Program-made: the position numbers and the translations under genes
The notes under the pieces: model-generated
What the model saw: only the letters and a program-made list of their open reading frames with translations
What the model was told of the DNA's origin: nothing
Database searches by the model: none
NCBI GenBank assembly: GCA_018394315.1
Contig: CP074575.1
Span: 1,458,615 to 1,522,614 of the forward strand
DNA: 64,000 nt
Direction of reading: 5' to 3'
Source of the DNA: Mycoplasmatota bacterium
GTDB taxonomy: Bacteria; Bacillota_I; Bacilli_A; MAG-NZ
Shown: one piece after another, positions 1-64,000 of the stretch
Layout of the letters: each line of letters begins with the position of its first letter
Numbering within the stretch: position 1 is the first letter of the stretch

Positions 1-89
1 TAATAAATAGGTAACTGCTGCAATTACACTTTTCCCTGTGTCAACTCTTTAAGTTTCATCTAATCATCTCGTTAAACAAATTAACTTAG

Positions 90-243
90 AAAGAATTTTG
101 TCGAGTTGGTGTTATTTACAATCCTATGAGAAAGTTTAAAAAACTTAACAAGGATGATGTTGAAATAGTTACAATAAGTCCTAAAGTCCTAAAATCTATT
201 CTTTATTATTTAAGGTATGCAGAACAAACTCTTAAAGTACTAA
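90..243 (+). pseudogene. Internal fragment of a tyrosine integrase related to 20138..21085
   Basis: FCRVGVIYNPMRKFKKLNKDDVEIVTISPKVLKSILYYLRYAEQTLKVL aligns with YCEVQELINNNPLRNFTLLKKEDTETVIISPKVIKSIIKYLNTTEQTQEVL of the intact integrase; catalytic domain absent; followed by element-end hairpin and att core. Confidence 0.8.
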
Positions 244-329
244 AAAAAATAGGTAGTCGATTAAAGAGTGAATCATGGTTTTTCGCAACACATGATTTCA
301 ACTTTTATCACTTACCTATGCTATTTTAA

Positions 330-467
330 TGGCACCCCAGGAGAGATTCGAACTCTCTAAACACTAATTTAAGCTTATATATTATTAAGTTTTCAAGTAA
401 TTATATCATACGACATGGAAACTGACTTTCCACCTTAGAAAAAAAGGTGAGATTATTTCTCACTTTT
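330..467 (+). repeat. att/arm module R1 (full 26-bp tRNA 3' end, arm, palindrome, hairpin)
   Basis: TGGCACCCCAGGAGAGATTCGAACTC-TCTAAACACT...CATGGAAACTGACTTTCCACC...GTGAGA/TCTCAC. Confidence 0.95.
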
Positions 468-554
468 GACATTAACTGATTTTAGTACAAATAATACCTT
501 TTATTGGTACCCTTAAACGTTCTGAGTAGGATAAATACCGATAATACCGTCGTT

Positions 555-1730
555 TCAATCACTTATAACTATCAAATTAGGTAAATGTAAATATTCACAA
601 TGTATTATCAGTTCATTTTCGATAGCATCAGTTAGCGTTATTACCTTATCATCAACTAACAGTACATAATCAGAGAATGAACCTCCTATCATAGTGTAAT
701 TACCAAAAGTTTCTTCATAATCAAGATCATAACTATTGGAAGCATTATAATACATAGGATTTTGATACATCCCGATATATACACCATTTCCATCAAAGTA
801 ATTACTTATAATTTCTGGGACAAAGTGTTTTTCGTTCATAAACACTTTCTCTGCTGTAGTCTGACCAGGACCAGTTTCTAGGTAAATACCGAAAGTTATA
901 TTAACGAGGTTACCAACTTTAAAATCGTTTGATACCCCATCGGCATACTCAGTTTTCTCACTAATAGAAACATATGTTAATCCCGGCTGGAATAAAGATT
1001 GTACTAAAATATCGTGCTCATCAAAATCAACAATTGGTCCAATTATGTTGTTGTTTACACCAACAATTGGTGGATAATATGCTTTTACTGCGGTGGCTGT
1101 CCAAGGATAACTGGATTTATCAAGATCTTTTACTTCAAATTCTAGATGATATCTCCATTGTTCTATCTCAGGGAATTCATCAGAGGTCTCTGTGTCTTCT
1201 AATATTTCAACCCATATATGACCAAAGTTTGATAGTTTATCGGGAATAAGTAATTTATTTCCTATTTTATCTCTAGGCCACCCACCAATCATATTTGCAT
1301 CGGATAACATTTTAGCCTCTTTGGTATAATCTCTTTTTTCACACGCTCCTTTTATGGAACATAATTCCTCTATAGATATCCCTAATTCTTTAATACTCGT
1401 TCTACCATTAATCTTATAATCTGGACCAGATAACATATATGCATTACCATCTTTGAAAGCAAATACTCCTGTATAACAATTACTCCCCCCCTGTCCAGAT
1501 ATTTTCCATTCGTTATTTAATAATACAGGCCATACAATATCTTCAGTACAATTTTCAGAAGAGATAGTGTCCCTTTTCCATATTTCATAATTGTTGATTT
1601 CACCTATATAGATAAGATCTTTCATTGGTATTTTGAATCTATCACTTATGATTGATGCACTAGGATTATTATTACATGAAGAAACTAATACTATTGTTGT
1701 CAAAATAATGAATACTTTAATATACTTCAC
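555..1730 (-). CDS. Lipoprotein of unknown function (cassette A)
   Basis: GTG start after GGAGAAAGGGTG; basic N-terminus, hydrophobic stretch, LVSSC lipobox; the ORF-track extension to 1850 runs into the repeat. Confidence 0.8.
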   Translation of the reverse strand: MKYIKVFIILTTIVLVSSCNNNPSASIISDRFKIPMKDLIYIGEINNYEIWKRDTISSENCTEDIVWPVLLNNEWKISGQGGSNCYTGVFAFKDGNAYMLSGPDYKINGRTSIKELGISIEELCSIKGACEKRDYTKEAKMLSDANMIGGWPRDKIGNKLLIPDKLSNFGHIWVEILEDTETSDEFPEIEQWRYHLEFEVKDLDKSSYPWTATAVKAYYPPIVGVNNNIIGPIVDFDEHDILVQSLFQPGLTYVSISEKTEYADGVSNDFKVGNLVNITFGIYLETGPGQTTAEKVFMNEKHFVPEIISNYFDGNGVYIGMYQNPMYYNASNSYDLDYEETFGNYTMIGGSFSDYVLLVDDKVITLTDAIENELIIHCEYLHLPNLIVISD

Positions 1731-1830
1731 AAAAATCACCCTTTCTCCACACTTGTACTCTAATAATATCATATCAGGCCCAAAAAAAAGAAAAATAGGT
1801 TCGATAGAGTAATATTTTGGATTAGAGAAG

Positions 1831-1954
1831 GATTCGAACTCTCTAAACACTGATTTAAGCTTATATATTATTAAGTTTTCAAAAGCATTATAACATACGA
1901 CATGGAAACTGGCTTTCCACCTTAGAAAAAAACGAAAAATATTTTTCGTTTTTT
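1831..1954 (+). repeat. att/arm module R2
   Basis: GATTCGAACTCTCTAAACACTGATTTAAGC...TGGAAACTGGCTTTCCA...AAAACGAAAAA/TTTTTCGTTTT. Confidence 0.95.
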
Positions 1955-2119
1955 AATGTAATGATAATAGAGAAAGATTCTCTACCCTACAGATATAACC
2001 ATAAGGTTAGTGTTTTTTTGATATTAGTTGTTGTATGTACTGTAATTTGGTAGTTACAAAAGTATATGATAAAATTGAAATAAGTTAGGAAATGATTATC
2101 AAAATAAAGGGTGAATAAG

Positions 2120-3337
2120 ATGAATAAAATATTAACCATGTTTTTTCTATTAGTGTTAAGTAGTACTTTAATAGCGTGTGAGAAGGAAACAGTTCCATTG
2201 AATGAGGGTGTGAAAAACCCATTAGTAACTGAAGGGAATTCTGAGTTTGCTTTTGATATCTTCAGGGAGTTAAATAATGATGATTATAATGAGAATATTT
2301 TTATATCTCCTTTTAGTATTTCGAGTGCACTAGCAATGACTTTGAATGGGGCAGTAGGAGATACTAAAGATTCAATGCAAACTACACTGCAACTAAAAGA
2401 CATAAATATTGAGGATATGAATAATGGGTTTGCATATTTAAATCACATGTTAACAAACCTTGATGATGATGTTGAGATTAATATCGCAAATTCGCTTTGG
2501 GTGAAAGATGAATTTACAATGAACAAGCAATTTGAATTTGATATTAAAAGTAATTTTAATGCGAATGCTACTTTGCTGGATTTTGAAGATGATAAGTCGG
2601 TAGATGTAATTAATGAATGGGTAAGTGACAAGACTAATGATTTAATAGATGAAATAATTATAGGAATAGATCCATATGCTGCATTAATCTTAATAAATGC
2701 GATATATTTTAATGGTTCTTGGCAAGATGAATTTGATCCTAGCAAGACTCAATCAAGAGATTTTACTACAATAGACAAAAATGTTATACAAGTTGATATG
2801 ATGAACAGAACCGATGAAATCGGTTTTTATGAGGATAGTGAAATCACAGCTGTAAAACTACCATATGGTGATGGATCAATTAGTATGTATTGTGTTTTGC
2901 CTAATGGAAATGAAGACATAAATTCTGTGATTCGAGAGATGAACGTAGATAAGTGGAATGATTTAAGAAATGAAATGAACTACTTTTATGAAGTTACTCT
3001 TGAGTTACCAAAATTTAAAATGGAATATGGGATTAAAGAATTAAACGATGCTTTGATAAATCTAGGCATGGACGTAGCATTTGATGAAAGAGCATATTTT
3101 CCTGATTTAATAGAGGGAATGGAAGATAATCTATATATAAATGCAGTAAACCATAAAGCGGTAGTTGACGTTGGTGAAGGGGGGACTGAGGCAGCAGCAG
3201 TTACATCTGTTGTTACAGCACCGGGAGCATCACCTATTGAAATTGAGGAACGTACGTTTATAGCAAATAGACCATTTTTATTTATAATAGGTGATGAAGA
3301 AGGAAATATCTTATTCATGGGAAAAAAAGTAACATAA
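2120..3337 (+). CDS. Lipoprotein serpin (cassette B)
   Basis: LIAC lipobox; NIFISPFSI, LINAIYFNGSW, hinge EGGTEAAAVT and FIANRPFLF serpin motifs. Confidence 0.95.
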   Translation: MNKILTMFFLLVLSSTLIACEKETVPLNEGVKNPLVTEGNSEFAFDIFRELNNDDYNENIFISPFSISSALAMTLNGAVGDTKDSMQTTLQLKDINIEDMNNGFAYLNHMLTNLDDDVEINIANSLWVKDEFTMNKQFEFDIKSNFNANATLLDFEDDKSVDVINEWVSDKTNDLIDEIIIGIDPYAALILINAIYFNGSWQDEFDPSKTQSRDFTTIDKNVIQVDMMNRTDEIGFYEDSEITAVKLPYGDGSISMYCVLPNGNEDINSVIREMNVDKWNDLRNEMNYFYEVTLELPKFKMEYGIKELNDALINLGMDVAFDERAYFPDLIEGMEDNLYINAVNHKAVVDVGEGGTEAAAVTSVVTAPGASPIEIEERTFIANRPFLFIIGDEEGNILFMGKKVT

Positions 3338-3389
3338 TTAATAAAGGGTGTTATTATGATAGTAGAAGTTAAAATGGAACAGGTATTTT

Positions 3390-3513
3390 GATTCGAACTC
3401 TCTAAACACTGATTTAAGCTTATAAATTATTAATTTTTCAAAGGCATTATAACATATTACATGGAAACTGGCTTTCCACCCTAGAAAAAAAGTAGAAAAT
3501 AATTTTCTACTTT
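3390..3513 (+). repeat. att/arm module R3
   Basis: Same module; hairpin AAAGTAGAAAA/TTTTCTACTTT. Confidence 0.95.
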
Positions 3514-3546
3514 ATATTTCTTATGATCGCACGCTTATAATCTTCA

Positions 3547-4074
3547 TTATTCAGATATCATACCATCTTTGAACTCTTGATATGCACTCTCGAAATCTAA
3601 TAACATTGATTCAGGAATATACATTACAAACAGTTCGTCTAATCTGTAAGATTCATCATCGCTTTTAATCAATCCTCTTCCAGCAACGTTGCCGACACCA
3701 AAAGGTTGAGATAGATCAAGCGTACTCCCACCAGTTCCCACACTAAATGCTTTAACAGGTACTCTTATCACAATTTTATCATCGACTTTCACCAAGTCAC
3801 CTTTTAGAACATTTATTATCTTTACTTCATAAATGTGACGTGGCATTTTTTGTCCATTTTCTTTATGCTCTTCAAGGCCTAAGTATTCTTTAATCTCGAT
3901 AATTGCAAAATCTGAAATGAATCTCTCAAAATTTTCCAATGTGGGAAGAATGAGATTTTCCTCAAAGGTAATACCTGGAACTTTTTTCATATGATATTTT
4001 TCATAAATATCCTCTGTTGACAGTGTACAACCTGAAAGAACCAGAATTAAAAAAAGTATTGTAATTTTTTTCAT
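3547..4074 (-). CDS. Lipoprotein (cassette C)
   Basis: MKKITILFLILVLSGC lipoprotein signal; RBS AAGGA. Confidence 0.85.
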   Translation of the reverse strand: MKKITILFLILVLSGCTLSTEDIYEKYHMKKVPGITFEENLILPTLENFERFISDFAIIEIKEYLGLEEHKENGQKMPRHIYEVKIINVLKGDLVKVDDKIVIRVPVKAFSVGTGGSTLDLSQPFGVGNVAGRGLIKSDDESYRLDELFVMYIPESMLLDFESAYQEFKDGMISE

Positions 4075-4189
4075 ATGTTCCTTCACCTTCTCTGTATATT
4101 AGTAACCATGATGTTTCTAGTACACTCTAATAATATCAGATTTGCAAAAAAAATATGAGTAAAACGTTCGACATCAAAAACAGAGGATT

Positions 4190-4314
4190 GATTCGAACTC
4201 TCTAAACACTGATTTTAGCTTATAAATTATTAAGTTTTCAAAGGCATTATAACATATGACTTGGAAACTGGCTTTCCACCTTGGAAAAAAAGTGAGAATC
4301 TTTTTCTCACTTTT
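4190..4314 (+). repeat. att/arm module R4
   Basis: Same module; hairpin AAAAGTGAGAA/TTCTCACTTTT. Confidence 0.95.
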
Positions 4315-4342
4315 GATTATGTAAATATTTATAAATCACTCT

Positions 4343-4660
4343 TTACTGCAGAAGCCAATAATTGTTCGTGTTGTATTCATATTTTTCTAACATTGCATGA
4401 TCAATCCATTTATTAACAGCTTCTTGATGGAAATAGTATTTATTATCAATGATTAGATATGGAAACATAACACCGGTAAATATATGATATTCTTCCAACA
4501 TACTTTGCTCTATTGCAATGATTTTCATTATTTTATCATCTTCTAGTCCTAAAAAAACAGAAACTTCAGTAATATCCATCAATTCACTGTTATCATCAAC
4601 CTCATCTGTTGTGTTTGTAGACGTATAACCATGTACAACTATGCCAATAGATATGATCAA
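4343..4660 (-). CDS. Small membrane-anchored protein with possible excisionase/HTH_17-like domain (cassette D); start may lie further upstream
   Basis: Hydrophobic N-terminus, then LMDITEVSVFLGL...FPYLII..KYYF...VNKWI; strong RBS near 4705. Confidence 0.6.
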   Translation of the reverse strand: MIISIGIVVHGYTSTNTTDEVDDNSELMDITEVSVFLGLEDDKIMKIIAIEQSMLEEYHIFTGVMFPYLIIDNKYYFHQEAVNKWIDHAMLEKYEYNTNNYWLLQ

Positions 4661-4967
4661 ACAACCTATAAGAAAATTATAATTTATTCCCTTAATAATA
4701 AACCCCTCCCTTTTCCTGATTCCTCTGACCTCCCTATTCTAATAATAGAAGAAGCGAAAAATGAGAACCAAAAACTATATTAAATTATACCACTTTAAAT
4801 TGAGTTGTGATACACATAGAATCCGACGAATTTTTATAATCCGATCCAACCTATAATTAATACGAGAGATTCTTAGAATTGATACAAGAAAAGTGTTAGT
4901 GAGATTATAGATTTAGGTAGAATTCGACAAGCACATATCAATAAAGATTCAATACCAAGAGAATGGG

Positions 4968-5090
4968 GACTCGAACTCTCTAAACACTTATTTAAGCTTA
5001 TAAATTATTAAGTTTTCAAAGACATTATAACATATGACATAGAATCTGGTTTTCCACCTTACAAAAAAAGTGAAAAATAATTTTCACTTT
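4968..5090 (+). repeat. att/arm module R5
   Basis: GACTCGAACTCTCTAAACACT...; slightly diverged palindrome. Confidence 0.9.
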
Positions 5091-5195
5091 CTAAAAAATT
5101 AAATAGGAGTAATTATATAGTTGTTTCTGTAATTGAATAAGATTTCTCCTAACGGATTTTCGTCATTATCTATATCCACTATTCTGTATTATCTT

Positions 5196-6128
5196 TTAAT
5201 CTATAGGTGTTGTCTCCATCCCTTTTGAACTCCAGTCCACTATTTTAGTAATATTATCAATCGTGTCAAAATATAGTACACCATCAAAAAAATAGATTGA
5301 CCCCCCTATTGATACATTTAAAGAGAATGAGAGTCTATTTGTTCCGTCACTAATAGTAGCGACTTTCTCGTAATAAGATTCACTTACGAACACATCCCTA
5401 TTTAGGCAATTTAAGTTGTCTATCTTATCATTCTCGAACTGTGACATAATATCATCTCCGATTCTCTCTATAAATTCATCTGAGAAGTAAGGAAAGAGTG
5501 CACTCTCAAATGTAGTTCGAACCTTGTTTTCATCTAGAGGGGTATAGCTGTCACAAAGGCCTATATCTGCATAAACTAGGTTGAAATAACTCTCAAAAAA
5601 TGATTCAGTTATTTGTACTAACTCTTCCTGAGCAATTTCATTATTAGTTTCTGTGTATGGTTGTGTTTCATCTTTCCAAAAAACATCAACCCAGTCAGCA
5701 GAAATCACATCAACAATGCTAATTAGACCGAATTCAATAGCATTCATCAAGTGAACGTAAGACCCATTGTGTTCTATGAAATAGTAATGATTGGTTGGAT
5801 TTTCCCACGAATAGCCTTTGTGCATCTTGGTAATTATGACGTTTTCATCCTCCCAAATAATTTCTGTGAAATCTTCTTTCACTGAGGAATTATTCCAAAA
5901 TCCTCTTGGGTATTTGTGAGAAATCATATAAACTTGTAAATCATTAAGCTGATAACTAGTTGGAATAACCTGATATTTAACTTGTATGCTCCAGTTAGAA
6001 TAACTATCACCAGGCACTTCTATGTATATTTCTTTAATTATAGTTTCACCAGGTACTTCTACATATTTTGTACAACCTGATAAGATCATAACTCCTAATA
6101 TTGATAACAAAGGTAATAATTTTTTCAT
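5196..6128 (-). CDS. Lipoprotein (cassette E)
   Basis: MKKLLPLLSILGVMILSGC lipobox; short repeat YxEVPG. Confidence 0.85.
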   Translation of the reverse strand: MKKLLPLLSILGVMILSGCTKYVEVPGETIIKEIYIEVPGDSYSNWSIQVKYQVIPTSYQLNDLQVYMISHKYPRGFWNNSSVKEDFTEIIWEDENVIITKMHKGYSWENPTNHYYFIEHNGSYVHLMNAIEFGLISIVDVISADWVDVFWKDETQPYTETNNEIAQEELVQITESFFESYFNLVYADIGLCDSYTPLDENKVRTTFESALFPYFSDEFIERIGDDIMSQFENDKIDNLNCLNRDVFVSESYYEKVATISDGTNRLSFSLNVSIGGSIYFFDGVLYFDTIDNITKIVDWSSKGMETTPID

Positions 6129-6285
6129 GATTTCCTCTCCCTGATAAGCTTATTTTATAATCACTTTCCTTTTGATAGAATTATTCATTTATTCTATAAT
6201 AATGATATCATTGAAATTATGCTTTTAATACACATAGAATTCGACAAAATCTTGTCAGAAAAAAATCAACGTTCTAGAGAACAAG

Positions 6286-6411
6286 GATTCGAACTCTCTA
6301 AACACTGATTTAAGCTTATATGATATTAAGTTTTCAAAAACATTGTAACATACGACATGGAAACTGGCTTTCCACCTTAGAAAAAAAGTGAGATTATTAC
6401 TTCTCACTTTT
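6286..6411 (+). repeat. att/arm module R6
   Basis: Same module. Confidence 0.95.
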
Positions 6412-6620
6412 CATGTTTAAATATTTAACAACTAATTTATACATCATCATATATATTGTCATTCAATAAAAATATCATTAAACTATTTGGTTAGTAAGAT
6501 AACATACAAAGTTTTAATTCATAACTCGATTTGAGAGAAGAAGAGATTAGAATTTGAATTAAATGAAATTATAACCATATAGTTATTCCATATTTATTAT
6601 GTAATTTCAATATAATCAAT

Positions 6621-6698
6621 ATACAATAAAAAAAATATACAATAAAAAAAAGATACAATGAATAAAAGATACAATAAAACATGATGCAATAAAACAAG
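6621..6698. repeat. Five 15-16-bp tandem repeats beginning ATACAATAAAA
   Basis: Units start at 6621, 6637, 6653, 6669, 6684. Confidence 0.75.
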
Positions 6699-6736
6699 TA
6701 CCGCAAAAAAAGAGACTAAAAAGTCTCAATATATAC

Positions 6737-7453
6737 CTATTTATAATTTATTTTCGCTTTAAATATATAAACGTAGTCATAGTTTAAAATTCTTTCTAGA
6801 GCTTTTTGATCATTATCAAAAACATCTAAATCGATACCAAGCGAAGCATCTCCACCTTCTCTTGCGATTATTGCTAATATGAGAGGTTCGTTTAATGCTA
6901 TTTTCTTATCAGATCTCAAGCCTGCCCAGGTAGTTCCAATACCAATAATATCCTCATTATTTAAGTTTACTAGTGAAGAAATGCTACCTATTGATTGAGA
7001 AGAACTATCTTTCTCCACAACAGAAATTATCCACTCATCATTATTACTATGAATTGTGTTTTTTGACAACATAATGCTTCCTGTATTTATACTTTGAAAA
7101 TGATTAAGTTCAACAACATTATCTTGAAAAATTCCATCTCTATAATATTCAACCCAGCAGTTAACTCGTATATTTTCGAGCTCGTCCATAGAGTACTCGA
7201 ATATAAAATATTGATCTGCACCTGCAGTCTTTACCAATATTTCTTGATTTTCGGTTAGTTCTAATGGTGATATTTCAATAATTCCATCCTCTTTTACCGT
7301 AGTGTCACATCCTGATAAAATCATTAGTAACACTGATAGCAAAACAAATAAATTATTATTACTTTTCAAAACAGATGAACTCTTCCGAACAAAAGAATTA
7401 TCATCCATACATAAAGATAAATTACTAGTTATATTTCCCTCTTCAATTAACAC
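6737..7453 (-). CDS. Probable lipoprotein (cassette F); start uncertain
   Basis: LLSVLLMILSGC lipobox behind an unusually long N-terminus. Confidence 0.7.
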   Translation of the reverse strand: MLIEEGNITSNLSLCMDDNSFVRKSSSVLKSNNNLFVLLSVLLMILSGCDTTVKEDGIIEISPLELTENQEILVKTAGADQYFIFEYSMDELENIRVNCWVEYYRDGIFQDNVVELNHFQSINTGSIMLSKNTIHSNNDEWIISVVEKDSSSQSIGSISSLVNLNNEDIIGIGTTWAGLRSDKKIALNEPLILAIIAREGGDASLGIDLDVFDNDQKALERILNYDYVYIFKAKINYK

Positions 7454-7712
7454 TATTATCTCACCCTTTCAAATCACTTTACATTCTATCAATAGTATAA
7501 ACCATGCTACTATCCAATGCTACCCTATAATGAATAAAGTCATTAGTTTTAATAGATACCATTGAAATGACTTATTATTTAAAAATATATAGTATGAGTA
7601 TTCATGTTTTTAATGTTAGAACTGGGGGAGTCCATTGTACTTTCTAAATAAACTATATTCTCTATATGATTATCCCACGATAGAATTTTTACACCTGTTT
7701 ACCAATGGGAGT

Positions 7713-7834
7713 GGTTCGAACTCTCTAAACACTGATTTAAGCTTATATATTATTAAGTTTTCAAGCCATTATATCATACGACATGTAAACTGACTTTCCA
7801 CCTTAGAAAAAAAGTGAGATTATTTCTACTTTTT
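7713..7834 (+). repeat. att/arm module R7
   Basis: GGTTCGAACTCTCTAAACACTG... Confidence 0.95.
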
Positions 7835-7880
7835 CGTTTAAGTTTTGCTGAGTGGAGAATATCTAATTTCTTGTTTATAC

Positions 7881-8492
7881 TTATCCCCCATGAATATTAT
7901 ACATAGTATTACCCACACTATCATAAACATTCATTCCAGTGAATGCAGAAAAATCTCGATCAGTTCTATCAATCATATAATAGCCATCGCCCATTTGATG
8001 ATTTTTTTCAGCAATATTTAATATTATGGGCTCTTGGTTTCTGAATTCATAAATAACCTGTGAAACGTCGTCGTTGACTATTACTCCAAATATAACCTTG
8101 GGCACTAGATTGCTATATTGAATAACAGGAGCAGTAGTAGAACTACGTTCAGCATCATATTCATTAAGCTGATAATCCCCAGAGTTATCTTTAGTGACTT
8201 TACATAGTTTTAGAATATAAAAATCTTCAATCGAATCAATATAAGAATAAAATAGATAGATTTGGTCATCAGACTCAAATAGTTTATGCACCTGTAAAAA
8301 GTCTTGTTTGGGAGAACTCACCCGTATAAAGTTTTCTTGGTCTTCAAGATTTTTATATACTAAATCCTCGGCGACTAATAAAATAGTGCTAGCTTCTTCC
8401 TGCAGATTTATTTCTCTCTCACAACCAGAAAGAAGTTGTACTGACAATATGATAAAAAATTTCAAGGTAATATTTCCTAGATGATTTTTCAT
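7881..8492 (-). CDS. Lipoprotein (cassette G, gene 2)
   Basis: LLSGC lipobox; AGGAGG RBS. Confidence 0.85.
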   Translation of the reverse strand: MKNHLGNITLKFFIILSVQLLSGCEREINLQEEASTILLVAEDLVYKNLEDQENFIRVSSPKQDFLQVHKLFESDDQIYLFYSYIDSIEDFYILKLCKVTKDNSGDYQLNEYDAERSSTTAPVIQYSNLVPKVIFGVIVNDDVSQVIYEFRNQEPIILNIAEKNHQMGDGYYMIDRTDRDFSAFTGMNVYDSVGNTMYNIHGG

Positions 8493-8513
8493 GATTCCTC
8501 CTAAGTTAATATA

Positions 8514-9014
8514 CTAACTGTTATAAAAAAATGATACATCGCCCAACACCATGTCTTTTTTGTCAGTAATTATTACCCTGTAGTTTATCCCACTCGCTAA
8601 TTTTTTATCAAGAATGCAAATGACCTCTTCAATTGATTTGTTGTAAAAATAATGCGCTCCACTTGTAATTAATTTACCCAAAAAATTATCATTCTCATCT
8701 AGCACCTTTATATTATATTTGAACATGTCAGTCTCTACATTTGAAATAAATCCAAATGAAATTTGAGAGAAATAATCATAATATAATATATCTGTAATTT
8801 CAATATCATTATCTTGGTAATCACTTTTTTCTAGCTCTAGAATTATATAATCATCATTGAGATCCTCTGTGTATCGATCGTAATCTTCGAGGTTAATGTA
8901 ATAAGAACCGATGTATTCATAATGGTCTCGATAATAATTAAATTTGAGTATAGGTATTAACAGCCAAATAATAATTCCCGTTATTAAAATAATGATAAAT
9001 ATCTTTATTTTCAC
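8514..9014 (-). CDS. Membrane-anchored exported protein (cassette G, gene 1)
   Basis: N-terminal TM helix; GGGAGTGG RBS. Confidence 0.75.
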   Translation of the reverse strand: MKIKIFIIILITGIIIWLLIPILKFNYYRDHYEYIGSYYINLEDYDRYTEDLNDDYIILELEKSDYQDNDIEITDILYYDYFSQISFGFISNVETDMFKYNIKVLDENDNFLGKLITSGAHYFYNKSIEEVICILDKKLASGINYRVIITDKKDMVLGDVSFFYNS

Positions 9015-9116
9015 TATTCCACTCCCTTTTTTTCTTCATACTTTAATAATATCATAAGAGAATAAAAAAGGTGATTAGTTCGTTCGACATAGTAACCCTC
9101 TAAGAAATAGAGAAAG

Positions 9117-9241
9117 GATTCGAACTCTCTAAACACCGTTTTAAGCTTATATATTATTAAGATTTCAAGCCATTATAACATGTCACATGGAAACTGGCTT
9201 TCCACCCTAGAAAAAAAGTGAAAATATTTTTCACTTTTTTT
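9117..9241 (+). repeat. att/arm module R8
   Basis: Same module. Confidence 0.95.
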
Positions 9242-9311
9242 GATGATTATAATAATGTTTTTACTTACTAATTGATTGACATATGGATTTTCAACCCTAA
9301 CCTATTTATGA

Positions 9312-9587
9312 TTATCTATTTGTCATAACAGCAGTCCCACAGACAATTAAATTTCCCGAGTAGGTTGGGTCTTCGCTAATTCTGACCGAATAAACACTGT
9401 CTGCGCCTTTTTCCTTAGCTTGTTTTAGCAGTTCTTTGAGAGCATCATAGATTCCCTCTTGAGTTAAATAACTTCCACTTTTGTCAGCATTAGTGTTTAT
9501 TTTAAAAGCAACTGTTCCCAGTGGTTTAGTATAACTAAAGGGTTCACATGTATATACATTATCTACCACTTTTGTCCTCCCTCCCAT
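9312..9587 (-). CDS. YbjQ-like (putative heavy-metal-binding domain) protein (cassette H)
   Basis: ALKELLKQAKEKGADSV...GTAV pattern, like 62812..63129. Confidence 0.65.
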   Translation of the reverse strand: MGGRTKVVDNVYTCEPFSYTKPLGTVAFKINTNADKSGSYLTQEGIYDALKELLKQAKEKGADSVYSVRISEDPTYSGNLIVCGTAVMTNR

Positions 9588-9647
9588 AGAAGTATAGATT
9601 TTTCAATCCTACATATATCTAATAATTCTTAAATAATTTGCTTACTT

Positions 9648-9989
9648 TCACTTATTAACGTATTTACCAACTAAAATAGCTCTTATTATTACGATAATAA
9701 AGAATAAAACAAAACTCACTTTTATTATTACGCCATATAAAGTATTTTCCTCATATATCATTTTGCCTACTAATGGCAGAACTACTCCAATAAACATGAA
9801 TACACTTGTAAATATCATGGAGTTCCCTGCATATTTACCCATTCTCTCCTTATCATGTTTTTTTGGATCGTAGCCTGAGACAATATAAACCATCTTACCT
9901 TTTCTAAGTTGTCTTCCCAGTAAAAATATTACAAGATTAATAATACTGAAGAGTATTATTACAAATAAATACACATATTTACTTTCCAT
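9648..9989 (-). CDS. Small 3-TM membrane protein, DUF3784-like (cassette H)
   Basis: TM, then IVSGYD, then two TM segments. Confidence 0.65.
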   Translation of the reverse strand: MESKYVYLFVIILFSIINLVIFLLGRQLRKGKMVYIVSGYDPKKHDKERMGKYAGNSMIFTSVFMFIGVVLPLVGKMIYEENTLYGVIIKVSFVLFFIIVIIRAILVGKYVNK

Positions 9990-10108
9990 ACAACCCTCCT
10001 GTACAGTCTATGGATAGTTTATCATAAAAAATTAAAAAACCTAAAGAAAAGTGTTTGACAGAACTAGTTCACATATCCCTTTTGCATTGGATAATGATAG
10101 TAATCCTG

Positions 10109-10175
10109 GATTCGAACTCTCTAAACACTGATTTAAGCATATATATTATTCAGTATTCATAACATTATTTCATGC
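10109..10175 (+). repeat. Truncated att/arm module R9 (no palindrome or hairpin)
   Basis: GATTCGAACTCTCTAAACACTGATTTAAGC, then decays. Confidence 0.85.
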
Positions 10176-10228
10176 AAAATTAGATATGCTATAATTAGAG
10201 TGAAATTATGATAAATGGGGAGAATAGT

Positions 10229-11356
10229 ATGACTAAAGGGATAATATATGTATGGAATGTTAACGGTGTAGTTAAATATGTCGGAAGAACTGTTCATACT
10301 CTAGACGAAAGAACTAGAGCTCATATAACAGAATATAAGAAGCAACTTTCAAGTGGTAATATTACTACTCAAAAATTCATCGAAGTGCATAAACTTGAAA
10401 ATAAGTGGGATGAAGTTGAATTTTCAATTATTGAAGAAGTGTCCGACCTAGGTAAACTTGGAAGTAGAGAATTGTATTGGTATAAGAAGTACAATACCGA
10501 TAACCAACTATGGAACTCGGCAATTCCTTTTGACACGGAATACTTAATACTTACGGAAGAAGAGAAGTATAAAAAATCAGTACATAAGCAATTAAGTAAA
10601 TTCATACAAAGGGAAATACTTGAAAGTGTATGGAAAATAAAGAAAGCTATCTCTGATAAAATCCACCAATTAACTTTTGTTGAGATTGAGCCAAATACAT
10701 TTGTATTAAGAGAACAACTTTCTGGGGAGAGGGTAGAGATAAGTTTAACTGAACTTACAATTACTGAATTATCCGAGTGTGTTGACAATAGACTATTTGG
10801 TAATATTTTGTATGAACTTGTTACCAAGGACTTTTACGAGAATTATGAAAAGTGGCACTCTGCTAAACCACTTGATACAGACATAGTAACGGAACACTTT
10901 AAGGATAAACTAAATAAGTTCACTATAGAAGAACAGTTAGAGTATTACGAGAGTACAAATAAATGGAAGTATTCGTCCAAACACGAAAAGCACGATAAGA
11001 AAGTAGAGAGAAACGAATTTTTGCGTAACTTTGATAAAGAGTATGAGGAGTTAATCAAAGGTAACTCGAGAAATTGGTTTATCAAGAGAAAACCAAAAGA
11101 CATATTGGACGAATTATTTAAAAAGTATAGCAATAGCGAGTTTATAGCCACTCTTATGACCTATATAAGGGGTAAAAATACTGGTGGAGGACAATCTTTT
11201 AATATGACAACCAATAAGTATAAGAAAATAAGTGACCTTGACAGAGAGATTATATTCGATAAATACCATTACAAAAATGGTGGTTATAAGTCATTTTTTG
11301 GGCTTGATAATAATACAACTACTTATATAATAAATGTGAGAAACAAGAAAAAGTAA
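10229..11356 (+). CDS. GIY-YIG-type nuclease domain protein (cassette I)
   Basis: GIIY...YVGRT...ERTRAH...RELYW...WN motif order typical of GIY-YIG. Confidence 0.75.
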   Translation: MTKGIIYVWNVNGVVKYVGRTVHTLDERTRAHITEYKKQLSSGNITTQKFIEVHKLENKWDEVEFSIIEEVSDLGKLGSRELYWYKKYNTDNQLWNSAIPFDTEYLILTEEEKYKKSVHKQLSKFIQREILESVWKIKKAISDKIHQLTFVEIEPNTFVLREQLSGERVEISLTELTITELSECVDNRLFGNILYELVTKDFYENYEKWHSAKPLDTDIVTEHFKDKLNKFTIEEQLEYYESTNKWKYSSKHEKHDKKVERNEFLRNFDKEYEELIKGNSRNWFIKRKPKDILDELFKKYSNSEFIATLMTYIRGKNTGGGQSFNMTTNKYKKISDLDREIIFDKYHYKNGGYKSFFGLDNNTTTYIINVRNKKK

Positions 11357-11751
11357 AAAAAGAAGAACTACACGATTTAAAAATTTTGGAACTAAACGAA
11401 CTAGATTATCTAATTGTATACAAAACACGATTTAATTATTTTCTACAAGGTATTGAAAATAGAAAACGTTTTAAAAAAAATCTTTGAAAAAAATCAATAT
11501 TAATCTTCTCTTATTTGTTATTATGATTATTATCGTTTTACGTGTAAGCTAATCATGGTTATAATACAAGTATAAAAACAACACAGACATATTTACATTT
11601 GACTTCAAAAAAAATACAAAGCAAACATAAACAATATTCACCAATAAATAAGTTTGCTTATACAAAAAAAGTAAGCGATGTCCCCATACCTAAAATATAG
11701 AATGTTCCCACACCTAGAATGGACTCTTTTCGCTTACCTATGATTTTTTTA

Positions 11752-11883
11752 TGGCACCCCAGGAGAGATTAGAACTCTCTAAACACTGATTTAAGCTTAT
11801 AAATTATTAAGATTTCAAGCCATTATATCATACGACATGGAAGCTGGCTTTTCACCCTAAAAAAAAATGAAAAAATATTTTTT
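11752..11883 (+). repeat. att/arm module R10 (full tRNA 3' end, one mismatch), preceded by element-end hairpin
   Basis: CGCTTACCTATG...TGGCACCCCAGGAGAGATTAGAACTC. Confidence 0.95.
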
Positions 11884-12038
11884 GCTTTGAATATTGTGAC
11901 TCAATAGATTAATAATAGACAATAACGAATAACAGAATAAGACTTTTAACTAACAAAATCCAATTGTATCAGAGTTTAGTATAGATAGAAATATGATATA
12001 ATTTGATAAGTAGAACACGTTTACGAAGAGGGGATAAG

Positions 12039-13181
12039 ATGAAAGAAAAAAACAGTTTCCTTATAACTAAATATATTCATCCATTAGAGAGAAAAATTGT
12101 GCTTGATGAAGATAGAAATATAATTTTTGATAATCCTAAAACAATTGAGGAGATAACCTTTATAGAAAATATCATAAAAAAAACATATTTTGCCTATAAA
12201 CTTGACGACTTTGGAAAAAAATTCGCTAAGGCTGCAAACTCGAATGAGAGTATGATCGATAAATTTGACGAGAACGATGAATTACTTACTCTCAAGCTAT
12301 ATTATTTTTCATACATGAGAGATGTTGGAAAACATGATAGTTTTATAAAGGAATTTAAAGAATCAAATTTGGAATCTTCTAAATCTAACATATTTAACCT
12401 GATATCAAGAATGAGTATTATTATTAGATACGAGGAAGAAGAAAAACAGAATATTAGTGGAAAAGAGATATGCACAATGTACTCAAATCTACTGTACTTA
12501 GTATGCAATAATGATTTTGGAGGAAAATTGGAGCATTTGTCAATTCATGTTAATAATGATGACTCAAATTTTATAAATAAAGATTATGCAAGTCTATTTG
12601 AAAACCTAGCAAACACATATTTTTATTCTTATACAAACACTCCTGAAAATTCATTTCACTATACAATTAATGAGTACATAAAATGGAGTAAGCTTATTAA
12701 TGAATTTACAACTAAAGATAAAATAGATAAGTTAATCTATTTATCAAATATTTTGGAACTTATAAACAACAGCAAAAAAAATTACAATTATAAGGTTCTA
12801 AGTTTAGTTAGTATACTTGAACTATTTTTAACTCACAACCCAAATTATATGAGATACAATATCGAAGACTCTATCAGCAAACAGTTTACACTTAAGGTAG
12901 CTATAGTTATGCATTACGACAATCCTAAAATAGACTTGATTAAGTTAGACGAGAAATTGAAATTCATTTATAATATACGATCTAACATAGCACATGGAAA
13001 TTTTGCAAAGAATAATAAACTGATGAACAAGTTTTATGATTATTACGAGTGCGATAAGAGTAATAGTGATCTCGAAGAAAAATTTAAGATAATTTCTGAT
13101 GATCTATACTCGATAGTCTCGATATTATTAAAAAGATATTTTACTAATTCGCAATTTATTGATTTTTTGAAAGAAAAATAA
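12039..13181 (+). CDS. HEPN-domain protein, ApeA-like, putative defence RNase (cassette J)
   Basis: LVSILELFL helix plus YNIRSNIAHG (RxxxxH) motif. Confidence 0.75.
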   Translation: MKEKNSFLITKYIHPLERKIVLDEDRNIIFDNPKTIEEITFIENIIKKTYFAYKLDDFGKKFAKAANSNESMIDKFDENDELLTLKLYYFSYMRDVGKHDSFIKEFKESNLESSKSNIFNLISRMSIIIRYEEEEKQNISGKEICTMYSNLLYLVCNNDFGGKLEHLSIHVNNDDSNFINKDYASLFENLANTYFYSYTNTPENSFHYTINEYIKWSKLINEFTTKDKIDKLIYLSNILELINNSKKNYNYKVLSLVSILELFLTHNPNYMRYNIEDSISKQFTLKVAIVMHYDNPKIDLIKLDEKLKFIYNIRSNIAHGNFAKNNKLMNKFYDYYECDKSNSDLEEKFKIISDDLYSIVSILLKRYFTNSQFIDFLKEK

Positions 13182-13196
13182 TTCTATTTTGATTTT

Positions 13197-13312
13197 ATTC
13201 GAACTCTCTAAACACTGATTTAAACTTATATGTTATTAAGATTTCAAGACATTATGCCATGCAACATGAATACTGGATTTCTACCCTTTAATAAACAGAA
13301 TTTAATTCTGTT
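13197..13312 (+). repeat. att/arm module R11 (diverged)
   Basis: ATTCGAACTCTCTAAACACTG...; hairpin AACAGAAT/ATTCTGTT. Confidence 0.9.
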
Positions 13313-13313
13313 C

Positions 13314-13412
13314 TTAAATTTCCTTGTCTAAGATTCTGACAGTATACTTTTTCTTAGTGTAATCGTACTCTATTGATAAGTAGATAACCTATCAGTAAAA
13401 ACCGCATTTATT
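13314..13412 (-). pseudogene. 3' remnant of a paralogue of the HTH gene 15026..15259
   Basis: Encodes INAV...YLSIEYDYTKKKYTV with a frameshift; TTAGTGTAATCGTACTCTATTGATAAGTAGATAA is identical to the ~15066-15099 segment. Confidence 0.85.
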
Positions 13413-13726
13413 ACGAAACGACATATCATTGACCAAAATAAAGTCTCATAAGAGACTTTTTAGTTTGCTTAGGAATTAATGACTCAACAAATATAATAAT
13501 AGAACAGTTGTCGTAAGTGTAATGATTCGTCAATGCCACAACTCGATGATATTCGAACATCAGTGTAGAGCCTCACGACCACAAGTTACTCTTTATGCAG
13601 TGTTGGAGGCAGAATCAATATGGGTTAGATTGTTTTTACGTAATTAACGAAAAGAAAAATGTAGAAAATTGTATATCTCTACTGTATACTTTAAGTAGAG
13701 AGTAGAATAGCAGGAGGGAGAATTAT

Positions 13727-14335
13727 ATGTTTTTAGTTTTAGATGAATCTGGAACATTTTCAAATAAGAAGCAAAGATATTACATAATTGGTGGTTACTT
13801 GACTAATGATTTAAATAAAGTTAAGTCAATTCATCGAAAGAAAGAAGCAATAATCAAGCGAAGAAAAAAAATACCTTTAAAAGCCAATGTTGAATTTAAA
13901 GCACATAGACTTCTCCCAAATGATCAGGCAATGTTTATAAATGCAATAACTGAAGAAAGCAATATTCATCCAGTTGCAATAATAGTGGACAAAAATTCGA
14001 TACAAAATGAGATTTCAGAGAATGGTGCATATTTTATATATTTGAAATTACTTATTAAGAAAGTTATTAACCAATTCAACTTAAAAGATTGTAACCTAGA
14101 GATACTTTTGGATAACCGAACTTTTAATGAAAAACATAAAAATGAATTCTTGCTTGAAACGAAATATTTTTATGACGGAAGATTAAGTCTGGAATTTCTT
14201 GAGTCACACCATAAAAGAGAGATACAAGTAGCAGATTACATAGCGAATTTTCTATATGTTAAGTATAATAAAGATGAACAAAAATACAAAACCAGAATTA
14301 AAAACTTGGATAAATTTTTTATTGTAATTATCTAG
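13727..14335 (+). CDS. DUF3800 family (RNase H-like) protein (cassette K)
   Basis: N-terminal LDESG, EFK and C-terminal IQVADYIA motifs. Confidence 0.85.
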   Translation: MFLVLDESGTFSNKKQRYYIIGGYLTNDLNKVKSIHRKKEAIIKRRKKIPLKANVEFKAHRLLPNDQAMFINAITEESNIHPVAIIVDKNSIQNEISENGAYFIYLKLLIKKVINQFNLKDCNLEILLDNRTFNEKHKNEFLLETKYFYDGRLSLEFLESHHKREIQVADYIANFLYVKYNKDEQKYKTRIKNLDKFFIVII

Positions 14336-14356
14336 CTGCTTCTATCTATTTAAAAT

Positions 14357-14737
14357 AAAAAAGTGAATTTCTTCACTTTTTTAGCTCATAGGTGTCACGT
14401 ACTTACATTACGCTTAGGCGAACTCCCTATCAACCGGCTTACCTACCGAGTCTTGTTAATATATTTTAACATACAGAACACCGTATGTAAAGTATAAAAA
14501 AAGCAGCAAAAAGCAGCTTTCTCTAGCTCATAGGTGTCACGTACTTATATTACGCTTAGGCGAACTCCTCATCAACCGACTTACCTACCGAGTCTTGTTA
14601 ACTAATATTAACATACAGAAAACTATTTGTAAAGTATAAAGAAAGCAGGTAAAACCGCTTTCTTTAGCTCGTAGGTGTCACGTACTTACATTACGATTAG
14701 GCGAATTCCATCAACCGACTTACCTACCGAGTCTTAT
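14357..14737 (-). ncRNA. Three tandem ~100-nt structured sRNA genes (period 141-142 bp) convergent with the DUF3800 gene
   Basis: ~75-bp conserved units at 14382, 14524, 14665; TTTACA-17-TAAAAT/TAATAT promoters for two units; hairpin plus U tract after each. Confidence 0.75.
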
Positions 14738-14925
14738 TGAGAATTCTCACTAATATTATGTCCGTTTTATATATTATATTAAAATTAGTGCTTTTTGCTA
14801 ATTTCAAATGTGTACATCAACTAAACCTTCTACATCCTTCTCGTAAGTTCTTGACACTTAGTACTATAAATAGGTGTTAATTGTTGAATAAAAGGATATT
14901 TTCTATCTTATTATCGGTGTTGGCG

Positions 14926-15026
14926 ACTGAAACTAAGGTTAATCTTATTAAAATTTAAGACGTAATCTCATTCAGCATGTAAACTGGCTTTCCAACCTAG
15001 AAAAAAACAGAAGTAAATTCTGTTTT
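14926..15026 (+). repeat. Degenerate arm module R12 lacking the att core
   Basis: CATGTAAACTGGCTTTCCAACCTAGAAAAAAACAGAA...TTCTGTTTTT. Confidence 0.75.
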
Positions 15027-15259
15027 TAATTATCTCCCTCTAAGTCATTGACAGTATACATCTTTTTAGTGTAATCGTACTCTATTGATAAGTAGATAAA
15101 TCTATTGGCAAGAACAGCGTTGATTCTTTGAAAATGATTTCTAATTGTTTTTTCAGAAACTCCGTAGTGTTCTGCCAGGTCTGATTTCTTTAACTCTTTC
15201 TTCTCAATTACGAACATTATAAGTAATTCTAATGCTGTCTCAATGATCCTGCTTTCCAT
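15026..15259 (-). CDS. Small HTH DNA-binding protein
   Basis: KSDLAEHYGVSEKTIRNHFQRI HTH. Confidence 0.8.
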   Translation of the reverse strand: MESRIIETALELLIMFVIEKKELKKSDLAEHYGVSEKTIRNHFQRINAVLANRFIYLSIEYDYTKKMYTVNDLEGDN

Positions 15260-15455
15260 TTTTTCACCCAGTAAAAATAATAACAATAATGAACTCCATA
15301 AATATTATTTACTCGCTCTCAAATTCAGTAAAAGAAGAAAAATATATTAAACAAAGAGGGACGTCTATCCCTTATACTTATATGAAGTATTTTATATCTG
15401 CTACAAAAAAAGAAGATATCGAATTCAATACCAGGTCAAAACAATAATCAAAGAT

Positions 15456-16229
15456 TTATATAATCTTCTCTTTGTCAATTCTCTTACCTAAAACAGATTG
15501 TATAGATTTCTTGCAACCAATTATGCATTTATAACTACCCCTCAACATTTCAGAAGACACCATGCTATTATTCAACCAATCTGCGAGTGAGTCAGATTCT
15601 ATATACATTATCTTAGCATCTAAGGCTTGTTTAACAAATTCAGGTACATTAGTAAATATTATTCCTAATACTGGAGTAAGTGGTAAAAACAGTACAGTGC
15701 CTTCACTTTTGTGAACAACCACTCCCATCATATAACTAGGTGATAAAATAAATTGATGTGAAGACTCGTTCTTAACTGGCATAAATGTAAGTCCTTGAGT
15801 AATATTAGATTCCTTAGGATTATTATTATAAAACTCTAACAGTCTGGGAAGTGTTAGTTCTCCTTGAATTCCAAAGTCTTCCTTATACATGTTGTTTAAG
15901 TCATCAACTATATAGTTATTTCTTAGTGTCAGTAAATCAAATGCTATTCTTATCTTTTTAAATCTTTTCTTGCTAATTTTCAAGACTCCTTTCTTAGAAA
16001 GAAAATTGGAAAGTTCAGTTCTCAAAATTCTAAAAGGTGCCTCTATTTTGTCAGACAGAAATTTTTCCAATTCAGGTGAATAGTAATCCTCTGCAGTAAA
16101 CAATTTACCTACTTCCTCTAAACAATATTTCTTCTTTGATATATCAAAATATTCTATTACGAATTTCCCATCCTTCTTATAAGCCCATTGCTTTATAAAA
16201 GATTTTGGGACTATTACATGACTTCGCAT
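15456..16229 (-). CDS. DUF4238-like protein
   Basis: N-terminal HVIVPKSFIKQW, YYSPELEKFLS and LFLPLTP motifs. Confidence 0.7.
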   Translation of the reverse strand: MRSHVIVPKSFIKQWAYKKDGKFVIEYFDISKKKYCLEEVGKLFTAEDYYSPELEKFLSDKIEAPFRILRTELSNFLSKKGVLKISKKRFKKIRIAFDLLTLRNNYIVDDLNNMYKEDFGIQGELTLPRLLEFYNNNPKESNITQGLTFMPVKNESSHQFILSPSYMMGVVVHKSEGTVLFLPLTPVLGIIFTNVPEFVKQALDAKIMYIESDSLADWLNNSMVSSEMLRGSYKCIIGCKKSIQSVLGKRIDKEKII

Positions 16230-16588
16230 ATAACCCTCCTGAAAAATCTAATCTAAACCTTTAATATATTTTATTTTACCATATATGTACATTTTCCCTA
16301 TTGTAGTAAACTAACAAAGAGCTGTAATTATTACACAAAAAATATAATATAAAGTCAAATTAGTTTATTTGCTTAATATATAATTCTTCTAATTATCTTA
16401 TTAATACTTATACTGACATACCCTCCTTATACACATATACCAGGTACCATATACTCACTTTGCAAGTTCCATAAACCCATCTTATAAAACCATCTACCCA
16501 CCTTATAGATTTTTCATAAAAAAAATAATCAAGAAATTCTTGATTGTTTATATGACAATTTAAAGTTAGATTCATGAGAATCCTTTCT

Positions 16589-17437
16589 TTAAAATTGAGT
16601 CGCAAATCGGTCAAATTGCTCTGGATTTTTAGTTATTACTTGATGTCTACTTTCTAAGATTTTGTTCATGTACTCTACTCTACATTTCTTAAGCTGCAGA
16701 GTTTTGAGTAGAGCACTCTTAATATCCTCATAATCATATCTCCACCTCGATATGATAAATCTTTCTTTGGATGATAATTTACGCTTATACTCAATTTCTA
16801 CAAGCTTAATTACATCTTGGTTATTTTCTATGACCGATACTAAATCTCTAGTTTTCTTCGCTCTTCGTTGAGCGTTAATATATTTACTCCATTTATCTTT
16901 ATACTTCTTAATTGCTGATTCTAACGTTACGATTCTATATCTAATAAACTTACGAATTACTATAAGAAGTCCTCTATGCTTCTTAATGTTATATAACTTA
17001 CCCTCAATCTCATATTCTCTTACATCACGATTCATTGTAGATACTAGTCTATTTACTTCAGATTCATTTAGTGATATAAATCGTTTGGACCCATTAAAGT
17101 CTTTCATATGAACTTGTCTAGTATTAATAAGTCTTAGTTTGTTTTTAAGAATACCTAAAGCTTTATTAACTCTTGAGTCTAATCTATGTTTCTTTAACTT
17201 CATTTCTTCAGTTAGAGTTCCTAGCCTTCTAGCCTGGTTAAATTCATCCTGGAACTCTTTAGTAGTGAAATGACATCTTACTGCTAGTGAGAGAGAAGTA
17301 ATCTGAATCTCTTCTAACTCTTTATCCAACATCCAGGGTACTATAGTTTGAAACAATTTTAATGAATCTGTAAATGCATGATCCATGTACTGTCCGTTTG
17401 GATCTGTTCCAAAGAAATGAAATCTAGTTTTCTTCAT
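16589..17437 (-). CDS. Putative replication initiator with C-terminal DnaD/DnaB_2-like domain
   Basis: C-terminal EYKRKLSSKE...W...IKSAL...YMNKIL pattern; phage-like operon context. Confidence 0.6.
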   Translation of the reverse strand: MKKTRFHFFGTDPNGQYMDHAFTDSLKLFQTIVPWMLDKELEEIQITSLSLAVRCHFTTKEFQDEFNQARRLGTLTEEMKLKKHRLDSRVNKALGILKNKLRLINTRQVHMKDFNGSKRFISLNESEVNRLVSTMNRDVREYEIEGKLYNIKKHRGLLIVIRKFIRYRIVTLESAIKKYKDKWSKYINAQRRAKKTRDLVSVIENNQDVIKLVEIEYKRKLSSKERFIISRWRYDYEDIKSALLKTLQLKKCRVEYMNKILESRHQVITKNPEQFDRFATQF

Positions 17438-17455
17438 TATAGTACCCCCTTTCCT

Positions 17456-17812
17456 CTAAGCTACTGCTTTAGTAGCTCTTTTAAACTCAGTACAAATTCT
17501 TTGTATATGTCTAACACTATAATCAACTTCACTTGCTATCTGATAGTAACTTTTCTTCTTGATGATTTTAAGAAATAATACTTGGTATTGCTTATCGTTT
17601 TCTTTACTAAACTCTTCAATCTTACTTTCTATGGTTACTAGTACTTTTCTTAGTTCTGGAAGTCTTTCATGTATAGACTGTAACTCCTCTTCAGTATTAC
17701 CTCTTGTATTAAGATTCTTTAACACATACTCTCTTAACTCTAAGTAACTAATCTCATCTTTAATCTCGCTATAAGATTGAAATGTCTTATATGTAAACTT
17801 TGAAACGGACAT
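17456..17812 (-). CDS. Phage-type regulator (RinA/ArpU/DUF1492-like, sigma region-4 HTH)
   Basis: KSYYQIASEVDYSVRHIQRI. Confidence 0.65.
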   Translation of the reverse strand: MSVSKFTYKTFQSYSEIKDEISYLELREYVLKNLNTRGNTEEELQSIHERLPELRKVLVTIESKIEEFSKENDKQYQVLFLKIIKKKSYYQIASEVDYSVRHIQRICTEFKRATKAVA

Positions 17813-17825
17813 TTAGTCACCTCAT

Positions 17826-18113
17826 TTATAATCGAGTTATATCTCGTTTTTGTCTTTCAATACTTCTATGATATTCAATAGCTCTTTTAATCTCTTCAAC
17901 ATCAATACATACTAGTGGTTTATCAGATACTTCATGTACAGCACTACACATTAACGTGGCCACATACGTCCAACCATCTATTGTTGTTAGTACCTGGACA
18001 CTAACTTTATTTAAGTTTACTTTCTTAATGATTCCACTAAGTTTGGTTTTAGAGAAGAAACCATTATAAACACCTTTAAAATACTTTCCATTATCGCTAG
18101 TACTTAGTACCAT
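17826..18113 (-). CDS. Hypothetical protein
   Basis: GAGGTG RBS; within the leftward operon. Confidence 0.7.
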   Translation of the reverse strand: MVLSTSDNGKYFKGVYNGFFSKTKLSGIIKKVNLNKVSVQVLTTIDGWTYVATLMCSAVHEVSDKPLVCIDVEEIKRAIEYHRSIERQKRDITRL

Positions 18114-18125
18114 AAAATCACCTCT

Positions 18126-18422
18126 TTACTTCAAATAAAATATTTCTTTATCATCAATAAATGCTTCAGTAATTTCACTTCGAGCTTTAACTGCTAGTTC
18201 ATGTGTATCATACACACCTAATAGAAAGACATGATGACCACTCACTGCCTCTACTGTATAGTCTCTTGTGTTATGTCCTCTTATCTTATAAAGAAGTTGT
18301 TTAAATATCTTCACATAACCAAAATCATCTCTTAACTCATCTTTAATCAAACCTTCATCAACAACGATACTTACATCCTCGTAATTAACATCAACCTCCA
18401 AGTCCTTACTAATTACTCTCAT
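18126..18422 (-). CDS. Hypothetical phage-type protein
   Basis: ATG after GGAGGA, overlapping the MTase end. Confidence 0.65.
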   Translation of the reverse strand: MRVISKDLEVDVNYEDVSIVVDEGLIKDELRDDFGYVKIFKQLLYKIRGHNTRDYTVEAVSGHHVFLLGVYDTHELAVKARSEITEAFIDDKEIFYLK

Positions 18423-19188
18423 TAACTTCCTCCATCTTTTCAAAATCTGTAAATATACTTGTTTGTCCACTCGCAGTAATTCCATTAATTCTATCTAACG
18501 CTATCTTGTAATATTGTGGATCAATTTCAAAACCTATGTAATTACGTTTTAACTCTTTAGCTGCTACTGCAGTTGTACCTGAACCTATAAAGAAGTCAGC
18601 TACTATATCTCCTTCATCACTAGAATTGATAATGAAGTTCTTTATAAACTTTAGAGGTTTTATAGTCGGATGTAGAAATAAATCCTTTTCTTCCTGATTA
18701 GTTTTACGAATATAGAACTTATGCTTTGTGTGATAGTTTCCTTTGAGTCTAACGCCTCGTTCTCTAAAATAGAAGCAATACTCTATATCAGGTAAGAATG
18801 TATTGTTAACGGCTGGTGTTGGATTAGTTTTACACCAGACTAATAACTCAAAGTTACACTCATACTTATCAAAGAAATCAAAGTACTGTTTTAGTTGTCT
18901 CTTATTACACCAGATGTATATGTTTATCTTTTTCATCACTCTAACCATCTCTAGTAATAGTTCGTTATCGATTCCTATATGTAAGTTTTTATTCTTTAAC
19001 TCGTGTTGTACTTTACTCATACCTCTAGTAACGGCACAAGAACTATTTAATCCATTCTCACAAGTACTCATCTGTAATTTATAGGGTGGGTCAATAACAA
19101 TTAAGTCGATACTGTTATCCGGTATCTCTTTAATAGCCTTATAACTATCAACATTGTAAATATTGTTCAGATTATATTTTCCTAGCAT
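18409..19188 (-). CDS. Orphan N6A/N4C DNA methyltransferase (beta class)
   Basis: DPPY precedes HPTIKP and DFFIGSGTT motifs. Confidence 0.92.
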   Translation of the reverse strand: MLGKYNLNNIYNVDSYKAIKEIPDNSIDLIVIDPPYKLQMSTCENGLNSSCAVTRGMSKVQHELKNKNLHIGIDNELLLEMVRVMKKINIYIWCNKRQLKQYFDFFDKYECNFELLVWCKTNPTPAVNNTFLPDIEYCFYFRERGVRLKGNYHTKHKFYIRKTNQEEKDLFLHPTIKPLKFIKNFIINSSDEGDIVADFFIGSGTTAVAAKELKRNYIGFEIDPQYYKIALDRINGITASGQTSIFTDFEKMEEVNESN

Positions 19189-19760
19189 TTAAACATCCTT
19201 TCATATATAGATATTTAAAAACTAGATCATCGGTAGAATATCAATGAATAAAACTTCCTGGTATAGTTGAATCTAACCAACACCACTCTAGAGCGCATGC
19301 ACTTGTCTAACACTCACATAAGTAGAGTGGCGCGAACCTATACGAAAACGTATAAACCAAAAAACCTAAACAATAATAAAATAAATATAATGACAGCTTG
19401 CTGTTCATTTATTTGTTTTAAGCGTAGGTAACAAAAAGAAACACAACAGGCGACGTAGTCGCCACGCGCCACATATGGCGAGTAAATAGAATATTGGCTT
19501 TGAAGAACCCACTCCAAGACCGCCACGCTAGAGTCAGGTTCATCAAAGCCAACATAATAATGGCGGTCTAATATAAAGGGGAGAAATATGAAAAGTTCTC
19601 AAGATTAGTTTAATAACTTTCACCTAGTAGCAAATTATGTCGCACGCTACTAGGTTTAAATTAATTTTGAAATATGCTATAATCAAAGTTGTCTAGAAAT
19701 GAGAATAGCATTACGTAAACAAGGAGTCCTTTTGACTTCTAGTTTTTGCACTTTACAATG

Positions 19761-19812
19761 GATACGATAGTATCCACAACATTATTATATAGATACTATC
19801 GTATCTTGTCAA
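19761..19812 (-). promoter_or_regulatory. Consensus leftward sigmaA promoter with two GATAC-N4-GTATC operators
   Basis: TTGACA (19812-19807), 17 bp, TATAAT (19789-19784); GATACGATAGTATC at 19761 and its exact inverse at 19792. Confidence 0.85.
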
Positions 19813-19832
19813 GAAGTTGAGAGGAGCAAATT

Positions 19833-20045
19833 ATGAAACTGCACTATGCAAACAACATCAAGTGGCTTAGAATGAAACTCTACAGCAGTAGGGATGAGTT
19901 TTCACATGCGATAGAAATGAGTGAAAACACAATTAAAGCTTATGAGAATGGGTATAGGACTCCAGTGATTGATAAACTGGTAATCATTGCATTACATTTC
20001 GGCGTATCTTTAGATGATCTGGTTTTCAAAGATCTTACAAAGTAA
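19833..20045 (+). CDS. XRE-family HTH repressor
   Basis: IKWLR...EFS...SENTIKAYENGYRTP...IALHFGVSLDDL. Confidence 0.9.
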   Translation: MKLHYANNIKWLRMKLYSSRDEFSHAIEMSENTIKAYENGYRTPVIDKLVIIALHFGVSLDDLVFKDLTK

Positions 20046-20068
20046 CAAATAATTTCATTTTTAGACAC

Positions 20069-20106
20069 AAGGTGGAAACTGGGCTTCCATGTCAATTTGT
20101 ATAATG
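20069..20106 (+). promoter_or_regulatory. Integrase promoter/operator; inverted copy of the palindrome plus -10 found in the array modules
   Basis: AAGGTGGAAACTGGGCTTCCATGTC-N6-TATAATG. Confidence 0.7.
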
Positions 20107-20137
20107 ACTAATACAGAATTGAAAGGAAGTGTTTTAT

Positions 20138-21085
20138 ATGGATGATATTAAATATTTAATATCGCAATTTGTTAAATTAAATAACAATGACATAGGACTA
20201 GAAGAGGTCAAAGAAATATATCTGAACAGATGTAGAATTGAAGTGAGAGAAGATACTTACAAATACTACAGACGATTTTTAACATCAATAATTGATTATC
20301 TTATCGGTATTGGTGTTAGGTCAACAAAGGAAATAACAAGTAAGGCTTTATATGAATTTATCAATGAACATCGTAAACTTGGACACAAGAACAATTACAT
20401 AAATAAGTTTATTGGCGCACTTAAGCAGGCTCTAACATACTGTGAAGTCCAGGAGCTCATAAATAATAACCCTCTAAGAAACTTCACGTTACTTAAGAAA
20501 GAAGATACAGAGACTGTTATTATTAGTCCGAAAGTTATTAAAAGCATAATCAAGTATCTAAATACAACTGAACAAACACAAGAAGTACTCAGAGCTAAAG
20601 CAATGATCTATATCTTACTGGATACAGGAATTAGAAAGAATGAGCTCAGAAACGTTAAGTTAGAAAACTTAGATTTAGAAAACGATTCTATTCATTTAAC
20701 TTATACTAAAACCAGGAAGCACCGAACAGTATTTATAACTTCAAGCACTAATCTAGCAATAGTTGAATACTTGAACTCAGTTTCTCCAGATAATTACTTG
20801 TTAGTGAGTTTACATACTGGAATGCAGCTCTCTGCTAAAGCTATGGAAGATGTAATCATAAAAATAAAAAGAAAGCTCAACATACCTAAAGAGGTTAGTA
20901 TAAGCTTTCATAAGTTTAGACATACGTTCGCTACTATGTTCCTGGAACAAAACAAGAACATAGAAACAGTCCGTAAGATATTAGGGCACACTAGTATTAA
21001 GACAACACAGATATATTTGCATTTATCTAATTCTAAAGTACAAAACGAACATCGAGAATTCTCACCGATTAATCGTTTTGTGTAA
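20138..21085 (+). CDS. Tyrosine recombinase/integrase (Xer-sized)
   Basis: TGIRKNEL, TKT, HKFRH, LGH, TQIY catalytic residues; abuts the tRNA. Confidence 0.95.
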   Translation: MDDIKYLISQFVKLNNNDIGLEEVKEIYLNRCRIEVREDTYKYYRRFLTSIIDYLIGIGVRSTKEITSKALYEFINEHRKLGHKNNYINKFIGALKQALTYCEVQELINNNPLRNFTLLKKEDTETVIISPKVIKSIIKYLNTTEQTQEVLRAKAMIYILLDTGIRKNELRNVKLENLDLENDSIHLTYTKTRKHRTVFITSSTNLAIVEYLNSVSPDNYLLVSLHTGMQLSAKAMEDVIIKIKRKLNIPKEVSISFHKFRHTFATMFLEQNKNIETVRKILGHTSIKTTQIYLHLSNSKVQNEHREFSPINRFV

Positions 21086-21174
21086 AAATAAAAGTAAGCT
21101 GAGTCTCAACACATGAATACCTCAATGTCCCAACACATGAGGAAGTGTTTTTTCGCTTACTTGTGCTATTTTAA

Positions 21175-21251
21175 TGGCACCCCAGGAGAGATTCGAACTC
21201 CCGACACTCGCCTTAGAAGGGCGATGCTCTATCCAGCTGAGCTACTGAGGC
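21175..21251 (-). tRNA. tRNA-Arg(TCT)
   Basis: 77-nt cloverleaf GCCTCAG...TCGCC-CT-TCT-AA-GGCGA...TTCGAAT...CCA; TTTACA-17-TAAAAT promoter upstream. Confidence 0.97.
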
Positions 21252-21437
21252 ATTTAATTATTTGACGCTTATCTATTTTAACTAATAATTATTGATTTGT
21301 AAAGTAAAATTTAAATTTTTTTTATGTGATATGATACATGTTAAAGTTAATCCGAATAATAATCATATTTCTTTGAATTTGAATCTATATTTGATAGAAT
21401 TAATGTAATAGATAATAGATCTCAATGGAGGATATAA

Positions 21438-22760
21438 ATGGAAAAGTTAGTTATCATTGGAGCTGGTCCTGGTGGATATGAAGTTGCGATTGAAGCAGCT
21501 CAAAAAGGGTTAGAAGTAGTTTTGATTGATAAAGACGAGTTAGGTGGGACTTGTTTGAATTATGGGTGTATTCCAACAAAAACACTTTATAAATCTTCTG
21601 AAATTATTAAGTCGATTAAAGGTGGAAATCAGTTTGGAATTGATGCAGAATATAAAATTGACTTTGAAAAAGTTATTAGTAATAAAGATAAAATAGTTGC
21701 TGATCTTAAAAATGGAATTGATTTCTTAATCAAGAAAAATAAAATTGAATTTATAAAGGGTGAAGCAACGTTTGTTGATGAAAGAAGTATAAAAGTAAAT
21801 GATCAAGTAATCGAGGGAGATTATTTCATTATCGCAACTGGTTCAGCTGTGAGAATGCTAGATATTGAAGGAGTTGATAGTGAAGCGGTCGTTACATCAA
21901 AAGAGATGCTTTCTCTTAATCAAATACCTAAGACTTTAACTGTTATTGGTGGAGGAGTAATAGGTGTTGAATTAGCTTCAATATATAATTATTTCGGTTC
22001 TGAAGTTACTATTTTAGAGTATCAGAAGAATTTATTAGGATATTTTGAAGAAGATATATCTAAGAGATTTAAACCTGTTTTAACAAAGCAAGGTATAAAT
22101 GTAGTTACAGGTGCAAATGTAACTAAAATAGATAATAACACTGTCACTTATAATATAAAAGGACAGGAAAATAGTATTGATGCAGAATTAATACTTATGT
22201 CTGTTGGAAGAATTGCTTATATGGACAACTTAAATATTGAGAAGATTGGAATTGAATTTGATAAAACTGGGATTAAAGTAAATGATAATTTTCAAACAAG
22301 TATTCCTAATATCTATGCTGTGGGTGATGTTCTTGGTGGAAGTATGTTAGCACATACTGCTACATTCCAGTCATATAAGGCACTATCACATATTCTTAAT
22401 GAAGAGAATACGACTGACTTTAATATGATACCAGCATGTGTATTTACTTTTCCAGAATTAGCATCTATCGGTTTAACTAGAAAAGAGGCTAAGGAGAAGT
22501 TTGATTCAATTGAAGTCAGAAAAGGACAATACTCTGCAAATGGTAAAGCTAATGCAATGGGAGAAAATACTGGCTTTATTCAGATTATTCTAAACGATGG
22601 ATATATAGTAGGAGCAAGTATAATGGGATATAGTGCTAGTACTATTATTCATGAGATAGCTTTAATTATAAATAGTGGTAAAAGAATTGATGAGTTCAGA
22701 GATATGATATTTGCACACCCAACATTATCAGAAGTATTATCAAGTGCAATTAGAGAATAG
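21438..22760 (+). CDS. lpdA: Dihydrolipoamide dehydrogenase
   Basis: GAGPGG, GGTCLNYGCIPTK, HPTLSE. Confidence 0.93.
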   Translation: MEKLVIIGAGPGGYEVAIEAAQKGLEVVLIDKDELGGTCLNYGCIPTKTLYKSSEIIKSIKGGNQFGIDAEYKIDFEKVISNKDKIVADLKNGIDFLIKKNKIEFIKGEATFVDERSIKVNDQVIEGDYFIIATGSAVRMLDIEGVDSEAVVTSKEMLSLNQIPKTLTVIGGGVIGVELASIYNYFGSEVTILEYQKNLLGYFEEDISKRFKPVLTKQGINVVTGANVTKIDNNTVTYNIKGQENSIDAELILMSVGRIAYMDNLNIEKIGIEFDKTGIKVNDNFQTSIPNIYAVGDVLGGSMLAHTATFQSYKALSHILNEENTTDFNMIPACVFTFPELASIGLTRKEAKEKFDSIEVRKGQYSANGKANAMGENTGFIQIILNDGYIVGASIMGYSASTIIHEIALIINSGKRIDEFRDMIFAHPTLSEVLSSAIRE

Positions 22761-22783
22761 TGATAAAATAATAGGAGGATGAA

Positions 22784-23275
22784 ATGGAAAGAAGTGGTAA
22801 AAGATTTATAATATTGATTTCGGTTTTTTTAGTATTGATAATTATAGCTGCAATATTACTGAAAGTTACTGAGGATGAAAAAACCGTTATGATGGAAAAA
22901 TATACAACACTGACTACATACGATCATGTTTATGACATAGAAACAATGGAAGAATTTGAAGAGATTGTAGCGACAGGTGAAAAGGCGTTTGTTTATTTTG
23001 GCCATCCAGATTGTCCAGCGTGTGTAGCTATGGTACCTCATATAGATAGATTAGCAAAAGAAAATGAAATAGAAAAAGTTTATTATGTTGAATTTCATTT
23101 CATGAGTGATTTGGCTGCTGAATGGGGTGAAAATGGTACTTACGATTACAAAGGTACGCCTGCAGTAATGTTATTTGATGAGGGTGAATTTGTTAAGAGT
23201 TATCAAAGTGACGATTATTCAGATGGTGAAAATTTATTAGTAAAATTAGATGCATTTTTTAAAGATTACGTATAG
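22784..23275 (+). CDS. Membrane-anchored thioredoxin-like protein
   Basis: TM helix, CPAC, GTP. Confidence 0.8.
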   Translation: MERSGKRFIILISVFLVLIIIAAILLKVTEDEKTVMMEKYTTLTTYDHVYDIETMEEFEEIVATGEKAFVYFGHPDCPACVAMVPHIDRLAKENEIEKVYYVEFHFMSDLAAEWGENGTYDYKGTPAVMLFDEGEFVKSYQSDDYSDGENLLVKLDAFFKDYV

Positions 23276-23283
23276 GTGATATA

Positions 23284-25659
23284 ATGAGATATTCAATGAA
23301 GGTAGAAGGAATTACTTGTTCAAATTGTGCTAAAACTATCGAAAATACCTTTCAATTGTATGAGAGAGTTTCCTGCAAAGTAAATGTAAGTGCAAACAAA
23401 ATAATATTCAATTATGACAGTGATTTAATTTCTTTAACACAAATAGCTGATATCGTACGTCAAGCAGGGTATACCCCAATTTTAGATACGGATACAGAGA
23501 ATTCACAAAAAGACTTTAAAAGAGATATTTTGATATCTCTTTTATTGACTACCCCATTATTATGGACAATGTGGCATCACTTAGGTGCTACATGGATGAC
23601 ACCAAAGCTTAGTATGTTTTTAATGCAACCTCTTGTTCAAATCATTCTAGCTACACCAGTTCAATTTTATGTAGGTCGAAGATTCTTTATAGGTTTGTAT
23701 CATTCCGCAAGAAAAAAAGTTTTTGGAATGGATGCGTTAGTTGTTTTAGGTACACTAAGTGCTTATATATTCAGTGTCATTAAAAGTATTGAGGCTTTAA
23801 ATGGTGGAATTTGGATAGATTTTTCTACTCATATGATGCCAGAACTATATTTTGAGACTAGTGCTACTATAATAACTGTTATCTTAATAGGAAATTATAT
23901 AGAACATATTGCGAAAAACAGAACTTCTGATGCTTTGGTTGATTTAATTAATTTAGGAGCTAAGGAAGCGAGAATTAAAGTAGATAATGTAGAGAAAATG
24001 ATTCCAATTGAGGATGTTAAAATTGGAGATTTAGTTATAGTACTCGCAAATGAAAAAATTCCAGTTGATGGGATAATTGTTGAAGGGAACTCATATGTAG
24101 ATGAATCGATGATTAATGGAGAACCAATTCCAACTTTTAAGGAACATGGTTCAGAAGTTATAGGAGCAACATTAAATACAAGTGGAAAAATTGTGATAAA
24201 GACTACAAGAGTTGGTAGCGAAACTGTTTTAGCGAAAATAATTGAAACAGTAGAAGAAGTAAGTGCTTCAAAGCCACCAATTCAACGTATTGCTGATAAA
24301 ATTTCTACAATCTTCGTTCCGATAGTTTTATCTATTTCTACGATAACTTTTATCATTTGGTTTTCAATTAATCAAGATATTTCATTAGCTTTTGAAGCAG
24401 CTGTAGCTGTTATGGTTATTTCTTGCCCGTGTGCATTAGGTCTAGCTACACCAACATCAATTTTAGTTGGTTCAGGTAGAGCTGCAAAAGAGGGGATACT
24501 TTATAAAGGTGGAGAGTTTTTTGAAACAGCAAATAAGATAAACGCTGTCTGCTTTGATAAAACTGGAACACTAACAATCGGAAAACCTGTAGTAACAGAT
24601 TATTTTGGAAACATTGAAATATTTGATTATGTTTATTCTCTTGAAAAGCAAAGTGTTCACCCGTTAAGCATCGCAATTGTTAATTATAAGGAATCAATTG
24701 ATTATGAAGTAGTCGATTTTGAAAATATAAGTGGTATGGGTCTAATTGGTACTATTAATGATAAGATAGTGGCAGTTGGATCAATAAGACTAATGAGTGA
24801 AATAAAAGTTAATATTGATAAATTCAAAAATGAATTAACAAAACTTCAAAATGAAGGTAAAACAATTATTTATGTAAGTATAGATGGTAAGATTGAAGCC
24901 CTAATAGGTATTGCTGATGTATTAAAACCTGATGCTAAAAATGTAATTCACAATTTGCATGCAAGAGGTATTGATACTTATATGATTTCTGGGGATAATA
25001 AATTTGTCGCAAACGCAATAGCTAAACAATTAAATATTAAAAATGTTTATGGAGAAGTCTTACCTTCAGAGAAAGCTGATATAGTTACTAAAATCAAAGC
25101 TGATGGAAAATTTGTGGCTTTTATTGGAGATGGTGTAAACGATGCTCCAGCTTTAAAAGCTGCTGATGTTGGTATTGCTATGAGTTCAGGAAGTGATATC
25201 GCAATTGACTCTAGTGATGTAACTTTACTATCTCATGATTTAAATTTAGTTAATAAGGCAATAGACATTTCCATAGTTACATTTAAAAACATTTTGCAAA
25301 ATTTCGGATGGGCATTTGGGTATAATATACTAGCTATTCCATTAGCTGCATCAGGTATGTTAAATCCAATGATCGCTGGAATTGCTATGGCGTTTAGTAA
25401 CATTACTGTAGTTAGTAACGCTTTAAGATTGAAAAGATACAAATTCAAAAATTACAAGGAGGATAGCATGGAAAAAGTTACATTAAATGTACCTAGTATG
25501 GCTTGTGGACACTGTAAAGGAAAAATAGACGCTGCATTAAGAGAAAGCAACATTGATGCAACAGTAAATCTAGATAATAAAACCGTTCTAGTAAATGAAA
25601 ATGATTCTGCTTCAGCAACTTCTATAATTGAGACAGCTGGATATCCAGTAGAAAAATAA
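23284..25659 (+). CDS. copA: Cu(I)-type P1B ATPase with C-terminal CopZ-like HMA domain
   Basis: CSNC, CPC, DKTGT, GDGVND, YN..MAFS; C-terminal MACGHC. Confidence 0.92.
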   Translation: MRYSMKVEGITCSNCAKTIENTFQLYERVSCKVNVSANKIIFNYDSDLISLTQIADIVRQAGYTPILDTDTENSQKDFKRDILISLLLTTPLLWTMWHHLGATWMTPKLSMFLMQPLVQIILATPVQFYVGRRFFIGLYHSARKKVFGMDALVVLGTLSAYIFSVIKSIEALNGGIWIDFSTHMMPELYFETSATIITVILIGNYIEHIAKNRTSDALVDLINLGAKEARIKVDNVEKMIPIEDVKIGDLVIVLANEKIPVDGIIVEGNSYVDESMINGEPIPTFKEHGSEVIGATLNTSGKIVIKTTRVGSETVLAKIIETVEEVSASKPPIQRIADKISTIFVPIVLSISTITFIIWFSINQDISLAFEAAVAVMVISCPCALGLATPTSILVGSGRAAKEGILYKGGEFFETANKINAVCFDKTGTLTIGKPVVTDYFGNIEIFDYVYSLEKQSVHPLSIAIVNYKESIDYEVVDFENISGMGLIGTINDKIVAVGSIRLMSEIKVNIDKFKNELTKLQNEGKTIIYVSIDGKIEALIGIADVLKPDAKNVIHNLHARGIDTYMISGDNKFVANAIAKQLNIKNVYGEVLPSEKADIVTKIKADGKFVAFIGDGVNDAPALKAADVGIAMSSGSDIAIDSSDVTLLSHDLNLVNKAIDISIVTFKNILQNFGWAFGYNILAIPLAASGMLNPMIAGIAMAFSNITVVSNALRLKRYKFKNYKEDSMEKVTLNVPSMACGHCKGKIDAALRESNIDATVNLDNKTVLVNENDSASATSIIETAGYPVEK

Positions 25660-25913
25660 TTTTTAAAAATAACTTTTAGAAAGTTATTTTTTTTATAAAC
25701 TAATACCTTGCTCTTTACGTTACGTATATCACACAACCAAGGAAGGGTAGAAAAGTCAAAAATTAATGTCTTAAATGACATGAATTTTGTTTGAATGAGC
25801 GCTATAATTAGGATGTAGAATATATCAATGATAATTTATTACCTTTTATTTGTAAATCATTTGATTTATTGGATTTTTATGTTATATTTATAGTTGATTA
25901 AAGGAGTGAAATA

Positions 25914-27200
25914 ATGAATGTTAAAGTAGAAAATTTAGAAAATAGTAAGGTTAAATTAACAATCACTGTTGAAAAAGATGTTTTTAATACTGGACTTGAT
26001 TTGGCTTTTGAAGAAGAAGTTAAAGAAGTAGAAGTTAAAGGATTTAGAAAAGGTAAAGTTCCAAGAGATGTATTTGAAAAACGTTTTGGTGAGGCACGTT
26101 TATATGATAAAGCCATTAATTACTCTATAAATGAGACTTATCCAAAAGCTGTTGAGCAAGAAAAAATTGATGTTGTAGCACAACCTAAAATTGATTTTGA
26201 TTTTTCAAGTATAGGAAAAGACAAAGATTTTGTTTATGTTGCCGAAGTTACTGTTAAACCAGATGTTAAACTTGGTGATTATACAGAAATAAAAGTTAAA
26301 CATTTATCTACAAGAGTTTTGAAGAAGGATTATGAATTAGAGCTTGATAGAATTTTAGCAAGTAAAACTGAACTTGTTCCAAAAGAATCAGATGTACTTG
26401 AAGATGGAGATACATCAATAATTGATTTTGAAGGATTTAAGGACGGAGAACCATTTGAAGGTGGAAAAGGAGAAAACTTTTCACTTAAAATAGGGTCTGG
26501 TCAATTTATTCCTGGTTTTGAAGATGCAATGGTAGGTATGAAAGTTGGAGAAGAAAAAGACGTTAACGTAACGTTCCCAGAGAATTATCAAGCAGCTGAT
26601 TTAGCTGGTGCTCCTGTAGTATTTAAAGTTAAATTGCATGAAATTAAAGTCAGTAATACACCTGAATTAACTGATGAGTTAGTTAAGGAATTAGAAGGTG
26701 ATGCTGAAACAGTAGCTGATTTTGAAAAAGAAGTAAAAGAAAGTATCAAAGAAAGAAAAGAAATCCAAAATAAAAATGCTATTATTGACAAAGTAGTTCA
26801 AGTAGCAAGTGAAAATGCTGAAGTAGTTATTCCTGAGGAAATGGTTAATAACGAAGTTGATAGAATGATTAAGGATACAGAAGCTCAAGCAAAACAATAT
26901 AATATGGAATTAGATATGTTCTTACAATTAAATGGAACAAATCTAGATACTTATAAGACACAATTAGCTTCTAGAGCTGAAACTAGTGTAAGATATAATT
27001 TAGTTTTATCTGCTATCGCTACAAAAGAGGAACTTAAACCTACTGAAGAAAAATACGCGGAATCTTACTCTATGTTAGCAACTCAATATGGAATGGAAGT
27101 TGAACAACTTAAGAGTGTTTTTCCTAAAGAAATGTTAGACGAACAATTAAAAACTCAGCTTGCAGTTGATTACTTAGTTGAAAATTCGGTTAAAGAGTAA
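25914..27200 (+). CDS. tig: Trigger factor
   Basis: GFRKGKVP; FKBP domain. Confidence 0.97.
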   Translation: MNVKVENLENSKVKLTITVEKDVFNTGLDLAFEEEVKEVEVKGFRKGKVPRDVFEKRFGEARLYDKAINYSINETYPKAVEQEKIDVVAQPKIDFDFSSIGKDKDFVYVAEVTVKPDVKLGDYTEIKVKHLSTRVLKKDYELELDRILASKTELVPKESDVLEDGDTSIIDFEGFKDGEPFEGGKGENFSLKIGSGQFIPGFEDAMVGMKVGEEKDVNVTFPENYQAADLAGAPVVFKVKLHEIKVSNTPELTDELVKELEGDAETVADFEKEVKESIKERKEIQNKNAIIDKVVQVASENAEVVIPEEMVNNEVDRMIKDTEAQAKQYNMELDMFLQLNGTNLDTYKTQLASRAETSVRYNLVLSAIATKEELKPTEEKYAESYSMLATQYGMEVEQLKSVFPKEMLDEQLKTQLAVDYLVENSVKE

Positions 27201-27323
27201 ATTAATGCACGACAGTGTCGTGCTTTTTTTTTGTAAATTACTTAATGTGAGTATTATTTTATATCTCAACGATATAATATTAAACGAGTTGTTATGATGT
27301 AGGTAAATTACTGGAGGTGCTTT

Positions 27324-28523
27324 ATGAAGAAAGAAATAGTTTGTTCTTTTTGTGGGAAAAGTATTAAGGAAATTGATAAATTAATTTCTGGTGAAAATGC
27401 TTATATCTGTAATGCTTGTATTGAAATGTGCTATGAAATAATTGTAAAAGATTTTACATTTCCCCAAGATGATTTTATGTTACCAAAGATTCCTACTCCA
27501 AAAGAAATATTCTCAAAGTTAAGTGAATATGTAGTAGGTCAAGAGAATGCGAAGAAGGTATTATCAGTAGCAGTATATAATCATTATAAAAGGCTTAAGT
27601 GTAATTTGGAAAATGACGATATTAATATTGAAAAAAGCAACATATTATTAGTCGGTAAAACAGGAAGTGGTAAGACTTTATTAGCGAGAAAATTATCAGA
27701 AATATTGGATGTGCCATTTGCGATTGCAGATGCTACTAGTTTAACTGAAGCGGGTTATGTTGGAGAAGATGTTGAGAATATTTTGGTTAGACTATTGCAA
27801 GCAGCAGAGTATGACTTGAATAGAGCTCAAAAAGGTATTGTGTATATTGATGAGATAGACAAATTGGCTCGTAAATCTAGTAATCCTTCTATTACAAGAG
27901 ATGTATCAGGAGAGGGTGTACAACAATCGCTATTAAAGATTTTAGAAGGGACAGTAGCAAATGTTCCTCCTCAAGGTGGAAGGAAGCATCCAAATCAAGA
28001 GTTCATTAAATTTAATACAAATGATGTCTTATTTATTTGTGGTGGTGCTTTTGACGGAATAGAAGATATAATTAAAAAAAGAAGCGGAAAGAAAATGATA
28101 GGGTTCAACAAAGACAAAACTAAAAATGAAATTATAAAGAATATTAATCACGAAGATATAACCAAATATGGAATGATTCCTGAACTTGTTGGTAGAATAC
28201 CAATTTTATCTTCATTAACGGTACTTAATAAAAAAGATTTAGTCAAAATTATGACAGAACCAAAAGATGCTATTTTAAAGCAATACAAGAAAATATTTAA
28301 AATGGATGAGGTTGAGCTAGAATTTACAGATGATGCAATAAATGAAATTGCTGAGTGTGCTTTGAATAAGAATATTGGAGCGAGAGGAATAAGATCAATA
28401 CTTGAAAGTGTTATGGTTGATATTATGTTTGAATTACCTAGGAAAAACAATTCTAAATGTATAATTTCAAGAGACATTGTAGTTAACCACGAAAGGGATG
28501 AGAATATAAATATAAGTGCTTGA
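27324..28523 (+). CDS. clpX: ClpX ATPase
   Basis: CSFC zinc finger, [15 protein letters not shown]. Confidence 0.97.
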
Positions 28524-28690
28524 GGGGAAACCCTCTTTTTTATGAGCATCTTATATCTAGATATAATTTATTATGATATAATAGGTTATAAATAAGATAT
28601 TTTTATATTAGTCGAAATTTTGGAAATAATAACAAATGATTGAAATATGAAATATATTGTAAAATTATTATTAATTGGAGAGGTGATATA

Positions 28691-31012
28691 ATGCAACTTA
28701 ACAATAAAGTTATTGAAAGAGCTTATCCCGCAATGGCTATTCGTGGAATTGTGGCTTTACCAGATAACGATATAAGGTTAGAAGTAGGACGTGAGTTTAG
28801 TAAAAAAGCGTTGCTTGAAGCTGAAAAACACGATAATCATATAGTATTATTAATACAAAAAAGTCCTTTGATTGAGAATCCAAAACCTGAAGATTTATAT
28901 GATAGAGCTATAATTGGAAAAATCACAATGAAAATCAAGTTACCAAATGGTAATTATAAAGTTAAAGTGAATGGTATCGTTCGAGCCAAAGTTAACTACT
29001 TTGTGAGCGAGGAACCATATTTTAGTGTGTTTGTAGAGTCAATGCCTTTTATCCAAACAAATGTAGATGAAGAAATTGCCTTAATTCGTATGATTGTTAA
29101 TGAAGTGGTAGACAATTCTGAAGACATATTTATGAACGGTAAAAACGTAGTTTCTGCTATTCAAAGTGGCGTAACATCTGAAAAGTTAGCGAATATAGTT
29201 GCATTTAACTTAAAGATTCATGAATCAGAAAAAGTTAAATACTTAGTAAATCCAGATGTTAATGAAAGATTACAAAGTGCTCTTAAAGATATTGAAAGAG
29301 AAAAATATTTACATAGTCTTGAAAATGATATTAATAAACAGGTAAGAGAAAGCATTGATGAAAATCAAAAAGAATATTATTTACGCGAGAAAATGAAAGC
29401 AATTCAAAATGAACTTGGCGACAAGGCAAAAAAAGAGACAGAAATAGATCAACTTAAAAATAAAATTATAGATAAAGGTATGCCTTCTGAAATCGAAGAA
29501 AAAGCTCTTAATGAATTAAGTAGATATGAGACATTACCTGCAAGTTCAGCAGAGAGTGGTGTTATCAGAACATACTTAGATTTTTTAGTTGACTTACCTT
29601 GGACAGAAGCAACTGAAGACAATGATGACATTAAAAATGCTGAAAAGGTATTAGATGAAGGACATTATGGATTAGAAAAAGTTAAAGAACGTATCTTAGA
29701 ATACTTAGCAGTTAAGATTGCTACTAAGAAAAATCCTCAAACGATTTTATGTTTAGTTGGACCTCCTGGTGTTGGGAAAACTTCACTAGCACATGGTATT
29801 GCTGAAGCATTAAATAGAAAATTTGTAAAAGTTGCTTTAGGTGGAGTTAAAGATGAATCAGAGATTCGTGGACATAGACGTACATATATTGGAGCTTTAC
29901 CTGGTAGAGTTCTACAGTCTATGAAAAAAGCAAAAGTTATTAATCCACTATTCTTAATTGATGAAATTGATAAAATGAGTTCAAACTTCAGAGGCGACCC
30001 AGCTTCTGCAATGCTTGAAGTATTGGACCCTGAACAAAATAAATTCTTTAGCGATCATTATTTAGAAGAAGAATATGATTTAAGTAATGTATTATTTATA
30101 GCAACAGCTAATTACTTGGAAAATATTCCTGCTCCACTTAGGGATAGAATGGAAATTGTCCAGTTATCGTCTTATACGGAAGATGAAAAGCTTGAGATTG
30201 CTAAAAATCATTTAATAAAAAGACAAATGAGTGCTCATGGTCTAACTAAAAATGAATTTAAAGTATCTGATGCTGCAATCATGGAAATTATTCAAAAATA
30301 TACTAGAGAAGCAGGAGTTAGACAACTAGATAGATTAATCGGTTCACTTTCTAGAAAAGCAATTAAGAAAATATTAGAAAAAGAGATAAAACAAGCCAAT
30401 ATTACTAAAACAAACTTGGTTGATTATTTAGGTAAATCTTTATTCAGCCACAATAGAACCGAAAAGAAAGATCAAATTGGAGTTGTTACTGGATTAGCTT
30501 ATACTCAATTTGGTGGTGATACATTACCTGTAGAAGTTACATACTTTGAAGGAAATGGAAAATTAGTCCTTACTGGTAAACTAGGAGATGTAATGAAAGA
30601 ATCAGCTCAGGCAGCTTTAAGTTTTGTTAAATCAAATAGTAGTAAGTATAATATTAATCCAAAATTATTTAAAGAGAACGATATTCATATCCACGTTCCT
30701 GAAGGAGCAGTACCGAAAGATGGTCCTAGTGCAGGAATTACAATTACAACAGCTATAGTTTCGGCATTAACAAACCGTAAAGTTGATAGATTAACTGGAA
30801 TGACAGGGGAAATAACATTAAGAGGACGTGTGTTACCAATCGGTGGCCTTAAAGAAAAGTCAATCGCAGCTCATAGATCTGGATTGAAGCAAATAATCAT
30901 TCCTAAGGATAATGAGAAGGATATTGATGATATTCCAAAAAGTATTAGAGAGTCACTTGAAATAAAATCAGTTGATGATATTAATGATGTAATTAAAATA
31001 GCGCTTAGATAG
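28691..31012 (+). CDS. lon: Lon protease
   Basis: GPPGVGKT, PKDGPSAG; ATG after GGAGAGGTG. Confidence 0.97.
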   Translation: MQLNNKVIERAYPAMAIRGIVALPDNDIRLEVGREFSKKALLEAEKHDNHIVLLIQKSPLIENPKPEDLYDRAIIGKITMKIKLPNGNYKVKVNGIVRAKVNYFVSEEPYFSVFVESMPFIQTNVDEEIALIRMIVNEVVDNSEDIFMNGKNVVSAIQSGVTSEKLANIVAFNLKIHESEKVKYLVNPDVNERLQSALKDIEREKYLHSLENDINKQVRESIDENQKEYYLREKMKAIQNELGDKAKKETEIDQLKNKIIDKGMPSEIEEKALNELSRYETLPASSAESGVIRTYLDFLVDLPWTEATEDNDDIKNAEKVLDEGHYGLEKVKERILEYLAVKIATKKNPQTILCLVGPPGVGKTSLAHGIAEALNRKFVKVALGGVKDESEIRGHRRTYIGALPGRVLQSMKKAKVINPLFLIDEIDKMSSNFRGDPASAMLEVLDPEQNKFFSDHYLEEEYDLSNVLFIATANYLENIPAPLRDRMEIVQLSSYTEDEKLEIAKNHLIKRQMSAHGLTKNEFKVSDAAIMEIIQKYTREAGVRQLDRLIGSLSRKAIKKILEKEIKQANITKTNLVDYLGKSLFSHNRTEKKDQIGVVTGLAYTQFGGDTLPVEVTYFEGNGKLVLTGKLGDVMKESAQAALSFVKSNSSKYNINPKLFKENDIHIHVPEGAVPKDGPSAGITITTAIVSALTNRKVDRLTGMTGEITLRGRVLPIGGLKEKSIAAHRSGLKQIIIPKDNEKDIDDIPKSIRESLEIKSVDDINDVIKIALR

Positions 31013-31216
31013 AGAAGTTGTTAACAACTTCTTTTTCTTATATTTTCTATATTAAATGAGTACTAGTAGAACAGACTTTTAATTCTCTATAAAAGTATTT
31101 TTGTGATAGAATACTAACAGGAGGAAAATTATATTTATCCAGATTTAAAAAATGAATTTCAATCCTTCTATATTTGATGTATCATGTTATTACAAAAGAA
31201 TTTTTAGGAGATAAGA

Positions 31217-31801
31217 ATGAAAATAAAAAGTGCAGAATATAAATTAACTGGAGTTAGATTCGATCAATTTCCAGACAACAATTTTCCAGAGTTTGTAATG
31301 CTTGGTAGAAGTAATGTTGGAAAAAGTAGTTTCATTAACAGTTTATTAAATAAGAAAAATCTAGCATACACATCTAGTAAGCCAGGGAAAACACAAACAT
31401 TAAATTTCTTTTTAATTAATAAGGAATTTTACCTTGTTGATGTACCGGGTTATGGATACGCAAAAGTAAGTAAAAAAATGCGTGAAGAATTTGGGAAAAT
31501 GATTGAGAATTACTTACTCAATAGAACAACTTTGAAACATTCATTTTTAATTGTTGATTTAAGACATCAGCCATCAGAAGATGATGTCTTAATGTATGAA
31601 TTTTTAAAGTATTACCAAGTACCAACGACTATCATTGCTACAAAGGCGGATAAGATTGGAAAAACTCACATTTTAAAACATATTAAATTAATTGAAAAGA
31701 CACTGAATATCAAAAGAAATGATAACTTGATTATTTACTCAAGTGAAACTAAACAAGGTAAAGACGATGTCCTAAACCTACTCGAAAAACTAATATACTA
31801 A
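31217..31801 (+). CDS. engB: Ribosome biogenesis GTPase YsxC/EngB
   Basis: GRSNVGKS, DVPGYG, TKAD. Confidence 0.95.
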   Translation: MKIKSAEYKLTGVRFDQFPDNNFPEFVMLGRSNVGKSSFINSLLNKKNLAYTSSKPGKTQTLNFFLINKEFYLVDVPGYGYAKVSKKMREEFGKMIENYLLNRTTLKHSFLIVDLRHQPSEDDVLMYEFLKYYQVPTTIIATKADKIGKTHILKHIKLIEKTLNIKRNDNLIIYSSETKQGKDDVLNLLEKLIY

Positions 31802-31901
31802 ATTTAAGAATATTTAAATGGCTATTAATTGGCCATTTTTTCATATAATTAATATTTTTTTCATAATTTATATTGATAGGGGGTGTGAGAATCGATAATT
31901 A

Positions 31902-32714
31902 TTGTACGACTTAACTAAGCGTAGAGTGGTCGATTCGGAAAATATGAAGCATATTATAAATTGTGATGCAACTATAGATTTAAAGATGGTAACAAATGTA
32001 TATAGTCTTGACTATGAATTCGATGAGAATAGTCTAAATGAGCAACGCGAAGGTAAAATAAAGTTATTTGGAAGGTTTGTTACAGATGACTTAGAAAACA
32101 TTAAGGATTTTGAGTCATATGTTGATTTTACTTTGGACTTTGATGATGAAAGATACAAAATAACTTCTTTAGAATGTGAAAACTTGAATTATGATGTCGT
32201 TTTTGGAAGAGGAATTAACGCTAGTTTCGATGTGGTTGTTGATTATATAGAATTAGAGGAAGAAACAGAATTAATCAAGGACCAAGTTGATGAGGAAACA
32301 GATGAATTGCTTGGTGAATTATTAAAGAATAGAGACGATTCTTTTTTAGAGGTAGAGCCGGTAGAAACAAATGATTCTTATATAGAGGAAGAATCAAATG
32401 TAGAAGCACCGGAGGAAAAAGAATCATATGTAGAAGTACCGGATGAAACAATATCAGATTATGAAGTATTTGACGTAGAAGAACAAGATGAAATTGAAGT
32501 ACCAATGGAAAATAAAGTTAAAATTCATGGTAATGAAGAGAGGTTAACTTTCCATATGGAAGAAACTTATACTAAATATAAAGTAATATTCAATGCTAAT
32601 GAAAAGAAAATTGAGGAGATGGCAAGAAAATATAATAAATCAGTAGAAGACATATATAAAGAAAATCAATACAATATCAGTAACACAATTTTAATCAAAG
32701 ATGAAATTGATTGA
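31902..32714 (+). CDS. SpoVID-like spore coat morphogenetic protein (diverged)
   Basis: Acidic linker, degenerate C-terminal LysM-like end; position before ysxE-like gene and valS as in Bacillus. Confidence 0.45.
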   Translation: MYDLTKRRVVDSENMKHIINCDATIDLKMVTNVYSLDYEFDENSLNEQREGKIKLFGRFVTDDLENIKDFESYVDFTLDFDDERYKITSLECENLNYDVVFGRGINASFDVVVDYIELEEETELIKDQVDEETDELLGELLKNRDDSFLEVEPVETNDSYIEEESNVEAPEEKESYVEVPDETISDYEVFDVEEQDEIEVPMENKVKIHGNEERLTFHMEETYTKYKVIFNANEKKIEEMARKYNKSVEDIYKENQYNISNTILIKDEID

Positions 32715-33612
32715 TGAGCTTAAGACTCAAGGAATAAATGTTACTAATATCAGTCGAATTAATAATGACATATATATATTAAGTGATAATAATAATCAAT
32801 ATGTATTGAAAAAAGTGAATGATAATGGAATATATGAATTTTTATTCTCGCAAGGAGTAACTTCTGTTATATATCCTTTATCTATCAATAATAGTAATAA
32901 AATAGTAATTAGAAATTTTGATTACTATTTATTTAATTATGAAAAGGAAATAAAATATCCTGCAAAAAAAAAGGTGCATGATTTAGCTTCAGCGATTCAG
33001 AATATACATTTTTCTACTACTTCAAAATACAAAGTTAAACCAGAGAACGCGATTCCTCGTTTTAAGAAGATGTATCTATTCTTAAATTATCAATTTGATA
33101 GAATTGATAATTTTATGCGTGTTTTTGAAACCAAAGAATTATATTCTGATATTGATTATATGGTGCTAAATAGATACCATATAATGATCGATTTAAAGTA
33201 CTATATGAGCAGATTGCAGATGAAGATACTGGATTATTTAGAAAAAGGGTTAGAACCGATTTTATGTCTAAATCATGGGAACCCACGAATAGATCATCTT
33301 ATTAACAAAAAGCTGATTTCATTTAATCATGCAAGATTATCTGTTCCCGTATATGATATTGCTCTTTTTTACATTAATTCTGCACATATTAATGTAGACT
33401 TTGCTTCTTTAATTAATAATTGGTTAGATAAATTTGATAATGATTTTTATAGATTGTATTTCAAATTTTTAGTTATTTACATATATATTTTTAGCATTAA
33501 TGTTTCTGATTTTAATAATTACTCTAATTTCATTAATATTTGCAATAAGATTGAAATGTTTATAGAAGTGTTCTTACTTAAAACAGACAACACAAATGAG
33601 AATCAGCAATAA
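32701..33612 (+). CDS. YsxE/CotS-like spore coat kinase-fold protein
   Basis: YVLK, CLNHGN...H, YDIA motifs; synteny. Confidence 0.55.
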   Translation: MKLIDELKTQGINVTNISRINNDIYILSDNNNQYVLKKVNDNGIYEFLFSQGVTSVIYPLSINNSNKIVIRNFDYYLFNYEKEIKYPAKKKVHDLASAIQNIHFSTTSKYKVKPENAIPRFKKMYLFLNYQFDRIDNFMRVFETKELYSDIDYMVLNRYHIMIDLKYYMSRLQMKILDYLEKGLEPILCLNHGNPRIDHLINKKLISFNHARLSVPVYDIALFYINSAHINVDFASLINNWLDKFDNDFYRLYFKFLVIYIYIFSINVSDFNNYSNFINICNKIEMFIEVFLLKTDNTNENQQ

Positions 33613-33732
33613 GATAATTAAAAGAATTATATTAGCTGTTGAATAAAAGCAAATTGTTAAGAATATTTGCCATGTCAAAATTGAAAAAAATATACATTTA
33701 ATTCGTCTACCACATTGTAAAAGAATTCTCAT
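33574..33732 (-). CDS. 52-aa hydrophobic peptide (YszA-like position), absent from the ORF track
   Basis: AGGTGA RBS; MRILLQCGRRIKCIFFSILTWQIFLTICFYSTANIILLIILLLILICVVCFK. Confidence 0.55.
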   Translation of the reverse strand: MRILLQCGRRIKCIFFSILTWQIFLTICFYSTANIILLIILLLILICVVCFK

Positions 33733-33863
33733 ATAGATCACCTGACTCCAATCCTAAAAAATAAAAAAACTCAGTTTAATGTAGAAACCTTCATAATAAT
33801 ATATGTAATCTAAATGATATAGTTGACTTTGAAAATTCGTATGATAAAATTAGTGTAATATTA

Positions 33864-34090
33864 CGATGAAGTAGAGGAGTAACTATATTAATGATTCTTA
33901 GAGAGAGATTGAGTGCTGGAAGATCTCATTCATGTATAGTGAAGGTAGCTATTGAGTATAACAAACGAAATAAAAAGTAATTTGTTACGTAATCCTGCGT
34001 TAAAGGCTCGAGTGCATAATTTTTAATTATGAATTAAGGTGGTAACGCGTTAATAACGTCCTTGGAGAAATTCAAGGGCTTTTTTTATTA
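33864..34090 (+). promoter_or_regulatory. Val T-box riboswitch
   Basis: AGAGA and GCTGGA stem I motifs, GAAG-GTA specifier, AAGGTGGTAACGCG T-box, terminator at ~34060-34087. Confidence 0.9.
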
Positions 34091-34108
34091 AAAAAAAGGA
34101 GTGATTTT

Positions 34109-34432
34109 ATGGGTATTATATTTGCAGGGTTTTTAGTCGTCTATTCGACTTTTAAAACGATTTTTATTGGAAGAAGAAAAACTAGTTCAACATTACTAGG
34201 ATATGATACACAAGTATTAAGTAAAGAAAAACATAGAGAATTCAGTAATTATGTTTTGAATACACTAGTAAATCTAACATTTCTTTTTGGAGTAATTGTA
34301 TTTTTGATTGATAGTTATACTGAGTATGGACTACTTGCTGGTATTGGATTTACAATATTTGCATTTATACTTGATGTACTACTAATCAAAAACATCATTC
34401 CTAGAGAATATGAAAAAATTAAAGGGAGATAA
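34109..34432 (+). CDS. Small membrane protein between the T-box and valS
   Basis: 3 TM segments; AAGGAG RBS. Confidence 0.7.
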   Translation: MGIIFAGFLVVYSTFKTIFIGRRKTSSTLLGYDTQVLSKEKHREFSNYVLNTLVNLTFLFGVIVFLIDSYTEYGLLAGIGFTIFAFILDVLLIKNIIPREYEKIKGR

Positions 34433-34435
34433 ACT

Positions 34436-37021
34436 ATGAATAAAGAAATGAAGCCTAAATATAATCATTTAGAAGTAGAAAAAGATAAATATAAATTCTG
34501 GCTTGAAGGTGGATTCTTCAAATCAGGAGATAAATCAAAAGATCCGTTTACAATTGTAATTCCACCACCAAACGTGACTGGTAAACTACATTTAGGTCAT
34601 GCATGGGATACAACATTACAAGATATTATTATTAGAAGAAAACGAATGCAAGGTTATGATGCTTTATGGCTTCCAGGGATGGACCACGCAGGTATTGCTA
34701 CTCAAGCAAAAGTTGATGCTAGACTAAAGGAACAAGGAATTAGTAGATATGACCTTGGTAGAGAGAAGTTTTTAGAAGCAGCTTGGAACTGGAAACATGA
34801 ATATGCAGAAAATATACATAATCAATGGGCTAATCTTGGACTTTCTTTAGACTACAGTAAAGAAAGATTTACGTTAGACAAAGGATTAAATGACGCTGTT
34901 AATGAAGTTTTCATTAAACTATATAATGAAGGTTTAATTTATCAAGGCGTTAGAATAATAAATTGGGATCCAGAAGCAAAGACTGCACTAAGTAACATTG
35001 AAGTAGAACATAAAGACGTTGAAGGAGCGTTTTATCATTTTAAGTATCCGTTCGTTGACGAGACGGGTTATATGCAAATTGCTACAACAAGACCTGAAAC
35101 GATGTTTGGTGACACTGCATTAATGGTACATCCAGATGATGAAAGATGGAGCAAAGTTGTAGGAAAAGAAGTATTTATTCCTGGAACAAATACTAAAATT
35201 CCAATTATCTTAGATGATTATGTTGATATGGAATTTGGAACAGGGGTTGTAAAGGTTACACCTGCACATGATCCAAATGATTATGAGGTAGGATTAAGAC
35301 ATGATTTAGATATGCCTTTGTGTATGAATGATGATGGAACTATGAATGAATTAGCTGGCAAATACAATGGAATTGACCGCTTTGAATGTAGGAAACAAGT
35401 TGTAGCGGATTTAACTGAACTAGGTTTATGTCCTTTAGTAGAGAAAATCACTCACTCAGTTGGACATAGTGAAAGAACAGGAGTTATGGTAGAACCTAGA
35501 CTTTCAAAACAATGGTTTGTAAAGATGGAGTCACTAGCTCAAGGTACATTAGATTTTCAGCAAGATAGTGATAGAATAAACATCGTTCCAAGTAGATTTG
35601 AAGGTACTTTAAATCGTTGGATGGAAGGAATAAGAGATTGGTGTATATCTAGACAATTATGGTGGGGACACAGAATACCAGCTTGGTATAGAAACGATGA
35701 AGTAAAGGTTCAAATTGATAGTCCTGGTGAAGGATGGGTTCAAGATGAGGATGTTCTTGACACTTGGTTTAGTAGCGCTTTATGGCCATTTTCTACACTT
35801 GGTTGGCCAAACGAAACAGAAGATATTAAGAGATATTATCCAACTAATGTACTTGTAACTGGTTATGACATTATCTTTTTTTGGGTATCTAGAATGATCT
35901 TTCAAGGATTGCATTTTACTAAACAAAAACCATTTAACGACGTTTTAGTTCATGGTTTAATAAGAGATTCACAAGGAAGAAAAATGTCTAAATCTTTAGG
36001 TAATGGTATTGACCCAATGGATCTAATTGAACAATACGGTTGCGATAGTTTAAGATATTATTTAACTACAAATTCGACTCCTGGACAAGATCTAAGATAT
36101 AATAAGGAAAAACTTGAATCTAGCTGGAATTTTATTAATAAACTTTGGAATATTTCTAGATATGTTTTGATGAATGTTGATTCGAAAAAAGAGTTGAATT
36201 ATAGTAACTTAAATACAGTAGACAAGTGGATAATCTCAAAATTAAACGAAACCCTTGAAATAATAGATAGCAATTATGATAAGTATGAATTTGGTGAAGT
36301 AGCAAGAGCACTATATAGTTTCACTTGGGATACTTTTGCCTCATGGTATGTGGAAATGAGCAAAGTGTCATTAAATGAAGAGGGCGAAACTAAGTCGGTA
36401 TTACTTTACGTTTTAGAGTCAGTTATTAAACTCTTACATCCGTTTATGCCACATGTGACAGAAGAAATATATCAAATGTTACCTGAAGGAGATAAATCTA
36501 TATCTATAAGTACTTGGCCTGAAGAAAGTTTTATGGATTCTAAAGCAATGAAACAAGTCGATAATCTTACTGAGTTAATTAGGTCTATAAGAAATGTTAG
36601 AAACGAAAAAAATGTTCCTTTATCTAAACCAATTGATTTAATTATAAAAGCAAATTCTAATCAAACTGTTACTTATCTTAATGATTTAAGAACCTATGTT
36701 GATAAATTCTGCAATCCAAATTCATTAATAATAGATACTAAAGTAAAAATTGATAGTAATGTCATAAGTATAGTTCTAGAAGACTTCACTGTTTATTTAC
36801 CTTTAGCAGGGTTGATTGATTTAGAAGAAGAGAAGATACGTTTAAAAAAAGAACTGAAAAGACTGCTTGGAGAAATAGAGCGTGGAGAAAAGATGTTGAG
36901 TAATGAGAACTTTATTTCTAAAGCCCCGAAAGCCAAAATAGATAGTGAAAATGATAAATTAACAAGCTACAAAAAACAGTATCAAGAAGTTAAGGATACG
37001 CTAGAAAATATAAATGAATAA
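34436..37021 (+). CDS. valS: Valyl-tRNA synthetase
   Basis: [18 protein letters not shown]. Confidence 0.98.
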
Positions 37022-37108
37022 AACGTATTCTAAAGTGCTTTATTTATATTTATAGAAGTGATATAATAGGTTAGCAAAAAGAAATCATATAAAAGAAGGA
37101 GTGGAATT

Positions 37109-39172
37109 ATGAAGGGTTATAAACCTGAATCTGTAAAAAATATTGCTGTTTTGGGACACCAAGGTTGCGGTAAAACGCTATTCGTTGAATCGCTTTTACA
37201 TTCAGCAAAAGTTATCGGTGTTAAGGGTAAATTAGAAACTGGAAATACAGTATCTGATTATCTAAAAGAAGAGAAAGATCATCAAATGACAATTTCCTCA
37301 TCAATAATACCTATTGAGTTTGGTTCATATAAATTCAATTTTATTGACACGCCTGGATTTTTAGATTTAGTAGCAGAAACAACTTCAGCATTAAGAGTTT
37401 CATCTGCAGCTATCTTAGTTATAGATGGTTCTAGTGGTATTCAAGTTGGAACTGAAAAAGCATGGGATTTTTTAAGAAAATATTCAATTCCAACACTTAT
37501 TTTTATTAACAAATTAGATAAAGAAAACATTGAATTTGATAAAGTAATTACTGAAATAAGAGAAAAATTTGGTAAAGGTTGTATACCGGTAGGTGTACCG
37601 ATTGGATCTGAAAGTGATTTTAAAGGTATTGGTAGAGTTTTCTCGCAAAAAGAACGTATCTACGATGGGGATTCTTTCACTGATAAGGACATTACTGATG
37701 CAACAAAAGACACTATAGAAGCTTACCGTGATATGATGATTGAGGCTGTTGCAGAAACAAGCGAAGAGTTAATGGAAAAATATTTTGAGGGTGAAGAATT
37801 CACGCAAGCAGAAATTATGTCTGGTATTGAAGCCGGTGTGAGTAATGGTGAAGTCATCCCGATGTTGATAGGTTCTGCAGAAATGAGTATTGGCTCTAAT
37901 GAAATGCTTGAAGTATTAACTGAGGTCTCTCCTTCAGCTGAAAAACAGAAAACTCAGTTTTCTGATACAGGCAAAGAAGTTGAAGTAATCGAAGATATTA
38001 ATGCACCATTTAGTGCAATATGTTTTAAAACTGTAGTAGATCCATTCCTTGGGCAAATGTCTTATCTACAAGTAAAAACTGGTCAGTTAACTAAATCTCA
38101 ACCTATTCACATAGTAGGTAAAAAAGACAAGATTAAGTTTAATAGTATAATATTCATGAGAGGTAAGGAAACTGTCGATGCTGATTTTGTTGGTGTTGGA
38201 GATATATGCGTCGTGACTAAAATTGATCCTTTATCAACAGGTGATACATTAGCTGATCCGTCTGTTGAAAAAGCATTAAATCCATTACCAGCTCATCAAC
38301 CTACACTTTTTAAATCACTAGTACCAAAGAGTAAAAATGATGAAGATAAAATTGGTAGTGCTTTAAGTAGAATTGCTTCTGAGGATCGTTCTGTTGGATT
38401 ATTAAGACCAAAAGAAACAGGACAATTATTATTCGGTGCTTTAGGGCAAAAACAAATTGATTTATATTTAGAAAGAATGAAAAATCAGTTTGGTGTTGAA
38501 GTAGAAGTTGAAGAGATGGAAATAGTATACCGTGAAACTATTAGAGGAAATTCTGATGTTCAAGGTAAATATAAGAAACAATCAGGTGGATCTGGACAAT
38601 ATGGAGACGTTAAAATTAGATTTGCACCTACTGAAGAAGAATTTGTATTTAAAGAAGAAATATTTGGTGGTTCTGTTCCTAAGAACTATATACCAGCAGT
38701 TGAGAAAGGACTTAATGACGCTATCTTAACTGGTGGATTAGCTGGATACCCTGTAATTGGATTAGAAGCAACTTTATATGATGGATCTTATCATGCGGTA
38801 GATTCAAGTGAATTAGCCTTCAAAATGGCTGCTTCCATAGCATTTAAAGATGGTTTCATGAAAGCAAACCCAGTCTTGCTAGAGCCAATTATGGATGTAT
38901 CAATTACTGTACCGAATGATTACACTGGTGATGTTATGGGTGATTTAAGTAGACGTAGAGGTGTAGTAAGAGGTATGGAACCTTTAGGTAGCAAACAAAT
39001 CATAAAAGCTAAAGTTCCACAAGTGGAAATGTTAACTTATACGATAGATCTTAAATCATTAACTCAAGCACGAGGAACATTTGAGATGGAATTTGAGTCT
39101 TATCAAGAATGTCCACATAACATTTCGGAAGAAGTAATTGCTGCTAGAAAAGCTAAAAAGGAAAATGAATAA
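37109..39172 (+). CDS. Elongation factor G paralogue (EF-G II type)
   Basis: Five-domain EF-G architecture; GHQGCGKT, DTPGF, KQSGGSGQYG; outside the str operon. Confidence 0.9.
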   Translation: MKGYKPESVKNIAVLGHQGCGKTLFVESLLHSAKVIGVKGKLETGNTVSDYLKEEKDHQMTISSSIIPIEFGSYKFNFIDTPGFLDLVAETTSALRVSSAAILVIDGSSGIQVGTEKAWDFLRKYSIPTLIFINKLDKENIEFDKVITEIREKFGKGCIPVGVPIGSESDFKGIGRVFSQKERIYDGDSFTDKDITDATKDTIEAYRDMMIEAVAETSEELMEKYFEGEEFTQAEIMSGIEAGVSNGEVIPMLIGSAEMSIGSNEMLEVLTEVSPSAEKQKTQFSDTGKEVEVIEDINAPFSAICFKTVVDPFLGQMSYLQVKTGQLTKSQPIHIVGKKDKIKFNSIIFMRGKETVDADFVGVGDICVVTKIDPLSTGDTLADPSVEKALNPLPAHQPTLFKSLVPKSKNDEDKIGSALSRIASEDRSVGLLRPKETGQLLFGALGQKQIDLYLERMKNQFGVEVEVEEMEIVYRETIRGNSDVQGKYKKQSGGSGQYGDVKIRFAPTEEEFVFKEEIFGGSVPKNYIPAVEKGLNDAILTGGLAGYPVIGLEATLYDGSYHAVDSSELAFKMAASIAFKDGFMKANPVLLEPIMDVSITVPNDYTGDVMGDLSRRRGVVRGMEPLGSKQIIKAKVPQVEMLTYTIDLKSLTQARGTFEMEFESYQECPHNISEEVIAARKAKKENE

Positions 39173-39378
39173 TTCTAACTCTAATTAGATTATAATATTT
39201 AAAGGTATCATTCTTCTTAATGATACCTTTTTTAGTGAAATTAATTAAATACAAGGATTATTATGGAAATGTTCTCGAAATTTTTCTTAATTATTGATAT
39301 AATAAGTAAAAATTTGTAAAATACTACTTAGTGGATTCAATAGATTATTTAATAAAACTTTTAAATGTGAGGTAAAGG

Positions 39379-40224
39379 ATGAGAAGAATAGCTATAATAA
39401 TTGATAGTACTTGTTATTTAGATGAAAAATTCATAAAAGAAAATAATATTGAAGTTGTTTCCTTAAATGTGATTATCGACGGAGTATCTTATAAAGAGAC
39501 GGATATAGATAACAAAGTTGTATTTGATAGTTTAAAGGAAAACAAAAAGGTATCTACAGCTCAAGTAGCACCAGGACTTTTTGTTGAAGCTTACAATAAA
39601 TTAATAGATGAAGGGGTTGAAGATATTTTAGTTTTTCCAATATCGTCTGGACTAAGTGGTACGTATCAAGCTGCTTGCATAGCTAAGAAGATGGTTGAAG
39701 GAAACATTCATATTTTTGACTCTAAAGTAGCCGCTTATGGTGTTGAATTAATTGTTTTACAGGTTGTTGAGTTAATTAATCAAAATAAATCGAATGAAGA
39801 AGTAATTGAAAGAGCTAAATTATTTACAAGTAATGGCCATGTATTATTCACCCTAACAACACTTGATCATGTTGTTAGGGGTGGTAGAATTTCTAAGATG
39901 TCCGCTTTAATAGGAAACACTTTAAGGATTAAACCTGTTATTGAGATGATTGATGGGAAATTAGAAGTGACTAAAAAGTCTCGCACAAATAAGCGAATTA
40001 TTGATAACTTTATTGTTGAGGAGCTATATAAAGAGTCACTTAAATTCAAACGAATGTATTTAAGAATAATAAATTTAAAACAAGAAGACATTGCGTTAGA
40101 AATCGAACATAAAATATTGAATAAAATTCCAAATATAGAAGTAAGTCATACTAATTATATTGGACCAGTTTTTTCATATCATTTAGGTGATGAGGGATAC
40201 GGAATTACTTGGACAGCTGAATAA
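39379..40224 (+). CDS. DegV/FakB fatty-acid binding protein
   Basis: IDST, ISSGLSGT, GGRI. Confidence 0.9.
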   Translation: MRRIAIIIDSTCYLDEKFIKENNIEVVSLNVIIDGVSYKETDIDNKVVFDSLKENKKVSTAQVAPGLFVEAYNKLIDEGVEDILVFPISSGLSGTYQAACIAKKMVEGNIHIFDSKVAAYGVELIVLQVVELINQNKSNEEVIERAKLFTSNGHVLFTLTTLDHVVRGGRISKMSALIGNTLRIKPVIEMIDGKLEVTKKSRTNKRIIDNFIVEELYKESLKFKRMYLRIINLKQEDIALEIEHKILNKIPNIEVSHTNYIGPVFSYHLGDEGYGITWTAE

Positions 40225-40385
40225 ATAGAGATTAACATAAAAAAACATCCAACTATTCGAACTCAAGTTAGAAATTCTATAAAAACTTTATTCAAAAAGT
40301 TATATAATTAATTCAAAAAACAATATATAATTGTAAATGCTTATTAATAATAAAAGTAATAATTGTTTTTTAAAGGAGTAGTAAA

Positions 40386-41189
40386 ATGAGTAATAAATTA
40401 GCTTTATACGGATTTAATAATTTAACTAAATCTTTATCATTTAATATTTATGATATATGTGTTACTGAAACGGAAGCTGAAAGAAAAGATTATATTGATT
40501 ATATAGATGAGGTTTATAATTCAGAAAGACTTACTGATATTTTAGTAAATGTTGTTAAAAAAATTGGCGCAAGTGTTTTAAATATTTCAAAACAAGATTA
40601 TGTACCACAAGGAGCAAGTGTGACAATTTTAATAAGTGAGGAAGAAGTGCCTCTATATGCCATTGATGACTCGTGTAATGCAGGAGTGCTAACTCCAATA
40701 AACAAAACAGTTGTTGCACACTTAGACAAATCACACATTACTGTACATACATATCCTGAAAGTCATCCTGAAAAAGGAATATCTACATTTAGAGTAGATA
40801 TTGATGTATCAACTTGCGGTGAAGTATCACCTCTTAATGCATTAGATTTTTTAATAGATAGTTTTGATTCTGATATCATTACTGTAGATTATCGAGTTAG
40901 AGGTTTCACACGACTGGAAAACGGTACAAAAGTATTTAAGGATCATAAAATCAGTTCTATACAAGATTATATTGAACAAGATACTATAAATCAATATAAC
41001 ATTATTGACGTTAATGTTTATCAAGAAAACATTTTTCATTCGAAAATGATGCTAAAGGAATTAGATTTAAATAAATATCTATTCGGAAAGAGAGAAGATG
41101 ATGTTTCACCAATACATAAAGAGGAATTGATCAAACAACTAGAAAATGAGATGAAAGAGATCTTTTACGGCAGAAACTTCGATGAATAA
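40386..41189 (+). CDS. speD: S-adenosylmethionine decarboxylase proenzyme
   Basis: [25 protein letters not shown]. Confidence 0.93.
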
Positions 41190-42660
41190 ATATAAGTTAG
41201 ATCAAGCAAATAAACCATTGTTTGATGAATTAATCAAATATGGACTAAATCAATCTGTAATTCCTTTTGATGTCCCTGGCCATAAAATGGGTGAAGGTAT
41301 TAATTCCGAATTCATAAATGCTGTAGGAGAAAATATATTTAAAATTGATGTAAACTCACTAAAACAATTAGACTTATTAAGTAATCCTACAGGAGTAATT
41401 AAATCAGCAGAAGAATTAGCTGCTGATTGTTTTGGTGCTGACAGTGCATTCTTTTTAGTTAATGGTAGTACTGGTGGCATCCAAAATATGGTTTTATCTG
41501 TTTGTAAAAGTGGAGAAAAGATTATCTTACCTAGGAACGTTCATAAATCAACTATCAATGCTTTAATATTATCTGGTGCGATTCCAGTATATGTTAGGCC
41601 TTACACAGATAAAGTACATGGTATTTCAATGGGTGTACCTTTTGAAGATTGGAAAGAGGCAATCGATAATAACTTAGACGCAAAAGCTGTGTTTATATTG
41701 TCACCGACCTACTTTGGAGTAACAGCTAATTTAAAAAAGATAATAGATTATGCACATAGTAAGAATATGGCTGTTTTAGTAGATGAATCTCATGGGTCCC
41801 ACTTTGGATTTTCTAGAGATTTACCTTTGAATTCAATGAGGCAAGGTGCAGACATGTCCACCATATCAATGCATAAAACAGGTGGTTCACTAACTCAAAG
41901 CTCTATTTTACTCCATAACAATGGGTTGATTAGAAGAGATACTGTTAGATCAGTAGTAAATTTATCACAAACTTCAAGTGCTAGCTATATTTTGATGGCT
42001 TCACTTGACATTGCTAGGTACAACTTAGTTCAAAACGATAAATTGTTTTCAAAAATGATTGATTTGAGTAAGTATGCAAATGAAGAGTTGAACAAGATTG
42101 ATGGAATTAGCTGTATAAAGAAGGATATCGAAAATGGTGATTCTATCTTTGAATATGATATAACTAAACTAGTTATAAATGTAACTGAGTTAGGATTAAC
42201 AGGATTTAGTGTTTATGATATTATGAAAGAAGAATATCAAATCCAGCTAGAATTAGGAGAAACCAATGTAGTTCTAGCAATTGTAAGCATTGGAGACTCT
42301 AAGAAAAGCATTAATTTATTGTTAGATGCATTTAATCGTTTAGCTAAAAAGTATAAAAAACACCAAACAATAAAGGAAGTCAACTTTAAGATTAATATCC
42401 CAAAAATGCTTATGTCACCTAGAGAGGCATTCTTTGCTAATACAACTCTCAAAAATATTGATGATTGCCTAGGAGAGATCGCAGGCGACTCTATAATGAT
42501 ATATCCTCCTGGAATACCTTTGGTAATACCTGGAGAGGTAATCTCACAAGTAATTATTGATGATTATAAATTTTTTAACACAGAAGGAAATGTAGTTTTA
42601 GGGTCTCAAGAAAATTATGGAGAGATAAAATTAAAAGTTATTGCTAGAAAGAAGGTCTAA
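41182..42660 (+). CDS. speA: PLP-dependent Arg/Lys/Orn decarboxylase (arginine likely from context)
   Basis: FDVPGHK, SMHKT, YPPGIP. Confidence 0.8.
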
Positions 42661-42661
42661 T

Positions 42662-43534
42662 ATGGATAATAAATTAGAATTATGGTATACAGAAAATTGG
42701 ACAGAAGATTGTAAGTTTTCAATTAAAGTAAATAAACATTTACACTCAGAAAAAACAGAATATCAACAAATTGACTTCTTTGAATCCGATACATTTGGCA
42801 CATTCTTCACACTAGATGGTTTAATGATGGTAAATGAGAAGGATGAATTTGTTTATCATGATATGATTTCTCATATTCCACTAGCAGTTAATCCCAATAT
42901 CCAAAGGGTATTAATTATTGGTGGCGGTGATGGTGGTACGGCTCGTGAAATATCAAGATACAGTCACATTGAGAAAATTGATATGGTTGAGATTGATGAA
43001 AGGGTTGTTAGATTATCTCAGCAATATTTGCCTATTACTGCAAGTAAATTAGATAATGATATACGAACTAATCTATACTTTGAAGATGGATTAGCATTCG
43101 TTAAAAATGCTGAAAGTAATTATTATGACTTGATTTTAGTAGATTCCACGGATCCAGTCGGACCAGGAGAGGGATTATTTACATTTGATTTTTATAGTAA
43201 CTGTTATAGAGCACTAAGCGAAGACGGAATTCTAATTAATCAACATGAATCTCCTTATTTTGATATATATGCTAATGAGATGATGAGAGCACATACTAAA
43301 ATAAAAGAAACATTCCCAATTGCAAAAGTATATCAATTTCATCAACCAACTTATCCATCTGGACATTGGTTATTTGGATTTGCTTCAAAGAAACTTGATC
43401 CAATTGAAGATCATAAACCTGATATTTGGGAGAAATTTAATATAAAAACAAAATATTATAATTCGGGGTTACATAAGGCATGTTTCAGTCTTCCAACGTT
43501 CGTTAAGGAAAAATTAGAAGATGAAGGTGAATAA
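42662..43534 (+). CDS. speE: Spermidine synthase
   Basis: GGGDGG, DSTDP, YPSGHW. Confidence 0.95.
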   Translation: MDNKLELWYTENWTEDCKFSIKVNKHLHSEKTEYQQIDFFESDTFGTFFTLDGLMMVNEKDEFVYHDMISHIPLAVNPNIQRVLIIGGGDGGTAREISRYSHIEKIDMVEIDERVVRLSQQYLPITASKLDNDIRTNLYFEDGLAFVKNAESNYYDLILVDSTDPVGPGEGLFTFDFYSNCYRALSEDGILINQHESPYFDIYANEMMRAHTKIKETFPIAKVYQFHQPTYPSGHWLFGFASKKLDPIEDHKPDIWEKFNIKTKYYNSGLHKACFSLPTFVKEKLEDEGE

Positions 43535-44363
43535 ACTAACATTCATTAGCTGTGATGCTAATTATAGCGATTCAAACATTGTCATATTTGGAGCACCATA
43601 TGATGGTACTACATCATTTAGACCAGGAACAAGATTTGCACCAAATATGATAAGAATTGACTCTGAGGGGTTAGAAACTTATTCTCCTTATTTAGATATC
43701 GACATTGATGATAAGAAGATTATAGATATTGGCGATATTGAATTTCCTTTTGGAAATTTGAAAAAAACTCTAGATACTATATATAAAACGAGTAGTAGAA
43801 TATTAAACGACAATAAGAAACCATTAATGATTGGCGGAGAGCACCTAGTTACTCTACCCCAAGTATCTGCTGTTGTTGAGAAATATTCTGATTTACACAT
43901 TATACATCTTGATGCACATGCAGATTTAAGAAATGATTACATCGGAGAATCACTTTCTCATGCTACTGTAATGAGAAGAATATTTGATTTAGTAGGAAAG
44001 AACAAAATATATCAATATGGAATTAGATCTGGAACGAAAGAGGAATTCGCATTTGCTAGTAATAACACTATAATGAATAAGTTTATTATTACTAACTTAA
44101 AAGATGATTTAAAGAAACTAAAGGATAAATCTTTATACTTAACTATTGATTTAGATTTATTAGATCCAAGTATATTTCCAGGTACAGGAACACCTGAACC
44201 AGGAGGAATTACTTTTAATGAATTATTAGAAGCTTTACAAGCATTAAAGGGAATGAACATCGTTGGTTGTGATGTAGTAGAATTATCACCACATTATGAT
44301 AATTCTGGTGTTTCAACTGCAGTAGCTAGTAAAGTAATAAGGGAAATACTCTGTTTGTTATAG
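43521..44363 (+). CDS. speB: Agmatinase
   Basis: GGEH, DAHAD, DLDLLDP..PGTGTP. Confidence 0.93.
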   Translation: MKVNKLTFISCDANYSDSNIVIFGAPYDGTTSFRPGTRFAPNMIRIDSEGLETYSPYLDIDIDDKKIIDIGDIEFPFGNLKKTLDTIYKTSSRILNDNKKPLMIGGEHLVTLPQVSAVVEKYSDLHIIHLDAHADLRNDYIGESLSHATVMRRIFDLVGKNKIYQYGIRSGTKEEFAFASNNTIMNKFIITNLKDDLKKLKDKSLYLTIDLDLLDPSIFPGTGTPEPGGITFNELLEALQALKGMNIVGCDVVELSPHYDNSGVSTAVASKVIREILCLL

Positions 44364-44595
44364 AAAGCATGGAAGTGTAGGATGTTTAAAGGCATAAGCC
44401 CTTGTCTTGAAAACATTCTTTCTTTTATAGATATCTTGTTTTGTCTTATACTCAAGAATTCAGTGAATAGTTCTTGAGTTTTAAATTATGTAGCGAATTG
44501 TTTTGGTAAAATATTACTTCATATACTTTAATTAAGGTCGGTTTTGTATTATAATGTAGTAGAAATATTTATAAGATTAGTGGGGAAATGAGAGT

Positions 44596-45408
44596 ATGAA
44601 GTTTAGATATGGGAAAGTTGCTTTAGTAGTGGGTGCATCTTCAGGTGTTGGCAAAGAGTGTGCAAACTACTTACTAGAAAGTGGATATAAGGTATATGGG
44701 ACAAGTAGAAAAGCTACTTTTGATAATTCATCAAATATGCTTTCAATGATTCCACTAGATGTAACGGATGAAAGTACAATTAAAGAAGCGGTAGACTACA
44801 TTCTAGAAAAAGAGGGAGGTATAGGAGTTCTTATAAATTGCCCTGGGTACGGCTTAGCAGGAGCTATAGAAGATACATCTATAGAAGAAGCCAAGAGAGT
44901 ATTTGATACTAATTTTTTTGGAATAATGAACGTATGTAATTTTGTTTTACCACACATGCGTAGACAAAGAAAAGGATTGATCATTAATATTAGCTCAGTA
45001 GCTGGATTTATATCTCTACCTTTTCAGTCAATGTACAGTGCAAGTAAATATGCTCTTGAATCATTAACGGAATCTTATCGCATGGAAGTATCAAACTCTG
45101 GAGTTAAGTTTTCATTAATAGAACCAGGAGATATGAAAACTAATTTTTTAAGAGAGTATGTAATTAAATCTGAAAATTCCGATTACAAGGAAAGATGTGA
45201 TCATGCTGTTAATAAGATGATTAAAGATGAACAAAATGGTCCTGAACCAAGAGTTGTTATTAAAGAATTAAAGCATATTCTAAAAAAGAAAAATCCACCG
45301 ATAAGAAGAATAGTTGGTCTGGATTATAAAATGATAGGGATACTGAAAAAATTATTACCTGCAAAGTTTGTTGAATTTGTAATTATTAAAATGTATGGGG
45401 GGAATTAA
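44596..45408 (+). CDS. Short-chain dehydrogenase/reductase
   Basis: GASSGVG, YSASK. Confidence 0.9.
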   Translation: MKFRYGKVALVVGASSGVGKECANYLLESGYKVYGTSRKATFDNSSNMLSMIPLDVTDESTIKEAVDYILEKEGGIGVLINCPGYGLAGAIEDTSIEEAKRVFDTNFFGIMNVCNFVLPHMRRQRKGLIINISSVAGFISLPFQSMYSASKYALESLTESYRMEVSNSGVKFSLIEPGDMKTNFLREYVIKSENSDYKERCDHAVNKMIKDEQNGPEPRVVIKELKHILKKKNPPIRRIVGLDYKMIGILKKLLPAKFVEFVIIKMYGGN

Positions 45409-46586
45409 TGATGGATATATTTAAGAAGGCTTATGAGTATAATGCACCTGAACAGGTAAAAAAGCTTGGATTATACCCATTTTTTAAAGAGTTTGATTCA
45501 GGAGAGGGTTGTGAATTAACGTTAGACGGTAAGAAAATCTTTATGATGGGTTCTAATAACTACTTAGGGTTAGCTCAAGATCAGAGAGTTAAAGAGGCCT
45601 CAATAAACGCAATTAAGCAATATGGTACTGGTTGTTCTGGTTCTAGATTTATGAACGGGACCTTAAAACTACATATTAAATTGGAAGAAAAATTAGCTAA
45701 GTTCTTGAATAAGGATGCTTGTATAGCTTTTAGTACAGGATTTCAAGCGAATTTAGGGATAATTCCTTCTGTTGCTTCTAAAGGAGATTACATCATTGGA
45801 GATAGAGCTAATCATGCATCAATTGTTGAAGGGTGTAGATTAAGTTTCGCAAAATTAGCTAAATATAAGCACAGTGACATGGAGGATTTAGAAAGAATTC
45901 TCAAATCTATTCCAGAAGATAAGGGTAAACTAATCATTACTGATGGAGTTTTTAGTATGGAAGGTGAAATCTGTAAATTACCTGAAATTGTAGAGTTAGC
46001 TAAAAAATATAATGCTCGAGTAATGGTTGATGACGCACATGGTGTTGGTGTTATTGGACCTAATGGTAGAGGAACTGCTGCCTATTTTGATTTAGAGGAC
46101 GAAGTTGACTTAATTGTAGGTACTTTTAGTAAGTCGTTTGCAAGTTTAGGAGGATTTGTTGTTGGATCAAAAGAAGTAATGAATCATGCAATGCATGTTG
46201 CAAGATCATTTATTTTCAGTGCATCAATTCCGCCATCAAATGCAGCAGCAGCACTAGAAGCTATTAAAATTTTAGAAGAAGAACCTGAAAGAATAACAAG
46301 AGTGAATGAGAATGCTAAATTCTTTAAAGAAGGTCTTGAAGCAATTGGCTTAGAATGTGGGGAAACTGAAACTCCGATAATACCAATAATGATCTATGAT
46401 GACATGAAGACATTTTTTGTAACAAAAAGTTTATTAGACAATGGTGTATACGTTAACCCAGTTATACCACCAGCAGTGCCAGAAGGTCAATCATTACTAA
46501 GAACAAGTGTTACTGCAACTCAAACTAAAGAACAATTGGCAAAAATTTTAGATATAATAAAAATGGTATTTACTGAAACTGAATAG
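45408..46586 (+). CDS. Alpha-oxoamine synthase, serine palmitoyltransferase-like
   Basis: GLYPFF, GSNNYLGL, GSRFMNGT, DDAH, GTFSKS, FSAS. Confidence 0.75.
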   Translation: MMDIFKKAYEYNAPEQVKKLGLYPFFKEFDSGEGCELTLDGKKIFMMGSNNYLGLAQDQRVKEASINAIKQYGTGCSGSRFMNGTLKLHIKLEEKLAKFLNKDACIAFSTGFQANLGIIPSVASKGDYIIGDRANHASIVEGCRLSFAKLAKYKHSDMEDLERILKSIPEDKGKLIITDGVFSMEGEICKLPEIVELAKKYNARVMVDDAHGVGVIGPNGRGTAAYFDLEDEVDLIVGTFSKSFASLGGFVVGSKEVMNHAMHVARSFIFSASIPPSNAAAALEAIKILEEEPERITRVNENAKFFKEGLEAIGLECGETETPIIPIMIYDDMKTFFVTKSLLDNGVYVNPVIPPAVPEGQSLLRTSVTATQTKEQLAKILDIIKMVFTETE

Positions 46587-46780
46587 ATTATTTAAAGTAA
46601 ATATTATAAAACGGATTTCTTTCTGTAACTAGAAAGTTGAATCCTTTTTTTATTTTATACTTTATTTCCAATTTTTAGCAATGAGTATAGTTAAAGCACA
46701 AACTATTGAAAAAATTATTTATTTTAATATAATTAATAATTAGAGTTAACTAGTTACTAAATTAAATCTTAGGGGGAAAT

Positions 46781-47500
46781 ATGAGTAAAAAAATTACATT
46801 CACTAAAATTCGTAGAAGAAATCAATTTATAACTTTTTTAGTATTCTTTGTACTTGTTATCATACTTTTTGTTAGTATGTTAGTAAATCCATGGTATAAA
46901 ATACCGGTTAATTGGTACTTTATTCCTGTTTTAGGATTGGTTGGATCAATATTAATTCCTAGATATATGGGAAGACATTACTGTGGTCAATATTGTCCAA
47001 GTGGGTTTATATCTGACAGTATGAATCATAAAAATAGAGCGGGAAAAATCATAAAGAGTGGTATTTTTAAACCCATCTTCTTCGCGCTTTTTATTGCTTT
47101 ATTTGTTGTAGCATTTTTACCTTGGGACATGGGATTACCAGTATCTATGACAGAAACGTACTGGGATGGTGTAATTAATAAATTGTGGATACTATGGGTT
47201 ATATGTCCATTTATAATAGCATTACCATTAATCGTTATATTTGGATTAACTAAAGGTGGTAGAACTTGGTGTAATTATATGTGCCCATGGGCTACTATCG
47301 GTGTAGCATTAGGGAAACAACAATTAGAGGTGAACGACAATTGTAACGATTGTGGAAGCTGTTTGAAGGTATGTTCACAGCCCGAGGTTATTGAACCAGT
47401 ACTTGGAACTGGTGGAAAAATTGGAGCGAACTGCCTAATTTGTTTAAAATGTGTTGATGCTTGTCCAAATAATGCTATACAATATATTGAAAAGAAATAA
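46781..47500 (+). CDS. Membrane 4Fe-4S protein (NapH/MauN-like)
   Basis: Two CxxxCP motifs and two CxxCxxCxxxC motifs. Confidence 0.85.
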   Translation: MSKKITFTKIRRRNQFITFLVFFVLVIILFVSMLVNPWYKIPVNWYFIPVLGLVGSILIPRYMGRHYCGQYCPSGFISDSMNHKNRAGKIIKSGIFKPIFFALFIALFVVAFLPWDMGLPVSMTETYWDGVINKLWILWVICPFIIALPLIVIFGLTKGGRTWCNYMCPWATIGVALGKQQLEVNDNCNDCGSCLKVCSQPEVIEPVLGTGGKIGANCLICLKCVDACPNNAIQYIEKK

Positions 47501-47520
47501 ATAGATATAATAAAAGGGTT

Positions 47521-48132
47521 CTAAACCCTTTTATTTTTTTCTCTTCTGATCTTTTGTAAATTAAGTCTTTTAATATGATAGAAATTTAAAACGATATCTG
47601 CCATTTCTTCTGGAGATTTTTTCATATTATCTTCAATCCACTTCTTAAGGATGTACCAAAGTCCCCCTGCTGAAAAATGATAGACGTAGTCCGTTGTCTC
47701 TCCACCTTCATAAAAAATCAAGTTTTCGAATCTATAATCTTTTCCCATAGAATATAGATATTTAAGATGAGACTCCAAAATCATAGAAAAGACATTATTT
47801 TGTACTAAGTTCCTAACAAATTCTTCCTTTTCTATCCAAAAGTAAAAATAAGTAACAAGTAATTCATATAAAGTGATAGCTTCTTTTTTAAAGATTAAAT
47901 TAATGAATTCTTTATAGAAGTCATCAATATAGTGTTTTAATATATCTTCCTTAGTGTGGAAATTTCTGTATACTGTTTGTCTGACTAAACCAGATCTTTC
48001 TGAAATTTCCTTGATAGTTATATCTGCGTATGGCTTTTCCTTCATCAATTCACCAAGAGCATTAACAATCCACTTCTTTGATCTAATTGTTATAGGATTA
48101 ACTTTTTTACTCATCTGACTCATATGTAACAA
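47521..48132 (-). CDS. TetR/AcrR regulator
   Basis: ITIKEISERSGLVRQTVYRNF. Confidence 0.9.
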   Translation of the reverse strand: MLHMSQMSKKVNPITIRSKKWIVNALGELMKEKPYADITIKEISERSGLVRQTVYRNFHTKEDILKHYIDDFYKEFINLIFKKEAITLYELLVTYFYFWIEKEEFVRNLVQNNVFSMILESHLKYLYSMGKDYRFENLIFYEGGETTDYVYHFSAGGLWYILKKWIEDNMKKSPEEMADIVLNFYHIKRLNLQKIRREKNKRV

Positions 48133-48272
48133 TTCTCCTTATTTGTTGAAGTTATAAAAAAATATTGAACGAATACCTATAAATTATTATAATATACTTG
48201 TGAATATGTTACAAGTGTCCAACTTATTACACTAATAACATTAATGATTAATTTTATTTTGGGGAGAATTGT

Positions 48273-49112
48273 ATGAGAAAAATCGCGGTAATTACTGATA
48301 GCACAGCTGTCATTGAAAAATCAATTTTAGAGAATAATGAAAATCTTTACTCAATACCGTTACATATAATATTTGGTGATAAATCGTATAGAGATGGAAT
48401 AGATATTTCTGTTGGTGATTTTTTTAATAGGGTTTCTAATAGTTCCTCTCTACCTACAACGTCTCAGCCTTCAGTAGGAGAGGTTATAGATTTATTTGAG
48501 GAGCTCATGAAAAAGTATGATCACTTAATATATATTACAATTAGTTCTAAAATTAGCGGTACTTATCAAAATGGACTGCTTGGTAAAAATGAAGTGTCAG
48601 ATCGAATTACAGTCTTTGATTCGCTGATTACATCAGTTGTTCAAAAACAAATGGTAATTGAGACACTTGATATGATAAATGAAAATAATGGAATTGAAGA
48701 TATCTTAGGTAACCTAAAGAGAATTCGAACTAACTCTAATGTCCTTTTAGTTGTTAATGATTTGAAACACTTAAATCGTACAGGTAGAATAAGCTTTGCT
48801 GCAGCCTCGATTGGGAATATGTTAAAACTTAAGCCTGTATTAGAGTTTGATAATGGTAAAATAGTAGTTAGGAAAAAGATTAGAACAGTAACGAAGGCTT
48901 ATAAACATGTAGTTGAGATAATAAAGGATAAGGACCTGTCATCTACATCAAAGATTATGATTGCTCATGCAGATGGATACGAGTCGGCGCTGAGCTTGCA
49001 AAAAGAATTGAATTTGCTCTACCCTAATCATGAGATAACTATTTCTGAACTATCACCAGTTATTAGTTTACATACTGGTCCTAATACAGTAGGATTAGCT
49101 TGGATAAAATAA
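48273..49112 (+). CDS. DegV/FakB protein
   Basis: TDST, TSQPS, HTGP. Confidence 0.9.
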   Translation: MRKIAVITDSTAVIEKSILENNENLYSIPLHIIFGDKSYRDGIDISVGDFFNRVSNSSSLPTTSQPSVGEVIDLFEELMKKYDHLIYITISSKISGTYQNGLLGKNEVSDRITVFDSLITSVVQKQMVIETLDMINENNGIEDILGNLKRIRTNSNVLLVVNDLKHLNRTGRISFAAASIGNMLKLKPVLEFDNGKIVVRKKIRTVTKAYKHVVEIIKDKDLSSTSKIMIAHADGYESALSLQKELNLLYPNHEITISELSPVISLHTGPNTVGLAWIK

Positions 49113-49207
49113 ATATAATTTTTTGGGCTCTTGGCCCATTTTTTTTGTATATCTATTTACTATTTTCTAAAAATTAGATAAGATATCAAATGTGGGATGT
49201 GAATATT

Positions 49208-50419
49208 ATGTTTGAAACAATGGAAGAATGCCTAGAATGGTTATATGAACCTAGAGAGTTTGAAATTAAGTTTGATTTAAGTAGAATGAAGAAAGCTATG
49301 GAGTTATTTAATAATCCAACTAACTTTAAAGCTATACATATTGCTGGAACAAATGGAAAAGGTTCCACAGTTTCATTTATTAAGAATGCTTTGATGAGTG
49401 CTGGCTATAATGTTGGAACATTTATATCGCCATATGTAGTAGTTTTTAATGAAAGAATAACTTATAATAATCAATATATATCTGATAAAGACTTCATAAA
49501 ATACATAAACACTATTAAGTTAGGTCTTTTAACTACAGACTTAAAAATCTCATTCTTTGAAATTCTTACAATAATTGCATTTCTATATTTCCAAGATATG
49601 GAAGTTGATTATGCGATAATTGAAACTGGGATGGGTGGTAGATTAGATTCAACCAATGTGATAGATAAAGAAGTAGCAGTTATTACTAATGTAGGCTTTG
49701 ACCATATGGAAACGTTAGGAGATACAATTGAAAAAATAGCAAAAGAAAAATTAGGGATTGTTAGAACAAACCTAGTGACTTCAGTTTCAAAAGAGCTTAG
49801 ACCTTTTGTAACTGATTATTGTAAAGTGAGAAATGTTGATTTAGTATTTACAGATGAAGTTTACTCGGTTAGTGTATCTGACTCATCTACAAGTTTTATA
49901 TATAAGAATTTTGATGTTAAATTATCGATGCTAGGTGAACATCAAGCTAGTAATGCTTCACTTGCAATAGAAACGTTGTTATATTTAAGAGATAAGTCAA
50001 AATTAATTATTACTGATGAGCAAATTTTAAAAGGTTTAAGACAGACATTTTGGCCTGGTAGATTAGAAAAGATACGTGATAATGTGTATGTGGATGGTGC
50101 TCATAACATTGATGGTATTAATACTTTAGCAAAATTTTTGGATAATATTGATAAACCCAAAACAATTATTTATTCATGCTTCAAAGATAAAGATTATAAA
50201 TCCATGATTAAAGAATTGGAAAAACATGCTGATGAAATTTATTTTACTGAGTTTGATTATCATAGAGCTGAAAGTGCGGAAAATTTATACAACGTTTCCC
50301 TTCATGAAAATAAATATTTGGTTCCAGATTATAATGACACATTTAATTACATAAAGAAAGGTAATATGACAGTGTTTTGTGGGTCTTTATATTTTATTTC
50401 TTTAGTAAGACAAAAATAG
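49208..50419 (+). CDS. folC: Folylpolyglutamate synthase
   Basis: HIAGTNGKGS, ETGMGGRLDSTN, DGAHN. Confidence 0.95.
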   Translation: MFETMEECLEWLYEPREFEIKFDLSRMKKAMELFNNPTNFKAIHIAGTNGKGSTVSFIKNALMSAGYNVGTFISPYVVVFNERITYNNQYISDKDFIKYINTIKLGLLTTDLKISFFEILTIIAFLYFQDMEVDYAIIETGMGGRLDSTNVIDKEVAVITNVGFDHMETLGDTIEKIAKEKLGIVRTNLVTSVSKELRPFVTDYCKVRNVDLVFTDEVYSVSVSDSSTSFIYKNFDVKLSMLGEHQASNASLAIETLLYLRDKSKLIITDEQILKGLRQTFWPGRLEKIRDNVYVDGAHNIDGINTLAKFLDNIDKPKTIIYSCFKDKDYKSMIKELEKHADEIYFTEFDYHRAESAENLYNVSLHENKYLVPDYNDTFNYIKKGNMTVFCGSLYFISLVRQK

Positions 50420-50479
50420 TCCTCAAGACTATTTTTTTTTACAAATTCATTTATCTTTTATCAATAATATTATCTTGAG

Positions 50480-51064
50480 GTGATTAGATTGCGCAAAGAA
50501 ATGGACTTTATAGGTATAATAGTGGGAGTTGTTATTGGTATAGTCTTTGGCTTTTTCATCCATGATAAAGTAAATATAGTTAATTCTAAAGAAGTGTCTA
50601 GTGAAGAGAAGGTTTATTTACTTCAAATTGGTCAGTATGATAATTCTGAAGACGTTTTGAGTACGCAAAGATTACTACAAGAAAATGGTATTCCTAATAT
50701 TGTAGTATTTGAAAATGATGTATTTATTATATACTCCGGGATATCGTTAGATGAAAATTTTGAATCAATCACTGTACTCCTTGATTATTCTGAAATAAGT
50801 TATGTAGTAAAATCTAAGTTCTTATATAATTATATTAGTGACTATGAAGAAAGTGAATTAACGTTTTGGGAAGATGGACTCGGATATTATATGAAATCTT
50901 TAAATAATGAAAAATTTGAAACAAGTGAAGAATTTAAAGAACAAAAGAGAATGAATATCGAATTTTACTCTAATATAGTATATCTAATGAGTGTACAAGA
51001 AGAGGATTTATTAAATAGAATTAGGTTACAAACATTTAAATTATTAGTAGAAAATAGGGTGTAA
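50480..51064 (+). CDS. Membrane protein with SPOR-like domain (spoIIB position)
   Basis: TM helix plus VYLLQIGQY. Confidence 0.55.
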   Translation: MIRLRKEMDFIGIIVGVVIGIVFGFFIHDKVNIVNSKEVSSEEKVYLLQIGQYDNSEDVLSTQRLLQENGIPNIVVFENDVFIIYSGISLDENFESITVLLDYSEISYVVKSKFLYNYISDYEESELTFWEDGLGYYMKSLNNEKFETSEEFKEQKRMNIEFYSNIVYLMSVQEEDLLNRIRLQTFKLLVENRV

Positions 51065-51065
51065 G

Positions 51066-51737
51066 ATGTTAATAAAGGAAATCACACGAAATGAAAGGCC
51101 AAGAGAAAGAGCAAATAGATATGGAATAAAATCGCTATCTAATAATGAATTACTAGCTGTTTTGTTAAGAACAGGGACAAAAGATATATCAGCGATCGAA
51201 GTAGGTAACAATATCATCAATTCGATAGAAGATATCAAAAATTTAAAAGGTGTAACTCTTGAGGAACTAACTAAGATTAAAGGTATAGGAATAGCTAAAG
51301 CTGTGACGATACTTGCATCAATAGAATTAGGGAAAAGGGTTAATAGAGATGAAACTAGTATAAAAGTGATTACTCCAAGAAGTGTTTATAATTATTTAAA
51401 GCATGATTTTGTAGGACTTAAACAAGAACATTTTATGTGTTTATATTTAGATACAAAAAACAACTTAATATCTAAGAAAGTAATATTTATAGGTTCTTTA
51501 AATATGTCTTTAGTTCATCCTAGAGAGATTTTTAAATGGGCTGTTAAATATTCATCGGCATCAATAATTTTAGTTCATAACCATCCTAGTGGTGATTCTA
51601 CACCAAGTCCACAGGATATTGAAGTGACAAAGAAAATTATCAACTCAGGTAAGATAATAGGGATAAGTGTCATTGATCATATTATTATTGGTAATGATAG
51701 TTATCTTAGCCTAAATGAACTAGGTTATTTTAAATAG
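51066..51737 (+). CDS. radC: RadC (JAB domain) protein
   Basis: RPRER, HNHPSGDSTPSPQD, DHII. Confidence 0.95.
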   Translation: MLIKEITRNERPRERANRYGIKSLSNNELLAVLLRTGTKDISAIEVGNNIINSIEDIKNLKGVTLEELTKIKGIGIAKAVTILASIELGKRVNRDETSIKVITPRSVYNYLKHDFVGLKQEHFMCLYLDTKNNLISKKVIFIGSLNMSLVHPREIFKWAVKYSSASIILVHNHPSGDSTPSPQDIEVTKKIINSGKIIGISVIDHIIIGNDSYLSLNELGYFK

Positions 51738-51768
51738 TCCAAGCTCATATAATTTACTGGGTGGTTAG

Positions 51769-52254
51769 ATGAGAAAGAAACAAGATATAGAGATAGTTAA
51801 TAGGTTAAATGTTACACTCTTTTTATTTATTTTTATATTTTTGATGGAAATAACTAGTGGTGGAGTTGTTGAAAAAATTAAGGAACCTATTGAAAGACAC
51901 GGGAATTTTCTAAAAGTTTTTGATTTTTATAATGGAGATGTCAAAACATTCTTTAATATAGAAAATGAAGTACCAGTTTTTGATACTGATAGAAGAATTG
52001 CATATGGGGACTCTGAGATGAAAATCTATCAAGAAATAGCCACTTCAGATACTACTGGGGTTGTTGTAGAAATAAGCAGTGATGATGTAGGTAATAAAGT
52101 TGTTGTAAAAGGAATTGATGATAAAGAGTATACATATAGAAATCTATTTTCAGTTTCTGTAAATATATATGATTATGTATCGTTAGGTGATATGTTAGGG
52201 GTTGCATTTTATGATGGCGACTATTATTATAGTTTATCTATTCTAGATATATGA
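51769..52254 (+). CDS. SpoIVFA-like degenerate M23-fold protein
   Basis: TM helix, GVVVE...YTYRNL..V.V..YDYV..GD.LG; overlaps the spoIVFB-like gene. Confidence 0.55.
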   Translation: MRKKQDIEIVNRLNVTLFLFIFIFLMEITSGGVVEKIKEPIERHGNFLKVFDFYNGDVKTFFNIENEVPVFDTDRRIAYGDSEMKIYQEIATSDTTGVVVEISSDDVGNKVVVKGIDDKEYTYRNLFSVSVNIYDYVSLGDMLGVAFYDGDYYYSLSILDI

Positions 52255-52973
52255 GAATTAAAGTTCATTTCTCTACATACATTTTGATTCTATTATGCCT
52301 ATTATCAGGATTTGTGGTTGATGTATTGATTATTTTTGCATCAATCTCTTTTCATGAGTTAGCGCATGTCATCGCGAGTCGATGTTTTAAGAAGAAAGTA
52401 AATAAAATAACTATTTTACCTTTTGGGGGAATATTTGAAATAAATGACCATCAAAATGTTAATCTCCTAGAAGAAGTAATCATTTTAATTGCTGGTCCAT
52501 TAGGATCACTTTTTCTTTTGCAATTTGAAGCTATTTATCATATTAATATGATAATACTTATTTTTAACTTAATCCCAATATATCCACTAGATGGTGGTAA
52601 AATATTTGAAGTAATCCTCTGTAGATTTCTAAACTATAAATTTGTTTTAAAATTTATATTTATTATGTCTATTATTTTTTCTGTTATAATATTTATCTAT
52701 AGTATTAAACATTCATCATTTAATATTGCTTTAATAGGGGTAGTATTACTTATATTAAACATTAAAAATTATCATGGAGCCGAAATAAAGTACTGGAATT
52801 TTTTAAATGATAAAGTACTATTTTCTAGAAAACTCCCACTTAAGGTTCATAAAAGATTAAATATAAATAATCTATATAAAGGTTACAATAATGTTTTTAT
52901 AGAAGGTGGTAATGTTGTTACTGAGTACCAACTAATCAAGAATTATAATTTTAATTTTGAGAAAAAGTACTAA
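52251..52973 (+). CDS. spoIVFB: Site-2 (M50) protease, SpoIVFB-like
   Basis: HELAH, AGP, NLIPIYPLDGG; upstream of rplU. Confidence 0.75.
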   Translation: MRIKVHFSTYILILLCLLSGFVVDVLIIFASISFHELAHVIASRCFKKKVNKITILPFGGIFEINDHQNVNLLEEVIILIAGPLGSLFLLQFEAIYHINMIILIFNLIPIYPLDGGKIFEVILCRFLNYKFVLKFIFIMSIIFSVIIFIYSIKHSSFNIALIGVVLLILNIKNYHGAEIKYWNFLNDKVLFSRKLPLKVHKRLNINNLYKGYNNVFIEGGNVVTEYQLIKNYNFNFEKKY

Positions 52974-53091
52974 TGTATTATATTTTTAAATGAGTTCTAC
53001 AAATACAATTTCTAAGATATATACTGAAAAACTGGCTTTTTTCTCAATTAAAGGCGTTGACTAGAAAGCTGTATTGTGATAATATTAGTTG

Positions 53092-53155
53092 TTGCATTTC
53101 GCAACCGCTCAGATAAAGGTTTTAAAAGCAAATGCTACCTTAATGGCGTGTCTTA
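53092..53155 (+). promoter_or_regulatory. Probable L21 leader
   Basis: AAGGT/ACCTT stem and GGCGTGTC upstream of rplU; TTGACT and TAATAT promoter boxes before it. Confidence 0.55.
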
Positions 53156-53181
53156 ATATATAAAAGAGGAGGTGCGAAAAT

Positions 53182-53490
53182 ATGTATGCAGTTATTGAAA
53201 CTGGTGGTAAACAAGTTCGCGTAGAAGAGGGTATGACTATCTACGTTGAAAAGTTAGATGTTGAAGCTGGTAGCAGTATTACATTCGATAAGGTTCTTTT
53301 AGTTTCTGATGGTAAAGTTCAAGTTGGTGCTCCATATTTAAATGGTGCTACAGTTGAAGGTACTATTGAAAAACACGGAAAACAAAAGAAGATAATTGTT
53401 TTCAAAATTAAACCTAAGAAAAAGTATCGAAAAAAACAAGGTCATCGTCAACCATATACAAAAGTAGTAATTAACAAAATCAACGCGTAA
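53182..53490 (+). CDS. rplU: 50S ribosomal protein L21
   Basis: [18 protein letters not shown]. Confidence 0.98.
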
Positions 53491-53493
53491 TTT

Positions 53494-53796
53494 ATGATTG
53501 AAGTAAGATACATTGACGGTGATATTAAAACCATTGAACTAAGTGGTCACTCTGGGTATGATGAAAGAGACAAAGATATCGTTTGTGCCGCTGCAAGTTC
53601 AATTTCGATTACTTCTTTTAAAGCGATTGAGAAATTTATTAATAAAAGTGATTATAAGATAATCGAGAAAGATGGTTATCTAAAAGTAACGATTAATAGT
53701 AATTCTAAAGAAGTATTATTACTAATTGAGAATTTATTAGAGACATTACAGGAGTTAGAATCACAATATCCTAAATATATTAAAATCTACAAATAG
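53494..53796 (+). CDS. prp: Ribosomal-processing cysteine protease
   Basis: GHS...DIVCAA; between rplU and rpmA. Confidence 0.92.
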
Positions 53797-53809
53797 GAGG
53801 TGTGTTCAC

Positions 53810-54091
53810 ATGTTAAAATTAAACATCCAATTATTTGCATCTAAGAAAGGTGTAGGGTCTACTAAAAATGGTAGAGATTCTGAATCTAAAAGACTTGGTG
53901 CTAAAAAATCAGATGGGCAATTTGCTACTGCAGGATCAATTCTATATCGTCAAAGAGGAACTAGAATTTTTCCAGGGAACAATGTAGGTAAAGGTGGAGA
54001 TGACACTTTATTTGCTAAAGTTAGTGGAGTAGTAAAATTTGAACGAAAAGGTAGAGATAAAAAACAAGTGTCTGTTTATCCGGCTGAATAA
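53810..54091 (+). CDS. rpmA: 50S ribosomal protein L27 with cleavable N-terminal extension
   Basis: [24 protein letters not shown]. Confidence 0.98.
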
Positions 54092-54149
54092 TGAAAAGTA
54101 CACATTGTGTACTTTTTTTGTTATAATTAATCAATAAAGAGGGGATAAA

Positions 54150-54638
54150 ATGATTAGACTAGCTAAGAAAGAAGACTTAAACAGAATTGATGAACTAGCT
54201 GTTTCAGTTATTAATACGATGAAAGAACAAAATATTCCCCAGTGGAATCTATCTTATCCAAGAAAAGAACATTATGAAAAAGATATAAAAAATGGTACTC
54301 TATTTGTATACGAAGATGATATAATATTAGGTGTTATTGCGATTGCTGAACAAAATGATCTACCATATGAAGAGTTATCTAATTGGACAGATGAATTTTC
54401 TATTGTTATACACAGAATATTAGTAGAACCAGGTTTAAGAAGAAAAGGAATTGCTAGGAAATTGTTTAATTATGCAATTGATTTATCTATTGAGAAGGGA
54501 TTTACAAGTATAAAGATTGATACTCATGCAGAAAACTATATAATGCTTAATTTGTTAAAAAAAATGGGATTCGAAAAGGTTGGATATTTAAAAAGCATTG
54601 ATAGAGTTGCATTTGAGTTAAATTGGGGAGAGAAATAA
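54150..54638 (+). CDS. GNAT acetyltransferase
   Basis: RRKGIA; N..M..L.KKMGF. Confidence 0.85.
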   Translation: MIRLAKKEDLNRIDELAVSVINTMKEQNIPQWNLSYPRKEHYEKDIKNGTLFVYEDDIILGVIAIAEQNDLPYEELSNWTDEFSIVIHRILVEPGLRRKGIARKLFNYAIDLSIEKGFTSIKIDTHAENYIMLNLLKKMGFEKVGYLKSIDRVAFELNWGEK

Positions 54639-54976
54639 TGAATAAGATTGTAGTATTTTGGAAGACCGATAATATTATAGATGTTGAAAATATTGTAATA
54701 CCTTATACACATAATTCATTGAAGAAAAATTGGTGGGATGAAGTAGTTCTTTTAATATGGGGGGCTAGTCAAAAGCTCTTAGTAGAGAATGACAGTCTTA
54801 AACTAGATATTGAAGCTATGATTCATGATGGAGTTAGAGTTATTGCTTGTATTGGATGTAGTAATAACTTAGGTGTAACAAATGAATTACTTGAACTAGG
54901 AATAGAAGTAATGGGAACTGGAGTTGTACTTACTAATTTTTTAAAAGAAGAAAATACTAAAGTGATTACATTATAA
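54638..54976 (+). CDS. DsrE-family protein
   Basis: WWDEV.L.IWG; ACIGC. Confidence 0.75.
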   Translation: MNKIVVFWKTDNIIDVENIVIPYTHNSLKKNWWDEVVLLIWGASQKLLVENDSLKLDIEAMIHDGVRVIACIGCSNNLGVTNELLELGIEVMGTGVVLTNFLKEENTKVITL

Positions 54977-54996
54977 TCAATGAAAGAAGGCATTTT

Positions 54997-56274
54997 ATGT
55001 TCGTAGATTTAGTTAAATTAAAAGTAGTAGCTGGAACTGGAGGCGATGGTATTGTCGCTTTTAGAAGAGAAAAATATGTTCCAATGGGAGGACCAGCAGG
55101 CGGTAGTGGAGGTAAAGGTGGTGACTTGATTTTTATTGCTGAAGAAGGATTAAGCACTTTGCTCGAACTAAGATATAACAAAATAATAAAAGCATCTTAC
55201 GGTGAAAATGGAATGCCAAAGGGAATGCATGGAAAAGGTGCTGACGATACTTATATAAAAGTACCTGTAGGAACAACTATTTTCGATCACGACACAGGGA
55301 AAATAATTGGTGATTTAACTAGCCATAAAGAAGAGGTTATCGTAGCTAAAGGAGGACGTGGTGGACGTGGAAACATCCAGTTCGCCACAACAAGACATCC
55401 TGCTCCTGAAATATGCGAAAAAGGAGAACCGGGTGTTGCTAGAAACATAAGGGTAGAGCTTAAGGTGTTAGCGGATGTTGGATTAGTTGGATTTCCAAGT
55501 GTTGGGAAATCCACTTTGATCTCGGTTGTATCTAAAGCTAAACCGAAGATTGCAGATTACCACTTTACTACCTTAAAACCAAATTTAGGAGTGGTAGGTG
55601 TAGGTGATAAATCGTTTGTAATGGCAGATTTACCTGGACTTATTGAAGGTGCATCTACTGGTAGTGGATTAGGTCATCAATTCTTAAGACATATAGAGAG
55701 AACAAAGGTTATTATTCACATTGTAGATATCAGTGGAATGGAAGGTCGAGACCCAGTAGAAGACTTTCATTTAATAAATAAGGAACTAGAACAATATAAT
55801 TTAAATCTACTGAGTAGACCTCAAATTATAGCACTTAACAAAAGTGATTTGACTGGTTCTGACGAGAATTATGAAAAATTTATCAATAGTATTAAAGGAT
55901 ACCCAATTGTAAAAATATCAGCTGCTACACATGAAGGAATTGAAGAGTTACTTTATAAAACTTTAGAGGTTTTAGAAAGAGCTAAGGAAGTTGATCTATA
56001 TTCCGAAGAAGAATTTGAAGGAGTTGTGGAATATAACTTTACAAAAGAAGATAGTACATTTAGTATCTTACTAGCAGATGATAATGTATATGAAATCCAT
56101 GGAGATTTGGTAGAAAAATTATTTAAAATGACTGATTTTTCTAAAGATCAGTCTGTGAAGAGATTTTCTAGACAATTACGTTCTATGGGAGTGGATGATG
56201 CACTTCGTGAGAAAGGTGTTCAACATGGTGATGTGGTTAGGATTTTAGATTATGAATTTGATTTCCTTTCATAA
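54997..56274 (+). CDS. obg: GTPase Obg/CgtA
   Basis: Gly-rich Obg domain, GFPSVGKS, DLPG. Confidence 0.97.
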   Translation: MFVDLVKLKVVAGTGGDGIVAFRREKYVPMGGPAGGSGGKGGDLIFIAEEGLSTLLELRYNKIIKASYGENGMPKGMHGKGADDTYIKVPVGTTIFDHDTGKIIGDLTSHKEEVIVAKGGRGGRGNIQFATTRHPAPEICEKGEPGVARNIRVELKVLADVGLVGFPSVGKSTLISVVSKAKPKIADYHFTTLKPNLGVVGVGDKSFVMADLPGLIEGASTGSGLGHQFLRHIERTKVIIHIVDISGMEGRDPVEDFHLINKELEQYNLNLLSRPQIIALNKSDLTGSDENYEKFINSIKGYPIVKISAATHEGIEELLYKTLEVLERAKEVDLYSEEEFEGVVEYNFTKEDSTFSILLADDNVYEIHGDLVEKLFKMTDFSKDQSVKRFSRQLRSMGVDDALREKGVQHGDVVRILDYEFDFLS

Positions 56275-56301
56275 ATAAATTACTGAGGAGAAATGTAACA
56301 A

Positions 56302-57012
56302 ATGCTTTTACTAGTCGATATTGGCAATACTTATATAAAAGTTAAATACGAAATTGTCAAAACAATAGAGTCAGATTTGAATTTGAAAGTGACTGATTTA
56401 ATTTCTATTTTAGGTGAATATAAATTTCTTGGTGTTACTGAAGTAAGTGGGGTAATAATCTCTTCTGTTGTGCCAAAACTTACTGAATTATTTATTAAAT
56501 ACTCTAAAGAAGTTTTGGAAATTGAGCCAATCATTGTTAATAATCAAACATCAAGATATGAACTTACTTTCCATGAAGAAATTGGTGCAGATATTATTTC
56601 AACAATTAACGCAGTAGTAGGAGAGAATATAATCATTATGCTAGGAACTGCGACAGTAATCTCTTATGTGAATGATGGGATTGTACATGGGGCAATTATT
56701 GCTCCAGGTGTAAATACAAGTGTTTCATCCTTAGTTAATAACACTGCGTTACTTAATGATTTTATTTTAGAGGTCCCTAAGGAAATATTAGGGAAAAACA
56801 GTACTGAGTGTATGCAATCAGGGGCTTTCTTTGGTCACGCGGCAATGATAGATGGATTAATTGATAGGATTAGTGCAACTGATAATGCGAAAATTATTGC
56901 CATGGGGGGATTTGCGACTAAAATAATACCATTATGCAACCATGATATAGAAATTGATAACGAGTTATTATTTAAAGGACTTGAGAAAATTTATTATCAT
57001 AATGTCGGGTAG
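56302..57012 (+). CDS. coaX: Type III pantothenate kinase
   Basis: DIGNT, SSVVP, GAD, GTAT, GAIIAPG. Confidence 0.88.
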   Translation: MLLLVDIGNTYIKVKYEIVKTIESDLNLKVTDLISILGEYKFLGVTEVSGVIISSVVPKLTELFIKYSKEVLEIEPIIVNNQTSRYELTFHEEIGADIISTINAVVGENIIIMLGTATVISYVNDGIVHGAIIAPGVNTSVSSLVNNTALLNDFILEVPKEILGKNSTECMQSGAFFGHAAMIDGLIDRISATDNAKIIAMGGFATKIIPLCNHDIEIDNELLFKGLEKIYYHNVG

Positions 57013-57112
57013 CAAGGCTACCTTTTTTTTGTTAATAAGGATCACTTAAATAAATATAAATGTAAAATTATGTTATAATTTAAGGTATAAAATACTGTTT
57101 AAAGAGGTTATT

Positions 57113-59641
57113 ATGTACGAAAATATTGATAAAACTAAATATACTCCGATGATGCAACAATACTTAACTATCAAGGAGGATTATAGAGATTCCATAGTCT
57201 TCTTTAGACTTGGAGATTTTTATGAAATGTTTTTTTCTGACGCACTACTTGCCTCAAGAGAACTGGAAATTGCCTTAACAGCTCGTGATGCAGGTGCTGA
57301 GGATAAAGTACCTATGTGTGGTGTTCCTCATCATTCATCTCAATCATATATTGAGAAACTAATTGAAAAAGGTTATAAAGTTGCCATTTGTGACCAAGTT
57401 GAAGATGCTTCAGTTGCAAAAGGTTTAGTAAAAAGAGATGTTGTAAGACTTATTACACCAGGAACAATTATGGAAAGTGGAAGTCTGAATGAGTCAACAA
57501 ATAATTTTATCGCAGCAATTTCTAAAACGGATGAATATCAAATAGTCTATACCGATTTAAGTACTGGGGAGTGTTTCGCAACTAGTATTCCGTTACAAAA
57601 TCAAATTTTAATGAATGAATTACTTTCTATCGGTGCAAAGGAAATTATTATTGATTCAGATTTTCAAATTGATGGATTAGAAAATTTTATTAATTCATAT
57701 GATATCGTAGTTTCTCACATGGATGATACTGAACTAATGAGTTATTTAAATAATCATGTAGATGAGTTTTATAGAAAAACATTTGCGAGATTAACAAACT
57801 ATATTTTATCGACTCAAAAAAGAAAATTAATGCATATTCAAGAGGTTGAGGTCTATACAGCTAGTTCATGTCTTAAAATAGATGCTTTTTCAATGAAGAA
57901 CTTAGAACTTACAGAAACTATTAGAAGTGGTTCAAGAAAGGGTTCGTTGTTATGGTATTTGGATAAATGTCAGACTGCAATGGGTAGCAGATATCTGAGA
58001 AAAAGTATTGAGAAACCATTAGTATCAAATATTGACATAGAAAAAAGGTATGATTTAGTTGATGATTTTAAAAATAACTTTTTTATAAAAGAAGAAATAA
58101 AGGAATACTTAAGAAGCGTTTATGATTTAGAGAGAATCGTTGGTAGAATTTCTTATGGAAATGCTAATGCTAGGGATTTTGTTCAACTAAGAACATCTCT
58201 AGGAAATTTACCTAGTATGAAACTAACCCTATCAAAACTTACTTCAAATATAGCTATAGAATTAGCTGAAAAAATTGAACTACATAGTGATTTATTTAAT
58301 CTTTTACAGAATAGTTTAGTAGATAATCCTCCGATTGGGATAAAAGACGGAGCTATGATAAAACAAGGATATAATACTGAACTCGATGAAATAAAAAATG
58401 CTTCAACCAGTGGAAAAGAGTGGCTACTAGAACTAGAAAAAAGAGAACGTGAAAGAACTGGAATAAAAAAATTAAAAGTTGGATATAATAGAGTATTTGG
58501 ATATTATATTGAAATTACTAAGGGGCAGTTGAATCTAATAAATGAAGATTTTGGATATGAAAGAAAACAAACTCTTAGTAATAGTGAAAGATATATTTCA
58601 CCGGAACTGAAGGAGAAAGAAGCTTTAATATTAGGTAGTGAAGAAAAGTCTATAAAACTTGAATATGAACTTTTTACCGAAATTAGAGAAAAATCTAAAG
58701 AGTATATAGGGTCATTACAAAAATTGGCAAGAGTTATCAGTGAGTTAGATCTTCTACAAAGTTTTTCGACAGTTGCTGAAGAAAATAGACTAATTAGGCC
58801 AATACTTACTGATCAAAAAGAAGTCAACATAATAGATGGGCGTCATCCTGTGGTTGAAAAAGTACTTAATAACGAAAAGTATGTTGAAAATGATTGTTAT
58901 ATGTCTGAAGAAACAACAGTATTATTAATTACTGGACCAAATATGAGTGGTAAGTCTACATATATGAGACAGTTAGCAACGATTGTTATTATGGCTCAAA
59001 TTGGGTCTTTTGTTCCAGCGAAGAGTGCGATACTACCTATATTTGATAAAATATTTACTAGAATTGGTGCAGCAGATGATCTTGTAAGCGGACAGTCTAC
59101 TTTTATGGTTGAAATGCTAGAAGTTAATTATGCATTGCAAAATGCTACTGAAAGAAGTTTAATTTTATTTGATGAAATAGGTAGAGGGACTGCAACATAT
59201 GATGGAATGGCTTTGGCTCAGGGTATTATAGAATATATACATGAATATACAAAATGTAAAAGCTTATTTTCAACTCATTATCATGAACTAACTCAGCTAG
59301 AAAATCATCTTGGAACACTAAAAAATATCCATGTTAGTGCAAAAGAAGAAAAAGGAGAGATTGTTTTCTTTCATAAAATTAAGAAGGGCGCAGTAGACAA
59401 GTCATATGGAATAAATGTTGCGAAATTAGCAAGACTTCCAAAGGTATTGATTAATAGAAGTTCGCAAATTTTAAAGGAATTAGAAAAGAATCGCAAGGAT
59501 GACTTAAATCTTTTCAATTTCGAAGATGTGGAAGTAGTTGAAGATCCTATTATTGATGAGATTAGAAATATTAATGTGAATGAATTATCACCTATAGAAG
59601 CGTTAAATACTCTTTATACAATAGTTGAGAAGGTGAAGTAA
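57113..59641 (+). CDS. mutS: MutS
   Basis: GDFYEMF, TGPNMSGKS, DEIGRGT. Confidence 0.98.
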   Translation: MYENIDKTKYTPMMQQYLTIKEDYRDSIVFFRLGDFYEMFFSDALLASRELEIALTARDAGAEDKVPMCGVPHHSSQSYIEKLIEKGYKVAICDQVEDASVAKGLVKRDVVRLITPGTIMESGSLNESTNNFIAAISKTDEYQIVYTDLSTGECFATSIPLQNQILMNELLSIGAKEIIIDSDFQIDGLENFINSYDIVVSHMDDTELMSYLNNHVDEFYRKTFARLTNYILSTQKRKLMHIQEVEVYTASSCLKIDAFSMKNLELTETIRSGSRKGSLLWYLDKCQTAMGSRYLRKSIEKPLVSNIDIEKRYDLVDDFKNNFFIKEEIKEYLRSVYDLERIVGRISYGNANARDFVQLRTSLGNLPSMKLTLSKLTSNIAIELAEKIELHSDLFNLLQNSLVDNPPIGIKDGAMIKQGYNTELDEIKNASTSGKEWLLELEKRERERTGIKKLKVGYNRVFGYYIEITKGQLNLINEDFGYERKQTLSNSERYISPELKEKEALILGSEEKSIKLEYELFTEIREKSKEYIGSLQKLARVISELDLLQSFSTVAEENRLIRPILTDQKEVNIIDGRHPVVEKVLNNEKYVENDCYMSEETTVLLITGPNMSGKSTYMRQLATIVIMAQIGSFVPAKSAILPIFDKIFTRIGAADDLVSGQSTFMVEMLEVNYALQNATERSLILFDEIGRGTATYDGMALAQGIIEYIHEYTKCKSLFSTHYHELTQLENHLGTLKNIHVSAKEEKGEIVFFHKIKKGAVDKSYGINVAKLARLPKVLINRSSQILKELEKNRKDDLNLFNFEDVEVVEDPIIDEIRNINVNELSPIEALNTLYTIVEKVK

Positions 59642-61302
59642 TGGGAAAAATCATCAAGTTAAATGAAAAGATCTCAAATATGATAGCCGCAGGTGAAGTA
59701 GTTGAAAGACCATTAAGTGTCGTTAAGGAACTGGTTGAAAATTCTATTGATGCAAAATCATCATATATTGAAATTGAATTAGAGGAGTCTGGAATTAAGT
59801 TAATTAGAGTAACAGATGATGGAGAGGGTATGAATAAAGATGATGCACTTTTAGCATTCTCACGACATGCCACAAGTAAAATTAAAAATGAACATGATTT
59901 ATTTAGAATTAGTTCTTTAGGGTTTAGAGGAGAAGCATTACCTTCGATTGCTAGTGTAGCAAAGGTGAGTTTAATCACTTCAACAGGTGATGAAGGGTAC
60001 TCTGTTAATATTTCTGGTGGTAATCCGATGAATCATGGATTAGCTGTAGCTAGAAAAGGTACTGAAATAAATGTAAGAAATTTATTTTATAACACTCCAG
60101 CTAGACTTAAATTTTTAAAAAGTTTAAATACTGAATTATCTTATATAACTGATTATGTTACTAAAGTAGCATTATCACACTCTAATATAGCAATAATGTT
60201 AAGCAATAACGGAAAAAAACTCATCTCTACTGATGGTAGTGGACAAATTTTAAAGGCGATCTCAAGTGTGTATGGAGTTGATGTAGCAAAATCAATGACT
60301 TGTTTTGAATGTAAGAATTATGATTATGAAGTGACAGGATATACATCTAAACCAACTTTGACAAGGTCGAATAAAAACTATATCAACATAATTATAAATG
60401 ACAGAGTTATAAAAAATTTTGTAATTTCTAATGAATTGATAAATGCTTACGGTAATAGAATACCAAAGGGAAGATATCCAATTACTGTAATTAATATTAA
60501 GTGTGATCCATTATTGATTGATGTGAATGTACATCCTAATAAAATGCAAGTAAAGATGACAGATGAGAGAAAATTAGTTGTTTTGATAAAAGCAAAAATT
60601 CAAGAAGTACTGTCAGAACAAATTTCAATTCCTTCAATCAATCCAAAAGAGCCGATTTATGACATTATAAATGATGATAATAGTGTTCAGGAGCAATTAT
60701 CCTTGAATTATATAAGTGAAAATAGCACACTCAAATTGTTTCCAAATTTAGAATACATTGGACAATTTCATGGGACATATTTGCTTTGCCAATGTGAAGA
60801 TGGTTTATACATATTAGATCAACATGCCGCTGCTGAACGAATTAAATATGAAGATTATATTCAAAAATTAACAAATAAAAATAATGAATCTTATGAATTA
60901 TTAGTTCCTATTAACTTAGAATTTTCAACTTCGGATGCTAATGAAATACGCAGTATATTAAATAATTTAGAGGAATACGGAATTTCATTAACTGACTCAG
61001 GATTGAATAGTTTTTATTTAAGAGAGGTCCCGACTTGGTTCAAAAATGGATTAGAGCGAGAATATACTGATGAGTTTATTAATAGTCTGTTAGAAGACAG
61101 GGAAAATGTAATAATAGATTCTCTTGCAAGTCAACTTGCATGTAAAAAAAGTATAAAAGCGAATGAGTTTTTAGATCGAAGAGAAGTGGAAACATTAATT
61201 ACTAATTTAAGTACCTGTGAAAACCCATTTACATGTCCGCATGGCAGACCTACGCTAATAAAATATTCAATTCGCGAAATAGAAAGGTATTTTAGACGAT
61301 GA
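59641..61302 (+). CDS. mutL: MutL
   Basis: GFRGEAL, DQHAAAERIKYE, CPHGRP. Confidence 0.97.
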   Translation: MGKIIKLNEKISNMIAAGEVVERPLSVVKELVENSIDAKSSYIEIELEESGIKLIRVTDDGEGMNKDDALLAFSRHATSKIKNEHDLFRISSLGFRGEALPSIASVAKVSLITSTGDEGYSVNISGGNPMNHGLAVARKGTEINVRNLFYNTPARLKFLKSLNTELSYITDYVTKVALSHSNIAIMLSNNGKKLISTDGSGQILKAISSVYGVDVAKSMTCFECKNYDYEVTGYTSKPTLTRSNKNYINIIINDRVIKNFVISNELINAYGNRIPKGRYPITVINIKCDPLLIDVNVHPNKMQVKMTDERKLVVLIKAKIQEVLSEQISIPSINPKEPIYDIINDDNSVQEQLSLNYISENSTLKLFPNLEYIGQFHGTYLLCQCEDGLYILDQHAAAERIKYEDYIQKLTNKNNESYELLVPINLEFSTSDANEIRSILNNLEEYGISLTDSGLNSFYLREVPTWFKNGLEREYTDEFINSLLEDRENVIIDSLASQLACKKSIKANEFLDRREVETLITNLSTCENPFTCPHGRPTLIKYSIREIERYFRR

Positions 61303-62195
61303 AAGTGTTAGTGATTGTTGGGCCTACTGGAGTAGGAAAAACCAGTTTAAGCATTAAATTAGCTAAAATTTTAAATGGTGAGATAATTTCGGGAGATTCA
61401 GTGCAAGTTTATAAGGATTTAGACATTGGAAGTGCTAAAATTACCAAGGCTGAAATGGATGGAGTTGAGCATCATCTCATCGATTTTCTCGAAGTAGATG
61501 AAGAGTATTCGGTTGCTACATTTCAAAAAGAAGTTAGAGAGAAGATTGAAGAAATATACAAAAAAGGTAAACTTCCTATAATTTGTGGAGGCACTGGGCT
61601 TTATATAAAAGCAGTGTTGAGAAAGTATGAATTTGAAGAAAATTTGAAAAGAGATGACTTCATAAAAAAATATGATAGTCTCGATAATGAGATTCTACAT
61701 AACTTGTTGAAAGAAGTCGATCCTGTGTCAGCCGAATCGTTTCATTTTAACAATAGAGTAAGAATAATTAGAGCTTTAGAGTATTATGAAAAGAGTGGAA
61801 AATTAATAAGTGAACGCAAAAATAGCGATATTGAACTTTATAATTCTGTAATTATTGGTTTAAGGATGGAAAGAACAAAATTATACGCTAGAATTAACAA
61901 AAGAGTTGATGAGATGATTTCTGAAGGGTTAGTTAAGGAAGTAGAGAATTTAGTAAGCAAAAGGAAATATATAAACGCAATTGGGTACAATGAGTTGTTT
62001 AAATATATTGACAAAAAAATTTCTTTAGATGATGCTATTGAGCTAATTAAACAAAATACTAGAAGGTTTGCTAAGAGACAATTTACTTGGTTTAACAATC
62101 AGATGAACACTAACTGGATAGATGTAGATGAATTAAGTAAAGAAGAAATTGTTAAGAATTCGCTTAATTTGTTAAAAGAAATAGACTTTATTTAA
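61299..62195 (+). CDS. miaA: tRNA dimethylallyltransferase
   Basis: GPTGVGKT, DSVQVY, AKRQFTW. Confidence 0.96.
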   Translation: MKVLVIVGPTGVGKTSLSIKLAKILNGEIISGDSVQVYKDLDIGSAKITKAEMDGVEHHLIDFLEVDEEYSVATFQKEVREKIEEIYKKGKLPIICGGTGLYIKAVLRKYEFEENLKRDDFIKKYDSLDNEILHNLLKEVDPVSAESFHFNNRVRIIRALEYYEKSGKLISERKNSDIELYNSVIIGLRMERTKLYARINKRVDEMISEGLVKEVENLVSKRKYINAIGYNELFKYIDKKISLDDAIELIKQNTRRFAKRQFTWFNNQMNTNWIDVDELSKEEIVKNSLNLLKEIDFI

Positions 62196-62231
62196 ATTAT
62201 AGATATAATTATATTAAGGAGTGAAATTATT

Positions 62232-62789
62232 ATGATATCAAGCAATGAATTTAAAACTGGGGTAACTATAGAATACGATGGAAATATTTGGCAGGTTATT
62301 GAGTTTCAGCATGTTAAACCTGGTAAGGGTGCTGCTTTTGTAAGAAGTAAATTAAGAAACTTACGCACAAGAGCAGTTGTTGATAAAACTTTCAGAGCTG
62401 GCGAAAAAATGCCAAAAGCTCATATTGATAAGGAGACAATGAGTTACTCTTATTCAATGGGTGATACTTATGTATTTATGAATAATGATACGTACGAACA
62501 ATTAGAAATAGGAACTAACGTATTAGGAGATTCAGTTAATTTTCTAAAAGAAGGAATGAACGTGACAATCACAATGTATAAAAGTGAAATCATTGGAGTT
62601 CAATTACCTGAAAAGGTAACATTAGAAGTAATTGAAGCAGATCCAGGCGTTAAAGGTAACACTGCTGCTAATGCTACAAAAAACGCTAAAGTTGAAACTG
62701 GGTATGAATTACTTGTTCCTTTATTTGTTGAACCAGGAACAAAGATTATCATTAATACAAGTACTGGTAAATATGATACCAGAGCTTAA
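62232..62789 (+). CDS. efp: Elongation factor P
   Basis: [10 protein letters not shown]. Confidence 0.97.
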
Positions 62790-62811
62790 AAAATAACAAG
62801 GAGGGAAGTAT

Positions 62812-63129
62812 ATGATTATTAGTACTACTCATAAAGTTGTTGGGAAAGAAATCGTGAAACATGTGGGCTATGTAAAGGGTTCTACAGTTAGAGCAAAACA
62901 CGTAGGAAAAGATATTGCTGCTGGTTTTAAGACTCTATTTGGTGGAGAGATAAAAGGCTATGCTGATATGATGAATGAGGCAAGACAAATTGCCGTAGGT
63001 CGCATGGTTGAAGATGCTAAAGCACAAGGTGCTAATGCAATAGTAGGTTTTAGATTGCAGACTTCATCTGTAATGACAGGTGCATCAGAAATTATTGCAT
63101 ATGGAACTGCAGTCATAGTAGAAGAATAG
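62812..63129 (+). CDS. YbjQ/UPF0145 protein
   Basis: GGEIKGY...GANAIVG...YGTAV. Confidence 0.9.
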   Translation: MIISTTHKVVGKEIVKHVGYVKGSTVRAKHVGKDIAAGFKTLFGGEIKGYADMMNEARQIAVGRMVEDAKAQGANAIVGFRLQTSSVMTGASEIIAYGTAVIVEE

Positions 63130-63145
63130 TAGAGGTGTTGTTATT

Positions 63146-64000
63146 TTGTATTCGCTCAGGATGTTAACCATTTTTGATACTGTTAATCAATGGTTATTCT
63201 TATTACTGTTTATTTTGTTAATGCTTTCAGCTTATTTTTCGTCTGCTGAGACTGCATTCTCTAGTTGTAATATTATTAGACTAAAGAATTATGTTGAGGA
63301 AGGTAAAAAAGGTGCTAAGAAAGCTCTTTATGTTGCAGAAAGATTTGAAAAAACTTTATCAACAATATTAGTTGGTAATAATGTTGTTAATATTGCTTTA
63401 ACAACGATATCAGCGACAATTTTATTAGATCTCATCACAAATACAACTACTGCTAACATAATTAATACATTAGGGGTAACATTCCTTATCTTAATATTTG
63501 GAGAAATTATTCCTAAATCTCTAGCAAAAGAAAGTGCAGAAAATTTGGCATTACGTTATGGAGCATCGATGTATTTTCTAAATATTATTATGACTCCGTT
63601 TGTTATGATATTTATGCCAATAAAGAGACTAATTAGTAAACTATATTCAATTGAAAGAAGACCATCATTTACTGACGATGAACTTGAGACTTTAATCGAC
63701 ACTATGGAAGAAGAAGGTACTATTGAAGAGGATAGTGCTGAAATGATGCAAGGAGTACTTGACTTAAAAGACAAAAATATATATGATATTATGACACCAA
63801 GGGTTGACGTTGTTATGGTAAATGTAAATGATGATATAAAGATACTAAAAGAGTTATTTATTAATTACCAATTCAGTAGAATCCCTGTGTTCGAAGATGA
63901 TAAAGATGATGTAATTGGTAAAGTACACTTTAAAGATTATATGATTGCACTGTTTAACGGGAGTGAAATTAGTATTAGAGAATTGATGAGTGAAATTCAT
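63146..64000 (+). CDS. CNNM/CBS (CorC/HlyC) membrane protein, truncated by the window end
   Basis: FSSAETAF, ILVGNNVVN, FGEIIPKS, IMTPRVD, FSRIPV. Confidence 0.9.
   Translation, partial: MYSLRMLTIFDTVNQWLFLLLFILLMLSAYFSSAETAFSSCNIIRLKNYVEEGKKGAKKALYVAERFEKTLSTILVGNNVVNIALTTISATILLDLITNTTTANIINTLGVTFLILIFGEIIPKSLAKESAENLALRYGASMYFLNIIMTPFVMIFMPIKRLISKLYSIERRPSFTDDELETLIDTMEEEGTIEEDSAEMMQGVLDLKDKNIYDIMTPRVDVVMVNVNDDIKILKELFINYQFSRIPVFEDDKDDVIGKVHFKDYMIALFNGSEISIRELMSEIH

Follow-up and report, generated by a model that had tools for sequence, protein, structure and literature searches.

The window analysed here, a 64,000-nt stretch of the genome of a Mycoplasmatota bacterium, contains at 21175..21251 (minus strand) a tRNA-Arg(TCT) gene that is the target of an integrated element. 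It is the sole copy found in the assembly, which is 93.6% complete and in which TCT and ACG are the only Arg tRNAs found; at that completeness a second tRNA reading AGR codons may have been missed. The regenerated tRNA is adjoined by the gene for a tyrosine integrase (20129..21085, plus strand), with the P' arm of the element (21086..21174, minus strand) in between. The 318-aa integrase, Xer-like in size, carries the motifs GIRK, HKFRH, ILGH and QIYL and matches PF00589 (E 8e-32), its catalytic motifs being intact by sequence; its best matches are XerA/XerC/XerD-like, all under cut-off. Assignment to the IntI type was rejected: the TIGR02249 score was 62 bits against a cut-off of 265, with the match limited to residues 235-304. 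The element further comprises an HTH_11 regulator gene (15026..15286, minus strand) and a backbone (16375..19755, minus strand) that encodes an N6/N4 methylase, small ORFs and a 282-aa ORF and is 91% identical to the backbone of an element at tRNA-Ser(TGA). Scans of the backbone against Pfam, PHROGs and NCBIfam identified no relaxase, coupling protein or T4SS family; PHROGs returned just the integrase, regulators and the methylase, besides one match of an HTH to a terminase small subunit (E 0.01). No close phage relative emerged, the best match of the integrase standing at 30%, the 282-aa ORF being unmatched and the Atlas matches inconsistent.

This intact element is the one nearest to the target tRNA. 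About 7 kb past the integrase (the first junction lies 6.9 kb from its start) begins an array of some 26 short gene units, a 60-kb stack whose far end, at genome position 1420404, lies 38 kb beyond the left edge of the window. We counted 27 junctions with a median spacing of 1488 bp, or roughly 1.5 kb per unit. Read in the direction of the tRNA, a unit consists of a core, a tail or head, the gene or genes, a terminator, an operator, an extended −10 motif and the next core; in most units the end is formed by a 120-bp arm together with a tRNA T-loop copy. The units are one- or two-gene cassettes in direct orientation and, from comparisons within this one genome, have been reordered as units. The core repeats are not due to chance, because 22 of the 23 matches to the 16-mer core in the 2.17-Mb genome (at most 2 mismatches) sit in the array, while the reversed control gave 1. 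A single intact integrase gene is present within the array, and three integrase relics lie beside full sites.

Of the eleven cored repeats that fall in the window, two keep the complete tRNA-Arg tail and nine stop at the T-loop. The original prediction had assigned TGGCACCCCAGGAGA to 330, 11752 and the tRNA, and considered these the only full att sites. The sequence is indeed present at 330, 11752 and 21175 (the tRNA 3′ end) and the tails are complete, but the core at 11752 is mutated (TTAGAA), and the array left of the window adds a near-full site at genome 1443610, with a 1-nt deletion. Two eroded sites lie at genome 1442133 and 1435345; the tRNA 3′ end is found at these and the three full or near-full sites among the 27 junctions, the remainder having the T-loop alone. 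The site at 330..352 (minus strand) joins the T-loop TTCGAAT to an intact 16-nt tRNA-Arg 3′ tail. In the unit at its left, tblastn and translation revealed an integrase gene relic (96..245, plus strand, E 9e-8; aa 104-155 of the resident integrase at 50% identity), followed by a relic of the integrase-side P' arm (246..329, minus strand) that has CAACACATGA and CTTAC.T.TG in common with 21086-21174. The full tail at 11752..11890 (minus strand), with its arm and a mutated overlap (TTCTAAT), is likewise preceded by a relic of the integrase C-terminus (aa 288-318, 61%) and a P' arm (11566..11751, plus strand; tblastn 11566-11658, E 2e-7), and a third relic was found at genome 1443339-1443428 (E 3e-4). 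All three full or near-full array sites have an integrase-gene relic to their left.

These sites can therefore be read as remains of elements that carried an integrase where the left-hand unit is concerned, but not for their right side. The intervals 330-11777 and 11752-21200 had been taken for whole elements; the former resolves into nine separate units and holds neither an intact integrase nor a backbone. Nor is 330 supported as a border of such an element, since the arm and gene to its right are 95.7% identical (1591 bp) to a unit that follows a short site elsewhere. The sequence comparisons indicate that the unit at its left (plus strand) determines which class a junction belongs to: decayed integrase-bearing elements retain the full tRNA tail, and the short tail of a cassette moves together with its cassette (7 duplicated units).

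The nine short cored copies, with TTCGAA starts at 1833, 3392, 4192, 4970, 6288, 7715, 9119, 10111 and 13198, were located as predicted; sites and arms are all on the minus strand. Right of 330 lies a lipoprotein-like gene (555..1850, minus strand; labelled by eye and without a Pfam or NCBIfam match), one of four paralogous units. The short site and arm at 1832..1955 are followed by a serpin gene (2111..3337, plus strand; PF00079, E 6e-107) with three array copies; between these three units the arm differs at 0-1 of 93 columns, the mean for arms being 12.5. Then come, on the minus strand, 3391..3512 with a 179-aa gene (3547..4086; no family above cut-off), 4191..4311 with a 105-aa gene (4343..4660; no Pfam match), 4969..5091 (overlap TTCGAGT) with a 310-aa gene (5196..6128; no family), 6287..6409 with a 238-aa gene (6737..7453), 7714..7835 (overlap TTCGAAC) with a two-gene cassette of 203 and 166 aa (7881..9014; no Pfam matches) and 9118..9238 with a cassette encoding a YbjQ-like 91-aa and a DUF3784 113-aa protein (9312..9989). 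A short site with a truncated arm (10110..10180) precedes a GIY-YIG domain gene (10208..11356, plus strand), cargo of a decayed element, and a 392-aa gene of no family (12003..13181, plus strand) lies right of 11752. The element-proximal short site (13197..13387) is without any tail and is joined to a relic of the end of the HTH_11 gene; its arm is the most divergent but one. Excision of the integrase element itself is likely to be hard, because this nearest site (13198) is tailless and the next full site, 11769, is mismatched in the overlap.

Beyond the core, the units have in common the 120-bp arm to its right, with 83% mean column identity over 12 copies. In copy 1 (core and arm at 346..470, minus strand) an extended −10 motif, TGATATAAT (400-408), points to the core, with an operator-like inverted repeat, TGGAAA-N5-TTTCCA, at 416-432 and a terminator-like hairpin at about 447-463. 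One arm copy has no core (14934..15030, minus strand). A perfect TGnTATAAT stands 47-48 nt ahead of the T-loop in 16 of 20 arms and, among 8 arms checked from other families, 47-59 nt ahead in 7, the genome background being 0.11 per kb; the hairpin is significant (p≤0.05) for 14 of the 20 arms. In a sigma-70 scan the arms did not stand out (98 sites, with 86 expected). The extended −10 faces the next unit, and the genes read away from the arm promoter in 7 of the 10 units between 346 and 13198. The integrase promoter (20050..20109, plus strand) has the operator and extended −10 of the arms in inverted orientation, and an HTH_3 (Cro/CI-type) regulator (19833..20045, plus strand) is a candidate to bind the operator. 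In the Arg and Ser elements the arm operator matches the element's own integrase promoter (0 of 500 shuffles each), with no match crosswise; the correspondence fails for the tmRNA element, one of the three. Folding and covariation led us to reject attC-like hairpins spanning the junctions: none of 15 junctions folded significantly better (p≤0.05) than its shuffles, the arm consensus has a covariation term of +0.17 kcal/mol, and Rfam gave no attC match at E≤1.

The proposal that strands are exchanged in the T-loop is supported by the sequences. Since identity between arm and tRNA begins just 3 nt before TTCGAAT, and short sites retain at most one base past it (C in 13 of 15 collapsed flanks), the crossover would be confined to an 11-bp window, GAG-TTCGAAT-C, around the 7-nt T-loop. 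TTCGAAT, which occurs 288 times genome-wide, is intact in 21 of 24 cores examined; mutated cores lie at 11752, 4970 (CTCGAA on the plus strand) and 7715 (last overlap base).

Recurrent units form diverged families, 79-96% identical in DNA, in which the tail is retained and the order swapped: serpin precedes lipoprotein at genome 1443610, and lipoprotein precedes serpin at window position 346. In the serpin (three) and lipoprotein-like (four) units, 9 of 9 pairs align core to core among new neighbours; such an alignment is to some extent inevitable for paralogues, since arm and core are common to all junctions. Duplicated genes bring identical left flanks with them. Contrary to the expectation that left flanks would be unrelated, the flanks of 1833, 4192 and 9119 can be aligned for some 80-100 bp (z 7.8-11.6 relative to shuffled sequences), and those of 4970 and 6288 align at z 4.5. 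The first of these promoter heads (1740..1831, minus strand; short tail, TCGAA motif and TG-n-TATTAT) is homologous to those at 4192 and 9119, so that unrelated genes carry common heads. As a pattern, TGTCGAA..TGnTAnnAT is not specific to the array (21 genome matches, 6 in the array). New cassettes seem to arise partly by gene replacement between an existing head and arm; two cases were seen, for example inside a serpin unit. Judging from the sequences, ordinary homologous recombination or conversion acts too, because the arm kinship of the lipoprotein units is patchy and the 238-aa gene has moved without cores. The variant ACTAA beside the core is confined to the two closest lipoprotein units (2 of 20), which are not mutual nearest arm neighbours, and the 238-aa gene has a 92% copy in a different unit left of the window, the homology stopping short of the cores.

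Short sites had been attributed to one-off recombination with secondary sites, capturing donor DNA. This reading finds no support in the donor comparisons, weak as they are (70-92% identity, either direction of transfer): a clear core at the breakpoint was seen in 0 of 5, one being ambiguous. Short tails are passed on together with the cassette and in part resemble eroded tRNA tails, many being C/T-rich like these. Over 10 nt they are C-rich and G-poor (60 C against 22 expected); the C-richness stops at about position 10, as would likewise be expected of a secondary site with a degenerate integrase half-site. With positions 1-2 fixed, a modest likeness to a Ser-type tail reached z 2.9 (p 0.003) for a reference picked post hoc from 27 tried, and p 0.012 on 12 flanks; the same test gave p 0.11 for tRNA-Ser itself and z 2.4 for the Arg 12-mer. 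Short tails as a class did not qualify as eroded tRNA-Arg tails in gapped tests (p 0.13 and p 0.30), and matches at fixed positions, whether with the Arg tail past base 1 or with the inverted arm half-site, were non-significant. A secondary-site origin is possible for a minority, namely 13198, 10111 and 3392, which bear likeness to no tRNA tail.

A search for the arm in 60 other genomes of the class gave a real match in one alone (G001), five others matching weakly, at the A/T-rich end with the hairpin. In this relative the arm occurs at six sites, whose tails were judged by eye: one is short, one Ser-like, and four are Arg-like but eroded; their sequences suggest intermediates between full and short tails. 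Between two of its cores lies a two-gene block 76% identical to window 44596-46585. In G002-G005 the core pattern did no better than control; the relatives G002, G004 and G005 have the tRNA and lack the element. An integrase pattern scan of genome contigs gave 114 matches, 0 confirmed, and an exact 21-mer scan of metagenome contigs 0 matches. Foreign arms occur in the Arg array, one of them 75-81% like the arm of a tmRNA array in G004. Short tails are not general, because in that tmRNA array 9 of 11 arm matches keep intact or near-intact tails.

We consider it probable that the integrase inserts, excises and reorders the units of this 60-kb stack through crossover in the T-loop. A short-tailed circle entering the tRNA would destroy the acceptor stem; since the sole tRNA-Arg(UCU) found would be lost, short-tailed units would enter at internal arm-core junctions or behind a full-tailed carrier. 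Their tails, no longer needed to restore the tRNA, may erode or be swapped for those of other targets such as tRNA-Ser, as the tail comparisons suggest. The arm promoter would drive the next unit, presumably co-controlled with the integrase by the common operator, and new cassettes would form when a gene is exchanged between existing head and arm. More tentatively, the array might be an independent integron analogue, in which a grounded, virus-derived integrase of Xer size serves a 26-unit T-loop library, junction promoters under the integrase operator switch shuffling and expression together, genes are swapped between reusable heads and arms, and traffic links arrays at several tRNAs of the same lineage.

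The first reading of this locus, which we now hold to be rather unlikely, is that tandem elements each lost their core by one crossover between the upstream T-loop and a cryptic TTCGAAT-like site before the cargo, leaving a static remnant. The related Ser and tmRNA elements do have their cargo beside the arm, TTCGAAT is abundant in the genome, the C-rich stretch of the short tails has the length of a half-site, and 13198, 10111 and 3392 are unlike any tRNA tail; a static remnant, however, accounts poorly for diverged families that keep their tail yet change neighbours and order, for heads common to unrelated genes, for the dearth of breakpoint cores in the donor comparisons, and for relatives that, where searched, hold no intact element with such cargo behind a cryptic core. 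Less likely still, the junctions could be fossils of accretion, with host homologous recombination between the 120-bp arms moving the units and the integrase serving its own element alone. The T-loop would then be unneeded, yet the overlap is intact in 21 of 24 cases, with the arms diverged as noted above, and at genome 1455095 a serpin tail meets a wholly different arm exactly at the core, which arm homology cannot have produced; the direct arms, 85-99% alike, their patchy relationships and the genes exchanged inside units without cores are what such recombination would leave. That the short sites arose when the integrase captured chromosomal donor DNA directly at secondary sites is very improbable: chromosomal genes do enter units, as in the G001 block, and TTACGAA lies near the aligned breakpoint in one donor comparison, but a single crossover explains one unit end, the other joining the arm at a terminator without a core, and donor homology stops at gene ends or terminators, some 20-30 bp before the core.

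A literature search that covered few subscription papers found no publication describing such an array. Integrons are characterised by IntI, attI, attC and Pc. The Arg array resembles them in its one sedentary tyrosine recombinase, long array of one or two genes per unit, repeated sites, reordering and a promoter reading across the site; it differs in having no IntI signature and no attC hairpin, T-loop cores with a double-stranded-type arm, and a promoter-like box per junction instead of attI/Pc by the 5′ end of the integrase gene. Hallmarks of the tycheposons of Prochlorococcus are replication and packaging-interference genes. In the excerpted account of these small tRNA-targeting elements, they similarly push older ones into the island, leaving partial tRNAs and integrase fragments; conserved promoter arms or reshuffled single-gene units do not figure in that excerpt, and the host group and backbone are other (bioRxiv 10.1101/2020.12.28.424599). 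The integrase of phage mv4 (tRNA-Ser), in the sections consulted, requires an identical 7-bp overlap and tolerates variation in the flanking half-sites, a rule that fits the intact overlaps and variable tails of the Arg array; it is, however, a 369-aa heterobivalent phage enzyme with one attP/attB pair and no array (bioRxiv 10.1101/2023.11.06.565760).

The closest known system is the tandem accretion of CIMEs (ICESt1/ICESt3 family, IME_Sag2603_tRNAlys), described in parts of two reports as integrase-less, att-bounded units that accumulate at a target gene's 3′ end, the intact element lying closest to the target, internal att sites being chimeric and integrase relics occurring, as here (PMC5704250, PMC7563491). 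The stacks given there hold 2-3 elements, with 33 pairs and 4 triples in 75 genomes (PMC5704250, PMC7563491), whereas the Arg array has about 26 units, most of its junctions are unable to restore the target, its units recur reordered, and a relaxase or conjugation gene was not detected in its backbone. Islander tRNA islands of the T-loop subsite share the tyrosine integrase beside a regenerated tRNA, the displaced 3′ fragment and the T-arm site; the portion of the Islander report used here distinguishes subsites A, T and J, with T-loop and junction sites hard to separate, and counts 4 tandems of at least 3 among 3919 islands, each with its own integrase (PMC4383910). In the Arg array, by contrast, the short sites single out the T-loop, and its fragments would be too small to be picked up by the Islander search as outlined there (PMC4383910).

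Island stacking at tRNAs is known as two or three decaying elements, while the Arg array matches a chromosomal integron in scale and unit size. To this come signs of reordering, the conserved promoter at each junction and the regulatory tie to the integrase. Through its natural half-site variants the array allows the crossover to be placed in the T-loop, something that is seldom possible with single islands. The array also displays apparent intermediates of cassette creation, such as the gene replaced in a serpin unit and the heads reused by unrelated genes; to our knowledge, cassette creation is a step still open for integrons. A tolerant recombinase with a 7-bp overlap and many natural sites could readily be tested in a laboratory host. 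If the integrase recombines internal short-tailed sites, the array would represent a second route to an integron-like system, by way of ordinary double-strand att sites.

The left edge of the window falls within a long repeat array. The tRNA-Arg(TCT) gene occupies 21175-21251 (minus strand); its 3′ end, written as the reverse complement TGGCACCCCAGGAGA, is repeated at 330 and 11752. As the original prediction held, only these two sites and the tRNA itself have the full tail; the nine further junctions in the window share the T-loop core alone. A 120-bp arm lies to the right of the core at all 11 window junctions. With up to two mismatches allowed, a genome-wide count of the core 16-mer gives 23 occurrences, 22 of them in the tRNA-Arg array, against a single one for the reversed 16-mer used as control. 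The window corresponds to G000:C1:1458615-1522614, and the array reaches leftward to genome position 1420404, with 27 junctions in all (eroded and foreign-arm sites included) at a median spacing of 1488 bp. In the related genome G002, 39 bp separate tRNA-Arg from a gene of response-regulator-like type; the counterpart of that gene in the present genome, matched by eye, ends at 1412564, and the whole island thus measures about 67 kb. At G000:C1:1423475-1424895, 20 bp away from a core, is an insertion sequence that has three 99% identical copies in other places. Noted at window 6608-6675 and 4739-4870 were three 16-bp tandem repeats in a cassette tail and, for the unit at 4192-4970, a long, non-coding head. 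At 13727-14738, a DUF3800 gene precedes three repeats of 139-142 bp, an arrangement which we take to resemble a type III toxin-antitoxin module; its match to the Rfam model DUF3800-I is weak (28.6 bits, below the 44.2 cut-off).

Read in the direction of the tRNA, the arm comprises a terminator-like hairpin followed by a run of T (14 of 20 arms), the inverted repeat TGGAAA-N5-TTTCCA, a promoter-like TGnTATAAT box and then the core. The box is perfect and lies 47-48 nt ahead of the T-loop in 16 of 20 arms (background, 0.11 per kb); in other arm families it lies 47-59 nt ahead (7 of 8 checked). Both inverted repeat and box are shared by the integrase promoter region. The element at tRNA-Ser(TGA) has its own, different inverted repeat, common to its arm and its integrase promoter; Arg/Ser cross pairs of arm repeat and integrase promoter gave no match, nor do the two repeats of the tmRNA element match each other. 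Genes read away from the arm promoter in 7 of the 10 units between 346 and 13198. Folding tests found no attC-like fold at junctions or arm.

Strand exchange had been placed in the T-loop, and the sequences agree. Identity between arm and tRNA begins just 3 nt ahead of TTCGAAT. Among 15 short flanks (two duplicated families collapsed, three full sites set aside), the next base, C, is kept in 13, and departure from the tRNA is evident by position 2 (T in 1/15). Together, these limits confine the crossover to GAG-TTCGAAT-C; the Islander study describes T-loop and T/acceptor-junction sites as usually hard to distinguish (PMC4383910). The overlap TTCGAAT is intact at 21 of 24 cores, as expected if recombination partners require an identical 7-bp overlap, a necessity demonstrated for the mv4 integrase (10.1101/2023.11.06.565760).

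Over ten bases, the short tails are rich in C (60 versus 22 expected) and poor in G; they then return to background composition, unlike intact tRNA ends. As a class they did not match the Arg tail (p 0.13 and 0.30). The best score, for a reference picked post hoc among 27 tried, was obtained with a Ser-type tail that G001 has on a tRNA-Arg-array arm (p<0.0005 when base 1 was fixed, 0.003 when bases 1-2 were, 0.012 on 12 flanks); in the stricter of these tests, p was 0.11 for tRNA-Ser itself and z was 2.4 for the Arg 12-mer. Intermediates exist: by eye, the six G001 sites with this arm comprise four eroded Arg-like, one Ser-like and one short tail, and three damaged Arg tails lie left of the window in the present genome. 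The left flanks of short sites, thought to be unrelated, include homologous heads at 1833, 4192 and 9119, whose genes are not homologous. The proposed division into full and T-loop-only junctions therefore gives way to a spectrum of sites.

Full sites had been taken to mark whole elements. This survives for the left-hand unit, which is a decayed element since an integrase relic lies left of all three full or near-full array sites; such a unit would be a CIME in all but proven origin. It does not survive for 330-11777, which comprises nine units and could leave as a block without damage to the tRNA. The DNA right of a full site belongs to another unit: segment 345-1932 has a counterpart, at 95.7% identity, in a unit located elsewhere behind a serpin short site.

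Evidence for unit movement came from three units with a serpin gene (91-94% identity at the DNA level) and from four labelled lipoprotein-like by eye (79-96%). All nine pairs align from core to core with differing neighbours, the alignment ends being partly forced because the arm is common to all junctions. At window 346, the lipoprotein-like unit precedes the serpin unit, the opposite of their order at 1443610. Every family retains a tail of its own; serpin arms differ at 0-1 of 93 columns (mean, 12.5), and a variant adjoining the core is exclusive to the two closest lipoprotein-like units. The arms of these two differ in their middle, and two units that have no ends in common both contain a 238-aa gene; both facts count against a clean unit-movement picture. 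At 1455095, a serpin tail meets a different arm family exactly at the core; this family is also found, by eye, ahead of a tRNA-Ser(GCT)-like tail in G004. The arm at 1455703 is 75-81% like that of the G004 tmRNA array. In one unit the serpin is replaced by a 360-aa gene, with 86 bp of serpin end and the serpin tail remaining; judged by these remnants, the cassette is the product of a body swap. The cargo gene (G000:C1:1453699-1454781) is permease-like, possibly spore-germination-like, and has four paralogues elsewhere. A 116-aa Gly-Tyr repeat protein (G000:C1:1439445-1439795) is cargo also found in G001 and G004. The expectation that donor homology ends at a core-like site was not upheld: no clear core appeared in five comparisons, all weak tests (two G001 units and their counterparts here; the 360-aa gene and a 92% G004 copy, itself within another T-loop-bounded array; the 200-kb and 264-kb serpins; and the 116-aa unit compared with G004, this one ambiguous). 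A two-gene block that is chromosomal in the present genome (window 44596-46585) has a core on either side in G001:C227, at 76% identity. At the syntenic place in G001 (C152:3344-3538), tRNA-Arg(TCT) has a different 3′ end and is followed by tRNA-Leu; this contig may be misjoined.

Tandem tRNA-end copies are also present in this genome for His, Trp, both Ser, Gln, Glu, Pro and tmRNA. In the G004 tmRNA array, tails are intact or near-intact in 9 of 11 arm matches; the short-tailed state is therefore particular, among arrays examined, to the tRNA-Arg array and G001. A piece of the 3′ part of tRNA-Trp within the Arg array (G000:C1:1433363-1433427), 88% like Trp array sites, reads as traffic between arrays. 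The tRNA-Ser(TGA) array (G000:C1:657728-685500) contains an integrase element with a backbone shared with the Arg element, four full sites, one site whose tail ends after 11 nt, and two tRNA-Phe-like fragments (667306 and 668473). Another repeat, GGATTTTCAATCC (the anticodon arm of tRNA-Phe in reverse complement), forms a second family with 13 copies about 0.2-1.2 kb apart at G000:C1:576077-583871, 38 matches in G004:C1:1480001-1600000 and one copy at window 9285, inside unit 9119-10111; it looks like another cassette system.

The tyrosine integrase adjoining tRNA-Arg (318 aa, PF00589) has intact catalytic motifs and, by profile comparison, is nearest Xer-type models and far under the integron-integrase cut-off. 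Given this length and a SAM-like domain beginning at residue 24-39, there would be no space for a lambda-type arm-binding domain. The backbone at 16375-19755 is 91% identical to that of the tRNA-Ser(TGA) element, with just 55% identity between the two integrases. A third related element is located at tmRNA, and G004 and G005 have integrases at 42-54% identity, four of six such matches adjoining a tRNA or tmRNA end; one homologue bears the source label Mycoplasmatota. Family scans of the backbone detected no relaxase or conjugation families. Related elements at tmRNA (G000:C1:1043126-1058712) and at tRNA-Leu in G005 (C4:90943-110249) carry a module of about seven genes, unknown and in part hydrophobic (367, 103, 898, 372, 90 and 700 aa), for which a PHROGs scan gave no informative match; possibly these are an unclassified temperate virus, with the Arg and Ser elements its reduced forms.

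In earlier studies, CIME accretion yields stacks of two or three (PMC5704250, PMC7563491), the Islander set has four tandems with at least three members, a member being counted only if it has an integrase of its own (PMC4383910), and tycheposon islands retain partial tRNAs and broken integrases (10.1101/2020.12.28.424599). Our search of open papers found no account of any long cassette array with T-loop-only junctions. The tRNA-Arg array would be integron-like in how it works, but fails two defining integron tests. Its anatomy, crossover window, inherited tails, changed order and common operator-like repeat are established at the sequence level. Mechanistically, we postulate that the integrase would recombine any pair of arm-core sites. 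Only one tRNA-Arg(TCT) gene was found (assembly 93.6% complete). Short-tailed units would be barred from it and hence enter at internal junctions, after which tails would decay. The integrase element would itself be nearly grounded, because site 13198 lacks a tail and the T-loop of site 11752, at 11769, has an overlap mismatch. The arm promoter would express the next unit, under control linked to that of the integrase.

Follow-up and report, generated by a model that had tools for sequence, protein, structure and literature searches.

In integrons, gene cassettes enter and leave at attI and attC. In the Vpma/Xer1 system of Mycoplasma agalactiae, lipoprotein genes have conserved 5' sites, and inversion of the DNA between these sites by a Xer-like recombinase is reported to switch the expressed gene (PMC2268961, PMC5634654). 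The window analysed here, a stretch of 64,000 nucleotides of a Mycoplasmatota genome, holds part of a composite island with a proposed two-level build at the 3' end of a single tRNA-Arg(TCT) gene. Its array lines up small packets of genes, chiefly for surface lipoproteins and protease inhibitors, each flanked by a copy of an integrase att site; it adjoins this tRNA gene, the sole one for its anticodon in the genome (ARAGORN). We lean towards reading the packets as cassettes that lack an integrase and are mobilised by recombination specific to the core, most akin to CIMEs and tandem accretion and functioning like an integron. If true, this would be a system that collects genes in the manner of an integron but with other components.

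Eleven co-oriented modules of ~125 bp lie within the window, all consisting of (G)ATTCGAACTC, TCTCTAAACAC... and a conserved arm, together with a twelfth that has a different core (Table 1). A sequence check found the content given in a preliminary description at all 12 positions. Its observation is confirmed as real and larger than reported: the array is not limited to the window, as 11 further cores extend up to 38 kb leftward, giving a tract of 52 kb. In the whole 2,165,257-bp genome the 18-mer TTCGAACTCTCTAAACAC (≤2 mismatches allowed) has 22 copies, all on the plus strand and all in 1,420,404-1,471,829, while the reversed pattern gave 0 matches; the clustering is thus far above chance. 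No core copy was found outside the 52-kb tract in the 2.17-Mb genome. The modules are short, non-coding and uniform in size, as a MITE-like or other self-spreading repeat clustered by chance would be, and weak arm-like matches occur elsewhere at 638207, 639734 and 682902. These outlying matches, however, comprise the promoter/palindrome part only and lie where other tRNA islands end, and inspection of sequence and folding revealed no terminal inverted repeats in the modules. With 22 of 22 full cores in one tract and on one strand, such a repeat is refuted for practical purposes and retains next to no probability; nor is the module a MITE dispersed over the genome.

Table 1 Features of the array and the adjoining island (window positions unless marked as genome)
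Feature	Position	Strand	Remarks
Eleven like-cored modules	330/346, 1831, 3390, 4190, 4968, 6286, 7713, 9117, 10109, 11752, 13197	+	
Integrase remnant, older decayed island	96..245	+	left of module 1; genome 1458710-1458859
Module 1	330..466	+	full displaced tRNA-Arg 3' end 330-355, arm, palindrome, terminator hairpin
~415-aa lipoprotein	555..1850	-	1 of 4 array paralogues; blastp 68-96% identity to three other array ORFs
Module 2	1831..1950	+	short core GATTCGAACTC and arm
Lipoprotein serpin	2111..3337	+	Pfam Serpin E 6e-107; lipobox LIAC; 1 of 3 in array
Module 3	3390..3511	+	core and arm
179-aa predicted lipoprotein	3547..4086	-	no Pfam family
Module 4	4190..4311	+	core and arm
105-aa protein	4343..4660	-	no Pfam family
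Module 5	4968..5089	+	core variant GACTCGAACTC
310-aa predicted lipoprotein	5196..6128	-	no Pfam family
Module 6	6286..6410	+	core and arm
238-aa predicted lipoprotein	6737..7453	-	paralogue at genome 1448385-1449101, 88% aa identity
Module 7	7713..7833	+	core GGTTCGAACTC
203-aa lipoprotein and 166-aa membrane protein	7881..9014	-	
Module 8	9117..9240	+	core and arm
91-aa protein (weak YbjQ_1 match) and 113-aa DUF3784 protein	9312..9989	-	Pfam
Module 9	10109..10170	+	truncated: core and about 60 nt; without palindrome and terminator
382-aa GIY-YIG domain protein	10208..11356	+	Pfam GIY-YIG E 1.3e-5
Integrase C-terminal remnant, accreted island 2	11563..11655	+	61% identity to integrase residues 284-314
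Module 10	11752..11890	+	full displaced tRNA 3' end, mutated core TTAGAAC, arm
392-aa protein	12003..13181	+	no Pfam family
Module 11	13197..13316	+	core TATTCGAACTC, diverged arm
DUF3800 protein	13727..14335	+	Pfam DUF3800 E 5.6e-13
Module 12	14914..15027	+	core TCGGTGTTGGCGACTGAAAC, then arm with palindrome and hairpin; repeat families D2, D5
Intact island body	15026..19526	-	HTH_11 regulator, DUF4238 protein, small ORFs, N6/N4 DNA methyltransferase
XRE-family HTH protein	19833..20045	+	directly upstream of integrase; Pfam HTH_3 E 4e-10
Integrase promoter region	20066..20112	+	palindrome TGGAAACTGGGCTTCCA, then TGTATAAT; matches module arm as repeat family D5
Xer-like tyrosine integrase	20138..21085	+	315 aa from ATG at 20138; Pfam Phage_integrase E 8e-32
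Integrase-proximal arm (P')	21086..21174	+	integrase stop to tRNA 3' end; repeat family D8, 88% identity
tRNA-Arg(TCT)	21175..21251	-	ARAGORN; Rfam tRNA 62.8 bits

The core matches the T-loop region of the tRNA-Arg(TCT), which is the integration target, its 3' 26 nt being repeated in the array. The modules were proposed to derive from att sites, and their tRNA T-loop core joined to an element arm supports this. Full 26-nt tRNA 3' ends are found in three modules (genome 1443610, 1458961 and 1470383), and integrase remnants lie left of the latter two. The remnant left of module 1 resembles residues 101-152 of the intact integrase (52% identity, E 3.7e-8, tblastn-type match), and DNA 11566-11777 is 71% identical to 20990-21200. 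Because of the three full copies and the two remnants, at least four related integrase-bearing islands must have integrated in series at the tRNA. Each integration regenerated the tRNA and displaced the previous island, together with a 26-nt tRNA 3' end, leftward. Modules 1 and 10 both match the tRNA 3' end at 17/17 positions left of the core, and the last 27 nt of P' recur left of both full displaced tRNA copies in the window. Module 1 (hairpin called at 463-447(-)) is the distal end of accreted island 2, and module 10, whose left flank belongs to repeat family D8, as that of the island bearing the intact integrase. The structure is thus nested, each of the islands having its own sub-array, with one island intact and at least two older ones reduced to integrase fragments.

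The other modules have only (G)ATTCGAACTC, the T-loop crossover region, and the arm. About 19 of the 23 junctions retain ≤11 nt of the tRNA, ending exactly at the T-loop. This pattern does not fit simple island decay, since independent random deletions would not all stop there. A fuller version of decay holds that whole islands, integrated serially, decayed, and that the short-core junctions, duplications and reorderings arose as the ~125-bp modules recombined homologously, crossed over unequally or underwent gene conversion with one another; cassettes would then have no site-specific mobility now and perhaps never had it. Serial integration itself is taken as certain, identity between modules averages 85%, which is sufficient for homologous exchange, and several modules are degenerate (truncated or mutated), most of them in islands without their integrase. 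At 79-96% identity, the cassette duplicates of this genome are old, and no recent event is visible. Arms of the lipoprotein cassettes show no covariation with cargo (among 210 arm pairs they rank 11-118) and DNA homology of the 238-aa paralogues stops inside the cassettes, so gene conversion or homologous recombination also acts. However, exchange between modules is unable to make a junction of unrelated cargo with a core, nor does it explain why most junctions stop at one T-loop position and lack the remainder of the 26-nt identity block. Homology of the three serpin cassettes runs from one core (GATTCGAAC) to the next with unrelated left flanks, and the left arm is tied to the cargo (99-100% identity, ranks 1-3 of 210 arm pairs), whereas the arm right of the next core shows background identity (85-90%). 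Cassette order also varies between sub-arrays (serpin-lipoA-lipoB versus lipoA'-serpin).

Cassettes of a relative (G008, WC44 record) show duplication and reordering more cleanly. This genome has 51 Trp-anticodon-loop cores in at least 6 clusters (control 0). Eight module pairs have a common left flank and an unrelated right flank; the reverse was found for none, nor were both flanks ever shared. Three of four inspected pairs represent a 438-571-bp segment of 89-97% identity with a core on each side, in arrays hundreds of kb apart, where the unrelated neighbours on both sides have only the 15-30-nt core in common. Against core-specific recombination, most arrays in G008 have no intact integrase of the array-integrase family anywhere near them. 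The expected duplication and reordering of cassettes with breakpoints at the core was thus seen in both genomes, and we regard decay with homologous exchange as an unlikely account of the whole, though one to be taken seriously.

Under core-specific recombination, a cassette would consist of a crossover core, made up of the T-loop ATTCGAA and 1-3 bases flanking it, followed by a conserved ~110-bp arm and cargo. The Xer-like integrase would act in trans and recombine core with core, and any resident module could take up or release a circular cassette, as proposed by analogy with attI and attC. Insertion into a module instead of the tRNA would spare the single-copy tRNA from destruction. The first ~35 nt of the arm are near-invariant and are all that truncated modules keep besides the core, so they are probably the recombinase-specific part of the site. 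A simple Xer-like enzyme is expected to use two inverted binding sites. Left of the core the sequence is unconserved, and a purine-rich AGAGA-like half-site is present in some minus-strand cassettes only.

The array differs from integrons in its Xer-like integrase and in the fold of its modules, which form three local hairpins without long-range pairing, unlike attC. The best NCBIfam matches of the integrase are XerA/XerC/XerD, all under cut-off, and its best PDB match is XerA (5hxy). The integron-integrase model TIGR02249 scored 62 bits against a cut-off of 265, matching residues 235-304 only, in keeping with the earlier statement that the enzyme is not IntI. R166, K191, H258, R261, H284 and Y293, which we take to be the catalytic R-K-H-R-H-Y set, are invariant in 15 homologues. 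The term satellite, used for this integrase before, was not borne out: searches of Pfam, PHROGs and NCBIfam found no capsid, terminase or primase genes, and viral contigs yielded no close relatives. The preliminary interpretation as a whole is partly supported.

The Xer-like recombinase, the lipoprotein-like products of at least 13 of the 31 array ORFs (9 by regex and 4 by eye) and relatives whose records point to Mycoplasmatota recall the phase-variation locus of M. agalactiae. Xer1 is reported to switch genes by inversion (PMC2268961, PMC5634654), whereas all array cores have one orientation (0 of 22 inverted), from which core-core recombination can delete or excise but not invert. Moreover, most modules have their own promoter-like element instead of one shared promoter, and the cargo is heterogeneous rather than a single gene family. 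A locus of this type, largely refuted by the uniform core orientation, is very improbable.

The distal arm carries on its minus strand a terminator hairpin, whose stems vary in sequence while pairing is retained, an operator-like palindrome (GGAAR-N5-YTTCC, in 19/23 modules) and an extended -10 (TGnTATAAT, in 16/23) pointing across the core. The module might therefore be mainly a regulatory unit of terminator, operator, promoter and leader, copied with or ahead of locally duplicated lipoprotein genes, its likeness to att an accident of origin at an island end. The palindrome/-10 unit precedes the integrase genes int1 and int2 too and occurs again in the tRNA-Ser island, within its distal arm. 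Of the 13 cargo genes in the 11 window units, 9 are read from the minus strand with a module promoter ahead of them, and several minus-strand cassettes also have ~60 nt in common to the left of their core (repeat family D10). Yet the cargo of these units is mutually unrelated, so gene duplication cannot explain the spread of the module, and four units (14 of the 31 ORFs in the array) lie on the strand opposite the arm promoter. Where a plus-strand gene, for example the serpin, has an arm promoter on its right, antisense RNA would result, a poor fit to a pure expression role. Truncated modules lose the promoter part and keep what is conserved and essential, the core and about 35 nt, and the module is restricted to one locus beside tRNA and integrase. 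A primarily regulatory module is improbable.

The arm promoters are without a -35 and were not picked up by a simple promoter scan, in which promoter-like sites were hardly enriched (128 versus 97.5 ± 9.6). As the arm unit also precedes the integrase gene, one island repressor probably controls both the arm promoters and the integrase. This could possibly be the XRE protein, a candidate for acting on the palindrome. With the NCBIfam RstR-family repressor model it scored 38.1 bits, under the 80-bit cut-off. The order XRE gene, then integrase, also occurs at two paralogous integrases.

The putative cassettes measure 0.6-3.8 kb and carry 1-4 cargo genes each and no integrase. That the 11 units are unrelated holds among themselves within the window (blastp E≤1e-3), but three have paralogues in the array outside it; the families are the serpin (three copies), the ~415-aa lipoprotein (four) and the 238-aa protein (two). 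Serpin paralogues are 88-90% identical with a divergent reactive-centre loop. The ~415-aa protein of the window has a VSSC lipobox (by eye), matched no Pfam family and likely starts near 1733. Judging by its predicted products, the array most likely keeps in store a varying set of surface and secreted functions.

In a sister species (G007), represented by one fragmentary genome (55% complete), modules are present with other cargo, namely an SDR and aminotransferase pair, and LemA with an M48 peptidase. On its tRNA-Arg(TCT) contig the 635 bp past the tRNA hold tRNA-Leu and an unrelated ORF, with no island there. Module 12, previously described as coreless at 14926, does carry a core at about 14914, which is of the tRNA-Trp anticodon-arm type; this core type is present elsewhere in the same genome and in a relative. 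Relatives of the integrase show the same geometry at tRNA-Trp and tRNA-Ser 3' ends.

A repeat search of the window recovered a family of 11 copies of approximately 104-131 nt each, together with one related copy (see the table below). Alignment showed that the modules start with (G)ATTCGAACTC, which, read on the plus strand, corresponds to the T-loop and adjacent bases of tRNA-Arg(TCT), followed by TCTCTAAACACTGATTTAAGCTTATA and a conserved arm. This tRNA, the only one in the window, is present as a single copy among the 33 tRNA genes of the source genome (G000; 2,165,257 bp, 31 % GC). In this genome the window occupies C1:1458615-1522614. The modules at 330 and 11752 carry its whole 26-nt 3' end, TGGCACCCCAGGAGAGATTCGAACTC. 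A search of the G000 genome with an 18-mer core (up to 2 mismatches) gave 22 matches, all on the plus strand and all confined to one tract of 52 kb (1,420,404-1,471,829), while the reversed-pattern control gave none in this genome. An extra degenerate copy was found at genome position 1441859 by a BLAST-level search; the tally used here is 23 Arg-type modules, with the module at 14926 counted apart. The inter-module units measure 0.6-3.8 kb, apart from two larger blocks. The preliminary description of an array of repeated att modules with tRNA T-arm cores is thus confirmed, and the array extends past the window. It had also been considered that the module might be a MITE scattered over the genome. 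However, the cores are local, the control is empty and the module occurs, among eight genomes of the family and order including G000, only in G000 and its fragmentary sister species G007. These findings exclude a dispersed MITE.

Coordinates of features of the array and of related sites
Feature	Position	Strand or remark
Copies of the module repeat family (starts)	window 346, 1832, 3391, 4191, 4969, 6287, 7714, 9118, 10110, 11768, 13197	direct orientation
Related copy of the module repeat	window 14954-15027	direct orientation
tRNA-Arg(TCT)	window 21175-21251	-
Integrase remnants	window 96-245 and 11563-11655	immediately left of the two full tRNA 3' copies of the window
Third full tRNA 3' copy	genome 1443610	1-nt deletion
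Lipoprotein serpins (three)	window 2111-3337; L022:13897-15099; L023:2187-3404 (L022 and L023, G000 array loci outside the window)	
Trp-type core sites in G000, including	genome 1430867, 1432591, 1433378	-
Trp-core clusters in G008 (Mycoplasmatota bacterium WC44)	~124-142 kb, 833-860 kb, 895-909 kb, 1514-1559 kb, 1620-1628 kb, 1730-1733 kb	

The 26-nt tRNA 3' end is present at three of the 23 junctions, twice perfectly and once with a 1-nt deletion, and integrase remnants were found solely beside such full copies. An intact integrase gene (20138-21085) ends 89 nt from the 3' end of the intact tRNA, and TGGCACCCCAGGAGAGATTCGAACTC recurs as direct repeats starting at 330 and 11752, as in a tRNA-linked island. 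The three full copies and the integrase remnants, combined with a single-copy tRNA, indicate that at least four related islands were integrated serially at tRNA-Arg(TCT), one of which is intact. Integration of a whole island leaves a 26-nt repeat, and therefore the remaining junctions (~19 of 23) need a different origin. These keep at most 11 nt; the acceptor-stem part is missing and unrelated cargo abuts the core directly. The units between short-core modules encode no recombinase of this integrase family. The array as a whole is polar, with 22 of 22 cores co-oriented, one site for each integrase-less cassette and the integrase adjoining. One array unit carries an IS3-type transposase. This IS3-family pair (HTH_28/HTH_21 + rve) lies at 13513-14816 of L021, another array locus outside the window (genome 1423510-1424816). 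It is adjoined by a module cut to the core plus 20 nt (genome 1424915) and followed by a 15-kb block of two-component systems and ABC transporters.

Right of the tRNA, a Pyr_redox gene is kept beside tRNA-Arg in G007 and in two further genomes of the family and order, G006 and G002. On the far side there is no synteny across relatives, and in G006 the gene of the left flank is 208 kb distant; the left end of the composite island is therefore set at genome 1420404 or farther out. The far side in G006 holds sequence that tblastx aligns to G000 1328054-1331867 at 75-87 % identity and that is presumably rRNA. In G007, the 635 bp from tRNA-Arg(TCT) to the contig end contain tRNA-Leu and an unrelated ORF, with no island there. 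Compared with the G007 tRNA (L133:3344-3420), that of G000 differs in the T-arm and in both acceptor-stem strands, and its acceptor stem holds two G-U pairs by manual pairing. This is consistent with a 3' half supplied by the island. Each of the integrase-proximal arms (21086-21174 and 11664-11750) has short direct repeats of its own, CAACACATGA occurring twice in the intact island (31 nt start-to-start) and CCCAYACCTARAAT twice in the decayed one. They may be binding sites of accessory proteins.

The integrase is a tyrosine recombinase of 315 amino acids, with XerA, XerC and XerD as top models, all under their cut-offs. The integron integrase model TIGR02249 scored 62.3 bits against a cut-off of 265, over residues 235-304 (the C-terminal 70) only. 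The nearest structure is XerA (PDB 5hxy), and the IntI4 entry 2a3v aligns at residues 251-301 only. The earlier statement that the enzyme is not an IntI, a subfamily marked by an extra domain, is supported by these data. R166, K191, H258, R261, H284 and Y293 are invariant across 15 homologues and were assigned by us as the putative R-K-H-R-H-Y catalytic set; Pfam and NCBIfam profiles detected no arm-binding N-terminal domain. Homologues are few (36 at E ≤ 1e-10). The closest, from an Izemoplasmatales MAG and Mycoplasmatota bacterium WC44, lie beside tRNA-Trp or tRNA-Ser 3' ends with the same geometry. In G000 itself two paralogues (55 % and 50 % identity) stand at the head of other islands. 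One of these islands lies at tRNA-Ser(TGA) and also has three repeated tRNA fragments and the remnant of an integrase. The enzyme had been called a satellite integrase, a label that the data do not support. PHROGs matched only the integrase, regulators and a methyltransferase on the island, and domain and PHROGs searches found no replication module. Viral contigs gave no module matches, their best integrase relatives being 25-29 % identical over more than 100 residues. Hence neither the interference, packaging and replication genes of a PICI-like element nor a viral occurrence was found.

Self-comparison of G000 revealed paralogous cassettes: three with a serpin (91-94 % DNA identity), four with a ~415-amino-acid lipoprotein (79-96 %) and two with a 238-amino-acid protein (92 %). 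In all three serpin pairs homology runs from GATTCGAAC onward while the left flanks are unrelated. Right of the shared core the arms agree at 99-100 % identity, which gives them ranks 1-3 among 210 arm pairs with a mean of 85 %, and past the next core the arm is at the background of 85-90 % identity. These limits define the unit as core / arm + cargo / core. The order of cassettes also differs between sub-arrays (serpin-lipoA-lipoB versus lipoA'-serpin). The arms of the lipoprotein cassettes do not track their cargo (ranks 11-118) and the homology of the 238-amino-acid paralogues stops within the cassettes, which indicates that gene conversion or homologous exchange is also at work in the array.

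The best evidence for cassette movement comes from the relative G008 and a second core type. This core, ACGGTGTTGGAGACC, is a tRNA-Trp anticodon stem-loop and occurs 51 times in G008 (control 0) in at least six clusters. The second module family consists of ACGGTGTTGGAGACC followed by GAAACGACRCATAT, and a subfamily has an arm of ~60 nt (…AATAATATTCA…CGACACACGGATTTTCAATCC). Most Trp-core arrays have no intact integrase of the family anywhere near. In G008 the 37 inter-core intervals of at most 6 kb have a median of 1,098 bp, and most ORFs are on the strand opposite to the modules (64 versus 14). Among 48 G008 modules, eight pairs have a common left flank and a wholly unrelated right flank, whereas no pair shows the reverse and none shows both. 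Three of four pairs inspected base by base consist of segments of 438, ~510 and 571 bp, with 97, 89 and 97 % identity. These segments have a core on both sides (some degenerate) and lie in different arrays, with unrelated neighbours on both sides. This is the footprint that would be expected of cassettes moved by core recombination, and homologous recombination cannot explain it. In G000 the Trp-type core was found 13 times (control 1). One of these is the core of the module at 14926, which had been described as coreless.

G007, 55 % complete, has Arg-type modules beside different cargo. An SDR and aminotransferase gene pair lies between modules (298-2312 of L046, G007:C227). Its G000 homologue (window 44596-46586, 76 % DNA identity, coding region only) stands outside the array in an ordinary chromosomal context, 23 kb right of the tRNA. 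Other module-adjoining cargo in G007 encodes LemA and an M48 peptidase. Matches of the 18-mer core in metagenomes (22 loci, a single match each, 0 of 22 with the palindrome, mostly 50-61 % GC) were set aside as chance.

DNA folding was computed for three modules, with either strand. Each forms three local hairpins (core, palindrome and terminator) without cross-site pairing, unlike attC sites, imperfect palindromes whose single strands fold by R''-L''/L'-R' pairing. This agrees with the earlier remark that the modules do not resemble attC. On the minus strand the arm shows, in this order, an A-run/hairpin/T-run, a palindrome, an extended -10, ~45 near-invariant nt and the core. The hairpin stems vary in sequence among modules yet keep their pairing. 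The palindrome TGGAAA-N5-TTTCCA is present in 19 of 23 modules, and a perfect extended -10, TGnTATAAT, in 16 of 23. The same palindrome/-10 unit recurs at 20066-20112, in the gap that separates the XRE gene (19833-20045) from the start of the integrase gene, and upstream of the paralogous tRNA-Ser integrase; it is inverted in the distal arm of that island by the tRNA-Ser fragment. The core-proximal ~35 nt differs between Arg and Ser islands and is all that truncated modules keep (G000 1424915 and 1468725, also in G007). We infer that the core plus ~35 nt is the integrase-specific site, and that the rest of the arm would hold a promoter that points outward under the control of a repressor, together with a terminator acting as insulator. 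Such a promoter would be antisense to plus-strand cargo. A simple promoter/terminator scan did not make the modules stand out; the promoter lacks a -35, and the AT-rich hairpins fail the rule of three GC pairs.

Covariation of the Arg and Ser operators was dropped as proof of a specific repressor. Their palindromes differ at one half-site position (GGAAA versus GGAAG) and both kinds of half-site occur, once each, in the palindrome of the integrase promoter, so that the similarity counts only as evidence of a shared unit. A reading of the arm as a tRNA-like gene was abandoned as well; by manual count, ~63 nt separate the inferred start from the CCA in a full copy. Neither ARAGORN nor Rfam found such a gene, and in window 1-22000 Rfam (E ≤ 1) returned only the tRNA and weak DUF3800-I matches, leaving the modules unmatched.

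Integrons, with IntI, attI, attC cassettes and the Pc promoter, are the textbook dedicated system for capture of gene cassettes and, to our knowledge, dedicated cassette capture by integrons is confined to IntI/attC. The present array resembles them in its polar series of small, mostly single-gene, integrase-less cassettes with one site each, in the tyrosine recombinase at one end and in a promoter reading across the recombination site. The G008 arrays remote from any integrase are comparable to CALINs. However, of three tests of integron membership only the polar array agrees, while integrase type and attC do not. The integrase is Xer-like and fails the integron integrase model, and the cores are duplex-type, derived from a tRNA loop and joined to a conserved arm, instead of folded attC hairpins. 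Furthermore, the platform is a mobile island within a tRNA gene, a promoter of their own is present in many cassettes, and genes point in both directions.

The sections of PMC5704250 on CIMEs and tandem accretion at ICE/IME att sites (the ICESt1/ICESt3 family and others) describe integrase-less att-flanked units, citing Pavlovic 2004 and Bellanger 2011 as primary papers. According to these sections such units are stacked site-specifically at a tRNA 3' end, beside an element already resident there, with decayed integrases between them, and could be moved by the integrase of a neighbour in cis or trans. The array studied here has these features in common with them; its cores are the tRNA-Arg att crossover region of the adjoining integrase and its cargo units lack an integrase. 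However, CIMEs as described there keep attL and attR with the whole target repeat, which is present here at only three of the 23 junctions, while ~19 retain at most 11 nt (T-loop only) and one arm. Unlike CIMEs, the units are single-gene-sized and numerous (23 here, 51 second-type cores in the relative), the same cassette occurs in different arrays and each site has a promoter/operator/terminator block. Accretion of this type would account for the serial islands and the integrase-less att-flanked units, but not for the junctions without a target repeat.

Tycheposons in tRNA-linked islands of Prochlorococcus are, in the description available in 10.1101/2020.12.28.424599, tandem tyrosine-recombinase elements at tRNA genes with partial tRNAs between them. 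Fragmented integrases, scattered extra partial tRNAs and cargo as 'plug-in' cassettes are shared features. That description sets tycheposons apart as whole elements, each with an integrase and often with replication genes, whereas most units here lack mobility genes, have a long conserved arm in common and keep the crossover core only. The Vpma/Xer1-type lipoprotein switching loci of mycoplasmas, in a related phylum, likewise combine a Xer-like recombinase with surface-lipoprotein genes and conserved non-coding sites, and the parts of PMC2268961 and PMC5634654 that treat them report that DNA is inverted between sites of opposite orientation, around one promoter. In the present array the 22 cores without exception form direct repeats, and the cargo is of mixed kinds; with 0 reverse-strand cores an inversion switch of this type was excluded. 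A literature search of limited coverage on integron-like tRNA cassette systems and Izemoplasma integrases returned no description of such a system.

The convergent integron-like cassette system proposed earlier is partly supported: the architecture and breakpoints fit site-specific cassette exchange. Gene conversion or homologous exchange also acts. The array may be regarded as a variant of the known att-bounded elements that lack an integrase, and the chance that it is a true integron analogue is substantial. In the full scheme, Xer-like island integrases would use a symmetric tRNA loop as minimal core, the T-loop of tRNA-Arg in G000 and the anticodon loop of tRNA-Trp in G000 and WC44. Integrase-less cassettes made of this core and a short arm would be inserted, excised and exchanged between arrays. 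Each would bring a repressor-controlled promoter firing across the recombination site, by which expression of cargo and integrase would be co-regulated, and arrays could persist away from any integrase in a CALIN-like manner. That the whole scheme holds, as a functional integron analogue built from unrelated parts in Izemoplasmatales-like Mycoplasmatota, is a tentative reading to which we give somewhat less than even confidence. If a Xer-like island integrase indeed moves single-gene cassettes via a ~10-nt tRNA-loop core and a short arm, the capture of cassettes arose at least twice in evolution, and many 'tRNA-fragment graveyards' may be working gene stores rather than scars. The locus is a good test case, with an intact integrase adjoining the array, 23 sites of graded completeness (full, short-core, truncated), paralogous cassettes in different orders and a related complete genome with near-identical cassettes across arrays.

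Few cargo proteins have Pfam names (three serpins, GIY-YIG, DUF3800, DUF3784, DUF2089, LytTR and a permease). PADLOC, run on 27 array proteins, matched the island methyltransferase only. At least 13 of 31 array ORFs (17 minus, 14 plus) have a lipoprotein signal, nine by regular expression and four by eye. The three serpins are 88-90 % identical overall, but their reactive-centre loops after the hinge (GTEAAAVTS) differ almost wholly in sequence and length, which suggests diversified protease specificities within one array. This cargo of lipoproteins and serpins suggests that the cell surface varies rapidly in this group, of which few members have been cultured. Beside the DUF3800 gene (13727-14335, plus strand) lie three tandem repeats of ~142 nt (14348-14755, minus strand; TRF period 142, 2.5 copies). 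Each aligns to the full Rfam DUF3800-I model (1-115) with 25-29 bits, under the gathering score of 44.2, and they may be a diverged, triplicated DUF3800-I motif next to the gene that usually accompanies it. An A-rich repeat with a 16-nt unit, ATACAATAAAAAAAAG (4.7 tandem copies, 6608-6694), lies downstream of the stop of the minus-strand gene of a 238-amino-acid lipoprotein (6737-7453) and is missing at its paralogue.
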